This document shows, piece by piece, positions 1 to 53,605 of a stretch of 53,605 bases of DNA (within the stretch, counting starts at the first letter, position 1; each line of letters starts with the position of its first letter). Below the pieces are notes generated by a model that saw only the letters and a list, made by a program, of their open reading frames with translations, ran no database searches and was not told the DNA's origin. The position numbers and the translations under genes were made by a program. The stretch covers positions 1 to 53,605 of the forward strand of contig MCFH01000106.1 in the NCBI GenBank assembly GCA_002104945.1, written 5' to 3'. The DNA comes from Piromyces finnis finn. Lineage: Eukaryota > Fungi > Neocallimastigomycota.

Positions 1-93
1 CCTATTACCACAATGCAATATTAATCATAAACTAGTTCAAAATGTTAATGATGCATTCAACCACATAAAAGAAGTGTTATACGCTCCAAAGAG

Positions 94-582
94 TTGTATA
101 AAAGAAGAGTGGATAAAAGTCGTTTAGAAGCTCCAAAATTTAAAATTGATGATTTAGTTTGGATTCAAGCCCCACCTTCTCTAAATATTGAAAATAGTTC
201 CAAATTAGCTCCTTGTAAATATGGTCCATATAAAATAACTCAAGTTTTGAGGAATAACAATTATGAAATCGATATCAAAAAATCACCTTTTCCCAAACAC
301 TATCCAATATTTCATGTATCTGAGTTGGAACCTTATAGACCAACTCCAAAAGAATTTTTAAATAGAACTGCGGATCCAGAATCAATAAAAGATATAGTGG
401 AAATATCTGGATTCCGTACAAATTATAAACAACAACGATATGAATATAAAATTCGATACAAATACCGTTCCGCTTATAATTGGGTACCAGCAAGTGAAGT
501 AGAAGACAATCCTCGTAACCAATACATTTATCAAAAATATTTAAAAAGTGGACGACATTATGCTTCTATAGCATATAATTAA
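94..582 (+). pseudogene. Mirror copy of the integrase C-terminus (GPY/F region + chromo-like domain) of gypsy element A
   Basis: Protein identical to the last 162 aa of ORF 3433-4905; 1-bp deletion upstream at ~79 (gtgtta-tacgc vs gtgttactacgc). Confidence 0.9.
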
Positions 583-751
583 TTAAAATAATATTAATAA
601 GTCAATAATTCTCTAAAAATAACTTTTACACCATTTACAAAATATTTTTATAACAATAAATTTCGAAATTTAACTCATCACAAAATTTTGAAATTTCAAC
701 ATTTCAAAATTTTACACCAAATATTTTTCAATTATCATATTAAAACTTTAT

Positions 752-1365
752 TGTAAAGATATCAAACGCCACAGATTGATATCTTTAATGTAACTTAAGC
801 CATAAATATTATTGTTTAAGTTACACGAATTATATTACAGAAAAAGAAAATGGACATAATTTATTTATTAATAATTAAAGTTTAAAACAAAATAAATTAT
901 TAATTTATTCTTAATGTTTAACAAATAAATTAAAATTCTCAATTCAAACCCCTAGTTTTAGTATTGTTTGTAATAGAAATAGACATCTAGTATATAATTA
1001 TTAAATGTTTAAATATATCAATAATACATGGGCACATATTCAAATTGAATAGTACTTAATTTGAATTGCCAATTGTATTTTACTAAAAATAGTTATAGTC
1101 TAAATATTTATTAATAATTAAGATTTTAGTGTAGATTTTAAATAATAATATAGAAGAATAAATAGTTATTATATAATATAAATGTATTTAGGAAAAATAT
1201 AAATAGAAGATATTTTTCATCATTTTATCGATGTAATTGTTATTATAAAATTTCTATTATAATAAAGATATTTTTTAATAAAACAATTTTATTTCTATTT
1301 AAATCTTTGGTGTTATTGTAATAGAATAGATATCCTAATCTATTCTTTCGGTTTTAAACATTACA
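752..1365 (+). mobile_element. Solo LTR of the TGTAAAGATATC family (related to the LTR at 19008-19573), inserted in the 3' UTR of element A
   Basis: TGT...ACA ends; 5-bp TSD TTTAT at 747-751 and 1366-1370; colinear with 19008-19557. Confidence 0.85.
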
Positions 1366-2643
1366 TTTATTATTTAAAACAATAAGTGTAATGAATATAA
1401 TTAGTCAAAATTAAATGCATAAGATAAATAATAAGTAATAAATTATTTATATTAATTATATGTACGTAAGAATAATAATTAAATAATTTATAATATTAAT
1501 TAAATATATAAGAATATAACAAGTAAATAAATTTATATAAGTGTATATAAAATTAATATTTTAAGTAAATCATAAATATTAATTAAATGAATGAAATACT
1601 AAATAATTTATGAATTATAGTAATAGTTGAATGTATATAAAATAATAATTTAAATAAATTTGTATAAATAATAAGAAATAATAATTATTCAATTATGAAT
1701 AATTAATATTTCTTACATTGTAAAAGGTTTTATTATGTAAATATTGTATTAATAGAATAATGTATTTAATACGTATTTAAAATAATGTACAATGTATTGA
1801 ATTAATGTACAGTAAATCTTTACAAAATTTATATCACAATACATTAACATAAATCTATGTGAAATCTAAAGTTACAATAAAATAATGTATTACAATACAT
1901 TAACATAAATTATGTAAATTTAATTTTTATTAAGTTTTTTGATGATAAAATAAATTTTTAAATTAAGAGGCTTAGTTTATAAAAAAAATTTTTTCTTATC
2001 TAAAATATTTATTGGTTAAAAATTACTTAATTTAAAAAATTTATTTTATCATCAAAAACTTTATCTTATCATAAAATTAAATTTACATAAATTTATGTTA
2101 ATGTATTGTAATACATTATTTTATTGTAACTTTAGATTTCACATAGATTTATGTTAATGTATTGTGATATAAATTTTGTAAAGATTTACTGTACATTAAT
2201 TCAATACATTGTACATTATTTTAAATACGTATTAAATACATTATTCTATTAATACAATATTTTACATAATAAAACCTTTTACAATGTAAGAAATATTAAT
2301 TATTCATAATTGAATAATTATTATTTCTTATTATTTAATACAAATTTATTTAAATTATTATTTTATATACATTCAACTATTACTAATAATTCATTAAATT
2401 ATTTAGTATTTCATTCATTTAATTAATATTTATGATTTACTTAAAATATTAATTTTATATACACTTATATAAAATTTATTTACTTGTTATATTCTTATAT
2501 ATTTAATTAATATTATAAATTTATTTAATTATTATTCTTTACGTACATATAATTAATATAAATAATTTATTTACTTATTATTTATCTTATGCATTTAATT
2601 TTGACTAATTATATTCATTACACTTATTGTTTTAAATAATAAA

Positions 2644-3261
2644 TGTAATGTTTAAAACCGAAAGAATAGATTAGGATATCTATTCTATTACAATAACACC
2701 AAAGATTTAAATAGAAATAAAATTGTTTTATTAAAAAATATCTTTTATTATAATAGAAATTTTATTAATAACAATTACATCGATAAAATGATGAAAAATA
2801 TCTTCTATTTATATTTTTCCTAAATACATTTATATTATATTATAACTATTTATTTCTTCTATATTATTATTTAAAATCTACACTAAAATCTTAATTATTA
2901 ATAAATATTTAGACTATAACTATTTTTAGTAAAATACAATTGGCAATTCAAATTAAGTACTATTCAATTTGAATATGTGCCCATGTATTATTGATATATT
3001 AAACATTTAATAATTATATACTAGATGTCTATTTCTATTACAAAACAATACTAAAACTAGGGGTTTGAATTGAGAATTTTAATTTATTTGTTAAACATTA
3101 AGAATAAATTAATAATTTATTTTGTTTTAAACTTTAATTATTAATAAATAAATTATGTCCCATTTTCTTTTTCTGTAATATAATTCGTGTAACTTAAACA
3201 ATAATATTTATGGCTTAAGTTACATTAAAGATATCAATCTGTGGCGTTTGATATCTTTACA
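2644..3261 (-). mobile_element. Same solo LTR in the right palindrome arm
   Basis: Reverse complement of 752-1365, flanked by ATAAA at 2639-2643 and 3262-3266. Confidence 0.85.
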
Positions 3262-3432
3262 ATAAAGTTTTAATATGATAATTGAAAAATATTTGGTGTA
3301 AAAATTTTGAAATGTTGAAATTTCAAAATTTTGTGATGAGTTAAATTTCGAAATTTAGTTGTTATAAAAATATTTTGTAAATGGTGTAAAAGTTATTTTT
3401 AGAGAATTATTGACTTATTAATATTATTTTAA

Positions 3433-4905
3433 TTAATTATATGCTATAGAAGCATAATGTCGTCCACTTTTTAAATATTTTTGATAAATGTATTGGTTAC
3501 GAGGATTGTCTTCTACTTCACTTGCTGGTACCCAATTATAAGCGGAACGGTATTTGTATCGAATTTTATATTCATATCGTTGTTGTTTATAATTTGTACG
3601 GAATCCAGATATTTCCACTATATCTTTTATTGATTCTGGATCCGCAGTTCTATTTAAAAATTCTTTTGGAGTTGGTCTATAAGGTTCCAACTCAGATACA
3701 TGAAATATTGGATAGTGTTTGGGAAAAGGTGATTTTTTGATATCGATTTCATAATTGTTATTCCTCAAAACTTGAGTTATTTTATATGGACCATATTTAC
3801 AAGGAGCTAATTTGGAACTATTTTCAATATTTAGAGAAGGTGGGGCTTGAATCCAAACTAAATCATCAATTTTAAATTTTGGAGCTTCTAAACGACTTTT
3901 ATCCACTCTTCTTTTATACAACTCTTTGGAGCGTAGTAACACTTCTTTTATGTGGTTGAATGCATCATTAACATTTTGAACTAGTTTATGATTAATATTG
4001 CATTGTGGTAATAGGGTCATTTCATCCATCGGAGGATGGAAACCATAATTAATGAAGAATGGTGTTTCTTTGGTTGATTCATTAACAGCGTTGTTATAAG
4101 CGAATTCTGCAAGTGGAAGCCAATCAACCCAGTCGTCATGATAGAAAGACTTGGAATAACATCTAAGATACTGTTTATTAAAAGAATTTGACCTCTCGAC
4201 CTGTCCAACAGTTTCATGGTGGTCAGTAGTAGCTATTCTTGGATGAATATATAATAAATCCAAAAATTCGAGCCAAACATCACTTGTAAATTGTGAACCT
4301 CTATCAGTATATAGGTCATAAGGGAGACCATGTAAACGATATACATTGTTCAAAAAAGCTTTTGCAGTTTGTGCTGCGTTTGGAACTTGTTTAAACGGAA
4401 CTAAGTGAATCATTTTAGAAAAGCGGTCAACCACTACCATAATTACGGTGTACCCTTTAGACTCAGGAAGGCCACAAAGAAAGTCAATTTCTATAGATTT
4501 CCATGGACGTTCTGGAGTATCTAAAGGTTGTAATTTTCCATATTTACGATGTCTAGTTACTTTATTTCTTGTGCATGTTTCACAAGAATTAACAAATTTA
4601 GTAACATCATCCTTAATTTTAGGCCACCAAAAATTTCGAGTTATCAATTCTAAAGTCCTTTTTATACCAAGATGTCCAGCAGAGGGTTGTTCATGATATT
4701 TCATAAGAACATCTAAACGTAGTTTTTCAGGGATATAAACTAAGTTATTATATAAAATAAGATTATTTTTTAATTCAAACTTGTTCATTTTCCTAAATGG
4801 TCTATAAGCCTTTTGGTCATTATGTGGGCTGAAATATAGCATAATATCCTTAGCAGTTTCGTCGTCCTTTAAGTATTGAATAACTTGTTCCAAGAAGTTA
4901 CTCAT
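3433..4905 (-). CDS. Gypsy integrase with HHCC, DDE core, GPY/F region and divergent chromodomain (element A pol, 3' part)
   Basis: HEQPSAGHLG...CETC; SIEIDFL, YTDRGSQF, GQVERSN; KYGPY; in frame with the RT-RH ORF across one TAA. Confidence 0.92.
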   Translation of the reverse strand: MSNFLEQVIQYLKDDETAKDIMLYFSPHNDQKAYRPFRKMNKFELKNNLILYNNLVYIPEKLRLDVLMKYHEQPSAGHLGIKRTLELITRNFWWPKIKDDVTKFVNSCETCTRNKVTRHRKYGKLQPLDTPERPWKSIEIDFLCGLPESKGYTVIMVVVDRFSKMIHLVPFKQVPNAAQTAKAFLNNVYRLHGLPYDLYTDRGSQFTSDVWLEFLDLLYIHPRIATTDHHETVGQVERSNSFNKQYLRCYSKSFYHDDWVDWLPLAEFAYNNAVNESTKETPFFINYGFHPPMDEMTLLPQCNINHKLVQNVNDAFNHIKEVLLRSKELYKRRVDKSRLEAPKFKIDDLVWIQAPPSLNIENSSKLAPCKYGPYKITQVLRNNNYEIDIKKSPFPKHYPIFHVSELEPYRPTPKEFLNRTADPESIKDIVEISGFRTNYKQQRYEYKIRYKYRSAYNWVPASEVEDNPRNQYIYQKYLKSGRHYASIAYN

Positions 4906-4938
4906 AATACCAATGAAACTTGGTATTAGTTTTACATT

Positions 4939-6528
4939 TTATGAGTCTAAAATATATTCTGGCTTTTCTTCATAAGTCTTATCCATGTAGTCAGGTCTGC
5001 GAGATAGACTATCAGGTTTACCATTCTTACGACCTTGTCTGTATATAAGTTCAAAGTCGTATTCTTGAAAGAAAAGGTGCCAACGATGTTGTCTTTGATT
5101 ACCTACCTTTCCTCCAAGAATATAAAGTAAATTTCTATGATCAGTGTAAACTTTTATTTTATATTTAGCACCAAGAAGAAGGTGCCTCCAAGTAGAGAAA
5201 GAATCCTTAATGGCTAATAGTTCTTTATCTGTTATAGAATAGTTAACTTCAGAACTACTTAGACTTCTGGAGTAGTAAGCAACAGGATGTAGACGATTTT
5301 CTGAATCATATTGAGAAAGTATAGAACCGATAGCAACATTACTTGCATCACATTCTAAAATATATTGTTTTTGAGGATCAGGATGTGATAAAATAGGTGC
5401 TGAAGTTAAACGCGTTTTTAAAATGTTAAATGAGGATTCACATTCTGTAGACCACTTGAACTTTGCATTCTTTTTTGTTAAGTTGTGGAGGGGTTTAGCC
5501 AAGTCTGCAAAATTCATTACAAAACGTCTATAGTAGTTACAAAGACCTAAAAATCTTTGTACATCCTTAACTGTAGTAGGAATAGGCCAATTTTTGATTG
5601 ACTCTATCTTTTTTGGGTCGGTAGCAATTCCTGAACCTGAAATAACATATCCTAAGAATTCAACTTGTGGTTTGTCAAATTCACATTTAGGAAGCTTAGC
5701 ATATAAATTATTTTCTAATAGTTTAGAAAGAACTTCACGTACATGTTGGTGGTGTTCTTCTAAGGTTTTTGAAAATATAAGAATATCATCCAAATAGAGA
5801 ATAACAGATTTTTCCAAGAAAGGTCTGAGAACAGAATTTATAAATGCCTGAAAAGTAGCAGGAGCGTTACGTAAACCAAATGGCATCACTAAATATTCAT
5901 AGTGACCAAACTTTGTGCGAAAAGCAGTTTTATATTCATCACCATTTCTTATTCTAACTAAATTATAAGCAGAGCGTAAGTCGAGCTTGGTGAAATACTT
6001 TGCACCTTTGACACGTTCTATAATGTCGGTAATAAGTGGTATTGGGTAGGAGTTACGTATCGTTACAGAATTGAGTTTTTTATAATCAATACAAACTCTA
6101 AGAGTACCATCTTTCTTTTTCTGAAATACCACTGGATATCCTGCAGGTGATTCGGATGGTCTAATAAAGCCTTTTTCTAAATTTTCCTTGATATACTCTT
6201 CTAAAACTTTTGATTCTTCTTCTGATAAGGGATAGATGGGACCATAATGAAGAGTAGCATCTTTTTCTAGTACTATTTTACAATCTGTAATTCTATGTGG
6301 TGGTAGTTTATCAGCTTCTTGTTTGCTGAAAACTTTCGCCAAATCTCGATAGGGTTTTGGAATATCTTCAATAGTATGTTCTTCTAAATTGCTTACTTCT
6401 TCTGGTTTTTCGGACAAAAAAGTATGAATTAAATAATTATAATTATATCTATCATAATTATTTTTATTTAATATAACTTTTCTAAAAAATTTTGGAACGT
6501 TTAGGGTTAAATTTGTGGAATCGACCAT
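4939..6528 (-). CDS. Gypsy reverse transcriptase + RNase H (element A)
   Basis: [51 protein letters not shown]. Confidence 0.95.
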   Translation of the reverse strand: MVDSTNLTLNVPKFFRKVILNKNNYDRYNYNYLIHTFLSEKPEEVSNLEEHTIEDIPKPYRDLAKVFSKQEADKLPPHRITDCKIVLEKDATLHYGPIYPLSEEESKVLEEYIKENLEKGFIRPSESPAGYPVVFQKKKDGTLRVCIDYKKLNSVTIRNSYPIPLITDIIERVKGAKYFTKLDLRSAYNLVRIRNGDEYKTAFRTKFGHYEYLVMPFGLRNAPATFQAFINSVLRPFLEKSVILYLDDILIFSKTLEEHHQHVREVLSKLLENNLYAKLPKCEFDKPQVEFLGYVISGSGIATDPKKIESIKNWPIPTTVKDVQRFLGLCNYYRRFVMNFADLAKPLHNLTKKNAKFKWSTECESSFNILKTRLTSAPILSHPDPQKQYILECDASNVAIGSILSQYDSENRLHPVAYYSRSLSSSEVNYSITDKELLAIKDSFSTWRHLLLGAKYKIKVYTDHRNLLYILGGKVGNQRQHRWHLFFQEYDFELIYRQGRKNGKPDSLSRRPDYMDKTYEEKPEYILDS

Positions 6529-7228
6529 TTTTCTTCTTACTAAAGGTTTTAGATCTGAAATAAAAATTATGAATTTTATTTTTTAAATTATAAAAATTGG
6601 TGGAATAATTTTTATTTTTATTTTTTGTGTTATTTACACCTGTAGAAGTGGTAGGTGTAACATTTATGTCATTTCTATTATAAGAAATGAATTGTTCTAA
6701 TTTTAAAAATTTAGTAGCATGCTTCATATTGAATTTCTTTCTGTTAAAATCATATTTTAAATTTGAATATAAATAATTTTTATTATAATTATAATGAATT
6801 TCATATTTGGACATGAATATATTTCCAAATAATAAATCTGTCGGAATATAATCCGCTAGTAAAAATTTTTCTTTGAAATTGATGAAATGGAATTTATTGT
6901 TGATAAATAGTTTTAACTGAAAGTTTAGGTTGATATATTCATCAAGTTCAATTGAAGTACCACTGATACCTTGTACAGTGATAACATTATTAATTTTATG
7001 AGGATGTAATTGTAATGTACGTAATAGTTTGTACGACATAAAATTACAATAAGATCCACTATCTAATAGTGATGTACATGCAATTTTATTATGTACATTA
7101 TTTGTACCTCCATTGGATAATACATATGTATTAAAAGTAAAAAATGTTGAAGGTAATGTATTATCTTTGTTGATAGTGGGAAAAGTGTAGTTTAATATTT
7201 TTGTATTCGAGTGGTGATAGGACTTCAA
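6482..7228 (-). CDS. Retroviral-type aspartic protease region (element A)
   Basis: SLLDSGSYCNF active-site motif and LLFGNIFM; lies between gag and RT. Confidence 0.85.
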   Translation of the reverse strand: MKSYHHSNTKILNYTFPTINKDNTLPSTFFTFNTYVLSNGGTNNVHNKIACTSLLDSGSYCNFMSYKLLRTLQLHPHKINNVITVQGISGTSIELDEYINLNFQLKLFINNKFHFINFKEKFLLADYIPTDLLFGNIFMSKYEIHYNYNKNYLYSNLKYDFNRKKFNMKHATKFLKLEQFISYNRNDINVTPTTSTGVNNTKNKNKNYSTNFYNLKNKIHNFYFRSKTFSKKKNGRFHKFNPKRSKIF

Positions 7229-7252
7229 TGGAAGTCCTTTATTTAGTTTTTT
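7220..7252 (-). promoter_or_regulatory. Candidate -1 programmed ribosomal frameshift signal at the gag/pol junction
   Basis: Minus strand: A AAA AAC heptamer (7252-7246) just before the gag TAA, 8-nt spacer, then stem-loop GGACUUC-CAUU-GAAGUCC (7237-7220). The -1 frame is open into the protease ORF. Confidence 0.7.
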
Positions 7253-7881
7253 GAACTAATTTTTTGAGCTTTATAATTGTTGTTATTATTATTATATTTT
7301 TGGAAGTTATTGTTGTTATTGTTGTTGTTGTTGTATGATCTGTGGTGGTTGAAATGTGAATTTCTTTTCTTGTTAGATTTAGAGTTGGAAGACTGGTTAA
7401 TCTTATTCTTTGTAGAAAGAGAACTTTCGATCAAAATACATCTAGTTATAATGGACTCCATGGTGGTTGGAAATACCTCCATCTTTTCAATTTCTTCCTG
7501 ATATTTGGGATGTAAACCATTGTAAAAGATTAAAGATAATGCTTCTTCATTCCATTTAAATTGTTGTGAAAGAGAGCGGAATTCCTCGATATAATCATTT
7601 ATTTTACCATATTGTTGTTTTAAACGCATTATTTTGATTTTAGCTATCTTGTAACTAGCAACATTCGAGAAAGCAATTCTTAATCCATCCAACAATTCTT
7701 GCATGGTAGATGGATAAATATTATCCTTGTACTTAGCAAGATACCAATTTCTAGCAGCATCACGAAGACGGGATTGTACAAAATTAATTTTTGTTTCTTC
7801 TGGTAAAGTTCGATTTGGTAGAGTTTTAAAAGTATCTTCACATAATTGACAAAACAAATCGGTATCACTAGTCTTACCGGA
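7243..7881 (-). CDS. gag, 3' portion (element A)
   Basis: Retrotransposon gag motifs (LRDAARNWY, YIEEFRSL, FYNGLHP). Joins in frame to 13319-13701 when element B is removed (...DPGMFSG-KTSDTDLFCQ...). Confidence 0.88.
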   Translation of the reverse strand, partial: SGKTSDTDLFCQLCEDTFKTLPNRTLPEETKINFVQSRLRDAARNWYLAKYKDNIYPSTMQELLDGLRIAFSNVASYKIAKIKIMRLKQQYGKINDYIEEFRSLSQQFKWNEEALSLIFYNGLHPKYQEEIEKMEVFPTTMESIITRCILIESSLSTKNKINQSSNSKSNKKRNSHFNHHRSYNNNNNNNNNFQKYNNNNNNYKAQKISSKN

Positions 7882-8247
7882 TGTAATGAGGTATATCTAA
7901 GGATAAGGGTTAGACTAGAAAATCATTAAGGTTAGATTAATGAAAATTTCATAATTATATTTTATAACCAATCATTAAATAATTAATTCACTTATCAAAT
8001 TGTATTAAAAAAAAAATAATTTTCATGTATAAAAGAGAGAATAAGAAAGATAAAATAGTTCTTTAGTGTTTTTATTAATAATTAATAAAAATTAGTTTTT
8101 TTTGTTTCGTCTTTAGTTTGATAATACACTGACCTAGCGAGTTAGTCGTATTATAATAATAAATTTAGTAAATAAACATTATTAAAAAAAATACATATAT
8201 TTGATACATTAGAGTGTGTGTGTTTATTATTATAATATTTCGTTACA
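7882..8247 (+). repeat. 5' LTR of element B
   Basis: 366 bp; differs from the 3' LTR by about 4 substitutions plus homopolymer lengths. Confidence 0.95.
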
Positions 8248-8258
8248 ATAAAAACACT
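8248..8258 (+). promoter_or_regulatory. Self-priming (Tf1-type) primer binding site of element B
   Basis: ATAAAAACACT directly after the LTR is the exact reverse complement of AGTGTTTTTAT at 8065-8075 inside the LTR; no tRNA-type TGG start. Confidence 0.75.
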
Positions 8259-8310
8259 CTAAGATCGCTACCTCAGTGCCTCGTTTATTTGCTTACTTCT
8301 AATTTTTTTT

Positions 8311-11300
8311 ATGGATAACTCTGCTGATTTGAAGAACGGTTTTGATGGCAACCGTCGCTACCTGAAGGGATTCTTAGCCAAAATGGACATGATCTTTATG
8401 ATCCATCCTGAAATAGGAAGGGACGATGGAGAAAAGGTCTTCTACGTCGTTAGTCGCCTCTACGGGGATGCAATGAATTGGGCTGCTACCTTGATTAACA
8501 ACCATGATCCTTGCTTACAGGATTATGGCGCCTTTGTTGGAAAGCTGAAGGCTGCTTTTGGTTTTCAGGATATGGTCTATACTGCCAACCAGAAGCTCAA
8601 GAAGATCAAACAACATGGCCTATCCAATACTCAAGAGTATATCAAGGAATTTAACTACTATGCTGATGAATCCACTTGGAATGAACAAGCCAAGATGGAT
8701 GCTTTTGTTGATGGGTTGGACGATAGAATCGCCACCCATATCCTTCAGATGTTTCCTGGCCCTTCTACCTTGATAAACTTACAAACAATAGCCAGTCGTA
8801 TAGGAAGTAGATTGGCATGCCACCAAGAGGAAATAAACAGAAGATCCAATAGAAGTTTCCGTTCTAAACAAAGCTTCCAATCCCGCTCCTCAGAAAGATC
8901 TACAAGTAAATCCACTCAGCCCAAGAAGGAAAATAATTTTGGCCCCATTTCAAGTGAAGAACGTAGCCGCCGAATGAAAGAGAATCTCTGCTTATATTGT
9001 GGTAAACCTGGTCACCGATTATCTGAATGCCCTATTAGAACCAAAAAGGAAAACCATACTAATAATGCTGGGGTCCATGTTTTGAATGAACAAGAAAAAT
9101 CCACTCGACTTTCGGATAACTCCTCTTTACCGCAAACTGTTATCGATGTTGATGTTGTTCTTCCATACAAATCTGTCGGAACTAAAGTTCTCTTAGATAG
9201 TGGTTCACAATTCTGTTTGATAGACCACGCCTTTGTTAAGGCCCATGAGATCCCTATAATTACCAAAGTAAAATGCCCACAAATTATAGGTATCGGAGGT
9301 CACCAAAAGATTATCGGCCAGACTTGGCCTATAACTGTGGAACACATGAATCACTCATGCCAGTTACAATTTTACGTCGTAAAATTGCCTTCTTACTGTT
9401 GTATTCTTGGCTCTGATTGGCTAGTCCTTCACAATCCGACAATCAATTTTGCTAGTAAGGACGTTTCCTATCATTCTGAATACTGTAAGGAAAATTGCTT
9501 AAGGAAAGAATCTGCTAGCTCTACCACTTCTGAACTCGAAGACCAATCGAAGGACGAAATGTCAGTTGGAAATACACCTGAATACCCTTTCAATGTATTC
9601 ACTTGTTTAGAAGAACCTGAAGTTGAGTCACCCCAAATTCCAATTCACTACTCTCAACACTCCAAAGTGTTCGAGGAAAGGCTCGCTGATAAACTCCCTC
9701 CTCATCGCCCGTACGACTGTGAGATCAACCTGAGACCAAATAGCAACTTGTTTTATGGTCCAATCTACCGACTTACTGAGAAAGAATCAAAGGTATTAGA
9801 AGAAACCATTAATGAAAATTTAAAAAAGGGGTTTATCCGCAAATCCAAATCGCCAGCTGGTGCTCCCGTTCTGTTTGTCCCGAAGAAGAGTGGAGAACTT
9901 CGTATGTGTATCGACTACCGCCGCTTGAACGAAATCACCATTAGGAACTCGTACCCTCTCCCATTGATCCAAGACATGTTGGATCATCTAGGAAAAGCTA
10001 AGGTGTTCTCGAAGTTAGATCTTCGATCCGCCTATAACTTGGTAAGAATCAAAGAAGGCGATGAATATAAGACCGCCTTCACCTGTCAATTTGGCCATTT
10101 CGAATATCTGGTAATGCCTTTCGGTCTCAAGAACGCTCCTGCAGTCTTCCAACATTTTATTAACGACGTTCTTGAAGGCATTATCGGTAAATTCGTCTTT
10201 TCGTATATTGACGATATTATCATTTTCTCTGATAATATAGCCGAACATCATGAACACGTCAATGAAGTCCTTCGTAGACTCGAAGAAGCCGGACTGTACG
10301 CTAAACTTGAAAAATGTCTATTCGACTCTCCTTGTCTTGACTTCCTTGGTCATAGAATCTCTGCCTCTGGTATCGGAATGGACCCTAATAAGGTGAAAGC
10401 CATTGCGGAATGGCCGACTCCTAAATCGGTCCATGAACTACAATCTTTCCTAGGCTTAGCCAACTATTATCGTAGATTTATTCCTGGCTTTGCTAAGATT
10501 GCTCACCCACTCCACCAACTTTGCAAGAAGAACACCGCCTTCGTTTGGAACGATACCGCTCAAGATGCTTTTGATGCTTTGGTTAAGCATTTTATTAGTC
10601 AGCCTATCCTTGCATATCCTGATGTTGACCTACCTTTCGTTGTCGAAACCGATGCAAGTAACTTCGCCATAGGTGCTGTATTGTCTCAAGTCAACAAGTC
10701 CGACAATATTCTTCACCCTGTTGCGTTCTTTTCTAGATCCCTTACAAATCCGGAGAAGAACTACCCTATCTATGATAAAGAACTTCTGGCTATCGTCGCG
10801 TCCTTAGAAGTGTGGAGACATTTTTTGAAAGGTGCGAATCATCCTTTCAAAATTATATCAGACCACAGAAACCTCCTTTTTCAGAAGAAACCGGAGAAGA
10901 TGACTCAGAGATTAATTAGATGGTCCCTTTTCCTTGCTGAATTCGATTTTGTCATTGAATATCGCCCTGGTTCCTCGAACGGGAAAACCGATGCCTTGTC
11001 AAGAAGACCTGACTATCTTGATCACTCTTGCAATTCCGATTCTAATAACTCTGTCTTTCGTCCCGAAAATTTCAGCTCCTGCTTTGCTTCATCCACTCCT
11101 TCTTCTCTTCTTGAAAAAATTGCTCTCTCTTGTAAACTTGACAAATTCTTCATTGAGACTTCTAATCAACTTCTCAATGATAATTGTTCTTCTGACTACA
11201 AACTTAGTAACAACGTCCTCCTTTTCCAAGATAAAATCTATGTTCCTAATGATTGCCGAGTGGAAATTCTGTCTTCTTGTCATGACTCCCCTGCTGCCGG

Positions 11301-12505
11301 CCATTTTGGTATTTCAAAAACTTTATCCTTGATTTCCCGTAACTACTGGTGGCCCAAAATGTATCAGGATGTTAAGGACTATGTCCGTTCTTGTGAGGTC
11401 TGCTGTCGTTCGAAATCCTCTAGACATAAACCTTACGGGTTATTATTCACTCTTCCTTTAGGTGAACGTCCCTGGTCTTCCATTGCTATGGATTTTATCA
11501 CTGACCTCCCCTCTTCTCGTGGATTTACCTGTATCTTCGTTGTCATTGATCGATTGACAAAAATGGCTCACTTTATCCCTTTTGAAAAAGTTCCCACTGC
11601 TGAACGTGCTGCCGAAGCTTTCATTAACAACGTCTTCAAACTTCATGGATGCCCTTCCGACATTGTTCTCGACCAAGGTTCTCAGTTCACTTCAAAGTTT
11701 TGGAAGAAATTCTTTGCTACCCTCAAGATTGATTTGAAATACTCTTCTGCTTATCACCACCAATCCAATGGCCAGACGGAGAGAGTGAACTCCGTTGTAG
11801 AACAATATCTACGCTGCTTCTCAAATTACAAAGGCACTAACTGGATCGAATACTTAAGCCTAGCTGAATTTAGTTACAATAATTCAGTTCAAGAATCTGC
11901 AAAACAAACACCCTTCTTCTTGAACTATGGTTTCCATCCTAATTTTAATCCAACAATTCCAACAACAAGTGAAGTTCCAAGAGCTGAAGAATACACAAAA
12001 GAATTAAAAGAAATTATCAGCACCCTCAAAAAAAACCTTTCGGAAGCTCAAAAGAAACAAGAACATTTCGCCAATAGACATAGACAACCAGGCCCGTCAT
12101 TCAAACCAGGAGAAAAGGTATGGTTAATCAATAATAATTTAGTTAAGGGAAATAAAAAATTCACCCCTCGGAAACTCGGTCCCTATGAAATTGAACAACA
12201 AATATCAGAAGTCTCATTCAAATTGAAACTCCCTGGTAACATGAAGATTGATCCGGTATTCCATAAATCATCTCTCGAGCCTTACTTCGAAGGGAAAAGT
12301 ACAAACCGAAAAGTTCAACCTCCACCACCTGTCATTATAAACGAAGAGGAGGAATACGAAGTAGAAGAAATTCTGGACAAAAGAAGACGCTATAACAAAA
12401 CTCAGTACTTGATCAAATGGAAAGGATATCCTATTTCAGAAGCCTCATGGGAACCCGAAGAAAATCTGAACTGTCCAGCAAAGCTAAGAGAATTCAACAA
12501 GACCC

Positions 12506-12510
<5 letters not shown>
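8311..12510 (+). CDS. Gag-Pol polyprotein, 1399 aa (gag, CCHC knuckle, protease, RT, RNase H, integrase, chromodomain)
   Basis: [14 protein letters not shown]; LLDSGS; YIDDIIIFS; VETDASN; [13 protein letters not shown]; DFIT/DQGSQF/TERVN; [20 protein letters not shown]. Confidence 0.97.
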
Positions 12511-12542
<32 letters not shown>

Positions 12543-12855
12543 AATAATAATAAAATTAACTAATTTTCATTAATTTTTAGACACAAATGAGGGAATATTA
12601 ATTTTTAGAATAAACTTAACCGATACCGTTTTGGCGAAGCTCCCATAGGGATTTACTGGACTTACAAGCGTACCAAGAACAAGTACTATCAAACGGCCAT
12701 ATTGGAACCTTGCCTATGAAACCTCTAGTACTTGTTGGACATACTTTAGTCTTGGCGCCAACCCGCCTTACATCAAAGTTACTCTACCAACCCCGACTTC
12801 GAACCCACAACCTTCTAGTTTATTGCCAACTACTCGACCATTGTACCACACCTTT
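12509..12855 (-). ncRNA. Putative antisense Pol III transcription unit in the 3' UTR of element B
   Basis: A box TGGTACAATGG (12848-12838) and B box GGTTCGAAGTC (12805-12795) at 44-nt spacing; structured body; T4 near 12552 and a ~32-nt T run at 12540-12509 on the minus strand. Expression is inferred, not shown. Confidence 0.5.
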
Positions 12856-12913
12856 TAATTCTCATATGAAGTCAACTGCCTATTTAAAAAAAAAAAAAAA
12901 ATTATTAGCTTAT

Positions 12914-12946
12914 AAATTCGTCTGGAATCCGAATTTAGAGGAGGAG
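12914..12946 (+). promoter_or_regulatory. Stem-loop plus polypurine tract of element B
   Basis: AAATTCG-TCTGGAATC-CGAATTT hairpin followed by AGAGGAGGAG, two bases before the 3' LTR. Confidence 0.75.
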
Positions 12947-12948
12947 CT

Positions 12949-13318
12949 TGTAATGAGGTATATCTAATGATAAGGGTTAGACTAGAAAATCATTAAGGTT
13001 AGATTAATGAAAATTTCATAATTATGTTTTTATAACCAATCATTAAGTAATTAATTCACTTATCAAATTGTATTAAAAAAAAAAATAATTTTCATGTATA
13101 AAAGAGAGAATAAGAAAGATAAAATAGTTCTTTAGTGTTTTTATTAATAATTAATAAAAATTAGTTTTTTTTGTTTCGTCTTTAGTTTGATAATACACTG
13201 ACCTAGCGAGTTAGTCGTATTATAATAATAAATTTAATAAATAAACATTATTAAAAAAAATACATATATATTTGATACATTAGAGTGTGTGTGTTTATTA
13301 TTATAATATTTCGTTACA
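12949..13318 (+). repeat. 3' LTR of element B
   Basis: Direct repeat of 7882-8247, followed by TSD CCGGA. Confidence 0.95.
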
Positions 13319-13701
13319 CCGGAGAACATACCTGGATCTGGTACTTGAGTGATTGGAGTAGCAAAACGGCCTCTCATGATAACATCATGATCCAAATCAA
13401 ATCTTGTTGAAGTAGATTCATCATCTCTAAAGACAGTAGGTCTTGGAGTCGCTATCCTATCATAGTTGGTATGTAACAATGGTTGTTCATCTTCATTCTG
13501 AGCAGTTTGATTATTATTCGTATTAGTTAATACACCCATGATTTCATTCAAACGATTATTCACATCATTGGAAAAATTTTGAAAATCTTCACGGAAAACC
13601 AAATTTTCATTGATACCCTCAATGATATCCTTGGCAGTCTGAGTAGCATCCTCTCTTAGTTGGTTTACCTCGTCTGGGAAATTAGGAACCGGAGTGAACA
13701 T
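13319..13701 (-). CDS. gag, 5' portion (element A); residues after MFSG in the ORF track are read-through into the element B LTR
   Basis: In-frame reconstitution across TSD CCGGA. Confidence 0.85.
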
Positions 13702-13736
13702 TCTAAAGTAGCCACTAAACAGCGGGTAAAGATTAT

Positions 13737-14865
13737 TGTTAAGTTTTTGGGTTTGGTTATGCGGCCAGGTCAGAATGTTATTAATTATATAGTAAAAATG
13801 TTTTTTTAAGAAATTAAATTTAATTATAAAATAACACTTTAAACTTCCAAATGAAAAATGAAAAATTTATATTTACTTTAAAATAACTTTTTATAAATTT
13901 TTCTTTATTTAATAATAATAATATAAATGATATTATATTTAGTAACTATATAATTAAGATTATAACTATAGTCTTTACAAAGAATTAAAATCGAATTCAA
14001 TTCATTCTCTTTTATATTCTTTGTTCAGATTATTAAATTGATATTAATAAGAATAAAGTATTACATGTAATATATTAATAATATAATTAAATAAGTAATA
14101 AGATTGTTTGTTTGTTTGTTTGTCATGACATAAAATAAAATAAACATATGATTAATCATTTAAACATTTGATCCTAATTAGTAATTATAAAAACTATTCA
14201 ATTAATAATTCATCATTATTAATTGATATTAACATAACATATTTGTTATAATTAAATAATTATTATTTTAAAAATTATTTCTAATAAAACTTGCCGTTAA
14301 CATATTTTGTAATAATTAAGATTATTTGATTTATAGGTGTTAACTGTTACACCTAAATGGGTCTAGTTCTATTTTTAGTAACAGTCGTTATCATTAATTA
14401 AATTAATATAACTAAAATTCCTATTGATATATTTTTTATTTCCTCAAGGCATAAGAAATATTTATGATCCATACTTGATATCCTATTGATTTTAATTTAC
14501 CTATTAAAATCTTTAAATGATCATAACTTCCTTAAATGATCAGTTAGAAGGACCGCGATTGTACCAAATTGTAGCTTTCTTCCTAAGCTTTCCAATAAAC
14601 CTAGTTTCAAAACTATATTTAAAGGCGGTAGCGATCGTTTTTGGCGAGTTACGCCTTATTTCGTACTTGCTTATTTTTGGCTAAGGGTTATAGTGTATTG
14701 ATATTAAATTTTTGAAATCATAACCCTTTCACTGAATCAAAATTTAAAAGGTGACTTTTAAAAGTGTTTTAAAATAATTATTGAAATTATTTAATTATAA
14801 TTATTATGTTTAATTAATTATAGATATTATCTGAATTCGTTTTAAATCCAGTTAATATCTTCACA
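13737..14865 (-). repeat. 5' LTR of element A (~1.13 kb, TGTGAAGATATT...AACA)
   Basis: Reverse complement of 46028-47166; followed by PBS ATAATCTTTAC (13736-13726), complementary to the LTR-internal GTAAAGA(C/T)TAT. Confidence 0.8.
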
Positions 14866-14889
14866 AACAGAAGAAGTAGTTTAAAAAGT

Positions 14890-15254
14890 TGTAATATAAC
14901 TACCATTCCTTTATCATTACATCATACAAATAATGAAATTATCTTAATGGTTAGTAACTAAGACGTTAGTCCAAATGTCTTGAGTTCGAGACTTTTAAAT
15001 TACTTTTTTTATTTATTTTTATTTTAATTTTTTATTTTGATTTTTTATCAACTCGAAATTCTTTGATTGGTTAAGAAATTTAAGTTGTAAAAAATCTTTT
15101 AGATTAATTTTAAAAATTTTTATATAAATACGAGTGGATTTTTCTAAATAATTTTAAAAAAATTGAGTTTTTATTAATTAATAAATTATTGTTAAACACT
15201 AACCTATTAAGTTAAAATTTGTGTGTTTTTAATAATAATTTCAAATATTAATAA
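14890..15254 (+). mobile_element. Truncated LTR related to the element E LTR, carrying an A/B-box module
   Basis: TGTAA start; A box 14940-14950, B box GTTCGAGAC 14984-14992; shares GATTGG, TATAAATACGAGTG, GAGTTTTTATT and TTAAACACTAACCT blocks with 35524-35932. Confidence 0.65.
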
Positions 15255-16014
15255 TTTTTTTTTTTTTTTTTTTTTTAACGGCATCAAATATTTTTAAACT
15301 TTATTATTAATTTAATTAAAATTATAATACATGTTATAAAAAATTAAAATAAAATAAAATAATAAAAAATATGTTTAAATAAACGCAAATGAATAAAAAT
15401 TGGGTATAATGTATTCTAGTAATTTTTAAATTAAAGTAAGAAAGCCACTATTATACTAAAGTATAATAATTGTATTTGACTTCCAATGGGACATGGGACA
15501 CCGAGTCAACGACCAAAATTTTGTCATTTGTCATGGGACAAAATTATGATCTCCATTGGTTGCGCTGGCCCTCCTGGCCTGTCTTACTGTTTCTTCAGCA
15601 TTGACGCTCTTGGATGTTGCTTCAAACCTTTTGAACATTGACCATTGCTGGCCAATAACAAAAGGCATGATTTTGGTTAGAAGTTCCGCTGTTACCGTCA
15701 AGAATGGTGTTTTTTCGCAAGTGCCCGATTGAGTCTGACTCTTGCAAAGTTCTTTCCATTCCCTTGAATTGCAATTGATATTGTTAAAACTTCTTCCCCC
15801 AAGAAGGAATTTAAATATTTTACTGCACACACTAGAATAATCATACACATTAATATTCACCTGATTATTAGAACTATTACTATTATTAACTAAATTACTA
15901 TATAAATTAGAATTATTATCTTCACTATTTCTATTACTACTATTATTACTACTATTGTTAAAATTATTATTATTATTATTATTGTCATTATTATTATTAT
16001 TATTATTATTATTG

Positions 16015-16070
<56 letters not shown>

Positions 16071-16071
16071 G

Positions 16072-16109
<38 letters not shown>

Positions 16110-16169
16110 GTCATTATTATTATTATTATTATTATTGCTATCTCTACTGATATCAACATCTTCATTATT
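15255..16169 (-). mobile_element. 3' end of a LINE (poly-Asn region, C-terminal ORF2 segment, 3' UTR, poly-A tail); inferred continuation of the LINE at 29310-34034
   Basis: Minus-strand frame open NNEDVDISRDS(N)n...IFKFLLGG...HNFVP* ending at 15531; poly-A at 15276-15255; joins in frame to ...NSDSPI at 34034. Confidence 0.6.
15960..16140. repeat. (AAT)n microsatellite with GACAAT interruptions (poly-Asn in the LINE frame)
   Basis: Directly visible tta/att trinucleotide array. Confidence 0.95.
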
Positions 16170-16468
16170 ATCTGAAGTGGCTAAATAAAAAATTCAATTT
16201 TCTTTCATAATTATTCTTTAAATTAATTAAAAATTACATAAAATGAATCCCGTGATAAAATACAATAAATATTTAATTTTTCGAATATTCGAACTTATTC
16301 TTTTTCGAATAAGTTCTATAAGTTTCTATAAGTCATAATTTAAATTGTTAAATAAATAATTTAAAATAAAATATAGATCAGGGTTTGAGTCAAACCCGAG
16401 TGATCTAGATTGATGTCTTAAATACTAACCATTAAGAAAATATTAATTTTCTAATAGATTCTGGTACA
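16170..16468 (-). mobile_element. 5' half of an LTR (element C family) with an A/B-box module
   Basis: Colinear with 44599-44885; A box 16439-16429, B box GTTTGACTC 16395-16387. Confidence 0.85.
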
Positions 16469-17844
16469 CCACATTCAGAAAAATGCAATAAATCCATATA
16501 TTTGGTAAATGAAATAACCCTTATAATATATATGAATTTAAATATTTTTATTTAATAAATATATATAACGATAGTAATAATAAGAATGGTAAATTAAATT
16601 AATAACTTATAAATAATTTATTAAAGTAAAATAAACTTTTTATAATTTAATATAATGATGATAAAAATATAATTATATAAGGAAGAGAAATACGCGTATA
16701 TATATATATAAAAAAAAGGGAGTTTTTAGTTTTAATTAGTTTTAGTTAGTTTATATTAGTTATAAATAAAATAAAGATAAGGTGATAATAATAGAAGAAT
16801 AAATAATATTATTGTTAGATTTAGTGAAGGAATTAATAATAATATTAGTTTATTTTCTAAGATTATACCTATTTTTAAAACAAATAATAATATAAATAAT
16901 AATAAATAATACTTATAAATAATAAAATTTGTAATAAAATAATAAAGTAATATATAATAAAAATTATTCATCTAGAATATAAATTTGTTATTTATAACTG
17001 TTGTAGTGTCTTAAATAATAAATAAAAAGGTACTTATAATAAAATTCTGTACCAATTCTGTGTAAGAATTAATAATTATTTATTGAACAATTATTAATTC
17101 TTATTTAATTATTTTTTAATTATTAAATTAATTATTTATTTAAACTATTAGCATACATTCATTTAAATTACTATACACATTTATTTATATTAATATTAAT
17201 TATTCATTTACTTAATTTAAAATTTATTTAATTACTATATTAATTATTTATTTATTTAATTTAGTAATTTATTTAAAATGATAGTAAACATTCATTTATT
17301 TTATTAATTAATAATTTTTGTATTACATTTTATAAGAAACATTTTGTATTTTATTTTACGTTCGTATTTTATGTTTATGTATCGTATCTTGAAATAACTT
17401 ATAGAAACAATTAGAAGATATAAATAAATATTAGGACAATCGGGTATTAAGGTTTTTCCGAATTTTATTCGGTTTTACTTGATATTACGATGATTGATAT
17501 ATTAGTTATCAATCGAATATCTTTTCTGGTTTTCTTCTAGTCTTTTCTAAAAAGATTATTTGTTAAGATTAGAAATTCTTTATTAAACTTTAATTTATTA
17601 AAAAATTATAAATAAAAGAACTCTGGAATTCCACTAAAGAATCCAGAGTTATTATTATAAGAACTATTATAAGAAATAACCTTTATTTAAAACATTTTAA
17701 ATCAAATAACATTAAAGCTTTGTGTTGTTTATTATATTTCCTTATAATAAACTCTTATTTCAGATAAGTACAAAATTTTATTTATTTTAATTTCTTAGTT
17801 TAATAATATTAATTATTATTAAATTGTAGATAATAATTATTATT

Positions 17845-18120
17845 GTGAAATAAATTTAATTAATAAATAATTTTATTCATAAGGTTAACAAAGAGAAAAA
17901 GTTACATTGTAAATATTACAGTTATATAATGATATTTAAGGTCATGTGACCATAGAAAATAAAATAAAATAAATAAAAAATAACTTTCTCTACAACACGT
18001 AGACATTACGTTTACAACACTTTTAATACATGTTTGTGTTTTTATAAAATAGTCACGTGTGTAATAAATATATGATATAGATAAATAAAATTATGTGTCC
18101 ATAAATGTTCACAATTATTA
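17845..18120. repeat. Unclassified dispersed repeat; pieces recur at ~24690-24810 (direct), ~24930-25020 (inverted) and ~44886-44928
   Basis: Shared blocks CGTAGACATTACGTTT..., ATTATGTGTCCATAAATG and AAGGTTAACAAAGAGAAAAA... Confidence 0.6.
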
Positions 18121-19610
18121 TATTATTATTATATAATATATATAATGATAATTATTACATTCTGATAAATAATGAAATTAATAAATGTAAAATTATTATT
18201 AAACCTGAATTTTAAGTTAACCCTAAAAGTAACTTAAAATAAGTTATAGTTTAATTAATTACTTTACCAAAATTCTAAAATAAAATTAATCCTAAACACT
18301 GCATATATTCTAATTATTGAAAGAAAATAATAAACTTTAATTAATCGAGATCAAAATATATAACTTTTGTTAAATTAATTATAAAATTAAATATTTAATA
18401 ACTTCGTTAGTAAATTACACTTTAAAAGTAAACAAATATAATAATCCATGTTATAAAATAATATAATTATACACTTTTATTAAAATATTAAAAATAGTTA
18501 TTACTTTAATTAATTGTAAAATAAACAATTTTTTATATTCTTTAACTTTTAATTATTTCTTTTATTTTTATTTTAATTACTTTTATTACTTTTATTGTAA
18601 ATAGTTATTAATTTTATTATTTTAATGTAAATAGTTTAAAATTAAAAGAAAATATAAATACATGTAGATATTCTTATTTTAATCATCATCATTATTATTA
18701 ACAAAAGAAATATTATATAACTTAGTTAATGTTTTTATAATTTTAATAATCACTTTTATAATTAAATAAATAAAATTTTAAATATTTAAATATTAGAAAA
18801 ATGAGTGTTTCTAATAAAACAATTTAGTGTTTTTTAATAAAACAATTTTATTAATTTTTATAAAAACAATTTTAAATTCTAATTCATATAACTTATATAG
18901 TTATAACTTAAGATATAATATAATAATCACTTTTTGGAGTAAAATTCAAAATTAAGATTATTATCAAATTATATCAATGGTCCTTCGAACCAGAGAATCA
19001 AAATAAGTGTAAAGATATCAAACGCCACAGATTGATATCTTTAATGTAACTTAAGCCATAAATATTATTGTTTAAGTTACACGAATTATATTACAGAAAA
19101 AGAAAATGGGACATAATTTATTTTTAATGTTTAACAAATAAATTAAAATTCTCAATTCAAATCCCTAGTTTTAGTATTGTTTTGTAATAGAAATAGACAT
19201 CTAGTATATAATTATTAAATGTTTAATATATCAATAATACATGGACACATATTCAAATTGAATAGTACTTAATTTGAATTGCCAATTGTATTTTACTAAA
19301 AATAGTTATAGTTTAAATATTTATTAATAATTAAGATTTTAGTGTAGATTTTAAATAATAATATATAAGAAATAAATAGTTATAATATAATATAAATGTA
19401 TTTAGGAAAAATATAAATAGAAGATATTTTTCATCATTTTATCGATGTAATTGTTATTAATAAAATTTCTATTATAATAAAAGATATTTTTAATAAAACA
19501 ATTTTATTTAAATCTTTAGTGTTATTGTAATAGAATAGATATCCTAATCTATTCTTTTTGTGTCGACTTTACAATAACAATTACCTAACATACAAATAAG
19601 AGTACGTTAG

Positions 19611-19727
19611 GATATCTTGGATAACTACTGATATCTTTTGGAACTACCAGATATTTTGGATAACTACTGATATCTTTGTAAACTACCGGATATCTTGGAT
19701 AACTACTAGTGTCTTTGTGAGCTACCA
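19611..19727 (+). repeat. Three tandem 39-bp repeats in the element D leader
   Basis: GATATCTTGGATAACTACTGATATCTTTTGGAACTACCA and two variants; each unit is a dimer of ~19-20-bp subunits. Confidence 0.9.
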
Positions 19728-19906
19728 TTTTTATAAATTTATTCTATTATCTTGCTCGACACTGTAACATACAGAGAGAGTTTGAAGCAACGTTTTAGTA
19801 TAGATTTTTCTTTAGTTACTTTGAATTAAAAAAAAATTACTTGCTTGTAATAGTAGCAGGAAACAATCGGTAATCTTAATTTTTCATTTAGTGTCTAGTT
19901 GGTGAA

Positions 19907-22122
19907 TTGGAGGAATTAATAAATATATTTGATAATTGGAATTTGGAGGAAATGACGGATAGAATGGAGAATGCTGCTGGGAATCATGGAAGTATTATTA
20001 ATGCTCCACCATTATTCACTGGTAGGCAAAGGGAATTAGATGGTTTCTTAACCAGAGTGGAATTGGTTTTCCGAACTCGACCGGCACTGTATAATACAGA
20101 TCGCGTCCGGGTTGACTTCGTTATTTCCTACTTCTCTGGGAAACCGTTGGAATGGGCTTCATCACTAATGCGGAATAATAGTGGAATATTAAACAATTAT
20201 GATGAATTTATAGATCGTTTGAGGGCTAATTTCGGATGTGACCGTTATGATACTGTTGTTGCGAATGGTAAATTAGACAACATCCGACAAAAAAAACTTG
20301 GATATGTTGTTGATTATATTACCGAGTTTCAAAGAATAAGCCAAAATTCAAACTTTAATGAAAGTGCAAAGATCTATATGTTTCTGAAAGGTTTAAACCC
20401 ACAGTTAAGAGAAAAGTTGGCTTTTGTTGAAACCAATCCAAATTCCATGGAACAGTTAATATCTTCAACAATTTTGGTTGAAGATATGATGAAAAGAAAT
20501 TCTTTAAGTGAATTCTATTTTAACAATAGGATTGCGGGAGATCCTATGGATGTTGATGTTTTTAAAATTAGTGCGGATAGGAAACGTAAGCGTTATATCA
20601 ACATTCAAGGATCCAACGGCCGTTATGAAAAGAGATCAAATAATTTTGAAAAAGAAAGAAAAAAGACTGTTTGTTTTCTTTGAAAGAAACCAGGACATTT
20701 GAAATTCAATTGTCCTAATAGAGTTAAACCAAAAAGAGTATTCCGGATTATTAAGGAAAAGACTCCTAGAATTGCTAATCCAAGGATTTATAAAGTGGGA
20801 GTCATGGATAGCAAAAAAGACGTAAATATTATTGATTTTTATTTAAGTACAAACAATATTCCGGAAGTTAAAGTTAGAGTGTTAGTTGATTCAGGATCCG
20901 AATTAAGTTTTATTAATCCTGAACTTGCTAAAGAAATTGGAATTCATTTTGAAACTGTTGAGCCTTTCCGAGTTTCAGGAGTTAACGATGGGATTTCTTG
21001 TGTAATGGAACGGAGTGAAAAGTGCATATTAAGATGTAGAAATCATTTTGAAACTATTCAATTATATAGTTTAAAGGTTCCTGGTGTCGACGTAATTCTT
21101 GGACTACCATGGATTAAAAAGCACAATCCTGAGGCTTTTTATGATTCCAAGAAAATCAATTTTAGTTCGGGATATTGCGCTAGACACTGTAATCATGGGA
21201 AAAGAAATAGAAAAAGTAAGAAGAAATCTAAGAAGGACGAATTAGACCATGAAGTCCTCGACAAAAGTATTATGAAAAAATCGGCTAAATCCATCGGTCT
21301 CTCGGATAATGCAAACACCTAGACTAATGAAGACAAGGAGTACGTTAAAGGACGCCTAGTAATAACTATTAATGATGAAGAAGACAGCGAAGATGACGGA
21401 GACAATTATAATAAAAAAGTTAAATGTATAATTAGTAAAATTAGTGAAACATGTAATGTAATAATAAATGTAATTATGAATGTAATGAAAATAGTCTTAG
21501 TTTAATAGAAACAAAGATTAAGAATAATGAATTAAATAAAGAAAAAATGGTCACCGTACCATCCGAATATATTGAATTTTTAGAAGTGTTTAATGAAAAA
21601 AATTGTGAAGTGTTACCTCCTCATAAACCTTATGATTGTGAAATCAAACTTAAGGATGATTCAACTTTATTTTATGGACCCTTGTATCCATTAACTGAAG
21701 TTGAAAGAGAGGAACTTAAAAAATATATAGATGAAAATTTAAATAAGGGTTTTATTAGGAAATCATCGTCTCCTGCTGGTGCCCCAATTTTGTTTGTTAA
21801 AAAGAAGGACGGTTCCTTAAGACTTTGTATTGATTATAGAAAGTTGAATGACATTACCATTCGTAATTCATATCCTTTACCTTTAATAAGTGACCTTTTG
21901 GATAGGGTGAAAAATGCTAAAATTTTCACTAAATTAGATCTCAAATCTGCTTATAATCTTGTTCGCATTAAAGAAGGTGATGAATACAAAACAGCTTTTC
22001 GTACTAGGTATGGTCATTTTGAATATCTGGTTATACCTTTTGGATTAAAGAATGCACCTGCAACCATTCAACACTTTATTAACGATGTTCTTAGTGATTA
22101 TTTAGATGATTTTGTTATCTAA
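19907..22122 (+). pseudogene. Element D gag-protease-RT, one frame broken by stop codons
   Basis: ORFs 19907-20683, 20699-21322 and 21547-22122. A TGA replaces the second Cys of CFLCKKPGHLKFNC; VLVDSGS; [10 protein letters not shown]; stop inside the YIDD region. Confidence 0.88.
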
Positions 22123-22699
22123 TATATTGATGATATCCTTATTTATTCTAATAATATCGAAGAACATGAGCATGTTAAAAAGGTACTTAAGAAACTACTT
22201 GAAAATAATCTTTATGTTAAATTAGAAAAATGTGAGTTTGATGTTAAGAAAACCACTTTTCTTGGTTATGTCATTTCAAAAGATGGGTTGCAAATGGACA
22301 AATGGACTAGAATAAAGTTAAAGCAATTCTCGATTGCCAGGTTCCCAAGAAAGTTAAAGAGGTTCAGTCTTTTATTGGTCTATGTAACTACTACAGAATT
22401 TTTATTTAAGACTTTGCTAAAATTGCAAACCCTCTTCACAAACTCACTAGAAAAAATGTTGCTTTTAACTGGGGGAAAGAAGTTCAGGACGCTTTTATTT
22501 TATTAAAAACTTTGTTCACGTCAGCTCCTATTCTGAAACATGCGGATAGTAATAAACAATTTATTGTAGAAACTGATGCTAGTAATTATGCTGTCGGTGC
22601 TATTCTCTCTCAAGAGTTTGATGGCAAATTACATCCCATTGCATTTCTTTCTAAAAGTTGACGAGTTGTCAAAGAAACTATCCTATATATGACAAAGAG

Positions 22700-23655
22700 G
22701 CTCGCAATTTACTTCTAATTTCTGGTCAAGACTTTGTGACCTTCTTAATATCAAGCATTCATTGTCAACTGCTAACCATCCGCAGACAGATGGTCAAACG
22801 GAGAGGGTGAACGGCATATTAGAACAATATTTCCGTTGTTTTATCAATAAGAAGCAGAATAACTGGGTTGATCTTATTCCATTTGCTGAATTTGCATATA
22901 ATAACACTTTACAGCAATCTATAAATCAATCCCCATTCTTTGCTAATTATGGTTTTCATCCAAAGTTCAGCTTGGAAATCCCGGCTAATGATAGACCTAG
23001 TAGAGCTGAACAAAGAGTAATTGATATGAATAAAAACTTTAAATTATTAAAAGAAAACTTAGAAAAAGCAAAAGAAACATATAAGAAATATGACGATATG
23101 AAAAGAATGAGTCCCCCGGAATTTGAAGTGGGAAAGAAGGTATGGTTATTGAAAGATTCTCCTGGAACTAACTTGAAGAAGAAATTAGCACCTCAAATGC
23201 TTGGTCCATTTGAAATAATTGAAAAAGTTAGTTCTCTCGCTTTGAAATTGAAACTCCCAAAGACAATGAGATGTCATCCAGTCTTTCATGTCTCATTGTT
23301 AGAACCATACTTTGTAAACGAGTTTATAGATAGGTCTAATAGTAGGAAAAGAAATATTCATTTTAACACAGATTTGATTGAAAAAATTCCAGTAAAAATT
23401 GAGAAGATGAAATCTGTTAATGGTGAAACATTTTATAAATTATCGTGGAAAGGATTTGACAAATCCACTTGGGTTTCAGAATATCAGATTCCAGACAAAC
23501 AATTAATACAAGAGTTCGAAAGAAACTCTAAAAAGTCAAAACATAAGTCGAATGATTTCTCCATGAAAATTAGAAAGAATAAAGTTTATAATCTAATTAA
23601 GCATAAATACCAAACATTTGTAATTGAAATTCCTTCGAGAAAGGATTCTTTATAA
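22700..23655 (+). pseudogene. Element D integrase C-terminal half + chromo-like domain
   Basis: RGSQFTS, HPQTDGQTERVN, PVFHVSLLEPY, YKLSWKGF..TWV; fused directly to RNase H (YPIYDKE|RGSQF). Confidence 0.85.
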
Positions 23656-23691
23656 ATTAATCTCGCAGGAGCTCGACTTATAGAGAGAGAT

Positions 23692-24330
23692 TGTAAAGAT
23701 ATCAAACGCCACAGATTGATATCTTTAATGTAACTTAAGCCATAAATATTATTGTTTAAGTTACACGATTATATTAGAGAAAAAGAAAATGGGACATAAT
23801 TTATTTATTAATAATTAAAGTTTAAAACAAAATAAATTGTTAATTTATTTTTAATGTTTAACAAATAAATTAAAATTCTCAATTCAAACCCCTAGTTTTA
23901 GTATTGTTTTGTAATAGAAATAGACATCTAGTATATAATTATTAAATGTTTAATATATCAATAATACATGGGCACATATTCAAATTGAATAGTACTTGAT
24001 TTGAATTACCTATTTAATTGTACTAAAATAGTTATAGTTTAATTATTTATTAATAATTATGATTTTAACATAGGTTTTAAATAATAATATATTTATTTAT
24101 AATATATTATTATTTAAAATTCTCAATATTACAGATTTAAATTGAGAATTTTAATTTATGTTAAACAGTAAAAATAAATTAACAATTTATTTTGTTTTAA
24201 ACTTTAATTATTAATAAATAAATTATGTCCCATTTTCTTTTTCTCTAATATAATCGTGTAACTTAAATAATAATATTTATGGCTTAAGTTACATTAAAGA
24301 TATCAATCTGTGGCGTTTGATATCTTTACA
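23692..24330. repeat. Fold-back 3' LTR: the first ~190 bp of the LTR are repeated in inverted orientation at ~24138-24330
   Basis: Starts TGTAAAGATATCAAACGCCACAG and ends CTGTGGCGTTTGATATCTTTACA. Confidence 0.9.
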
Positions 24331-25129
24331 ATAATTAAAATGATGTTCTTGATTTTTACAGAGATGATTAGATATTATAAAATGAGAATTTTAGTAATAG
24401 TAATAGTGAATAAGTAGTATATTTGTATATGAAAGATAGTTATTTTAAATATATGTTATTAATGAATAAATGTATAATTTCTAAGTATAATATATTTTAA
24501 TAAAGATAAATATTTAATAATAATAAAATGTTTCTTTTGTTTACTTAATAATAATAATAAATAAATAAATAAATAAATAATATATCTTATAATTATTAAT
24601 AAATTGAATATATTATTTCAGTAATATTCCTTATTAACACAACCTCAAAATAAAAAATATTATTATGATATTTTATTTCATAATGTATCAACGTAGACAT
24701 TACGTTTAAAACACCTTTAATATTTGTTTATGTTTATATACATTAGTCACATGTGTTCATAAATATTATATAAATAAATAAAATTATGTGTCCATAAATG
24801 CCCACAAATAAAAATAAAATATTTTTATCTAATATAATAAATTATAAATAAACTAATATTAAATTACTACAACATAAAAGAAACATATATCAAAATATAC
24901 ATCATTTTCATGACTATATGACCTTACATCTCATTATATAACTGTAATATTTACAATGTAAATTTTTCTCTTTGTTAACCTTATTAATAAAATTATTTTT
25001 TAATTAAATTTATTTCACAGATTAAGAGTCTCAAACTCTAATTAATAATAAAATTTCTTAAGAAAAGAAAAAATTAAAGCAAAAATTTTTGTGTATTAAA
25101 ATTTTTTAATACGTCTCAATAATTCATTT

Positions 25130-25273
25130 TAGCCAATTACCAACGTTTTCATGGAAATTTCAAATTTAATACGAGATCTTTTAATCAAGGCAGCCCCTTC
25201 TAGACATGATCTTACTAGCTACCTTGAACAAGACATCGTTGGAACTATTAAAGACTGTGACGATATCAAGTAT
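25130..25273 (+). pseudogene. Short coding-like remnant, possibly copia-type gag
   Basis: Frame IRDLLIKAAPSRHDLTSYLEQDIVGTIKDCDDIKY in a GC-richer patch; family assignment is weak. Confidence 0.3.
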
Positions 25274-25770
25274 TGTAAAAGGTTTATTATATATTAGTAA
25301 ATAAGTTAATGTTAAATAATAAGTTAAATAAGTTAGTTATCAAATCTCTATACGAGTTAATAATTAATTAAAATTTTATAAAAAATAATAAAAGAACTAA
25401 AATAATTGTTATAATACAAAAATAAATATAAATAAATATATATTAATATGAAATATTACCTACTTAAATAATTAATTTTTATTATTATCTTTTATTTATT
25501 AATTATAACTATCTACATTAATTATTATTATAGTTATTAATTTACTTTAATACTAACGCTAAAGTATTTAACGTTAGTTTATACTATACTATTTAACTAT
25601 AATAGTTTATTTACTAAATCACTTGATTGGGTGAAGTAAATAACCTTTCTATTTAATTAATAACCATTAATATATGGTTATGCATATTTCTGGTAATAAA
25701 TGTTAACCAGAATATATGGTTTCATTTGAAATATTTGTGGGCAAACTTATGGCCACAAATATTTCTTACA
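25274..25770 (-). mobile_element. LTR of the TGTAAGAAATATTTGTGG family (no TSD)
   Basis: Reverse complement of 42150-42646 and 41652-42145. Confidence 0.85.
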
Positions 25771-26760
25771 TTGTTATGGTAACATTATGATGCCGGTGTT
25801 AGTTCTTCTGGTTTATTGTAGTATGGTTCAAACTAACTGATGTGAAACACTGGATATAATTTAGGTAAAGGTGGTTTACTAATATCTAGGCGGTAGTTAA
25901 GCTTTGACAATACAACGTTTCTTGGTTGTTAGTGTTCCTGTAGCCTTTCATTATATTCAGCGGTAAAATGCCTTTACCGCTGAATATAATGAAGCCACCT
26001 CAAGCTAACTTGGATAGTAGACTCATTTGCTTCCAACCTTTGGTCTACTTCAAAAAATATTTACTGAAGAGCCTTGTTTATCTCGTTTTTTTAAACCTCA
26101 ATACCATGGAGCTGTTCTTCCATTTCACCCATAATGGCATAAACAAATGCTAAATACTTTAGCTTTAGTATTAAAGTAAATTAATAACTATAATAATAAT
26201 TAATGCATAATAATTATAATTAATAAATAAAAAATACTGGATCTTACCGTAGTGTTTTCTTTGTCAAGAATCATTTCAATTTCATACTTTTCTTCGTTAT
26301 TAAATTATTATAGGTGGTGGTAGTGACTTCTTGTTTCTTCCAAATTTTTCTTCATAGTACAGCTCAAATTCTAATAAGTGAATAATTGGATGAATCCTAG
26401 TATTTGGAGCGAGGTCTATTTTGTAGGATACTTTAGATACTTTTTTTATTATTTTATAGGGTCCAAACATTCTAGGTTTCAATTTCTTGTTTCCATCATG
26501 AATAAAAGTGAGAATGTTTCAAAGATTCCTGAATAGCATTATTATAATTGAATTCAGCTAAGTATAAATAATCATTCCAGTCATTATCTTTGTAGTTAGT
26601 AAAGTATCTTAAATACTGTTCCACAATGGAGTTTACCCTCTCTGTTAAATCATTGGTTTAGTGGTAAAATGGAGAAGATAATTTCCATGGTAATATTAAG
26701 AGAATTACATATTGCTATCCAGAATTTGGAGGTGAATTTATCACCTCTATCAGTTGAGTT
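25771..26760 (-). pseudogene. Decayed gypsy integrase/chromodomain fragments
   Basis: Remnants such as KPRMFGPYKIIKKVSKVSYKIDL..IHPIIH..ELYY and ERVNSIVEQYLRYFTNYKDNDWNDYLYLAEFNY, with many stops. Confidence 0.75.
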
Positions 26761-27309
26761 GTGAATACTTAATCATTAAATTCCTAGGATATCACAATAT
26801 GAGGGGAAATATACAACGTAAAATCCTAATTATTTCATCAATTAAATAAAGTATATTATAGAAGTTTATATTTTATGAATATATGTCCTTGAGTTTTTTT
26901 GGAAATAATGTTTTAGAACTTTATTTTTTCCCCTACTTTTTATTGTAATATTATAATTATTTATATAAATACTCCTTCAAAATATAACTAAATAATTAAT
27001 AGAAATGATAAAATAAGAATCTTTTAATGATGTCAAAACTATTAATTTTTTTATTGTTAATTAATTTAAAAGATATTTGTTTTTAATAAAAAAATTATAT
27101 GAATAATTTCATAATTATGAAAATATTATATAAATATGTTATTTTTTAAAAAAAAATTATATTAAAATTCTAATTAATTATTAAATAATTAAAAATATGT
27201 TTTAATTAAATATATATATTACATAAAAAGGATATGCATTTTTCTATTATTAATAATTAAATATTTTAATATAATAAAAAAAGTATAATTATAGTTGTAG
27301 ATATTTAAA

Positions 27310-28869
27310 ATGAAAAATATATTTTTGATAAGGTTGTATTTTTAAAATTTATAATATATATTTATTTATATAATTAATTTTTTTTTTTATTTTTTTAGGT
27401 TTATATTTTTTATTTATATAATACAAAAAATAGAAATAGTAAAACCTACTTATATTGAATTAAATGGAAAAAGGATTAATAAAAAAACAATAAATAGTAA
27501 TGATTTACCTAGAAAACATAAAAGTTCAGATAATTTAAATTTAAAGAAAAATGTGCAATTATTTAAAAAATATAATGAAACGAATTACAGAAACGGAAAG
27601 GATTTAATTTCTGTAAATATGAGTAGATTAAGCAATTCAATTTTTTTTCATACAATTATTTCAGAGAAAGAATGTTTATCGGAAACTCTTTCATCAATAT
27701 ATTTTATGAAAGGATTTTTAAGAGATATCTGTTTAAAAGAAAAATACTACAATTTTAAAGATATTTTAAGTTCAGATTATGTATCTAAACCATCATTTGA
27801 ATTCTATAATGAAAAGTTATTCTATTATTTAATAGAAAATAAAGGATTTAATGAAGGTTATTCTCGTTTAAGAAACACAAAAAAAAATGTTGCAGTATTT
27901 AATTTGTTTTGGTCAAAGAATTATGGAGCAATTTTGACAGCATATGCATTACAAACAATTTTATTGAAAATGGGATATAATCCATATTTAATTAAATATA
28001 CAAATAAAAAGTTAGTTGAAAAAAATACAGACCCTTTTTGGAAATTTGAACAAGAAAATTTATTTTCAAGCAAGAATATAATTAATTTCAATGATTTAAG
28101 TTTATTAAATAAGTATTATGATAATTTTATTGTTGGTAGTGATCAAATTTGGCGTTATAAATATACTAAACACTTATATAAAACATATTTTTTATCTTTT
28201 GTGGATAAAAATAAAAAAAAAATAGCATATGCAGCTAGCTTTGGAAAAAATTATTGGGAAGGAAGGAAGAAAGTTACAAAAAAAATTAGAAAAAATATAA
28301 GAACGTTTGATGGTATATCAGTTAGAGAAAAATCCGGAATTAAGATATGTAAAAATACCTTTAAAGTGAAATGTAAAGCAGTTTTTGACCCTGTATTTAT
28401 TATGAAGAAAAATGACTGGAAAGCATTATTAAAAAAATCAACAATAAATTTAAATTCATTCTGTCTAATATACATATTAGATGAAACATTTAAATTAAAT
28501 AGTCAAATAAACATTATTATAAAAAGTTTAAATATCACTGGATATTGGTTAAATATAGGAAATACAAACGTATATGATTTTTTAAAAAGTTTTCAGTCTT
28601 CACAAAGAGTTATAACGGATTCTTATCATGGACTTTGCTTTTCTATAATTTTTAAAAAAGATTTTATATGTCTAAATAACAAAGGAAGAGGAGAAGAAAG
28701 ATTTATATCATTATTATCCGATTTAAACCTAATGGATAGATTATATGATGATTTTAGTGAGGTTAAATGGGAAAATTTACCACCGATTGATTATAAAAAA
28801 ATTGAAAATATTATTGAAGAAAAACGAAAAGAAGGCATCGATTTTTTACTTTCAAATTTAGAAAAGTAA
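27310..28869 (+). CDS. Polysaccharide pyruvyltransferase family protein (PS_pyruv_trans-like) with a predicted short first exon and N-terminal hydrophobic anchor
   Basis: Motifs NYGAILTAYALQ, IVGSDQIW, IAYAASFG, ISVRE, FDPVF, ITDSYHG. ATG at 27310 plus a GT..AG intron (27336 or 27333 to 27398) splices in frame to give MKNIFLIR(L)FIFFIYIIQKIEIV... Confidence 0.85.
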
Positions 28870-29309
28870 ATGAATATTTGATAATTAAAACATCTAAAAA
28901 TATAATAATAAATAATTTTTTAATCATAATAATATAGTATTTAGAAAAAAACTTTTATAAATAAATATTTAATAATATTTATAATAATAAAATATATATA
29001 ATATTAATAATCTTTAATTAAATGATTATAGAAAATTTTTAAAAAGATGATATTTTTTCAATATATTAGAATAAGCATAATAGTAATTTAAATAAAATAT
29101 TGACCTTATCGTTAAATTGTATTTAAAATTATTAATCTATCATAATGAATCCTCTTACTAGACATTCATATTAATATTATTATATCTTATATTCGAAATC
29201 ATAAGATATTTTTAATAGCATCTCTTGTTTGTATATTCTTTAAATTATATATATCATCTGCTTCAATAATGTTATACTGTTATACTTAATTTAAAAAGAG
29301 GTTTACTTT

Positions 29310-32300
29310 CCCTTAGGGAACGGGCCTTCATTTATTTTAATAAATGAGGTTTCTCAAGCAGCTCTACTTATGCTCATAGTACTGAGCGAGTAGAAAAAAT
29401 AATAAATAAATCTAATCATTGCTCAATGGATGCTTGGTTAGTCTTTATTGGTAAAAATGTAAGGACTAAGCTCATGATACTGAGCGAATTAACACTTTTC
29501 CATCGAGTATTAGTTTATTAGATGGATAAGTTGAATGTTTGATATTCAGTTAAGTTTGTTTAGCATTTAATTAGAAGAGTAATACATTATTGTTGCTTAA
29601 TTTTTTCTTTTAATTCATGTAGGTACTACTCTTGTAAGAATTCAATGTAGTCAACTTTAGCATTTGCATTGTATTTTTATATTCATGTAACTATTGTTGA
29701 ATTGTTTCCTGTAAGAGATTGATTCACTCTACATCATGTAAAAATACTATTAACAATCTTTCTAGTGTCGACATTCAATTCCGATTTAAAGTTTTACCAA
29801 TTTAAATATTTATGAAAAGTAAAGTCAAATAATTTTTAGTGTCAAAAAGCGAATCGAATTTACTAACAACAAACCAAAACTAGAATTTACAAAGAAAAAT
29901 TACAACTTCAAATTCAAAAAAAGAAATTATAATCAAAGCATTGAAACAATTTTTTGTACTATCCAGTACTTTTTTAAGAAGAAAGATACAGTTTTTTTTC
30001 CCATTATATTTATAATTATTTATTAGTTCTTATTTTATATTCAATTTATTTTTTAATTAGAATTAATTATCATGTCCGTCCTTTATATCAAAGATAAGAA
30101 TTATATCAGACGTGGTACCCGCTCTTATGGTATCCCCTTAGATAATATTAGATCCTTCTTTATCCGTGGTATTCGATCATGGTCAGTTAGCAAACTATGG
30201 GAAAAACTCGAGGTTATTCTGAAGGACAATTTTAATTCAGTTATTAGTGTTAAATATTTGAAGAATTTCAATGATCACTTTTTCTTAGTCAAGGTTCATG
30301 GTTCAATGAAAGACTGTTATAATATTTTACACATCTTAAGGAAGAAACTTTCAACTGCCAAAATTTCCTTTTCAGCTCGTAGTAGAAGGAATCACAAATA
30401 CACTTTTTCTTCACTCAAACGTAAATTTTTAGTTTCCAATAAACAACAACAAACAATTCAACAATCAACTCAACAATCATCTCAACAATCATCTCAACAA
30501 TCTCATCAACATTCAGATCTTCAACAAGATCTCCAACATGAATATACTCCAGATCTACAACAATCACAATTTCAACCTCATCATTCAACAATTAATTCTG
30601 ATAGTTCTATTAACTCCGATAACAATTCAGTAGTTGATAGTTCATCAATTACACCGCCATCTGATAATAGGTCATCTAATTCCTCTGACACATCATCCAT
30701 TAATAACGATGACAATAATAATAATAATAGTTATAGCAATGATTCTTGCTCATCCAACAAGCCCGATAATTTTTCTTTCTGTCTTAGTTGGAATACCAAT
30801 GGGTGGAATCATGAGAAGAGAGATAGCATTAGCTATTTCACAGCTATTTTTAAACCATTATTTTTATGCTTTCAAGAAACTGGGAATGGTTCTGGATCGA
30901 ATACAGAGTATCCTTGTCGTGTTACTTTACGAAATTATAGACACTTTTTCAAGAAAGCTGATGAATCAGTTCCTGGAATGAGAGGTTTATATTTAGGTAT
31001 TCACAATTCGTGTCAAGCCTCACTTGAAAACTTCTTAGGTAAGTATATTATCTCTATTTATACTTTTAGCCTTTGGAATAGATTCAAATGCTCGATTGGG
31101 AATGTTTATATGCCTCATAGTCATCACAACATCTATGTTGATCATGCAAAGTTAGAAGTTCGCTTGTGGTTACAAACTCACTCATCTCATCCATCGATTC
31201 TTGTTGGTGATTTTAATATGTCCAAAGTAAAATTATCCAACTGGTTATCATCTAATGGATTAGGAGATTGGGAAGTTCTTCCACTCAAAGGTTCTTCTAT
31301 CTCTTGGACTCGGGGTGATCAATCTTCCGACATTGATCACGCTCTTATCAACTCGAAGATGAAAGATCTTATTCACTCAGGATCATTCATAAATGATTTT
31401 TATCCTGTTTCAGATCATAAGCCACTCCTTATTAATGGTAAAGTTATTCCTATGGATGATTTTTCTAATGACTTTAGTGTTATTAAGAAAATTCTGAAAT
31501 GGAATAGATTAAAATGTATTGAGGAAAAGAAATCTATTCTCAGTCACAATAAATTCCAAATACTTTCAGCAAAACTCAACGATTCTAATTTTTCGACAGA
31601 TGAACTCTCCAAAGAGTTTACTTCAACTGCTTTTTCAATTGCAGACGAGTTCAGTATTACTTCTGTAAATAATATTATAAAATCGTCATTTCATATTTCA
31701 CAACAAATTTTTAATCTTCAGAAAATCAAAATGAAGCTGTATAGGAAATTTAAAAAAGAAAGAATTTATGATATAGATGAATTGATTAAAAGGATTGAAA
31801 TTTATCATAAGCTCATTAACTACATTCATAAAAAATGTAATGAGTACAGGAAACAAGAATATCTTCATTGGATTAAACCAGGTTGTGAGTATATGAAGAG
31901 TCATAATCCTAAGAAAGCTTGGAAATGGATCAAGAAAACAGCGAAAATCGGAAAAGATACTTTCTTTACTGCTCAACCTATTAAAAATAAAAATGGAGAT
32001 TTAGTTGTTGCTACGGAAGAACAACTAGAGGTATGGCATGATCATTTCGAAAATCTTGCATCTGATCCAAGTGGTGCAAGTCTTGACTTGGAGCAATGGT
32101 ATGAAGAACCAACGAATAAGCGTTTTTCACTCCCTATGCTTGAAGAATGGGATATCAATCAAGATATTAGTATTGATGAAGTCAAGTCAGCTATCCTCTC
32201 TACTCCTAATTATAAAGCATCAGGACCGGATGGTATTCCTATTGAATTTTTCAAAGCATTAATTCCTTCAAGTAATGATTCTAATAATGCTACTGATAAT

Positions 32301-34034
32301 AATTCTTCTGGTAATGCCACTACCGATAATAATGCTCATGGTTTAAACTTTATTCATAAATTATTCAACCGTATTTGGGACGGAGACTTCCCCAGCTCAT
32401 GGAATGAATCCAGTATTGTTTCTATTCCGAAGAAGGGTGATTTGACAGATTGTGATAACTACCGTGGTATATCGCTTATCAATAATGGTATTAAGTTGAT
32501 TTCCAAAATTGTCACCACTAGAATTTCAGAATATGGTCTTAAGAACAATTTCATTAGACCGGAACAATTTGGTTTTCGAAAAAAGGAAGAGAGTATCAGT
32601 CTTTTCATCTCAATCCAAGAAATATGTCGTAGACGTCAATTAGATAATAAAGAGACATATTTGGCCTTTTTAGATCTTAGGAAAGCATACGATTCAGTCC
32701 CAATCGGTAATATCCTACATAAATTAGATTGTTTAGGAATTAGAGGTAAGAGTTTACAGTTCCTAAAAAAATTATATCTAACATCTAAGGCTAATGCCAA
32801 ATTAGATGGACAATTCTCGAAATCTTTTGATGTGAAGAAAGGAGTCCGTCAAGGTTGCCCACTTTCTCCAATTCTCTTTAATCTCTTTATTAATGATATT
32901 TTTTAAGGGTGCGAAGATCTTGGAGTCAGTTTAGGAGGCATTCGATGCTGCGGTGGACTATTTGCAGATGATATAGTTATTTGTGCTCCTACAAGATGCT
33001 GCTTAAAAAAGTTGCTTAAAAAAGTTAACGAATGGGCGATGTATAATGAAATGGAATTTGGTATCAAAAAATGTTCAACGATGGTGATTCGTCCTGAATC
33101 AGTTGAAAATCAGAACAAGAGAGATCCAACATTCTACTTGGCAGGACAACCCATTCCAACTACTGATTGCTACACTTATCTTGGTGTTCCATTTGATAAG
33201 AATTTGTCTCTTAAACCAGTTATTAAAGCTCTTAATAATAAGGTTTTGAAAGGACTTTTTTCAGTCAGTAAATTCTTAAGAAACCCTAATATTCCTATTC
33301 CTTTTAAAAAGCTAGTACTTAACTCACAAGTGATCAGCAGAGTTTCGTACTTTGCACCATTACTTGGATCCAATAAAGCTAGGTCTAGAATTGCTCAGAA
33401 GCATGTTAACAAAGGAATACGGTGGGTTGCAGGAGTTCATAAAGCTGTATCGTTTATATCTCTATATTCTATTTCAAAAGATTTGGGTATTCCTCCATTG
33501 TCAGCCAAATGCGCATTAGCTCAGGTTAGATGTTTTAACAAGTGGAGAAACTCAAATTATATTATTTCACACCTTGTCAAGTACATTCCTAAATTTAGAA
33601 AATATACATGGTGCAAATCAAGTAGGACACTTGATAAAAAATTAAAGAAGCATGGAGATGTTAAAGCAGTTAAAAACTTTTATTTGAAAGATCTCAAAGG
33701 AAAATCAATCAAAGCTCAATACTATGACGATAATAAATTTATTGAAACTAAAGACTTTATTAAATTATGCTATGAGTACCCAGAGTTTGCCTATGGTTTC
33801 TACTGGCTTTTGAAAGCAAGAAGCGGATACAAGTTGGATGCTAGAGTTGCCAAAGCCGCTAAATTCGTTGATCCAGTTTGTCCTAACTACTGTCCATGTT
33901 GCAAGAGTGGAGATCAAAGTATTAAACATTGGTTATTAGATTGTCCAACATTTAGAGATATACGTATTAAATATTATGATTACATAGTCCAACTATTAAA
34001 TCTTTTCAATCAACGTAATTCCGATAGTCCTATC
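29310..34034 (+). mobile_element. LINE (APE-RT) copy 1: structured 5' UTR plus one long ORF, broken at 34034
   Basis: Homologous to 50273-53605; ends abruptly against an LTR half. Confidence 0.92.
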
Positions 34035-34040
34035 ATTTAG
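30072..34040 (+). pseudogene. LINE ORF: RRM-like N-terminus, Q/S/N linker, APE endonuclease, RT, CCHC finger; one in-frame TAA at 32904-32906
   Basis: SWNTNG, FQET, VGDFN, IDH, SDHKP; NYRGISL, QFGF, LDLRKAYD, GVRQGCPLSP, FADD; CPCC...HWLLDC. ORFs 30072 and 33012 share a frame. Confidence 0.92.
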
Positions 34041-34235
34041 AAAAAGTATAAATAGAAGTGATTTGAATCAAAAAATTAAATAGTGTGTTTTTATTAACTT
34101 GTAACTTTAAAATTTAAAATTAAAAATAATTAATAATAAAAAAATTTATTCTAAATAAAATTAAACAAAATTTATCAACCTATAGGGAAATAAATAATAT
34201 TTTCTATATAAATTTTTATATAAATACACGTTACA
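34035..34235 (+). mobile_element. 3' half of an LTR (element C family)
   Basis: Reverse complement of 44376-44600; ends CACGTTACA; begins where the half at 16170-16468 stops. Confidence 0.85.
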
Positions 34236-34238
34236 ATT

Positions 34239-35523
34239 ATGTACAACCCTCTACCAAATATCCTCAAGGATAAAATATTAATGAGTTCTCAATACACACA
34301 GGAAACATTATATGAAATTATAAAAGATAGATATACTTTTATCTGCTACCAAATAGAATACAACAATAACCAAAACCACAATCAAAGAAGTAACAATTTT
34401 AACCTTAAAAACATGAGAAGAAATAATAATCCATCAGATCACTACTACCAGGAAGACTTACACAAATATTTGGAACTTAGAACGAAGGAAAATGACCAAT
34501 GTATTGACTGCAAAATATCAAAACTGAAGGCAAAACCTCATAATAAAGTTACTCCAAAAGCCTCTAATATCTTGGAAACAATCCATTCAGACATTATTGG
34601 TCCCATAACACCAACATCAATAGATGATATGAAATATATCATCACATTTATTGATGAATTCAGTAGGAAATCTTGGGTTTGTTTACTTAAAGAAAAGGCC
34701 GAAGCAACCAACACAATTTTAAACTTCTTAAAATACATAAATAATTATTTTGAAAACAATATAAAATTTTTCAAAAGTGATAATGGGCGCGAATTTAACA
34801 ATAAAAGAATAAAGAAATACTGCAGAAAGGTTGGTATCAAGAAGTTATTTTCTCCACCATATAATCCTGAAAATAATGGTATTGCCGAGAGATTCAACCA
34901 AACCATTATCAACTCCGCGAAGACCTTAATTTTTTGGGCCAAGCTTAGCTTAGATTTCTGGTCATATGCTGTAATTTATACAAATCACCTGTATAACATT
35001 TCACAAAGAAAGGGAATCTCAAATTTAATACCAAACGAAATTTTCTACAACAAAGTAGTAAACATTGATAAAATCAAGGTATTTGACTGTGTATCCTACT
35101 ATAACAAGATGAAAAATAAAACATCAAAATTTGAAACTAGCTCACAAAAAGGCATTTTTAGGTATAAAATTTAATAAAAATTGTTATATAATTATGGATA
35201 CACGTGATCAATCTATTCACTTAGTGAGAGAAGCTGCTTTTCTAGAAGAGAAGCCAGGAAATTTTACATTTAATAACCAACATAACATTAACAACCATCC
35301 AAACCACTACAATATATTCGAGAATTTCAACTCTGATATTAATCACACCGACGAAAAAATAAACAAGAACCTTAATGATGAAGTGGAAAATAACGCCACA
35401 TTTGAATACAATAGTAGTAATAATTCCAACAACAATAATGATATAAATAAAAATTATGACGCAACGAATGTTAATAGCAATATAACTTTTGAAAACAAGA
35501 TAAACAACCAGAATTTAGACAAT
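34239..35523 (+). pseudogene. Ty1/copia pre-integrase + integrase fragment
   Basis: CIDCKISK; IHSDIIGP, FIDEFSRKSWV, FKSDNGREF, NPENNGIAERFNQTI; frameshift near 35160; cut by an LTR at 35524. Confidence 0.88.
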
Positions 35524-35932
35524 TGTAAAGAACTAATGTTCAATAAATAAAAACACAAATATATAAAAAGGAAAATAATAAAAGCAAATAAAAATTTTAT
35601 TATTGAACACTTAACAAAATTATAACAGGTTAGTGTTTAATAATTTTATTTTTATTATAAAATTTCTTTGTTAATAAAAACTCGAATTCCAAATAATTTT
35701 TTGAGAAATTTCACTCGTATTTATATAAATGTTTTTAAAAGTAAATTTATAAAAATTTTACAACTTAATTTTTTAAGCCAATCAGAAATTATCTTCTTTG
35801 GTAAAATTTCGTTATAAAATATTTTAATAATTAAAAAAAAGATATTAATGAGGTTTCGAACTCGAGTAGTTCAAACCAAGGTCTTAGTTACTAACCACTA
35901 AGACAGGTTACTAATTTCTATGATTCGTTACA
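35524..35932 (-). repeat. 3' LTR of element E with a tRNA-like A/B-box module in U3
   Basis: TGTAACGAATC...CTTTACA; A box TGTCTTAGTGG 35905-35895, B box GTTCGAAAC 35861-35853, T8 run 35840-35833. Confidence 0.92.
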
Positions 35933-36029
35933 TGGTCCTCCTCCAGGATTCGGATACCAGACGAATCAACTAAATTTATTTGTTACTTTATTATAAAAGA
36001 AATAATTGAAACGAGTGAATACATTTTGA

Positions 36030-36072
<43 letters not shown>

Positions 36073-36176
36073 TGAATATTAAATTATAAATATATTTTTT
36101 CATTTTCTATTTTCTATTTTCTATTCTCTTTTTCTCTTATCAATTACTAATTTTTTTTTTAAATTAATAACTATTA

Positions 36177-39100
36177 CTAATGTGAATTATTAAAGTTGTT
36201 AATTAGTTCATCGCAGTTTAAATTACTTTCAGGTTCCCAAGATGCTTCTGAAAGCGGATAACCTTTACATTTTATTAGATATTGAATCTTCCCATAATGC
36301 TTTCTTTTATCAAGTATTTCTTCTACTTCGTATTCTTCTTCTTCATTTACTATTATAGGTGGAGGTGGATCTTTGATTCTTCCAAAACTATCTTCATAAT
36401 ACGGTTCTAGGTTTGAAACATGAACAATTGGGTAAATCTTCAGCGATTTTGGTAATTCTAATTTATAAGTGAGATTAGAGATTTTACTAATTATCCTAAA
36501 CGGGCCAAGTTTCCTAGGATTAAATTTTTTATTTCCTTTATGAATTATCAAGGAGCTATCCAACCATACTTTGTCACCAGTCTTGAATGTCGGAGGTTCT
36601 TGTCTATACTTGTCGGCGTATTTCTTTTGAACTTGGATGGCCTTCTTTAAGTTTTCTTTTAGTTTCTCCATTAGGTCTTCAAAGTCTCTTGTAAATTCTT
36701 CAGCTCTTGGAACATTCGTTTGGTCAGGAATTACCGGAGAGTATTTTGGGTGATAACCATAATTTAGGAAGAATGGTGAGAATTTTGTTGAGTCTTGAAC
36801 AGCATTATTGTAACTGAATTCTGCCAATGGAAGAAAGTTGATCCAGTTTGTTCCTTTATAATTAGAAAAGCATCTTAAATATTGTTCAACAACGGAGTTT
36901 ACCCTCTCCGTTTGGCCATTGGATTGATGATGATATGGTGAAGAATATTTAACATTGACGTCCAAAGATTGGCAAATAGATTTCCAAAATTTCGAAGTGA
37001 ATTGCGCGCCTCTATCGGAAATAATTTCAGAGGGGAGACCGTGAATTTTGAAAATATAATTCAAAAAAGCAAAAGCAGTATCAGAAGCAGAAGGAATACC
37101 TTTAAAGGGAATGAGGTGGCACATTTTAGTAAGGCGGTCAACTACAACAAGAATAGTGTTAAATCCATCCGAAGGAGGGAGGTCAGTAATGAAATCCATA
37201 GAAATAGAAGCCCAAGGATGGTCACTAATCTCAAGGGGTTGAAGTAAACCATATGGTTTATGACGAGAAGGCTTGGAGCGGCAACAAATCTCGCAAGATC
37301 GGATATAATTCTTAACATCAATAGAAATGGATGGCCACCAAAAGTCACGAGAGATCAAAGAAATAGTTTTGCGGATACCAAAATGACCGGCAGAGGGGGA
37401 ATCATGACAGAGTTTCAAAACGGAGGGACGGCATTTTAAAGGGACATAGATTCTATTATCAAAAAGAAGAAAACTATTACTAAGAGAGAATTTATTACTT
37501 TGTGGATGTGGAGCTGGGAGATTCTTATTTTCAAGAAAATTGCAAATGTCAATGTAAAAAGAGTCGTTCACATATTCAGATAATATTTCATCATTAAGAG
37601 AAGAAATGGAACAAATCAAAGCGCAGAAATTCTCAGGGCGTAAAACCGAAAAAGGAGCATCAGAAGGAAGAGAGGAATCTATATAATCAGGTCTTCGTGA
37701 AAGCGCATCAGGTTTACCATTTGATGAACCAGAGCGGTAGAGAATTTTAAAGTTAAATTCGGAAAGGAAAAGGGCCCAACGAACGAGACGTTGTGACATT
37801 TTTTCCGGTTTCTTTTGATATAGTAAGTTTCGATGATCTGAATAAATAGTAAACGGGGTTAAAGCACCTTTGAGAAAATGTCGCCAAGTCTCAAGAGCAT
37901 TAACAATAGCTAAAAGTTCTTTATCGTATATAGGATAGTTTCTTTCAGCGGAAGTAAGAGATCTTGAATAGAAAGCGACAGGATGGATCATTTTATCATC
38001 AGGAGATTTTTGAGACAGAACTGCTCCTATAGCAAAGTTGCTAGAGTCGGTTTCAACAATAAAGGGAAGATCACGATTTGGATGAGACAGGATGGGAGCA
38101 GATGAAATTAATGATTTAATGGTATTAAATGCATCAAGAACTTCAGAGGAAAAATCAAATTTAACGTTTTTACGAAGTAGTCTGTGAAGGGGTTGTGCAA
38201 CTTTGGCAAAATTAGGAATAAACCGACTATAGTAGTTGGCTAGGCCAATAAAAGATTGAACTTCCTTGACACTGGACGGAACTGGCCAATTAATAATAGC
38301 AGAAACTTTATTGGGGTCCATATGTACACCTTCAGAGGATATCCGATGACCAAGGAAATCAATAGAGAAAACAAAGAATTCACACTTTTCAAGCTTAGCA
38401 TAAAGACCAGCATTTCTTAAGCGATCCAGGACTTCGATAACGTGCTTAATGTGGAATTTATGGTTTTCAGAAAAAATAATTAAATCGTCAATATATGAAT
38501 AAACAAAAATCCCTAGAATATTTTCCAGAACATCATTGATAAAATGCTGAAAAACAGCCGGGGCGTTTTTCAGTCCGAATGGCATTACCAGGTATTCAAA
38601 GTGGCCGAATTTGCAGGTGAAAGCTGTTTTATATTCATCACCCTTTTTGATTCGGACCAAGTTATATGCTGATCGTAAATCCAATTTTGAGAAGATTTTC
38701 GCTTTACCAAGATGCTCTAGCATATCTTGAATCAGAGGTAGAGGATAGGAATCTCTAATGGTAATTTTGTTGAGTTCCCTATAATCTTGACAAAGACGGA
38801 GTTCACCATTCTTTTTAGGGACGAAAAGTACAGGCGCACCAGCAGGAGATTTGGATTTCCTAATGAAACCCTTTTTGAGGTTTTCATCGATATAATCCTT
38901 CAAAACTCTTGTTTCTTCGTCTGTTAGTGGGTAGATTGGTCCATAAAATAGCTTGGCATTTTCGATTAGGTTTATTTGGCAATCATAAGGACGATGAGGT
39001 GGTAATTGATCAGCAGAAGATTCGCTAAAGACGTCCATATATGATTCTAATTCCTTCGGAAGTTTAGTAATAGGATTTGAGTCTTTAAGAGAGTTTTTTG

Positions 39101-40541
39101 GTGAATAAGAATCAACTTTAGAAAGAGATATATTAGAAGCCATGACAGTACAAGTCTCTTGTGATAAAGGATCGTTAACAGATTCATTGTTAATTAAGAC
39201 GGATTTAGAACGATTTTCTTTGGGATTACGAGAATGAGATAACTTAGAATTTGAAAAAGAAGATTTAGGTTTGTCAATAAAAATAGGCAAAGAAACGGAA
39301 GAAGAGATATTGCAATCAGTAGAAAAAACAGAAGTTTCCTGATGGAATTCGGGAACATTTGAAGGGAGAGTCATACAATGATCCAAGCAATATGAAGAAC
39401 CAAAAGATAATTTATTATTTTCAAAGTCAATACTTGGGTTATGTTCCTTAAGCCAACGTAGACCTAGAATACAAGGATATACAGGTAGATCAGTAACGTA
39501 AAAGACAGTACGGCATAGGTGATCCATGTAGCGAAGATTAAGAGGTGGAGTAACTCCGAACAGTTTTTGGCTACCACCAATACCGAATACGTTGGGTAAA
39601 TCTTCTTCATAGTGGTAGGGAATATTGTGATCGTTGCAATAGTCGACATCTATTAGATTAAGTGTAGAAACGGAGTCTATAAGAATTTTTGTGTCTAGTT
39701 CAAACGATAGTTTAAAATTTGAGGTTACCCTATCTTGTTGATTTTTCTTGGAATTGGTAGAATTATTTTGTAGAGAAACTAAAGATTCGAATGCTGAGTT
39801 TTTATTTCTTCTCTTATGACAATCTTTCAGTTGGTGTCCTGGAGATCCACAATAGACACATAAGTTTTCCTTACTTCTTCTTTCTTTTTCTTCCTTGGAT
39901 AACGGACCAAAGTATCTTTTCTTCTTGGGATGTTCTTTTAGATTTGTGGAAGCCTTTCTGGAGCCATTGCTGGAATTAGAACTTGGTCCCTTAGAATTTT
40001 TGTCAAAAAATAATCCCCTGGTAGCAAGTCTGGAGTCTATTCTAGCTGCAATAGTTTGGAGGGAAAACAAATCTCTTGGTCCTGGGAACATCTCTAATAT
40101 CTTCATTGCAACTTCTTGGTTGAGCCCAGCGATAAAAGCATCCATCTTAGCCTCTTCATTCCAGTTAGATTCATCAGAGTATTTGTTAAATTCAAGGATG
40201 TATCCTCTGATGCCGCCCAAACGATGTTGCTTGAGAGTACGTAGCATTTGATTGGCTACGTAGACTGCATCATTGTTCCCATAGAACGCCTTTAGTCTTT
40301 CCTTGAATGCTTGGTAGTTGGTCAGACATGGATCATGGTTGTCAATAAGCGTAGCGGCCCAATTTAATGCATTTCCATAAAGGCGAGAAATCAAGTAGAT
40401 AACCTTGCTCTCTTCATCTTGATATCTTTCGGGATAAAGGAGAAAAACAAGTTCTATTTTGGCTAAGAAACCTTTGAGATATTTTCTGTCTCCTGCGAAA
40501 CCGTCTTTTAGTGAGGCGTTATCAAATATTTGTCCTTCCAT
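36177..40541 (-). CDS. Gag-Pol polyprotein, 1454 aa, with chromodomain; protease motif reads DSV instead of DSG
   Basis: CVYCGSPGHQLKDC; ILIDSVST; YIDDLIIFS; CHDSPSAGH..CEIC; DFIT/SDRGAQF/TERVN; [12 protein letters not shown]. Confidence 0.96.
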   Translation of the reverse strand: MEGQIFDNASLKDGFAGDRKYLKGFLAKIELVFLLYPERYQDEESKVIYLISRLYGNALNWAATLIDNHDPCLTNYQAFKERLKAFYGNNDAVYVANQMLRTLKQHRLGGIRGYILEFNKYSDESNWNEEAKMDAFIAGLNQEVAMKILEMFPGPRDLFSLQTIAARIDSRLATRGLFFDKNSKGPSSNSSNGSRKASTNLKEHPKKKRYFGPLSKEEKERRSKENLCVYCGSPGHQLKDCHKRRNKNSAFESLVSLQNNSTNSKKNQQDRVTSNFKLSFELDTKILIDSVSTLNLIDVDYCNDHNIPYHYEEDLPNVFGIGGSQKLFGVTPPLNLRYMDHLCRTVFYVTDLPVYPCILGLRWLKEHNPSIDFENNKLSFGSSYCLDHCMTLPSNVPEFHQETSVFSTDCNISSSVSLPIFIDKPKSSFSNSKLSHSRNPKENRSKSVLINNESVNDPLSQETCTVMASNISLSKVDSYSPKNSLKDSNPITKLPKELESYMDVFSESSADQLPPHRPYDCQINLIENAKLFYGPIYPLTDEETRVLKDYIDENLKKGFIRKSKSPAGAPVLFVPKKNGELRLCQDYRELNKITIRDSYPLPLIQDMLEHLGKAKIFSKLDLRSAYNLVRIKKGDEYKTAFTCKFGHFEYLVMPFGLKNAPAVFQHFINDVLENILGIFVYSYIDDLIIFSENHKFHIKHVIEVLDRLRNAGLYAKLEKCEFFVFSIDFLGHRISSEGVHMDPNKVSAIINWPVPSSVKEVQSFIGLANYYSRFIPNFAKVAQPLHRLLRKNVKFDFSSEVLDAFNTIKSLISSAPILSHPNRDLPFIVETDSSNFAIGAVLSQKSPDDKMIHPVAFYSRSLTSAERNYPIYDKELLAIVNALETWRHFLKGALTPFTIYSDHRNLLYQKKPEKMSQRLVRWALFLSEFNFKILYRSGSSNGKPDALSRRPDYIDSSLPSDAPFSVLRPENFCALICSISSLNDEILSEYVNDSFYIDICNFLENKNLPAPHPQSNKFSLSNSFLLFDNRIYVPLKCRPSVLKLCHDSPSAGHFGIRKTISLISRDFWWPSISIDVKNYIRSCEICCRSKPSRHKPYGLLQPLEISDHPWASISMDFITDLPPSDGFNTILVVVDRLTKMCHLIPFKGIPSASDTAFAFLNYIFKIHGLPSEIISDRGAQFTSKFWKSICQSLDVNVKYSSPYHHQSNGQTERVNSVVEQYLRCFSNYKGTNWINFLPLAEFSYNNAVQDSTKFSPFFLNYGYHPKYSPVIPDQTNVPRAEEFTRDFEDLMEKLKENLKKAIQVQKKYADKYRQEPPTFKTGDKVWLDSSLIIHKGNKKFNPRKLGPFRIISKISNLTYKLELPKSLKIYPIVHVSNLEPYYEDSFGRIKDPPPPIIVNEEEEYEVEEILDKRKHYGKIQYLIKCKGYPLSEASWEPESNLNCDELINNFNNSH

Positions 40542-41249
40542 TAAAATTAAAAAATATAATTGTTTGAAAATAAAAATTATGTAAATAAGATAAAGTTATG
40601 TTTGAAGAAATTAAGAAAGAAAAAAAAAAAAAAAATTAAATCTTTATTATTATTTATTGATTAAAATATTTTAAATATAGACAAAGAGTCAAATTAAATA
40701 GTATTGGACCATCAAATATTTAATTTTATTAGTATTCAATACTAGGTCCCTTGTAGCTCTTTGTTGATAACGTAGATATTATCAATTGTTAATATTGGAA
40801 ATGAAAATTTTCAATAAAAGGAATTAACGGTATTAGTTTCTTTATTGTCACTTACTTAATTAAGCGGAAAGAAAAAAATAGGTTTAATTCCCCGATTATT
40901 AATAATATCTAAACAACAAAGTATTACGTATAGGTGTCCAACTATCCACGCTAAGGGAGTTATTGAATCCTAACTTCTTTGTTATTTTATTATATTTTTC
41001 AAAAAATAATAAATAAAATTTAATTTTATTTATTAAAAGTAGAAAACGTTTTATTAGAAAATGAATTTTTTCTTTATTATTAAATTAAGCGTCCTGGCGC
41101 TCCCCTTATAATAACTGTGGGTTTTACTTTTGTTTTCAGTACCCTTATTGTTAAAATAAGCTTCACTGACTTACTTAATTTTTTAATAAATTAAAAATTC
41201 TTCCTTTTTTAAACACTAAGGTGTTATTATATATTTTAGGAGTTTTTAT

Positions 41250-41650
41250 TGTAAAGAACTAATATTCAATAAATAAAAACACAAATATATAAAAAGGAAA
41301 ATAATAAAAGCAAATAAAAATTTTATTATTGAACACTTAACAAAATTATAACAGGTTAGTGTTTAATAATTTTATTTTTATTATAAAATTTTTTTGTTAA
41401 TAAAAACTCGAATTAAAAATAATTTTTTGAGAAATTTCACTCGTATTTATATAAAAATTTTTAAAAGTAAATTTATAAAAATTTTACAACTTAATTTTTT
41501 AAGCCAATCAGAAATCATCTTCTTTGGTAAAATTTCGTTATAAAATATTTTAATAATTAAAAAAAGATATTAATGAGGTTTCGAACTCGAGTAGTTCAAA
41601 CCAAGGTCTTAGTTACTAACCACTAAGACAGGTTACTAATTTCTATGATT
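41250..41650 (-). repeat. 5' LTR of element E (terminal bases displaced to 42647-42657)
   Basis: Direct repeat of 35524-35925; A box 41630-41620, B box 41586-41578. Confidence 0.92.
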
Positions 41651-41651
41651 T

Positions 41652-42145
41652 TGTAAGAAATATTTGTGGCCATAAGTTTGCCCACAAATATTTCAATTGA
41701 AACCATATATTCTGGTCACCATTTATTGGCCAGATATATATAACCATATATTAATGGTTATTAATTAAATAGGAAGTTTATTTCCTTTACCCAATCAAGT
41801 GGTAAAGAAAATAAACTAATATAGTTAAATAGTGTAATTAAAACTAACGTTAAATACTTTAGCGTTAGTATTAAAGTAAATTAATAGCTATAATAATAAT
41901 TAATGTATTATAATTATAATAAATAAATAAAAGATATAATTAAAATATAATTATTTAAGTAAAAGTTATTTCATAAAATATTTATATAAGTGTTTATATT
42001 TATTTTAGTGTTATAATATTTATTTTCTTTCTTTTATTATTTTTTATAAAACTTTATTTAGTTATTAACTCGTATAGAGAGGTAATAACTAACTTAATTA
42101 ACTAATTAGTAACTTATTAACTAATAATATAAAAAACCTTTTACA
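41652..42145 (+). mobile_element. Solo LTR (later insertion), TSD GATTT
   Basis: TGTAAG...TTTACA; GATTT at 41647-41651 and 42146-42150. The TSD includes the first base of the neighbouring LTR. Confidence 0.88.
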
Positions 42146-42149
42146 GATT

Positions 42150-42646
42150 TGTAAGAAATATTTGTGGCCATAAGTTTGCCCACAAATATTTCAATTGAAA
42201 CCATATATTCTGGTTAACATTTATTGGCCAGAAATATGCATAACCATATATTAATGGTTATTAAATAAATACAAAGTTTATTTACTTCACCCAATCAAGT
42301 GGTCTAGTAAATAAACTATTATAGTTAAATAGTATAGTCTAAACTAACGTTAAATACTTTAGCGTTAGTATTAAAGTAAATTAATAGCTATAATAATAAT
42401 TAATGTATATAATTATAACTAATAAATAAAAGATAATAATTATAAATAATTATTTAAGTAAATAATATTTCATATTAATATTTATTTGTTTTATATTTAT
42501 TTTTGTGTTATAATATTTATTTTAGTTCTTTTATTATTTTTTATAAAACTTTATTTAGTTATTAACTCGTATAGAGAGGTAATAACTAACTTAATTAACT
42601 TGTTATATTTAACCTATTAACTAATATATAATAAAAACCTTTTACA
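42150..42646 (+). mobile_element. Solo LTR (earlier insertion), same family, TSD TGATT
   Basis: TGTAAG...TTTACA; TGATT at 41646-41650 and 42647-42651. Confidence 0.88.
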
Positions 42647-42653
42647 TGATTCG

Positions 42654-44129
42654 TTACAGTCCATAAAAAAGTTTAGAGTCCGGCTTAAGACGGATTTCAC
42701 AGTCGTATTGCCTATGAGGCAGCAATTGTTCAGCGGCTTTTTCATTAAATACATCTTCAAAGGCTTGAAGTTCAGCAGGAAGAATAACTTCTTTATTGTT
42801 TGTAGGCTTGATGGTGGAATCGTGATTTTTTGGAGGACTTTTTGTTAAATCATGGATATAAGAATTTGTTGAAGTGCTACAAGAAGGTTTGGAATCATTA
42901 GAAATAGAAGAAATAACATAAGTAGGGGCAACGTTAGGAATAACAGAGTAATGTGACAGACAGAAATTTGAATTAAAAGATAATTCTTTTTCAACGAAGT
43001 TAATATTAGGGTTGTGTTGATGTAGCCATTCAGAACCTAAGATGCCGCAATATCCCGGAAGGTCTACGATATAGAATATAGCTTTACATTGGTGGTTTTT
43101 GTATTTGATCGAAATTGGGATAGATTTACCTAAGATTTGTTGTTCCCCACCAATGCCGGAGATTTTGTTGAAAGAGACGGATTTATCAAAAGGAATATTA
43201 TTTTCTTCGGCAAAGACCACATCTAGTAGGTTAAGTTGGGATCCTGAATCAATTAGTAATTTAGTATTCACGGAGACGTCGGAAGTATTGAGTTGGAAAT
43301 CAAAGACTGGCTGTTTCAGATTGGGGTTATCGGAGAATCTTATTCTAGGCTTCTTTTCAGGCATAGTGTTAGAAATATGAGTCCCAGCTGATTTTTCATT
43401 TTTATTTCTTTTTGGGCAGTTATTTAACTTATGATCAGGAGAACCACAATACAGGCAGAGATTTTCCTTAATTCTTCTAGCTTTTTCTTCTGAGGAAAGC
43501 GGTCCATAAGTTTTCTTATTTCTAGAAGTGCAAGGTTTTCTATTTGCTTCAGTTCTTCGGTTTTGAGTAGTGTTAATAGAATGATTGTTGTTGAAAAATC
43601 TTCTATTGGTATCGATTCTAGAATCGATTCTTGATGCAATAACTTGTAAATTTAGCAACGTTTGTGGACCGGGAAACATTTCTAAAATCCTATTGGCGAC
43701 TTGATCTTGTAGTCCAGCTAAGAAGGCATCCATTTTCGCACTTTCGTTCCAAGAAGAGTCATCGGAGTATCGGTTAAATTCAAGAATATATTTTTGAATC
43801 TCACCGATTTTCCTTTGCTTTATAGTTCGAAGTTTTTGATTAGCCACAAACGTTGAGTCGTTGTCACCAAACACAGATTTAAGCTTGGCAACGAATGAGT
43901 CATAATTTAGTAGGCATTCGTCATGGTTGTGAATTAATGATGCAGCCCAATTTAAGGCTTCACCATATAGTCTCGAAATGATATAAACAATTTTTGCTTC
44001 GTCATCCGCGTAACGCTCTGGGTAGACCATAAAGATTAATTCTATTTTAGCGAGAAAACCCTTAAAGAAACGACGATTTCCAGCGAAACCATCCTTCAAT
44101 GTAGCATTATTCATCAATTCTTCATCCAT
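42654..44129 (-). pseudogene. Truncated Gag-protease (element C)
   Basis: Homologous to the N-termini of elements B and E; CLYCGSPDHKLNNC; LLIDSGS; ends ...SKLFYG at the element E LTR. Confidence 0.9.
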
Positions 44130-44885
44130 TTTCTTTATTTTATTTTATTGATAATATCTAATTTTAATTTAATTTAATGAGTATAATGTATCCAAAAGAA
44201 TCCAAAAACAAAATCCAAAAGAGTCCAAAAGAGTTCAAGAGAGTTCAAGAGAGTTCAAGAGAGTTCAAGAGAGTTCAAGAGAGTCCAAGAGAGTTCAAGA
44301 GAGTTCAGTAAGTTAAAAAAAAAATATAACAAATTAATCAAGGTAAAGGGAATATGTTACAACCGGTGTTTTTATTGTAACGTGTATCTATATAAAAATT
44401 TACTAATATATGAATTAATAAAATTTATATAGAAAAATATTATTTATTTCCCTATAGGTTGATATAATTTGTTTAATTTTATTAGAAAATTTTTTTATTA
44501 TTAATTATTTTTATTTTTAAAAATTAAAGTTACAAGTTAATAAAAACACACCATTTAATTTTTTGATTCAAACCACTTCTATTTATACTTTTTTTAAATC
44601 TGAAGTGGCTAAATAAAAAATTAAATTTTCTTTCGAAATTATTCTTTAAATTAATTAAAAATTACATAAAATGAATCCCGTGATAAAAATACAATAAATA
44701 TTTAATTTTTCGAATATTCGAACTTATTCTTTTTTCGAATAAGTTCTATAAGTCATAAATTAAATTGTTAAATAAATAATTTAAAATAAAATTTAGATCA
44801 GGGTGTGAGACGAACCCGAGTGATAGATTGATATCTTAAATACTAACCATTAAGACAATATTAAATTTCTAATAGATTCGTTACA
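42658..44885 (-). mobile_element. 5' part of Ty3/gypsy element C, truncated by element E
   Basis: 5' LTR 44376-44885 with A/B module (44857-44807); self-priming PBS 44375-44366 vs 44549-44540; gag-protease ORF cut at the start of RT. Confidence 0.88.
44221..44307. repeat. 10-bp tandem repeat (GAGTTCAAGA)n, ~9 copies, in the element C leader
   Basis: Directly visible. Confidence 0.95.
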
Positions 44886-46027
44886 GAAATAAATTTAATT
44901 AAAAAATAATTTTATTAATAAGGTTAACTGTCACGAATACTAATGAAATTACAATTTCAAGATCACTAGAAATTGTGAAATCACTTATGAAATTTCAAAA
45001 TCAACAAATATTTTATTTTCAAATAAATTATAAAATTTTATTAAGAAATATTTAAAAATTTAGAAAAGGTTAAAATATGACCTTAACCCTTAATAATTTT
45101 TATAATAAATAACTTTAACCCTTATCGTTAAAATGGAATAAGGAAAAACACGCGTATCTCCTCAACGAATGACGATTTTTGAATAATAATATTTTGGTTA
45201 TAATTACGTTCGTTAGAAAGCCACGCTCGAGACAAACAACATATCTTAAAATCAGGTCAATATCTCTGCTGGTTCACGAGATATTCCAATTTAAAGATAT
45301 TTTGTTAGCAATGATTAATTGTTTATTCAGAGAATGATCACCCCTGATGTATCAAACATAAATCATTCACTCAAAATATAAAAATTATTGTTTAATTGAA
45401 TTAAAATTATTTTCCGGAACTAATTAACTTTATTTTATAATAATTATTTCAACAACATAATTTATAATCTTTGAACTAGAAGATTATAATTATTAATATT
45501 ATATTCAATGAATTATATTATAATTAAGAAATAATTAATATTATGAATATTATAAACAATAGTTATTTTTTAATAATTAGGAATAAGTCTTAAGTTTAGT
45601 TTAAGTATTATAAAATATATTATGAATATAATCATGTATTGAAAAGTTATTTTATTATTAAATGTAAAATTACAAATAGTATAAATAGTTTAGAATAGTT
45701 ATGAAATTAAAATCTTTGTAAAGATTATTAACTATAAATTATTAACTATAGATTATTAACTAGAAATTATTAACTATTAATAATAATTAATACTTAATGA
45801 ATACTACTAAATAATCTTATTATTATATATTTTAGCAATATATTATTAAATAAAATAAAAGAAATTATTTTAACCATAATATATAATTTAATTATTCATT
45901 TATAAATCAATTAAGATTATTTTAATAAAACATTTTTTTTTCTAACCTAGTTATCTTTTAACCTTTTATTTAATTTAATATTTTAATATTAAATTATAAG
46001 TTTAGTAAAACTTTTACATTAACAAAG

Positions 46028-47166
46028 TGTGAAGATATTAACTGGATTTAAAACAAATTCAGATAATATCTATAATTAATTAAACATAATAATTATAATT
46101 AAATAATTTCAATAATTATTTTAAAACACTTTTAAAAGTCACCTTTTAAATTTTGATTCAGTGAAAGGGTTATGATTTCAAAAATTTAATATCAATACAC
46201 TATAACCCTTAGCCAAAAATAAGCAAGTACGAAATAAGGCGTAACTCGCCAAAAACGATCGCTACCGCCTTTAAATATAGTTTTGAAACTAGGTTTATTG
46301 GAAAGCTTAGGAAGAAAGCTACAATTTGGTACAATCGCGGTCCTTCTAACTGATCATTTAAGGAAGTTATGATCATTTAAAGATTTTAATAGGTAAATTA
46401 AAATCAATATGATATCAAGTATGGATCATAAATATTTCTTATGCCTTGATGAAATTAAAAATATATCAATAGGAATTTTAGTTATATTAATTTAATTAAT
46501 GATAACGACTGTTACTAAAAATAGAACTAGACCCATTTAGGTGTAACAGTTAACACCTATAAATTAAATAATCTTAATTATTATAAAATAGGTTAACGGA
46601 AAGTTTTATTAGAAATAATTTTTAAAATAATAATTATTTAATTATAACAAATATGTTATGTTAATATCAGTTAATAATGATGAATTATTAATTGAATAGT
46701 TTTTATAATTACTAATTAGGATCAACTGTTTAAATGATTAATCATATGTTTATTTTATTTTATGTCATGACAAACAAACAAACAAACAATCTTATTACTA
46801 ATTTAATTATATTATTAATATATTACATGTAATACTTTATTCTTATTAATATCAATTTAATAATCTGAACAAAGAATATAAAAAGAGAATGAATTGAATT
46901 CGATTTTAATTCTTTGTAAAGATTATAGTTATAATCTTAATTATATAGTTACTAAATATAATATCATTTATATTATTATTATTAAATAAATAAAAATTTA
47001 TAAAAAGTTATTTTAAAAGTAAATATAAATTTTTCATTTGGAAGTTTAAAGTGTTATTTTATAATCAAATCTAATTATAATCAAATCTAATTCCTTAACA
47101 AACATCTTTATTATATAATTAATAATATTCTGACCTGACTGCATAACCAAACCAGAAAACATAACA
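46028..47166 (+). mobile_element. Solo LTR of the element A family (no TSD)
   Basis: Reverse complement of 13737-14865 with scattered substitutions and indels. Confidence 0.88.
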
Positions 47167-47813
47167 ATTAGATTAATAATTATAAATTAATATATATAAA
47201 AATATTTATATATATAATTAAAAAATAAATATTATTAATAAAAAACATTTACTATAAATATAAAATACAAAATTAAACCAAATTTTAATTATATTTCTTT
47301 TATTTATAATTCTAAATAGTAGTTAGATGTCTTTTAATTATAAATAATGTTTTAAAATTAAAATATATTTTTTTTAATTAAAAATTTGTTTATTTTTATA
47401 AAATATTGTTATTTTATTTCTATTTTAAAAATTTTATTTAAAAATTAAAACTGAAAAGAAAAGAAAAATTTTATGCTACCTAATCATACCAATTTAAAAT
47501 CTAAAGAAAATATATTCATTCTTCAACTATATAATATAGTTGATGAATGAATTACTCTAATTAAGTATTTTTTCACAATAGCAATAAAAATTCTATTAAA
47601 TAAAATATAAATTAGATAGACAATCATTTTAATATAATAATATTAATAATAATTAAATTAAAAAAATTATATTTTAAAAATAATTTAAATTTAATTTAAA
47701 TAACTTTAAATTATAAACTTATTATTTAATAATAATATATATTTATTATTGTTTATGATTTTATACATTGATATAAAAAAAATATTATTATAATGCAATG
47801 AAGGAATAGTATA

Positions 47814-49151
47814 ATGAAAATTATATATAGGAAGTTATTAATAAATATGCTTTTTATAAAATTTAAATTTTATATTTTATTGCCAATATTATTTTTATTT
47901 TGTAAGACTATTTTTAAAAATAAATTGATTGAAAAAGATAAAATAGTAAATGATATAAAAAAACAGTTAAATTATGTTATTAAAGAAAAAAATGAGCTGC
48001 AATATAAAATACAAATACAAAATAATACTCTTCAAAGTCAAATTTTTTCATTACAAAACATAAATAATAAATATGAAAGAGAAATTGAAACTATTATTAA
48101 AAATTATAAAGAAGAACTAAAAGAAAAAGAAGAAACAATAAATGCATTACAAAAAATTGTAACTAATATTAGTGGAAAGAATGATGAGAAAACTAAAATG
48201 AACAATATGATTGATCTTATTAATAATATAAAGAATACCTTAAAAAATGATGAATATATTGAAAATGAAATGATGAAAAAACACACTACATTTAGAATAG
48301 GAGGTCCTGCAAAAGTATTTGTTAAACCTAAAAATGTTAATCAAATAATTGAAATTATAAACTTATGTAATAAACATAACGTAAGTTATTTTATATTAGG
48401 TAATGGAAGTAATTTATTAGTTAGTGATAGTGGATATATGGGTGTAGTAATACAAATTCATCAATATAATTTTTCAAATTTGGAAGTTATTAAAAATGAT
48501 GAAAATAATTATATTCTTAGAGTTGGTGCAGGTATGCTTATGAGAAACTTATCTATAGAGGCTAGTTTATTATCTTTGGAAGGATTAGAGGATATTATAG
48601 ATATACCGGGTACTGTAGGTGGGGGGATTAGTATGAATGCATCATTTTTAGGAACTGGATTGATAAAACCTTTACGAAAAGTTAAAATTATTACACCAGA
48701 GGGTGTATTAATAGAGTTAACAAAAGAAGAATGTGGATTTTATCATAGAGGAAGTATATTAAGAGATAAAAAATATTTAGTAATAGAAGCAACGTTTGAA
48801 TTGAAAAAAGGTAATAAGATTAAAATCCAAAAAACTATGACAACAAATACAGAAAAGAGATATAAAAAACAGCCAATGTATTTTAGGAGTGCAGGATGCT
48901 TCTTTCTATGGAATTATAAAAAGAATGGAAGTATGTATGAAAAATATAAGAAAAGTAATCTTATAGGTTATAAAGTTGGAAATGCTATGGTTTATACTCA
49001 CAATATAGCATTTGTTGTTAATCTAGGAAATTCAAATGCAAAAGAGATAATGAGAGTGGTAGTACATATAGAAAACGTTATAAAAAAAGATTACAATATC
49101 GATATTAAAAGAGAAGTTGTAATAATTGGTAATATTAATCTTAATGATTAA
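47814..49151 (+). CDS. murB: MurB-like FAD oxidoreductase (UDP-N-acetylenolpyruvylglucosamine reductase family) with an N-terminal hydrophobic segment and ~110-aa coiled-coil-like stem
   Basis: HTTFRIGGPA, ILGNGSNLLVSD, IPGTVGG..MNA, KQP..SAGCFF, FVVNLG, REV.IIG; intronless, AT-rich codon use. Confidence 0.85.
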   Translation: MKIIYRKLLINMLFIKFKFYILLPILFLFCKTIFKNKLIEKDKIVNDIKKQLNYVIKEKNELQYKIQIQNNTLQSQIFSLQNINNKYEREIETIIKNYKEELKEKEETINALQKIVTNISGKNDEKTKMNNMIDLINNIKNTLKNDEYIENEMMKKHTTFRIGGPAKVFVKPKNVNQIIEIINLCNKHNVSYFILGNGSNLLVSDSGYMGVVIQIHQYNFSNLEVIKNDENNYILRVGAGMLMRNLSIEASLLSLEGLEDIIDIPGTVGGGISMNASFLGTGLIKPLRKVKIITPEGVLIELTKEECGFYHRGSILRDKKYLVIEATFELKKGNKIKIQKTMTTNTEKRYKKQPMYFRSAGCFFLWNYKKNGSMYEKYKKSNLIGYKVGNAMVYTHNIAFVVNLGNSNAKEIMRVVVHIENVIKKDYNIDIKREVVIIGNINLND

Positions 49152-49799
49152 TATTTAAAACATATTAATAATAAACTTAAGTTGTATAATCTATATAATA
49201 GTATTTTTTTATATTCATAATATAAAATCCTATTACTAAATTGCTCTTAATTTGAATTTGAATGGGAAAATGTCTCTTTGTAAAATATGGTAATGAAAGA
49301 TTTTAATTAAAGTTTTATAATCTTGGGTGTCAATATATGAACTATAATTTACTTCTACCAAAAAAAAATTTGAAAAACTAAACAAGAATATTTTTTATAT
49401 CAAAATTTTATAAAAAGTTTTTTTTAATTTTAGTTTTTCTGTTCTTTATTTAAAATACATTAAATAAATTTATATTATTTTTAATCCTTACTTTTTAATG
49501 AGTTTTTAAATTTTAAATTAGTTTATATCAAATTACTTTCTTTTAGTAAAATAATTTTTATTGTGATTGCTATTATTATTATTATTTTGATAATTATTAT
49601 TTTTTATATTTTTTATTTTTATTATAGCAAATGAATTAGTGTGGTAGTTTTTAATACAATATAGATAAAAAGGTGAATCTTCTGTGTCTATATAACATCT
49701 CCGATTATATTGGAAATGTCAATAAGTTTATTCATTATTGTTTTACATATGGATTTTTCTGAATTAGCTTAATTAAATTTTTATTTAAATATAATATTG

Positions 49800-50230
49800 T
49801 TTTGATTGTACCTAATAATAAGAATCTACCTTCAATAGATGTTCAATCTAGTTCTTGATTGGGCTAATTTAAATGAAATTTCTTTTGGAATAAATAAATG
49901 TGAAGCTTTTGTTGTTAAACCTATCAACTTTAATAGATTTCTTAGTTATGTAGACCCAACATTTTACATAAGTATTAATTCGATTCCAAGAGCTACTTGC
50001 TACACTTATCTTGAAACCCCATTCATAAAAATCTTTATCAGACACCTATTCTATCTATCATGTTCAAAAAAGTTAAAAAATTTTATTCTCTTTTAAGGGT
50101 TTTCTCACCAACAGTTGTGTTCATATTGGCTTAAAAATATAGCCATTCCTATATTTTAAGTCTCATATTAAGTTCCATTACTTGGTTCAACAAAAATAGA
50201 ATTCGCAGATTTTAATCACTAATATATACT
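49800..50230 (+). pseudogene. Decayed LINE RT C-terminal remnant
   Basis: DWANLNEISFGINKC..PTFY..IP...CYTYL..PF parallels EWAMYNEMEFGIKKC..PTFY..IP...CYTYLGVPF of ORF 33012-34040. Confidence 0.75.
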
Positions 50231-50272
50231 GCCATAATTTAGAGTGCCTACAACTTTCACAATAAAAATCTT

Positions 50273-53200
50273 CCTCTTGGGAATGTATCTTCATTTATAC
50301 CCTCTTGGGAACGTGCCTTCATTTATTTAATAAATGTAGTTTCTCAAGGGGGTCTACTCATGCTCATGGTACTGAGAGAGTAGAAAGAATTAAATCCAAG
50401 TATTGCGCAATGGATGCTTGGTGCCCTCTTGGGAACGTGCCTTCATTTATTTAATAAATGTAGTTTCTCTAGGGGGTCTATTCATGCTCATGGTACTGAG
50501 AGAGTAGAAAGAATTAAATCCAAGTATTGCGCAATGGATGCTTGGTTAGTCTTAAGGGAAAATTATTAGGACTAAGCTCATGGTACTGAGCGATTAAAAA
50601 ACATTTTATTCATCGAATTTAAGTATTTGATGAATAAGTTGAATGTTTGATATTCAGGTAAGTTTGTATAGTATTTAATTAGAAGAGTAATACATTTTGT
50701 TGCTGTATTTTTTCTTTTATTCATGTATTCTTGTAGTACTACTCTTCTCTTGTAAGAATCCAATGTAGTCAACTTTAGCATTTGCGTTGTATTTTTATAT
50801 TCATGTAGCTATTGTTGTATTGTTTCTTGTAAGAGACTGATTCACTCTACATCATGTAAAAATACTATTCACAAGCTTTCTGGTGTCGATATTCTTGATT
50901 CAAATTTTTACCAATTTAAATATTTAATGAAAAGTAAAGTCAAACAAGTTTAGTGTCAAAAAGTGAATCAAATTTACTAACAACAAACCAAAACTAGAAT
51001 TTTTAAAGAAAATTTACAACTAGAATTCAAAAAAGAAACTTTAAACAAAGCATCGTAACAATTTTTGTACTATCCAGTACTTTTAAGAAGAGAGAGAGAG
51101 ACAGATTTTTTTCCATATACGTTATATTTATAATTTTTATTAGTATTTATTTTATATTCAATATTTTTTAATTAGAATTTATTATCATGTCAGTCCTTTA
51201 TATTAAAGATAAGAATTATATCAGACGTGGTACCCGGTCTTATGGTATCCCCTTAGATGATATTCGCTCCTTCTTTATCCGTGGTATTCGTTCATGGTCA
51301 GTAAATATGCTATGGGAAAAACTCGAGGTTATTCTAGAAGATAAATTTAATTCAGTTATTAGTGTTAAATATTTTCAAACTTTCAATGATCACTTTTTCT
51401 TAGTCAAGGTTCATGGTTCATCGAAAGATTGTATTAAAATCTTACACATGTTAAAGAAGAAACTTTCAGTTACCTCAATTTCCTTTTCAGCTCGTAGTAG
51501 AAGGAATCACAAATACACTTTTTCCACACTCAAACGTAAAATTTTAGTTTCTAATAAACATCAACATTCTATTCAACATTCTATTCAACAATCAGTTCAA
51601 CAATCTCATCAACAATCCGATCTTCAACAAGATCTTCAACAAGATCTTCAACAAGTTTCCCATCATGAAAATATTCCAGATCTACAGCTAACACAATTTC
51701 AATCTCAACATTCAACAATTAATTCTATTAGTTCTATCAACTCAAATAACAGTTCAATAGTTGATAGTTCTTCAGCTTCACAGCCATCTAGTAATAGTTC
51801 TACTTATTCCTCTGATGCATCATCCATTAGTAACGATGACTTTAATAATAATAATAATAGCAACGATTCTTCCTCATCCAACAAGCCTGATAACTTTTCT
51901 TTTTGTCTTAGTTGGAACACCAATGGGTGGAATCACGAAAAGAGAGATAGTATTAGCTATTTCACAGCTATTTTCAAACCATTATTTTTATGTTTCCAAG
52001 AAACTGGTAATGGTTCTGGTTCGAATACAGATTATCCTTGTCGTGTTACTTTGCGAAACTATAGACACTTTTTCAAGAAAGCTGATGAATCAGTTCCTGG
52101 AATGAGAGGTTTATATTTAGGTTTTCACAATTCGTGTCAAGCCTCACTTGAAAACTTCTCTGGAAAGTATATTATTTCTATTTATACTTTTAGTCTCTGG
52201 AATAGATTCAAATGCTCGATTGGAAATGTTTATATGCCTCATAGTCATCACAACATCTATGTTGATCATGCAAAGTTAGAAGTTCGCTTGTGGTTACAAA
52301 CTCATTCATCCCATCCATCGATTCTTGTTGGTGATTTTAATATGTCTAAAGTAAAATTATCCAACTGGTTATCAACTAATGGATTAGGAGATTGGGAAAT
52401 TCTTCCGCTTAGAGGGTCTACTATCTCTTGGACTCGAGGTGATCAATCTTCCGACATTGACCATGCTCTTATCAATTCGAAGATGAAAGATCTTATTCAC
52501 TCAGGATCATTTATAAATAATTTTTATCCTGTATCAGACCATAAGCCACTTCTTATTAATGGTAAAATTATTCCTATGGAAGATTTTTCTAATGACTTTA
52601 ATATTCTTAAGAAAATTCTGAAATGGAATAGATTAAAATGTATTGAGGAAAAGGAATCTATTATCAGTCATAATAAATTCCAAATACTTTCAGCAAAATT
52701 CAACGATCCTAATGTTTCAACAGATGAACTTTCCAAAGAGTTTACTTCAACTGCTTTTTCAATTGCAGACGAGCTCAGTATTACCTCAGCAAATAATGTT
52801 ATAAAGTCTTCATTTCATATTTCACAACAAATTTTTAATCTTCAAAAAATCAAAATGAAGTTGTATAAGAGATTTAAAAAAGAAAGAATTTATGATATAG
52901 ATGAATTTATTAAACGAATTAAAATCTACCGTAAGCTCATTGATTACATCCACAAAAGATGTAATGAATTTAGGAAGCAAGAATATCTTCATTGGATTAA
53001 AACAGGATGTGAGTATATGAAGAGTCATAATCCTAAGAAGGCCTGGAAATGGATCAAGAAAACTGCAAAAATTGGAAAAGATTCTTTCTTTATTGCTCAA
53101 CCAATTAAAAATAAAAATGGAGAATTAGTTGTTGCTACAGAAGAACAACTAGAAGTGTGGCATGATCATTTCGAAAACCTTGCATCAGATCCAAGTGGTG

Positions 53201-53605
53201 TAAGTCTTGATTTGGAGCATTGGTATGAAGAACCAATGATTAAACGTTTTTCACTTCCTATGCTTGATGAGTGGGATATCAACCAAGATATTAGTATTGA
53301 TGAAGTCAAGTCAGCTATCCTCTCTACTCCAAATTATAAAGCATCAGGTCCGGATGGTATTCCAATTGAATTTTACAAAGCATTAATTCCATCAAGTAAT
53401 GATTCTAATAATGTTACAGATAATATTTCTTCTGGTAATACCACTTCAGATAATGATGCTCATGGTTTAAATTTTATTCTTAAATTATTCAACCGTATTT
53501 GGGATGGAGACTTCCCCAACTCATGGAATGAATCCAGTATTGTTTCTATTCCTAAGAAGGGAGATTTGACAGATTGTGATAACTATCGAGGTATATCACT
53601 TATCA
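50273..53605 (+). mobile_element. LINE copy 2 (runs off the window) with a tandemly duplicated 5' terminal module
   Basis: Homologous to 29310 onward; 124-bp unit 50300-50423 repeated from 50424, plus a 27-bp partial unit at 50273. Confidence 0.92.
51187..53605 (+). CDS. LINE ORF (RRM-like, APE, start of RT); absent from the ORF track because it has no stop in the window
   Basis: ATG at 51187 (MSVLYIKDKN...); the same frame gives NYRGISLI at the window end; closely similar to ORF 30072. Confidence 0.88.
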   Translation, partial: MSVLYIKDKNYIRRGTRSYGIPLDDIRSFFIRGIRSWSVNMLWEKLEVILEDKFNSVISVKYFQTFNDHFFLVKVHGSSKDCIKILHMLKKKLSVTSISFSARSRRNHKYTFSTLKRKILVSNKHQHSIQHSIQQSVQQSHQQSDLQQDLQQDLQQVSHHENIPDLQLTQFQSQHSTINSISSINSNNSSIVDSSSASQPSSNSSTYSSDASSISNDDFNNNNNSNDSSSSNKPDNFSFCLSWNTNGWNHEKRDSISYFTAIFKPLFLCFQETGNGSGSNTDYPCRVTLRNYRHFFKKADESVPGMRGLYLGFHNSCQASLENFSGKYIISIYTFSLWNRFKCSIGNVYMPHSHHNIYVDHAKLEVRLWLQTHSSHPSILVGDFNMSKVKLSNWLSTNGLGDWEILPLRGSTISWTRGDQSSDIDHALINSKMKDLIHSGSFINNFYPVSDHKPLLINGKIIPMEDFSNDFNILKKILKWNRLKCIEEKESIISHNKFQILSAKFNDPNVSTDELSKEFTSTAFSIADELSITSANNVIKSSFHISQQIFNLQKIKMKLYKRFKKERIYDIDEFIKRIKIYRKLIDYIHKRCNEFRKQEYLHWIKTGCEYMKSHNPKKAWKWIKKTAKIGKDSFFIAQPIKNKNGELVVATEEQLEVWHDHFENLASDPSGVSLDLEHWYEEPMIKRFSLPMLDEWDINQDISIDEVKSAILSTPNYKASGPDGIPIEFYKALIPSSNDSNNVTDNISSGNTTSDNDAHGLNFILKLFNRIWDGDFPNSWNESSIVSIPKKGDLTDCDNYRGISLI

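What the first reader, a model, noticed from the sequence alone, without database searches (positions are those of the whole stretch)
12509..12855. Antisense Pol III-type transcription unit hidden between the pol stop and the PPT of the intact element B
Seen on the minus strand: GGTG-TGGTACAATGG-TCGAGTAGTTGGCAATAAACTAGAAGGTTGTG-GGTTCGAAGTC, a tRNA-like head with A/B boxes 44 nt apart and an anticodon-arm-like hairpin TAGTT-7nt-AACTA, but no acceptor stem. A GC-richer ~230-nt body follows, with a perfect 11-bp helix (AACAAGTACTA/TAGTACTTGTT) and TTGGCG/CGCCAA pairing, then T runs; the 32-nt A tract right after the pol stop is a T run on this strand. Element B is the one whose LTR lacks an A/B module. 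Inference: an element-encoded ~300-340-nt Pol III RNA or TFIIIC site, acquired independently, possibly an antisense regulator, scaffold or insulator. The polarity (T run, not A tail, at its 3' end) argues against a simple SINE insertion.
Basis: partly seen in the sequence, partly recalled or inferred. Interest (0 to 1): 0.78.

Follow-up and report, generated by a model that had tools for sequence, protein, structure and literature searches.

The report
Passenger segment with tRNA-promoter-like boxes
A young family of jumping genes in an anaerobic gut fungus carries a 345-base foreign, non-coding passenger between its last gene and its end repeat; the reverse strand of this passenger starts with the two promoter boxes of a tRNA-type gene, but nothing I could test shows that the cell uses them.

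Summary
The sequence features are real. On the minus strand there is an A box at 12848-12838, a B box at 12805-12795 (start to start 43 nt), a 5-bp hairpin, an 11-bp perfect inverted repeat and a 32-nt A tract after the pol stop.

The segment 12541-12885 is a discrete, GC-richer unit in the 3' spacer of a Ty3/gypsy chromovirus (family B).
- It is present in 27 copies in the genome, always in this context, and never free-standing.
- Two family-B copies lack it exactly, with one A tract in its place. A tree places both inside the module-bearing radiation, so these are secondary deletions between the two flanking A tracts.
- Sister families have the A tracts but not the module. The "T-run terminator" is therefore inherited spacer, not part of the unit.

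ARAGORN (even relaxed) and the Rfam tRNA model see no tRNA. Neither strand folds better than shuffles. The head is the most variable part of the module. None of the 27 copies carries a tRNA-seeking LTR insertion, although real tRNA genes and the LTR-borne tRNA mimics of sister families often do.

Best reading: an old tRNA-type (SINE-like) relic riding as a passenger. An active antisense Pol III/TFIIIC site remains possible (about 0.2). The scan had already found the LTR-borne mimics in this genome, but not this module.

The parts
7882..13318 (+). Element B: full-length Ty3/gypsy chromovirus. The LTRs are at 7882-8248 and 12949-13318 and the 5-bp target duplication is CCGGA.
   Evidence: LTR pair and flanks read. 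The two LTRs are about 97.8% alike.
8311..12510 (+). Single gag-pol ORF of 1399 aa: gag, protease, RT, RNase H, integrase, SH3_Tf2-1, and a chromodomain ending 2 residues before the stop.
   Evidence: ORF list; Pfam scan.
12509..12540 (+). First A tract (A32 here, 19-74 in other copies). It overlaps the TAA stop and reads as a T run on the minus strand.
   Evidence: Sister families have comparable A tracts in the same spacer.
12541..12885 (-). The module: 345 nt between the two A tracts. It has an AT-rich part (12541-12616) and a GC-richer core (about 12617-12855, roughly 42% GC).
   Evidence: Present in 27 family-B copies. Exactly absent from C135 and C200. Composition. No homolog elsewhere.
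12795..12855 (-). tRNA-promoter-like head: A box 12848-12838, hairpin 12832-12816, B box 12805-12795.
   Evidence: Not recognised as tRNA.
12678..12736 (.). 11-bp perfect inverted repeat AACAAGTACTA / TAGTACTTGTT with a 37-nt loop.
   Evidence: It was reached by 4 of 500 shuffles.
12886..12901 (+). Second A tract (A16 here, 14-45 in other copies). It is the right-hand repeat of the deletion that removes the module.
12916..12947 (+). Conserved pre-PPT hairpin ATTCG-TCTGGAATC-CGAAT (12916-12934) and polypurine tract AGAGGAGGAGC (12937-12947).
   Evidence: Conserved across families B, A, 64% and 65%.

Best explanation
The 345-nt segment is foreign, non-coding cargo. It entered the 3' untranslated spacer of the family-B chromovirus, between the pol stop and the pre-PPT hairpin, before the family diversified. 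Since then it has been copied passively with every retrotransposition.

Its GC-richer core begins, on the minus strand, with a decayed tRNA-type internal promoter (A box, B box, remnants of a D arm and an anticodon-like hairpin). The most likely source is a tRNA-derived Pol III gene or a SINE-like retroposon that landed in antisense orientation in a master copy.

The two A tracts around it are ordinary features of this spacer in related families. They slip in length at each cycle and occasionally recombine, which deletes the module cleanly.

Shown: the discreteness, the fixation in the family, the secondary losses, the absence of free copies, and the motif content. Inferred: the tRNA/SINE origin and the passenger status. 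The boxes may still bind TFIIIC, but I think a role for the element is less likely than none.
For: - Fixed in the family: 25 near-identical copies plus three diverged ones (94%, 92% and 85-89% identity), all between pol and the 3' LTR.
- Foreign: sister families A, 64% and 65% have the A tracts, the pre-PPT hairpin and the PPT, but no such segment. GC is about 0.40-0.43, against 0.12-0.27 in the surrounding spacer and LTR.
- Losses are secondary: the copies at C135 and C200 have one A tract in place of A-tract, module, A-tract. On a pol tree both sit inside the star radiation, with the module-bearing copy L026 as outgroup. C200 is identical in pol to 10 module-bearing copies. C135 has its own 5-bp target duplication.
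- The motif pair is better than chance: 0.017 per element; reversed control 0 in 56 Mb.
- Precedent in the same genome: an abundant tRNA-headed SINE has inserted into a family-B copy.
- Precedent elsewhere: LTR elements that acquired Pol III promoter pieces, proposed to arise by SINE insertion (PMC10886601).
- Nothing points to use: and no insertion near the head in any copy.
Against: - The head is not recognisably a tRNA. ARAGORN finds nothing down to 60% of its thresholds, whereas the real SINE head and the family-A mimic appear at 70%. Rfam gives no tRNA hit at E<=10.
- I found no similarity to any tRNA that I could collect, so a tRNA origin is inferred from the boxes and their spacing only.
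- There is no poly(A) tail, no clear target duplication and no free-standing relative, so the SINE route is not demonstrated.
- The module has survived at least 15% sequence divergence in a spacer where a clean deletion is easy. That could mean it is kept for a reason.
- Sister families carry tRNA mimics that the cell very probably treats as Pol III genes, which raises the prior for a function here.
Confidence: 0.55

Rival explanations
1. One reading: the module is a working antisense Pol III transcription unit, or at least a TFIIIC binding site, that serves the element. Possible roles are a chromatin barrier or positioning signal, or an antisense regulatory RNA of about 300-320 nt ending in the T run. 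It may functionally replace the LTR-borne tRNA mimic that sister families carry.
For: - The A and B boxes lie within the natural range of this genome's tRNAs and at canonical spacing.
- A long T run follows on the same strand.
- Both boxes are still present in the diverged copies L026 and L027.
- Sister families carry sense tRNA mimics at the LTR start that attract tRNA-seeking LTR elements: at least 25 such junctions and two hits in this window. Family B alone lacks that mimic.
- The module has persisted through at least 15% divergence.
Against: - No insertion of any kind near the predicted start (about 12868) in 27 copies. The same LTR family sits 11-12 nt before 6 of 30 tRNA-Arg genes and near 10 of 30, and in front of roughly a tenth of the LTR mimics. 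At that tenth, about 2.7 hits would be expected here; the chance of seeing none is about 0.06.
- The head is the most polymorphic part of the module: pi 0.011, against 0.0004 in the body and 0.0019 in pol.
- In L026 three of the 22 box positions are changed, more than the module average.
- The T run is inherited spacer, not a dedicated terminator.
- Neither strand has excess structure.
- A module-less copy integrated normally.
Confidence: 0.2
2. The boxes are a chance resemblance inside a captured segment of unrelated origin, for example a fragment of a host or other mobile-element transcript picked up by template switching at the A tracts during reverse transcription. On this reading the plus strand is the original sense strand.
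For: - All tRNA detectors are negative.
- There is no T stem and no acceptor stem.
- With tolerant definitions such box pairs are expected about 0.025 times per window, i.e. some tens per genome, and the finding was chosen after reading many windows.
- The plus strand has an open frame of about 89 codons and an A tract at its 3' side, as a captured polyadenylated RNA would.
- A tracts on both sides offer microhomology for template switches.
Against: - The box pair lies at the very edge of the GC-rich core, where a tRNA-type head would be. The chance of such a pair falling inside a 345-nt segment is about 0.001-0.002 (scaled).
- The strict pattern has no match for its reversed control in 56 Mb.
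- The open frame has no relative in the genome or in Pfam and is broken in the diverged copies.
Confidence: 0.2
3. The module acts on the plus strand, as a structured element of the genomic RNA's 3' untranslated region (export, packaging or stability). The 11-bp helix would be its core, and the antisense boxes would be irrelevant.
For: - The 11-bp perfect inverted repeat is unlikely by chance (4 of 500 shuffles).
- The body is the least variable part among the young copies.
- The position corresponds to where some retroviruses keep RNA transport elements (my own knowledge).
Against: - The plus-strand fold is no better than shuffles (z = -0.04).
- There are no covarying changes to test, because the copies are too alike.
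- Sister families do without it.
- A module-less copy integrated with a normal target duplication.
Confidence: 0.05

Closest known systems
TRIMp3 elements: Cassandra (5S), Helenus (tRNA-like), Ajax (5S) - LTR retrotransposons that carry Pol III promoter-derived sequence (PMC10886601)
   Same: An LTR retroelement carries a small-RNA-gene-derived piece that keeps the internal promoter boxes but no functional RNA. The proposed origin is a SINE insertion into the element.
   Different: In those elements the piece lies in the LTR, in sense orientation, and the elements are short and non-autonomous, presumably transcribed from that promoter. Here the piece is internal (between pol and the PPT) and antisense, in a 5.4-kb autonomous chromovirus, and it is far more decayed.
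LTR-borne tRNA mimics of the sister chromovirus families in this same genome (family A at window 35931-35820 and 41651-41560; the 64% family in L087)
   Same: Same host and same clade of elements. There is an A box and a B box about 43 nt apart near the 3' end of the element, with no cloverleaf by default ARAGORN.
   Different: The mimics are in sense orientation at the first bases of U3 and are followed at once by a T8 run. They are homologous to each other (z = 11.8) and are repeatedly hit by tRNA-seeking LTR elements. The family-B head is antisense and upstream of the PPT, shows no detectable similarity to them, has no nearby terminator and has no such hits.
tRNA-derived SINEs, e.g. the 533-bp SINE of this genome (L012:828-1398)
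   Same: A tRNA-promoter-like head at one end of a unit of a few hundred bases, and the ability to sit inside family-B elements.
   Different: The real SINE has hundreds of dispersed copies (at least 873 candidates), a poly(A) tail and 12-bp target duplications. The module has no free copy, no poly(A) tail on its own strand and no clear duplication.
Cargo captured between the last gene and the PPT of retroviruses and LTR retrotransposons (transduced host sequence; my own knowledge)
   Same: The same tolerant position in the 3' untranslated region. The cargo is propagated with the element, is dispensable and can be lost.
   Different: No source gene was found and the module does not code for anything recognisable.
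Extra-TFIIIC (ETC) and chromosome-organising-clamp sites of yeasts: B-box sites that bind TFIIIC without Pol III transcription (my own knowledge)
   Same: A good B-box core (GGTTCGAA) outside a tRNA gene. This is the minimal way in which the module could matter.
   Different: Those sites are defined by factor occupancy, which is untested here. They are host loci, not retroelement cargo.

Membership tests
tRNA gene or pseudogene | Cloverleaf secondary structure recognised by a tRNA finder | tested here: not met
   ARAGORN finds nothing in the window. It finds nothing on the head even at 60-70% of its thresholds. The SINE head and the family-A mimic do appear at 70%.
tRNA gene or pseudogene | Match to the Rfam tRNA covariance model (RF00005) | tested here: not met
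   No match at gathering score. No match at E<=10 in a 481-nt search. The same model finds the genome's real tRNAs at 62-70 bits.
tRNA gene or pseudogene | A box and B box at canonical spacing | tested here: met
   TGGTACAATGG and GGTTCGAAGTC, 43 nt start to start.
tRNA-derived SINE | Dispersed free-standing copies flanked by target duplications | tested here: not met
   All 28 DNA matches, 27 head matches and 30 translated matches lie inside family-B elements.
tRNA-derived SINE | 3' tail (poly(A) or simple repeat) on the strand of the head | tested here: inconclusive
   The minus strand ends in an AT-rich stretch...TTTTATTATTATTAG, and then the inherited T run. There is no poly(A) tail, unlike the genome's real SINE.
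tRNA-derived SINE | Promoter head at the 5' end of the unit | tested here: met
   The GC-rich core starts 4-7 nt before the A box. The deletion endpoints lie 30 nt further out but are set by the A tracts.
TRIMp3 / Helenus-like LTR element | Pol III promoter-derived sequence inside the LTR, in sense orientation, in a short non-autonomous element | tested here: not met
   The head is internal and antisense, and the element is a 5.4-kb autonomous chromovirus. The family-B LTR has no A/B pair.
Active Pol III transcription unit | Internal promoter plus T-run terminator on the same strand | tested here: met
   The boxes are as above. The first run of 5 or more T lies about 255 nt after the B box (12540-12509). 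That run is the complement of an A tract shared with sister families.
Active Pol III transcription unit | Occupancy by the Pol III machinery, read indirectly from landings of tRNA-seeking retroelements | tested here: not met
   0 of 27 copies have any insertion near the head. The positive controls work: real tRNA-Arg genes and the LTR mimics. This is a weak negative because the copies are young.
Active Pol III transcription unit | A transcript of the predicted strand and size; TFIIIC or Pol III binding | not testable with these tools
   No expression or ChIP data can be reached from here.
Ty3/gypsy chromovirus (the carrier element) | gag, protease, RT, RNase H and integrase in that order, with a C-terminal chromodomain; LTRs TG..CA; 5-bp target duplication; PPT | tested here: met
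   Pfam scan. LTRs, duplication and PPT. The nearest named relative is an Orpinomyces protein at 56% identity.

The most novel reading that the evidence does not exclude
The module is a second, independently acquired way for these fungal chromoviruses to carry a Pol III/TFIIIC signal. It would be an antisense, internal tRNA-type promoter that binds TFIIIC (and perhaps drives an RNA of about 300 nt across the element's 3' untranslated region). In family B it would take the place of the LTR-borne tRNA mimic that sister families carry and that the cell very probably treats as a Pol III gene.
Probability: 0.18. Interest if true: 0.7.

Novelty: new variant of a known kind. Interest (0 to 1): 0.33.

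Why it matters
If the boxes are inert, this is an ordinary case of a retroelement carrying an old nested insertion. It is useful mainly as a clean example of how homopolymer tracts let such cargo be lost again.

If they are bound or transcribed, autonomous chromoviruses of anaerobic gut fungi would have acquired Pol III signals at least twice, in different places and orientations. That would strengthen the idea that recruiting the Pol III machinery is advantageous for these elements, and it would give a natural with/without pair (the C135 and C200 copies lack the module) for testing what the signal does.

The report also supplies an internal yardstick for such claims in this genome: where tRNA-seeking LTR elements land.

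Tried and rejected
- tRNA, tmRNA and any Rfam family, including SRP RNA, RNase P and 5S: no match.
- Relaxed ARAGORN: nothing on the head.
- Bipartite primer-binding site (a plus-strand stretch complementary to a primer tRNA, as in Ty3). I rejected this because the element has no tRNA-type PBS and instead shows Tf1-like self-complementarity.
- Coding cargo. An open frame of about 89 codons on the plus strand has no Pfam family and no relative in the genome beyond the element's own copies, and it is broken in diverged copies.
- Fragment of another element or of the same element: no similarity in 488 kb of loci in hand.
- Homology to the LTR mimics, the SINE head or five available tRNAs: none beyond the boxes. 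This test is insensitive, and I could collect only five distinct tRNA sequences.
- 'Empty site proves insertion'. I rejected this after the tree showed that the two empty copies are derived.
- Cross-species test:
  - The metagenome scan gave relatives of at most 46% identity, with no A/B pair in 340 kb.
  - The protein search gave relatives of at most 60% identity.
- Selection on the boxes: too few differences among the copies to decide.

Full report
**Setting.** The window is contig 9 of a 56.5-Mb, 232-contig, very AT-rich assembly.
- The nearest named relative of the element's protein is an Orpinomyces protein at 56% identity.
- The size and contig number match my memory of the Piromyces finnis assembly, and an earlier unchecked note of this scan names that species. 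I treat the host as an anaerobic gut fungus, probably P. finnis.

**The carrier element.** Element B (7882-13318) is a full-length Ty3/gypsy chromovirus.
- Its 367-370-bp LTRs run TG..CA and the 5-bp target duplication is CCGGA.
- One gag-pol ORF (8311-12510) carries gag, protease, RT, RNase H, integrase, SH3_Tf2-1 and a terminal chromodomain.
- A conserved hairpin and a polypurine tract lie just before the 3' LTR.

On the minus strand I read the following.
- TGGTACAATGG at 12848-12838.
- GGTTCGAAGTC at 12805-12795, 43 nt start to start.
- A 3-bp D-arm-like stem.
- A 5-bp hairpin with a 7-nt loop, shifted about 3 nt from where an anticodon arm should be.
- No T stem and no acceptor stem.

Further features:
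- The 11-bp inverted repeat (12678-12688 / 12726-12736) is real and unusual: 4 of 500 shuffles reach it.
- A32 follows the stop codon.

**What the segment is.**
- A search of the whole genome finds 28 matches to the segment and 27 to the head alone. All lie between the pol 3' end and the 3' LTR of family-B elements. None is free-standing.
- 25 copies are 99-100% identical. Three are diverged: L026 at 94%, L027 at 92%, and L028 at 85-89% and truncated.
- Two further family-B copies, at C135 and C200, lack exactly the stretch between the two A tracts and have a single A tract instead.
- On a tree of the pol 3' region both sit inside the star-like radiation of module-bearing copies. C200 is identical to ten of them, and the module-bearing L026 is the outgroup.
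- The module is therefore ancestral to the family as sampled, and the two empty copies are independent secondary deletions between the A tracts.
- The C135 copy has its own 5-bp target duplication.
- Both A tracts vary widely in length among copies, 19-74 and 14-45, as expected from slippage.

**Sister families.** They show what is inherited and what is foreign.
- Family A (in this window, 62% identical integrase), a 64% family and a 65% family all have AT-rich spacers with long A tracts, the same pre-PPT hairpin and a PPT. None has a GC-richer insert.
- The foreign core is about 12617-12855 by composition. It starts on the minus strand 4-7 nt before the A box.
- The deletion endpoints are set by the A tracts and do not define the original insertion.

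**Is the head tRNA-like beyond the boxes?** Not measurably.
- ARAGORN finds nothing even at 60-70% of its thresholds. The genome's real SINE head and the family-A mimic appear at 70%.
- Rfam gives nothing at gathering score, and no tRNA hit at E<=10 in a 481-nt search.
- The head shows no significant similarity to the LTR mimics, the SINE head or the five tRNAs I could collect.

**Is the box pair chance?**
- A tolerant definition gives 0.025 expected per window and 0.017 per element. That is tens per genome.
- Scaled to a 345-nt foreign segment the expectation is about 0.001-0.002.
- A stricter pattern hits only tRNAs, LTR mimics and this head in 56 Mb, with no match for its reversed control.
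- Eighty distant chromovirus loci from metagenomes (340 kb) contain no such pair.
- I conclude that a tRNA-type origin is more likely than chance, but it is not proven.

**Is it used?** I built an indirect occupancy test.
- A roughly 495-bp TG..CA LTR, present twice at 41652-42646, ends 11-12 nt before the mature 5' end of tRNA-Arg(TCT) in 6 of 30 tRNA loci and lies near 10 of 30.
- The same LTR sits about 21 nt before the A box of the family-A mimic in this window.
- At least 25 further such junctions exist in the genome, against at least 232 candidate family-A LTR starts.
- Earlier notes of the scan reached the same view of the LTR mimics.
- In front of the family-B head, none of the 27 copies has any insertion. 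At the mimic's rough rate of one in ten, about 2.7 would be expected, and the chance of none is about 0.06. This is a weak negative.

**Other checks for use.**
- Neither strand folds better than shuffles: z = +0.19 for the minus strand and -0.04 for the plus strand.
- Among the 25 young copies the head is the most variable part: pi 0.011, against 0.0004 in the body, 0.0019 in pol and 0.0066 in the LTR. The counts are tiny.
- In L026 three of the 22 box positions differ. In L027 none does.

**Origin.**
- The genome has a very young, abundant tRNA-headed SINE of 533 bp plus poly(A), with at least 873 candidates. One copy lies inside a family-B pol with a 12-bp target duplication. SINEs therefore do land in these elements.
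- The module lacks the hallmarks of that route: it has no tail, no duplication and no free relatives.
- An 89-codon open frame on the plus strand has no relatives and no Pfam family.
- No similarity to anything else in hand was found.
- Capture by template switching at the A tracts remains possible.
- Published precedent exists for LTR elements carrying Pol III promoter relics, proposed to arise by SINE insertion: Cassandra, Helenus and Ajax (PMC10886601). There the relic is in the LTR, in sense orientation, in short non-autonomous elements.

**Limits.**
- No relative closer than 60% protein identity was found outside this genome.
- Expression and factor binding cannot be tested here.

**Verdict.**
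- Real feature, correctly described.
- Most likely an old antisense tRNA-type relic carried as a passenger (0.55).
- An active Pol III/TFIIIC module (0.2) and a chance resemblance in unrelated cargo (0.2) remain open.

Noticed in passing
L012:828-1398 (G000 contig 185): A 533-bp tRNA-headed SINE with an A36 tail and a 12-bp target duplication (TCCTATTTCAGA) is inserted in the chromodomain region of a family-B copy. The family has at least 873 candidates in the genome, and the top 40 are 100% identical, so it is very young and abundant.
   Followed up: partly
window 41652-42146, 42150-42646 and 25274-25770; L056, L061, L072, L073, L080, L084: A roughly 495-bp TG..CA LTR family behaves like Ty3. 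It ends 11-12 nt before tRNA-Arg(TCT) genes and about 21 nt before the A box of the family-A LTR mimic. At least 25 further LTR-mimic junctions exist in the genome.
   Followed up: partly
window 35931-35820 and 41651-41560 (minus strand); L087:538-640; L172, L173: Several LTR families start with a sense tRNA-type A/B-box mimic, which in family A is followed by a T8 run. The family-A and 64%-family mimics are homologous to each other. The scan has already reported these mimics in other windows.
   Followed up: partly
window 12916-12934; also 35965-35947 (minus strand), L086:510-530, L087:506-526: A stem-loop ATTCG-TCTGGWATC-CGAAT lies just before the polypurine tract and is conserved in four chromovirus families. 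Other readers of this genome have already noted it.
   Followed up: no
window 8208-8216 and 8255-8263: Family B has no TGG-type primer-binding site. A 9-nt stretch near the LTR end (TTAGAGTGT) is complementary to the bases just after the LTR (ACACTCTAA), as in Tf1-type self-priming.
   Followed up: no
window 12974-12983 and 12997-13005 (and the same places in the 5' LTR): The family-B LTR holds two GGTTAGA motifs, which are B-box-like with C changed to A. They may be the wreck of the LTR mimic that sister families keep.
   Followed up: no
L058, L060, L062, L066: tRNA-Glu(TTC) ends about 10 nt before tRNA-Arg(TCT). This is a tandem tRNA pair that could be co-transcribed.
   Followed up: no
window 15837-16190: A dense array of 9-, 12- and 15-nt-spaced repeats (20 overlapping 153-nt copies), probably a coding low-complexity repeat.
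   Followed up: no
window 29310-31018 and 50300-52142: Two blocks about 21.1 kb apart share 80-93% identity over about 1.7 kb. This is either a large duplication or the LTRs of a very long element.
   Followed up: no

Follow-up and report, generated by a model that had tools for sequence, protein, structure and literature searches.

Cassandra TRIMs of plants have a 5S rRNA-derived Pol III promoter in their long terminal repeats (LTRs), and tRNA-like LTRs are not known to occur outside Helenus, a group of tiny TRIMs that are non-autonomous. In yeasts, tDNAs, ETC and COC sites and B-box arrays are TFIIIC-bound chromatin boundaries.

[quoted passage not shown] Pol III genes are targeted by LTR elements, as in the case of Ty3 of S. 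cerevisiae, DGLT-A of Dictyostelium and Tj1 of S. japonicus (PMC5006619, PMC4600332); Ty3 uses TFIIIB to integrate within 1-4 bp of where Pol III transcription starts, which places it about 12 bp ahead of the 5' end of the mature tRNA (PMC5006619). In addition, integration profiling of TRE5-A in Dictyostelium has revealed cryptic Pol III complex sites (PMC5391098).

Here, I report on a tRNA-type module lying in the U3 of self-priming, full-length chromoviruses from an anaerobic gut fungus. The original prediction was of a tRNA-type Pol III promoter in the U3 of autonomous chromoviruses, set apart from the Pol II promoter, and it is supported by conservation, by tRNA-like targeting and by comparison with module-less LTRs. 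The first ~100 nt of U3 probably represent a decayed tRNA- or SINE-derived piece that has lost its cloverleaf and is predicted to have kept a working type-2 internal Pol III promoter. The arrangement had also been taken to be new, which holds for autonomous chromoviruses only, tRNA-like LTR sequences having already been published for the non-autonomous Helenus TRIMs (PMC10886601).

The module and its carriers in the window

The window, i.e. the whole stretch of 53,605 nt analysed, holds five exact copies of the A-box motif TNTCTTARTGGTTAG, against 0.14 expected, a count that none of 100 shuffles reaches. They lie where the original prediction had placed them, belong as proposed to three LTR types (family-C-like, D and A), and each comes with a B-box-like core at the foreseen A-to-B spacing of 44 nt, or of 42 nt where 2 bp are deleted (Table 1). 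In some single copies C56 or A58 is mutated (cores at 16395 and 44815). The proposed distance between the A box and the LTR 5' end has a meaning at 35905 and 44857 only, where the A box starts at LTR nt 28-29, and has to be given up for the copies at 14940, 16439 and 41630; at these three the true LTR start is absent and a foreign LTR end lies 18-22 nt upstream of the A box. CCAAT-like (GATTGG), TATA (TATATAAATA) and self-primer sites are found 110-280 nt further into the LTR than the module, in line with its proposed separation from the Pol II promoter.

The element at 35524-41651 is a chromovirus, that is, a Ty3/gypsy element with the order RT, RNase H, integrase and with a chromodomain at the integrase C-terminus. 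Pfam matches in its 1454-aa polyprotein are Chromo (E=2.6e-13), RVT_1, RT_RNaseH, Integrase_H2C2, rve and SH3_Tf2-1; having an intact gag-pol with a chromodomain, it is not a short non-coding TRIM.

Table 1. Module copies, their carriers and neighbouring insertions in the window
Feature	Position	Strand	Details
Family-C-like LTR fragment (nt 9-340)	14921..15256	+	A box 14940-14954; B core GTTCGAGAC 14984-14992; T runs 14993-14996, 15004-15010
Foreign family-W LTR end	last position 14921		...ATCATTACA; 18 nt upstream of T8 of the C-like LTR
Partial family-D LTR (nt 7-288)	16170..16461	-	A box 16439-16425; B core GTTTGACTC 16395-16387, C56 mutated
Foreign family-V LTR end	last position 16462		...GTGGTGTACCA; 22 nt upstream of T8 of the 16170..16461 LTR
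Family-A 3' LTR	35524..35932	-	409 nt, TGTAACGAAT...CTTTACA; preceded by polypurine tract GGAGGAGGA; A box from LTR nt 28
Module in 3' LTR of intact family-A chromovirus	35833..35905	-	A box 35905-35891 (TGTCTTAGTGGTTAG); hairpin GTCTTAG/CTAAGAC; B box AGTTCGAAACC including core GTTCGAAAC 35861-35853; T8 run 35840-35833
Chromovirus polyprotein ORF	36177..40541	-	1454 aa; gag, RT, RNase H, integrase, SH3, chromodomain
Family-A 5' LTR without first 7 nt	41250..41651	-	A box 41630-41616; B core GTTCGAAAC 41586-41578; T run 41565-41559
Solo LTR X_b of Ty3-like element X	41652..42145	+	end 21 nt upstream of A-box T8; TSD AAATC
Solo LTR X_a	42150..42646	+	91% identical to X_b; TSD AATCA
Detached first 12 nt of family-A 5' LTR	42647..42658	-	TGTAACGAATCA; beyond both X insertions
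Family-D 5' LTR, start intact	44376..44885	-	510 nt; A box 44857-44843 (TGTCTTAATGGTTAG); B core GTTCGTCTC 44815-44807; hairpin GTCTTAA/TTAAGAT

Conservation of the boxes across LTR families

Genome-wide, the exact A-box motif occurs in 272 copies and a control pattern in none. Ten LTR families were compared, namely four from this genome and six on contigs from other sources, the latter encoding chromovirus polyproteins that are 58-72% identical. As regards RNA, the only public runs holding module sequence are Logan contigs of uncertain type, whose pieces break at repeat borders. Throughout the ten families the A box shows 0-2 mismatches to TRGCNNAGTGG and the B box 1-2 to GGTTCGANNCC, GTTC being invariant, and the distance from T8 to G53 is 43-45 nt (10/10). 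Mean pairwise identity amounts to 0.98 at the LTR tip, 0.35 at nt 10-27, 0.78 in the A box, 0.48 in the inter-box spacer, 0.73 in the B box and 0.38 in the remaining LTR. With the tip set aside, the A box is the top 15-nt window out of 332, and 22 of the 25 best-conserved 11-nt windows overlap one box or the other.

The expectation that the boxes be more conserved than their flanks is therefore borne out, the A and B blocks being, the LTR tip excepted, the best-conserved part of U3; no better conservation of the boxes than of neighbouring LTR sequence, the outcome that was to speak against a promoter, is not what the comparison gave. These alignments show constraint on the boxes and on the distance between them. 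The relatives from other sources retain the boxes, and some of them are more tRNA-like: the minus strand of contig L066 carries a perfect A box (TGGCATAGTGGTTAGAGC), and L061 has a 4-bp D-arm (GCTT/AAGC) together with a T-arm in which 4 of 5 positions pair. In families A-D, position 10 of the A box is T, not G. Runs of T4-T10 are found 10-25 nt past the B box, only T3-T4 in families B and D; they carry little weight, as T runs are frequent anyway in a genome of ~80% A+T.

The module is no functional tRNA gene, a possibility rejected on the grounds that ARAGORN detects no tRNA genes in the window and that the Rfam tRNA model RF00005 has no match, even at E<=10, on the module or on the contigs of five relatives. 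On reading by hand, moreover, no pairing is seen in the module for the acceptor, anticodon and T stems. The loss of the cloverleaf and of any match to the tRNA model would also suit a neutral relic, i.e. a tRNA or SINE once inserted in U3, which may still bind TFIIIC and draw tRNA-targeting elements while being useless to the chromovirus. A SINE insertion is indeed the origin that Kojima proposed for tRNA-like LTRs (PMC10886601), and insertions by other elements burden the chromovirus rather than helping it. Yet a functionless relic is expected to decay like the inter-box spacer, whereas the boxes and their spacing are the best-conserved part of U3 in ten families whose remaining U3 is nearly unalignable and whose pol is 58-72% identical; neutrality is thus improbable, even if it fares better than the other alternatives considered below.

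Insertion of tRNA-gene-targeting elements at the module

Element X is a Ty3/gypsy retrotransposon without a chromodomain. Its end is found, in both orientations of X, next to ten tRNA genes that represent eight isotypes, each time 11-13 nt upstream of the gene, and its TSDs are 5 bp long (AATCA, AAATC, ATCAT); by its position-specific insertion and 5-bp TSD, X is a Ty3-like retrotransposon targeting Pol III genes. Counted to T8, as is done below for the module, the equivalent distance at tRNA genes is 18-20 nt.

At 23 places genome-wide, X ends 17-24 nt (median 20) upstream of the T8 of an LTR A box; these sites span families A-D and comprise at least 12 distinct junctions. A case in point is a full-length X with a perfect TSD upstream of a module, TGTAACGA[ATCAT]-X-[ATCAT]AGAAAT. 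In the window, one family-A LTR has received two successive X insertions 1 nt apart; X_a is the earlier of the two and entered nt 8-12 of the 5' LTR that X_b struck later. The perfect 5-bp target duplications indicate that the X-module junctions are real insertions. When 41 module copies were sampled without regard to X, 12 (29%) turned out to have the end of a foreign LTR located 18-24 nt upstream of T8, the foreign ends in the sample coming from at least seven LTR families. Several of these families, namely X, U, T and R, are found at real tRNA genes as well, where they end 11-16 nt upstream.

The LTRs of families E and F, which lack the module, provide a control, which would be somewhat weakened if, as may be the case, both are younger than the module families: the LTR start is intact in 198/272 module LTRs vs 84/84 in family E and 50/54 in family F (Fisher p=8e-11), the first bases being lost in 27% of module LTRs vs 0/84 and 4/54, respectively. 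A general insertion hot spot at LTR tips is thereby rejected. Retrotransposons specific for tRNA genes strike the module at the tRNA-equivalent distance, and given this agreement in position the module is very probably handled by the cell as a Pol III gene. Taken with the conservation of the boxes and the module-less controls, these insertions suggest that the module very probably assembles TFIIIC and TFIIIB in vivo. By analogy with Ty3 (PMC5006619), X would find its targets through the Pol III machinery, its integrase presumably being tethered by TFIIIB/TFIIIC.

The hairpin over the A box

The hairpin described in the original prediction is present in its two versions, which differ by a compensatory change (Table 1, family-A module and family-D 5' LTR), and relatives show further compensatory versions (GTCCTAG/CTAGGAC, GCATAG/CTATG); it is conserved, with modest covariation. 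TFIIIC binding needs no such hairpin, which for this reason hints at an extra or different role at the level of RNA or single-stranded DNA.

One such role would make the conserved block mainly a replication structure, a hairpin located just past the polypurine tract in the 3' UTR of the genomic RNA or in minus-strand DNA and serving, for instance, to prime the plus strand or to assist strand transfer, while any resemblance to A and B boxes would reflect origin only. Hairpin 1 is 84% paired vs 22-57% in slid controls and has three pairs in which both positions have changed, a second hairpin (GAAC/GTTC) is predicted, and fold z-scores range from -2.1 to -2.9 in three of four families, while family D folds no better than shuffled sequence. 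Hairpins occur at the same LTR position in the module-less families E and F, but the tRNA-like insertion hot spot is missing there. Furthermore, a replication structure leaves the invariant GTTC(G/A)A unexplained, and L181 retains the A-box consensus despite a different stem sequence. As the main explanation it is accordingly quite improbable, more so than a neutral relic, although it is compatible with the Pol III promoter and may coexist with it as a second layer.

Pairing between the A-box loop GGTTAGT and the presumed self-primer of family A (ACTAACC) was dropped, family D having the same loop and a different primer (GGTGTGTTTTT). An insert in the family-E 3' UTR (12600-12870) has no match in Rfam.

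Lastly, ordinary Pol II enhancer or transcription-factor sites, such as a Myb- or telomere-repeat-like GGTTAG, would be usual in a U3 region, and GGTTAG recurs where the module-less family-E LTR begins, in the loop of a hairpin, but a merely coincidental likeness to A and B boxes is very improbable, for two consensus-matching boxes at tRNA spacing in ten families are hardly a coincidence, and family E, with GGTTAG and no B box, has 0/84 disrupted starts whereas module LTRs are struck exactly where tRNA genes are. Likewise, GGTTAG as a telomere-repeat or Tbf1-like site is rejected, the family-E loop coming with neither B box nor hot spot.

Proposed function and significance

The Pol III promoter favoured here would be laid out with an A box from about LTR nt 28, a B box 43-45 nt downstream and then a T run. 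TFIIIC would bind the boxes and position TFIIIB over the LTR tip, where Ty3-like integrases may dock on the TFIIIC/TFIIIB complex. Pol III transcription would probably start near LTR nt 10-14 and yield an RNA of ~80-90 nt with two hairpins. As to the benefit for the chromovirus, it would most likely come either from a boundary, or a nucleosome-free region, that TFIIIC/TFIIIB sets up immediately ahead of the LTR Pol II promoter, or from the small RNA itself.

A more far-reaching scenario is tentative and, on balance, rather doubtful: autonomous chromoviruses would have retained the promoter mimic because TFIIIC/TFIIIB bound to it shields their Pol II promoter within the heterochromatin they target. 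Should it hold, hundreds of mobile pseudo-tDNAs would become, as a by-product, the chief insertion sites of a whole guild of retrotransposons that target tRNA genes, altering where these accumulate and sparing the host tRNA genes, and module LTRs would give rise to Helenus-type TRIMs by internal deletion.

To sum up, small-RNA-gene promoters in LTRs appear not to be confined to tiny non-coding TRIMs but to occur also in chromoviruses that are autonomous and driven by Pol II, a situation that the Helenus paper thought unlikely, and such autonomous carriers suggest a possible source of Helenus-type TRIMs. In an organism for which hardly any genetic tools exist, fossil Ty3-like insertions point to the assembly of Pol III factors on the module. 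Other mobile elements have at their disposal at least 272 mobile tDNA mimics as targets, which bears on how safe-haven targeting shapes repeat-rich regions, and the hypothesis of a tDNA barrier on a heterochromatin-seeking element becomes directly testable.

Comparison with known systems

The Helenus TRIMs ('TRIMp3'; Kojima 2024, PMC10886601) and the present LTRs have in common a tRNA-derived sequence in which the A and B boxes are conserved and the tRNA itself is non-functional. Helenus elements, however, are non-coding, measure 311-1263 bp and are thought to be transcribed whole by Pol III (PMC10886601), whereas here the module is carried by an autonomous chromovirus of 6 kb that has, further downstream, a CCAAT/TATA Pol II promoter of its own. 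Cassandra resembles it in having a small-RNA-gene promoter within the LTR and differs in the promoter being of the 5S type (type 1), in the elements being non-autonomous and in the hosts being plants.

X and its companions are like Ty3, DGLT-A and Tj1 in being Ty3/gypsy elements without a chromodomain, with 5-bp TSDs and with insertions stacked at the same sites, 11-16 nt ahead of the 5' end of the mature tRNA. Unlike them, they also target a promoter mimic on another retrotransposon family, by a putatively Ty3-like mechanism. The module is comparable to the boundary sites of yeasts, being B-box DNA devoid of a functional tRNA gene that borders a transcription unit within repeat-rich DNA; in contrast to them, it resides on a mobile element and has the full A+B arrangement. 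Finally, as in the profiling of TRE5-A, the places where retrotransposons have landed serve to reveal Pol III factor binding at DNA other than tRNA genes, the TRE5-A study being an experimental assay on rDNA and the present read-out consisting of fossil insertions in LTRs.

Conservation of the module

The 15-nt motif that the original prediction had placed in five LTR copies is present at all five places, with 5 matches in the window against 0.14 expected, and is followed 44 nt downstream (42 nt in one copy) by B-box-like cores; as proposed, the five copies represent three LTR types. Genome-wide, in an assembly of 56.46 Mb and 232 contigs for which part of the survey consisted of pattern counts, TCTTARTGGTTAGTA occurs in 272 copies, versus 0 for a control pattern, and is carried by four LTR families, A to D. 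The carrier is indeed autonomous, as shown by the intact 1454-aa gag-pol with a chromodomain at 35524-41651; the 3' LTR of this chromovirus is preceded by the polypurine tract GGAGGAGGA, and the element has a Tf1-like self-primer arrangement.

Polyprotein homologues (58-72% identity), one close homologue being labelled Orpinomyces, in keeping with an anaerobic gut fungus (Neocallimastigomycota) as the source, were retrieved from JGI and ENA metagenomes and from two NCBI assemblies, their contigs were fetched, and the first 300 nt of ten LTR families, four of this genome and six from elsewhere, were aligned. The expectation that the boxes be better conserved than their flanks is borne out: mean pairwise identity is 0.78 in the A box and 0.73 in the B box versus 0.38 in the remaining LTR, the other values being 0.98 for the LTR tip, 0.35 for LTR nt 10-27, 0.63 for the 3' arm of the hairpin and 0.48 for the spacer from A box to B box. 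In the same alignment, the A-box window ranks first among 332 windows of 15 nt, and 22 of the top 25 windows of 11 nt share bases with one or the other box. Across the ten families, mismatches to the consensus number 0-2 in the A boxes (TRGCNNAGTGG) and 1-2 in the B boxes (GGTTCGANNCC), and the distance between the tRNA-style positions T8 and G53 is 43-45 nt in 10/10.

That the module is itself a tRNA is ruled out: ARAGORN finds no tRNA, Rfam gives no match at gathering scores, a tRNA covariance model at E<=10 matches neither the module alone nor 32 kb of the relatives' contigs, and, on manual reading, the acceptor, anticodon and T stems of the module are unpaired. Some relatives are more tRNA-like: the minus strand of locus L066 has a perfect A box, TGGCATAGTGGTTAGAGC; L181 carries TGGTTCAGTGGTAAC; and L061 combines a 4-bp D-arm (GCTT/AAGC), a T-arm with 4/5 pairs and a 7-nt acceptor-like stretch directly followed by a T run. 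Given these relatives and the conservation of the boxes, the module resembles the head of a tRNA or SINE of which only the promoter boxes have escaped decay.

Insertions upstream of tRNA genes and modules

A full-length copy of the Ty3-like element X encodes an 1831-aa protein with protease, RT, RNase H, integrase and SH3 domains, without a chromodomain; the genome has about 230 copies of the X end. This end was found in 73 distinct contexts: 12 within the interior of X itself, 10 at real tRNA genes (Arg x3, Trp x2, Gly, Glu, initiator Met, Cys, Ser), where it lies 11-13 nt ahead of the mature 5' end, 8 at LTR modules of chromoviruses, where it lies 17-21 nt upstream of the A-box T8, and 2 at other tRNA-like A/B-box sequences (see table). 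A full-length X sits inside a family-C LTR with a perfect target site duplication, TGTAACGA[ATCAT]-X-[ATCAT]AGAAAT. Genome-wide, the X end is found 17-24 nt upstream of T8 (median 20 nt) at 23 modules of all four families, which represent 12 or more distinct junctions; the corresponding distance for tRNA genes is 18-20 nt. The other X end never adjoins a module in the genome; tRNA genes show this orientation bias too (about 6 to 1), and the opposite orientation is also seen there.

Other elements behave likewise. When 41 module copies were picked solely by their A-box motif, a polypurine tract preceded 11 of them and the LTR start was intact in 18; in the other 12, the end of a foreign LTR lies 18-24 nt upstream of T8, and these ends represent at least seven LTR families. 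At the tRNA loci inspected (L031-L060), an LTR end, single or with several stacked, lies 11-16 nt upstream of nearly every gene; at least six LTR families, including X, U, T, R and Q, contribute these ends, and the fungus thus harbours an entire guild of Ty3-like Pol III-targeting elements. Four of the families (X, U, T, R) were found at tRNA genes and modules alike. A module LTR of another organism (L066:700-850, GCA_016295205.1) lacks its first nucleotides, and 23 nt ahead of its A box there is a foreign ...TTTTATCA end, a hint that such targeting also takes place outside this genome. At five of the tRNA loci (L033, L035, L037, L038, L060), tRNA-Glu(TTC) and tRNA-Arg(TCT) genes are arranged in tandem pairs, separated by only 9-10 nt and perhaps transcribed by Pol III as dicistronic units.

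The insertions could be attracted by LTR tips as such, and two module-less LTR families of the same genome with similar tips, E and F, served as controls. The start is intact in 84/84 copies of family E and 50/54 of family F versus 198/272 module LTRs (Fisher p=8e-11); since the control starts are kept while those of module LTRs are often lost, the hot spot is the module and not the LTR tip.

A case in point is the 5' LTR of the intact chromovirus, which begins at 41651 without its first 7 nt. The minus-strand order is TGTAACG-AATCA (42658-42647), a solo LTR X_a (42646-42150), AATC, a second solo LTR X_b (42145-41652) and AAATCATAG..., a layout expected from two X insertions in succession, offset by 1 nt, the first with AATCA and the second with AAATC as its 5-bp target duplication. 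X_a and X_b are only 91% identical, hence separate events. Beside the third X solo LTR of the window, no recognisable tRNA gene, module or target site duplication was found.

Hairpin and predicted RNA

The proposed A-box hairpin with a compensatory change is recovered, being 84% paired versus 22-57% with a slid partner, and three pairs have changed on both sides; support is modest, because values as high were obtained in 14 to 50 of 500 shuffles. RNAalifold predicts a further hairpin (GAAC/GTTC), and the folding of the predicted RNAs of about 87 nt beats that of shuffled sequence in 3/4 families (z -2.1 to -2.9). The conserved hairpin would also allow a role for RNA or single-stranded DNA.

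GGTTAG, which forms the core of the loop at the A box of families A-D, is likewise present in the hairpin loop of the family-E LTR. The 3' UTR of the family-E chromovirus contains a stretch of about 270 nt with higher G+C (12600-12870), B-box-like on the minus strand (GGGTTCGAAGTCG), for which Rfam gives no match.

Sequence context

The window is very A+T-rich (intergenic G+C 16-20%) and consists of nested, piled-up retroelements. Amid the repeats, two ORFs with bacterial-type domains probably derive from horizontal transfer, a common source of genes in anaerobic gut fungi. At 34035-34216, in the opposite orientation to the partial D LTR of 16170-16461 and some 18 kb away from it, is the missing 3' part (nt 287-466) of a family-D LTR; this placement suggests a rearrangement between LTRs.

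Features of the window and of two further loci (L077, L148) with tRNA-like sequences
Feature	Position	Strand	Remarks
Family-E chromovirus	7882-13319		no A/B module; LTR start is a hairpin, TAATGAT/ATCATTA, loop with AAGGGTTAGAC
Foreign LTR end at module, family W	14921
Foreign LTR end at module, family V	16462
Foreign LTR end at module, X	41652
Third X solo LTR	25274-25770		87% identical; flank resembles another element's coding sequence
ORF, polysaccharide pyruvyl transferase domain	27553-28869		bacterial-type; amid repeats
ORF, MurB-like FAD-binding UDP-N-acetylenolpyruvoylglucosamine reductase domain	47814-49151		bacterial-type; amid repeats
Non-LTR retrotransposon (endonuclease + RT)	30072-32906; second copy ~50744-52142		copies 80-93% identical
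Intact chromovirus	35524-41651	minus	1454-aa ORF: gag, RT, RNase H, integrase, SH3 domain, chromodomain
tRNA-like A/B-box sequence	L077:1391-1500	minus	TGGTATATTGG...GGGTTCGACAC; X ~19 nt upstream
tRNA-like A/B-box sequence	L148:61-170	plus	...TCTGGGTTCGACTCAACC; X ~19 nt upstream

Discussion

Through binding to TFIIIB, Ty3 inserts at 1-4 bp from the site of Pol III initiation, some 12 bp upstream of the 5' end of the mature tRNA, and DGLT-A and Tj1 target in similar fashion (PMC5006619, PMC4600332); the insertion geometry of X is the same. There is experimental precedent for retrotransposon landing sites revealing cryptic Pol III complexes (PMC5391098). In the simplest reading, TFIIIC would bind the A and B boxes of the LTR and thereby position TFIIIB on LTR nt 1-20, where the integrases of X and its companion elements would dock. 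Should Pol III initiate there, the predicted RNA would run from LTR nt ~10-14 to the first T run, that is, about 80-90 nt in family A. One plausible reason for a heterochromatin-seeking element to keep the module would be a boundary, or a nucleosome-free region, ahead of its CCAAT/TATA promoter. An insertion in the tip of the 5' LTR need not harm the chromovirus, for that part of U3 is untranscribed; in the 3' LTR it would be harmful.

Literature searches on chromoviruses and anaerobic fungi returned no report of a tRNA-type module in LTRs, so the novelty originally suggested holds for chromoviruses within the literature searched, yet not for tRNA-like LTRs as such. Helenus elements are short non-autonomous TRIMs with tRNA-like LTRs, grouped with Cassandra as 'TRIMp3', and 'not a few' Repbase LTRs are mentioned in passing as resembling part of a tRNA (Kojima 2024, PMC10886601). 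In the same work it is argued that autonomous partners need Pol II and would not share tRNA-like LTR sequence (PMC10886601). Unlike Helenus, the carrier here is autonomous, and its module is a separate unit that precedes the Pol II promoter.
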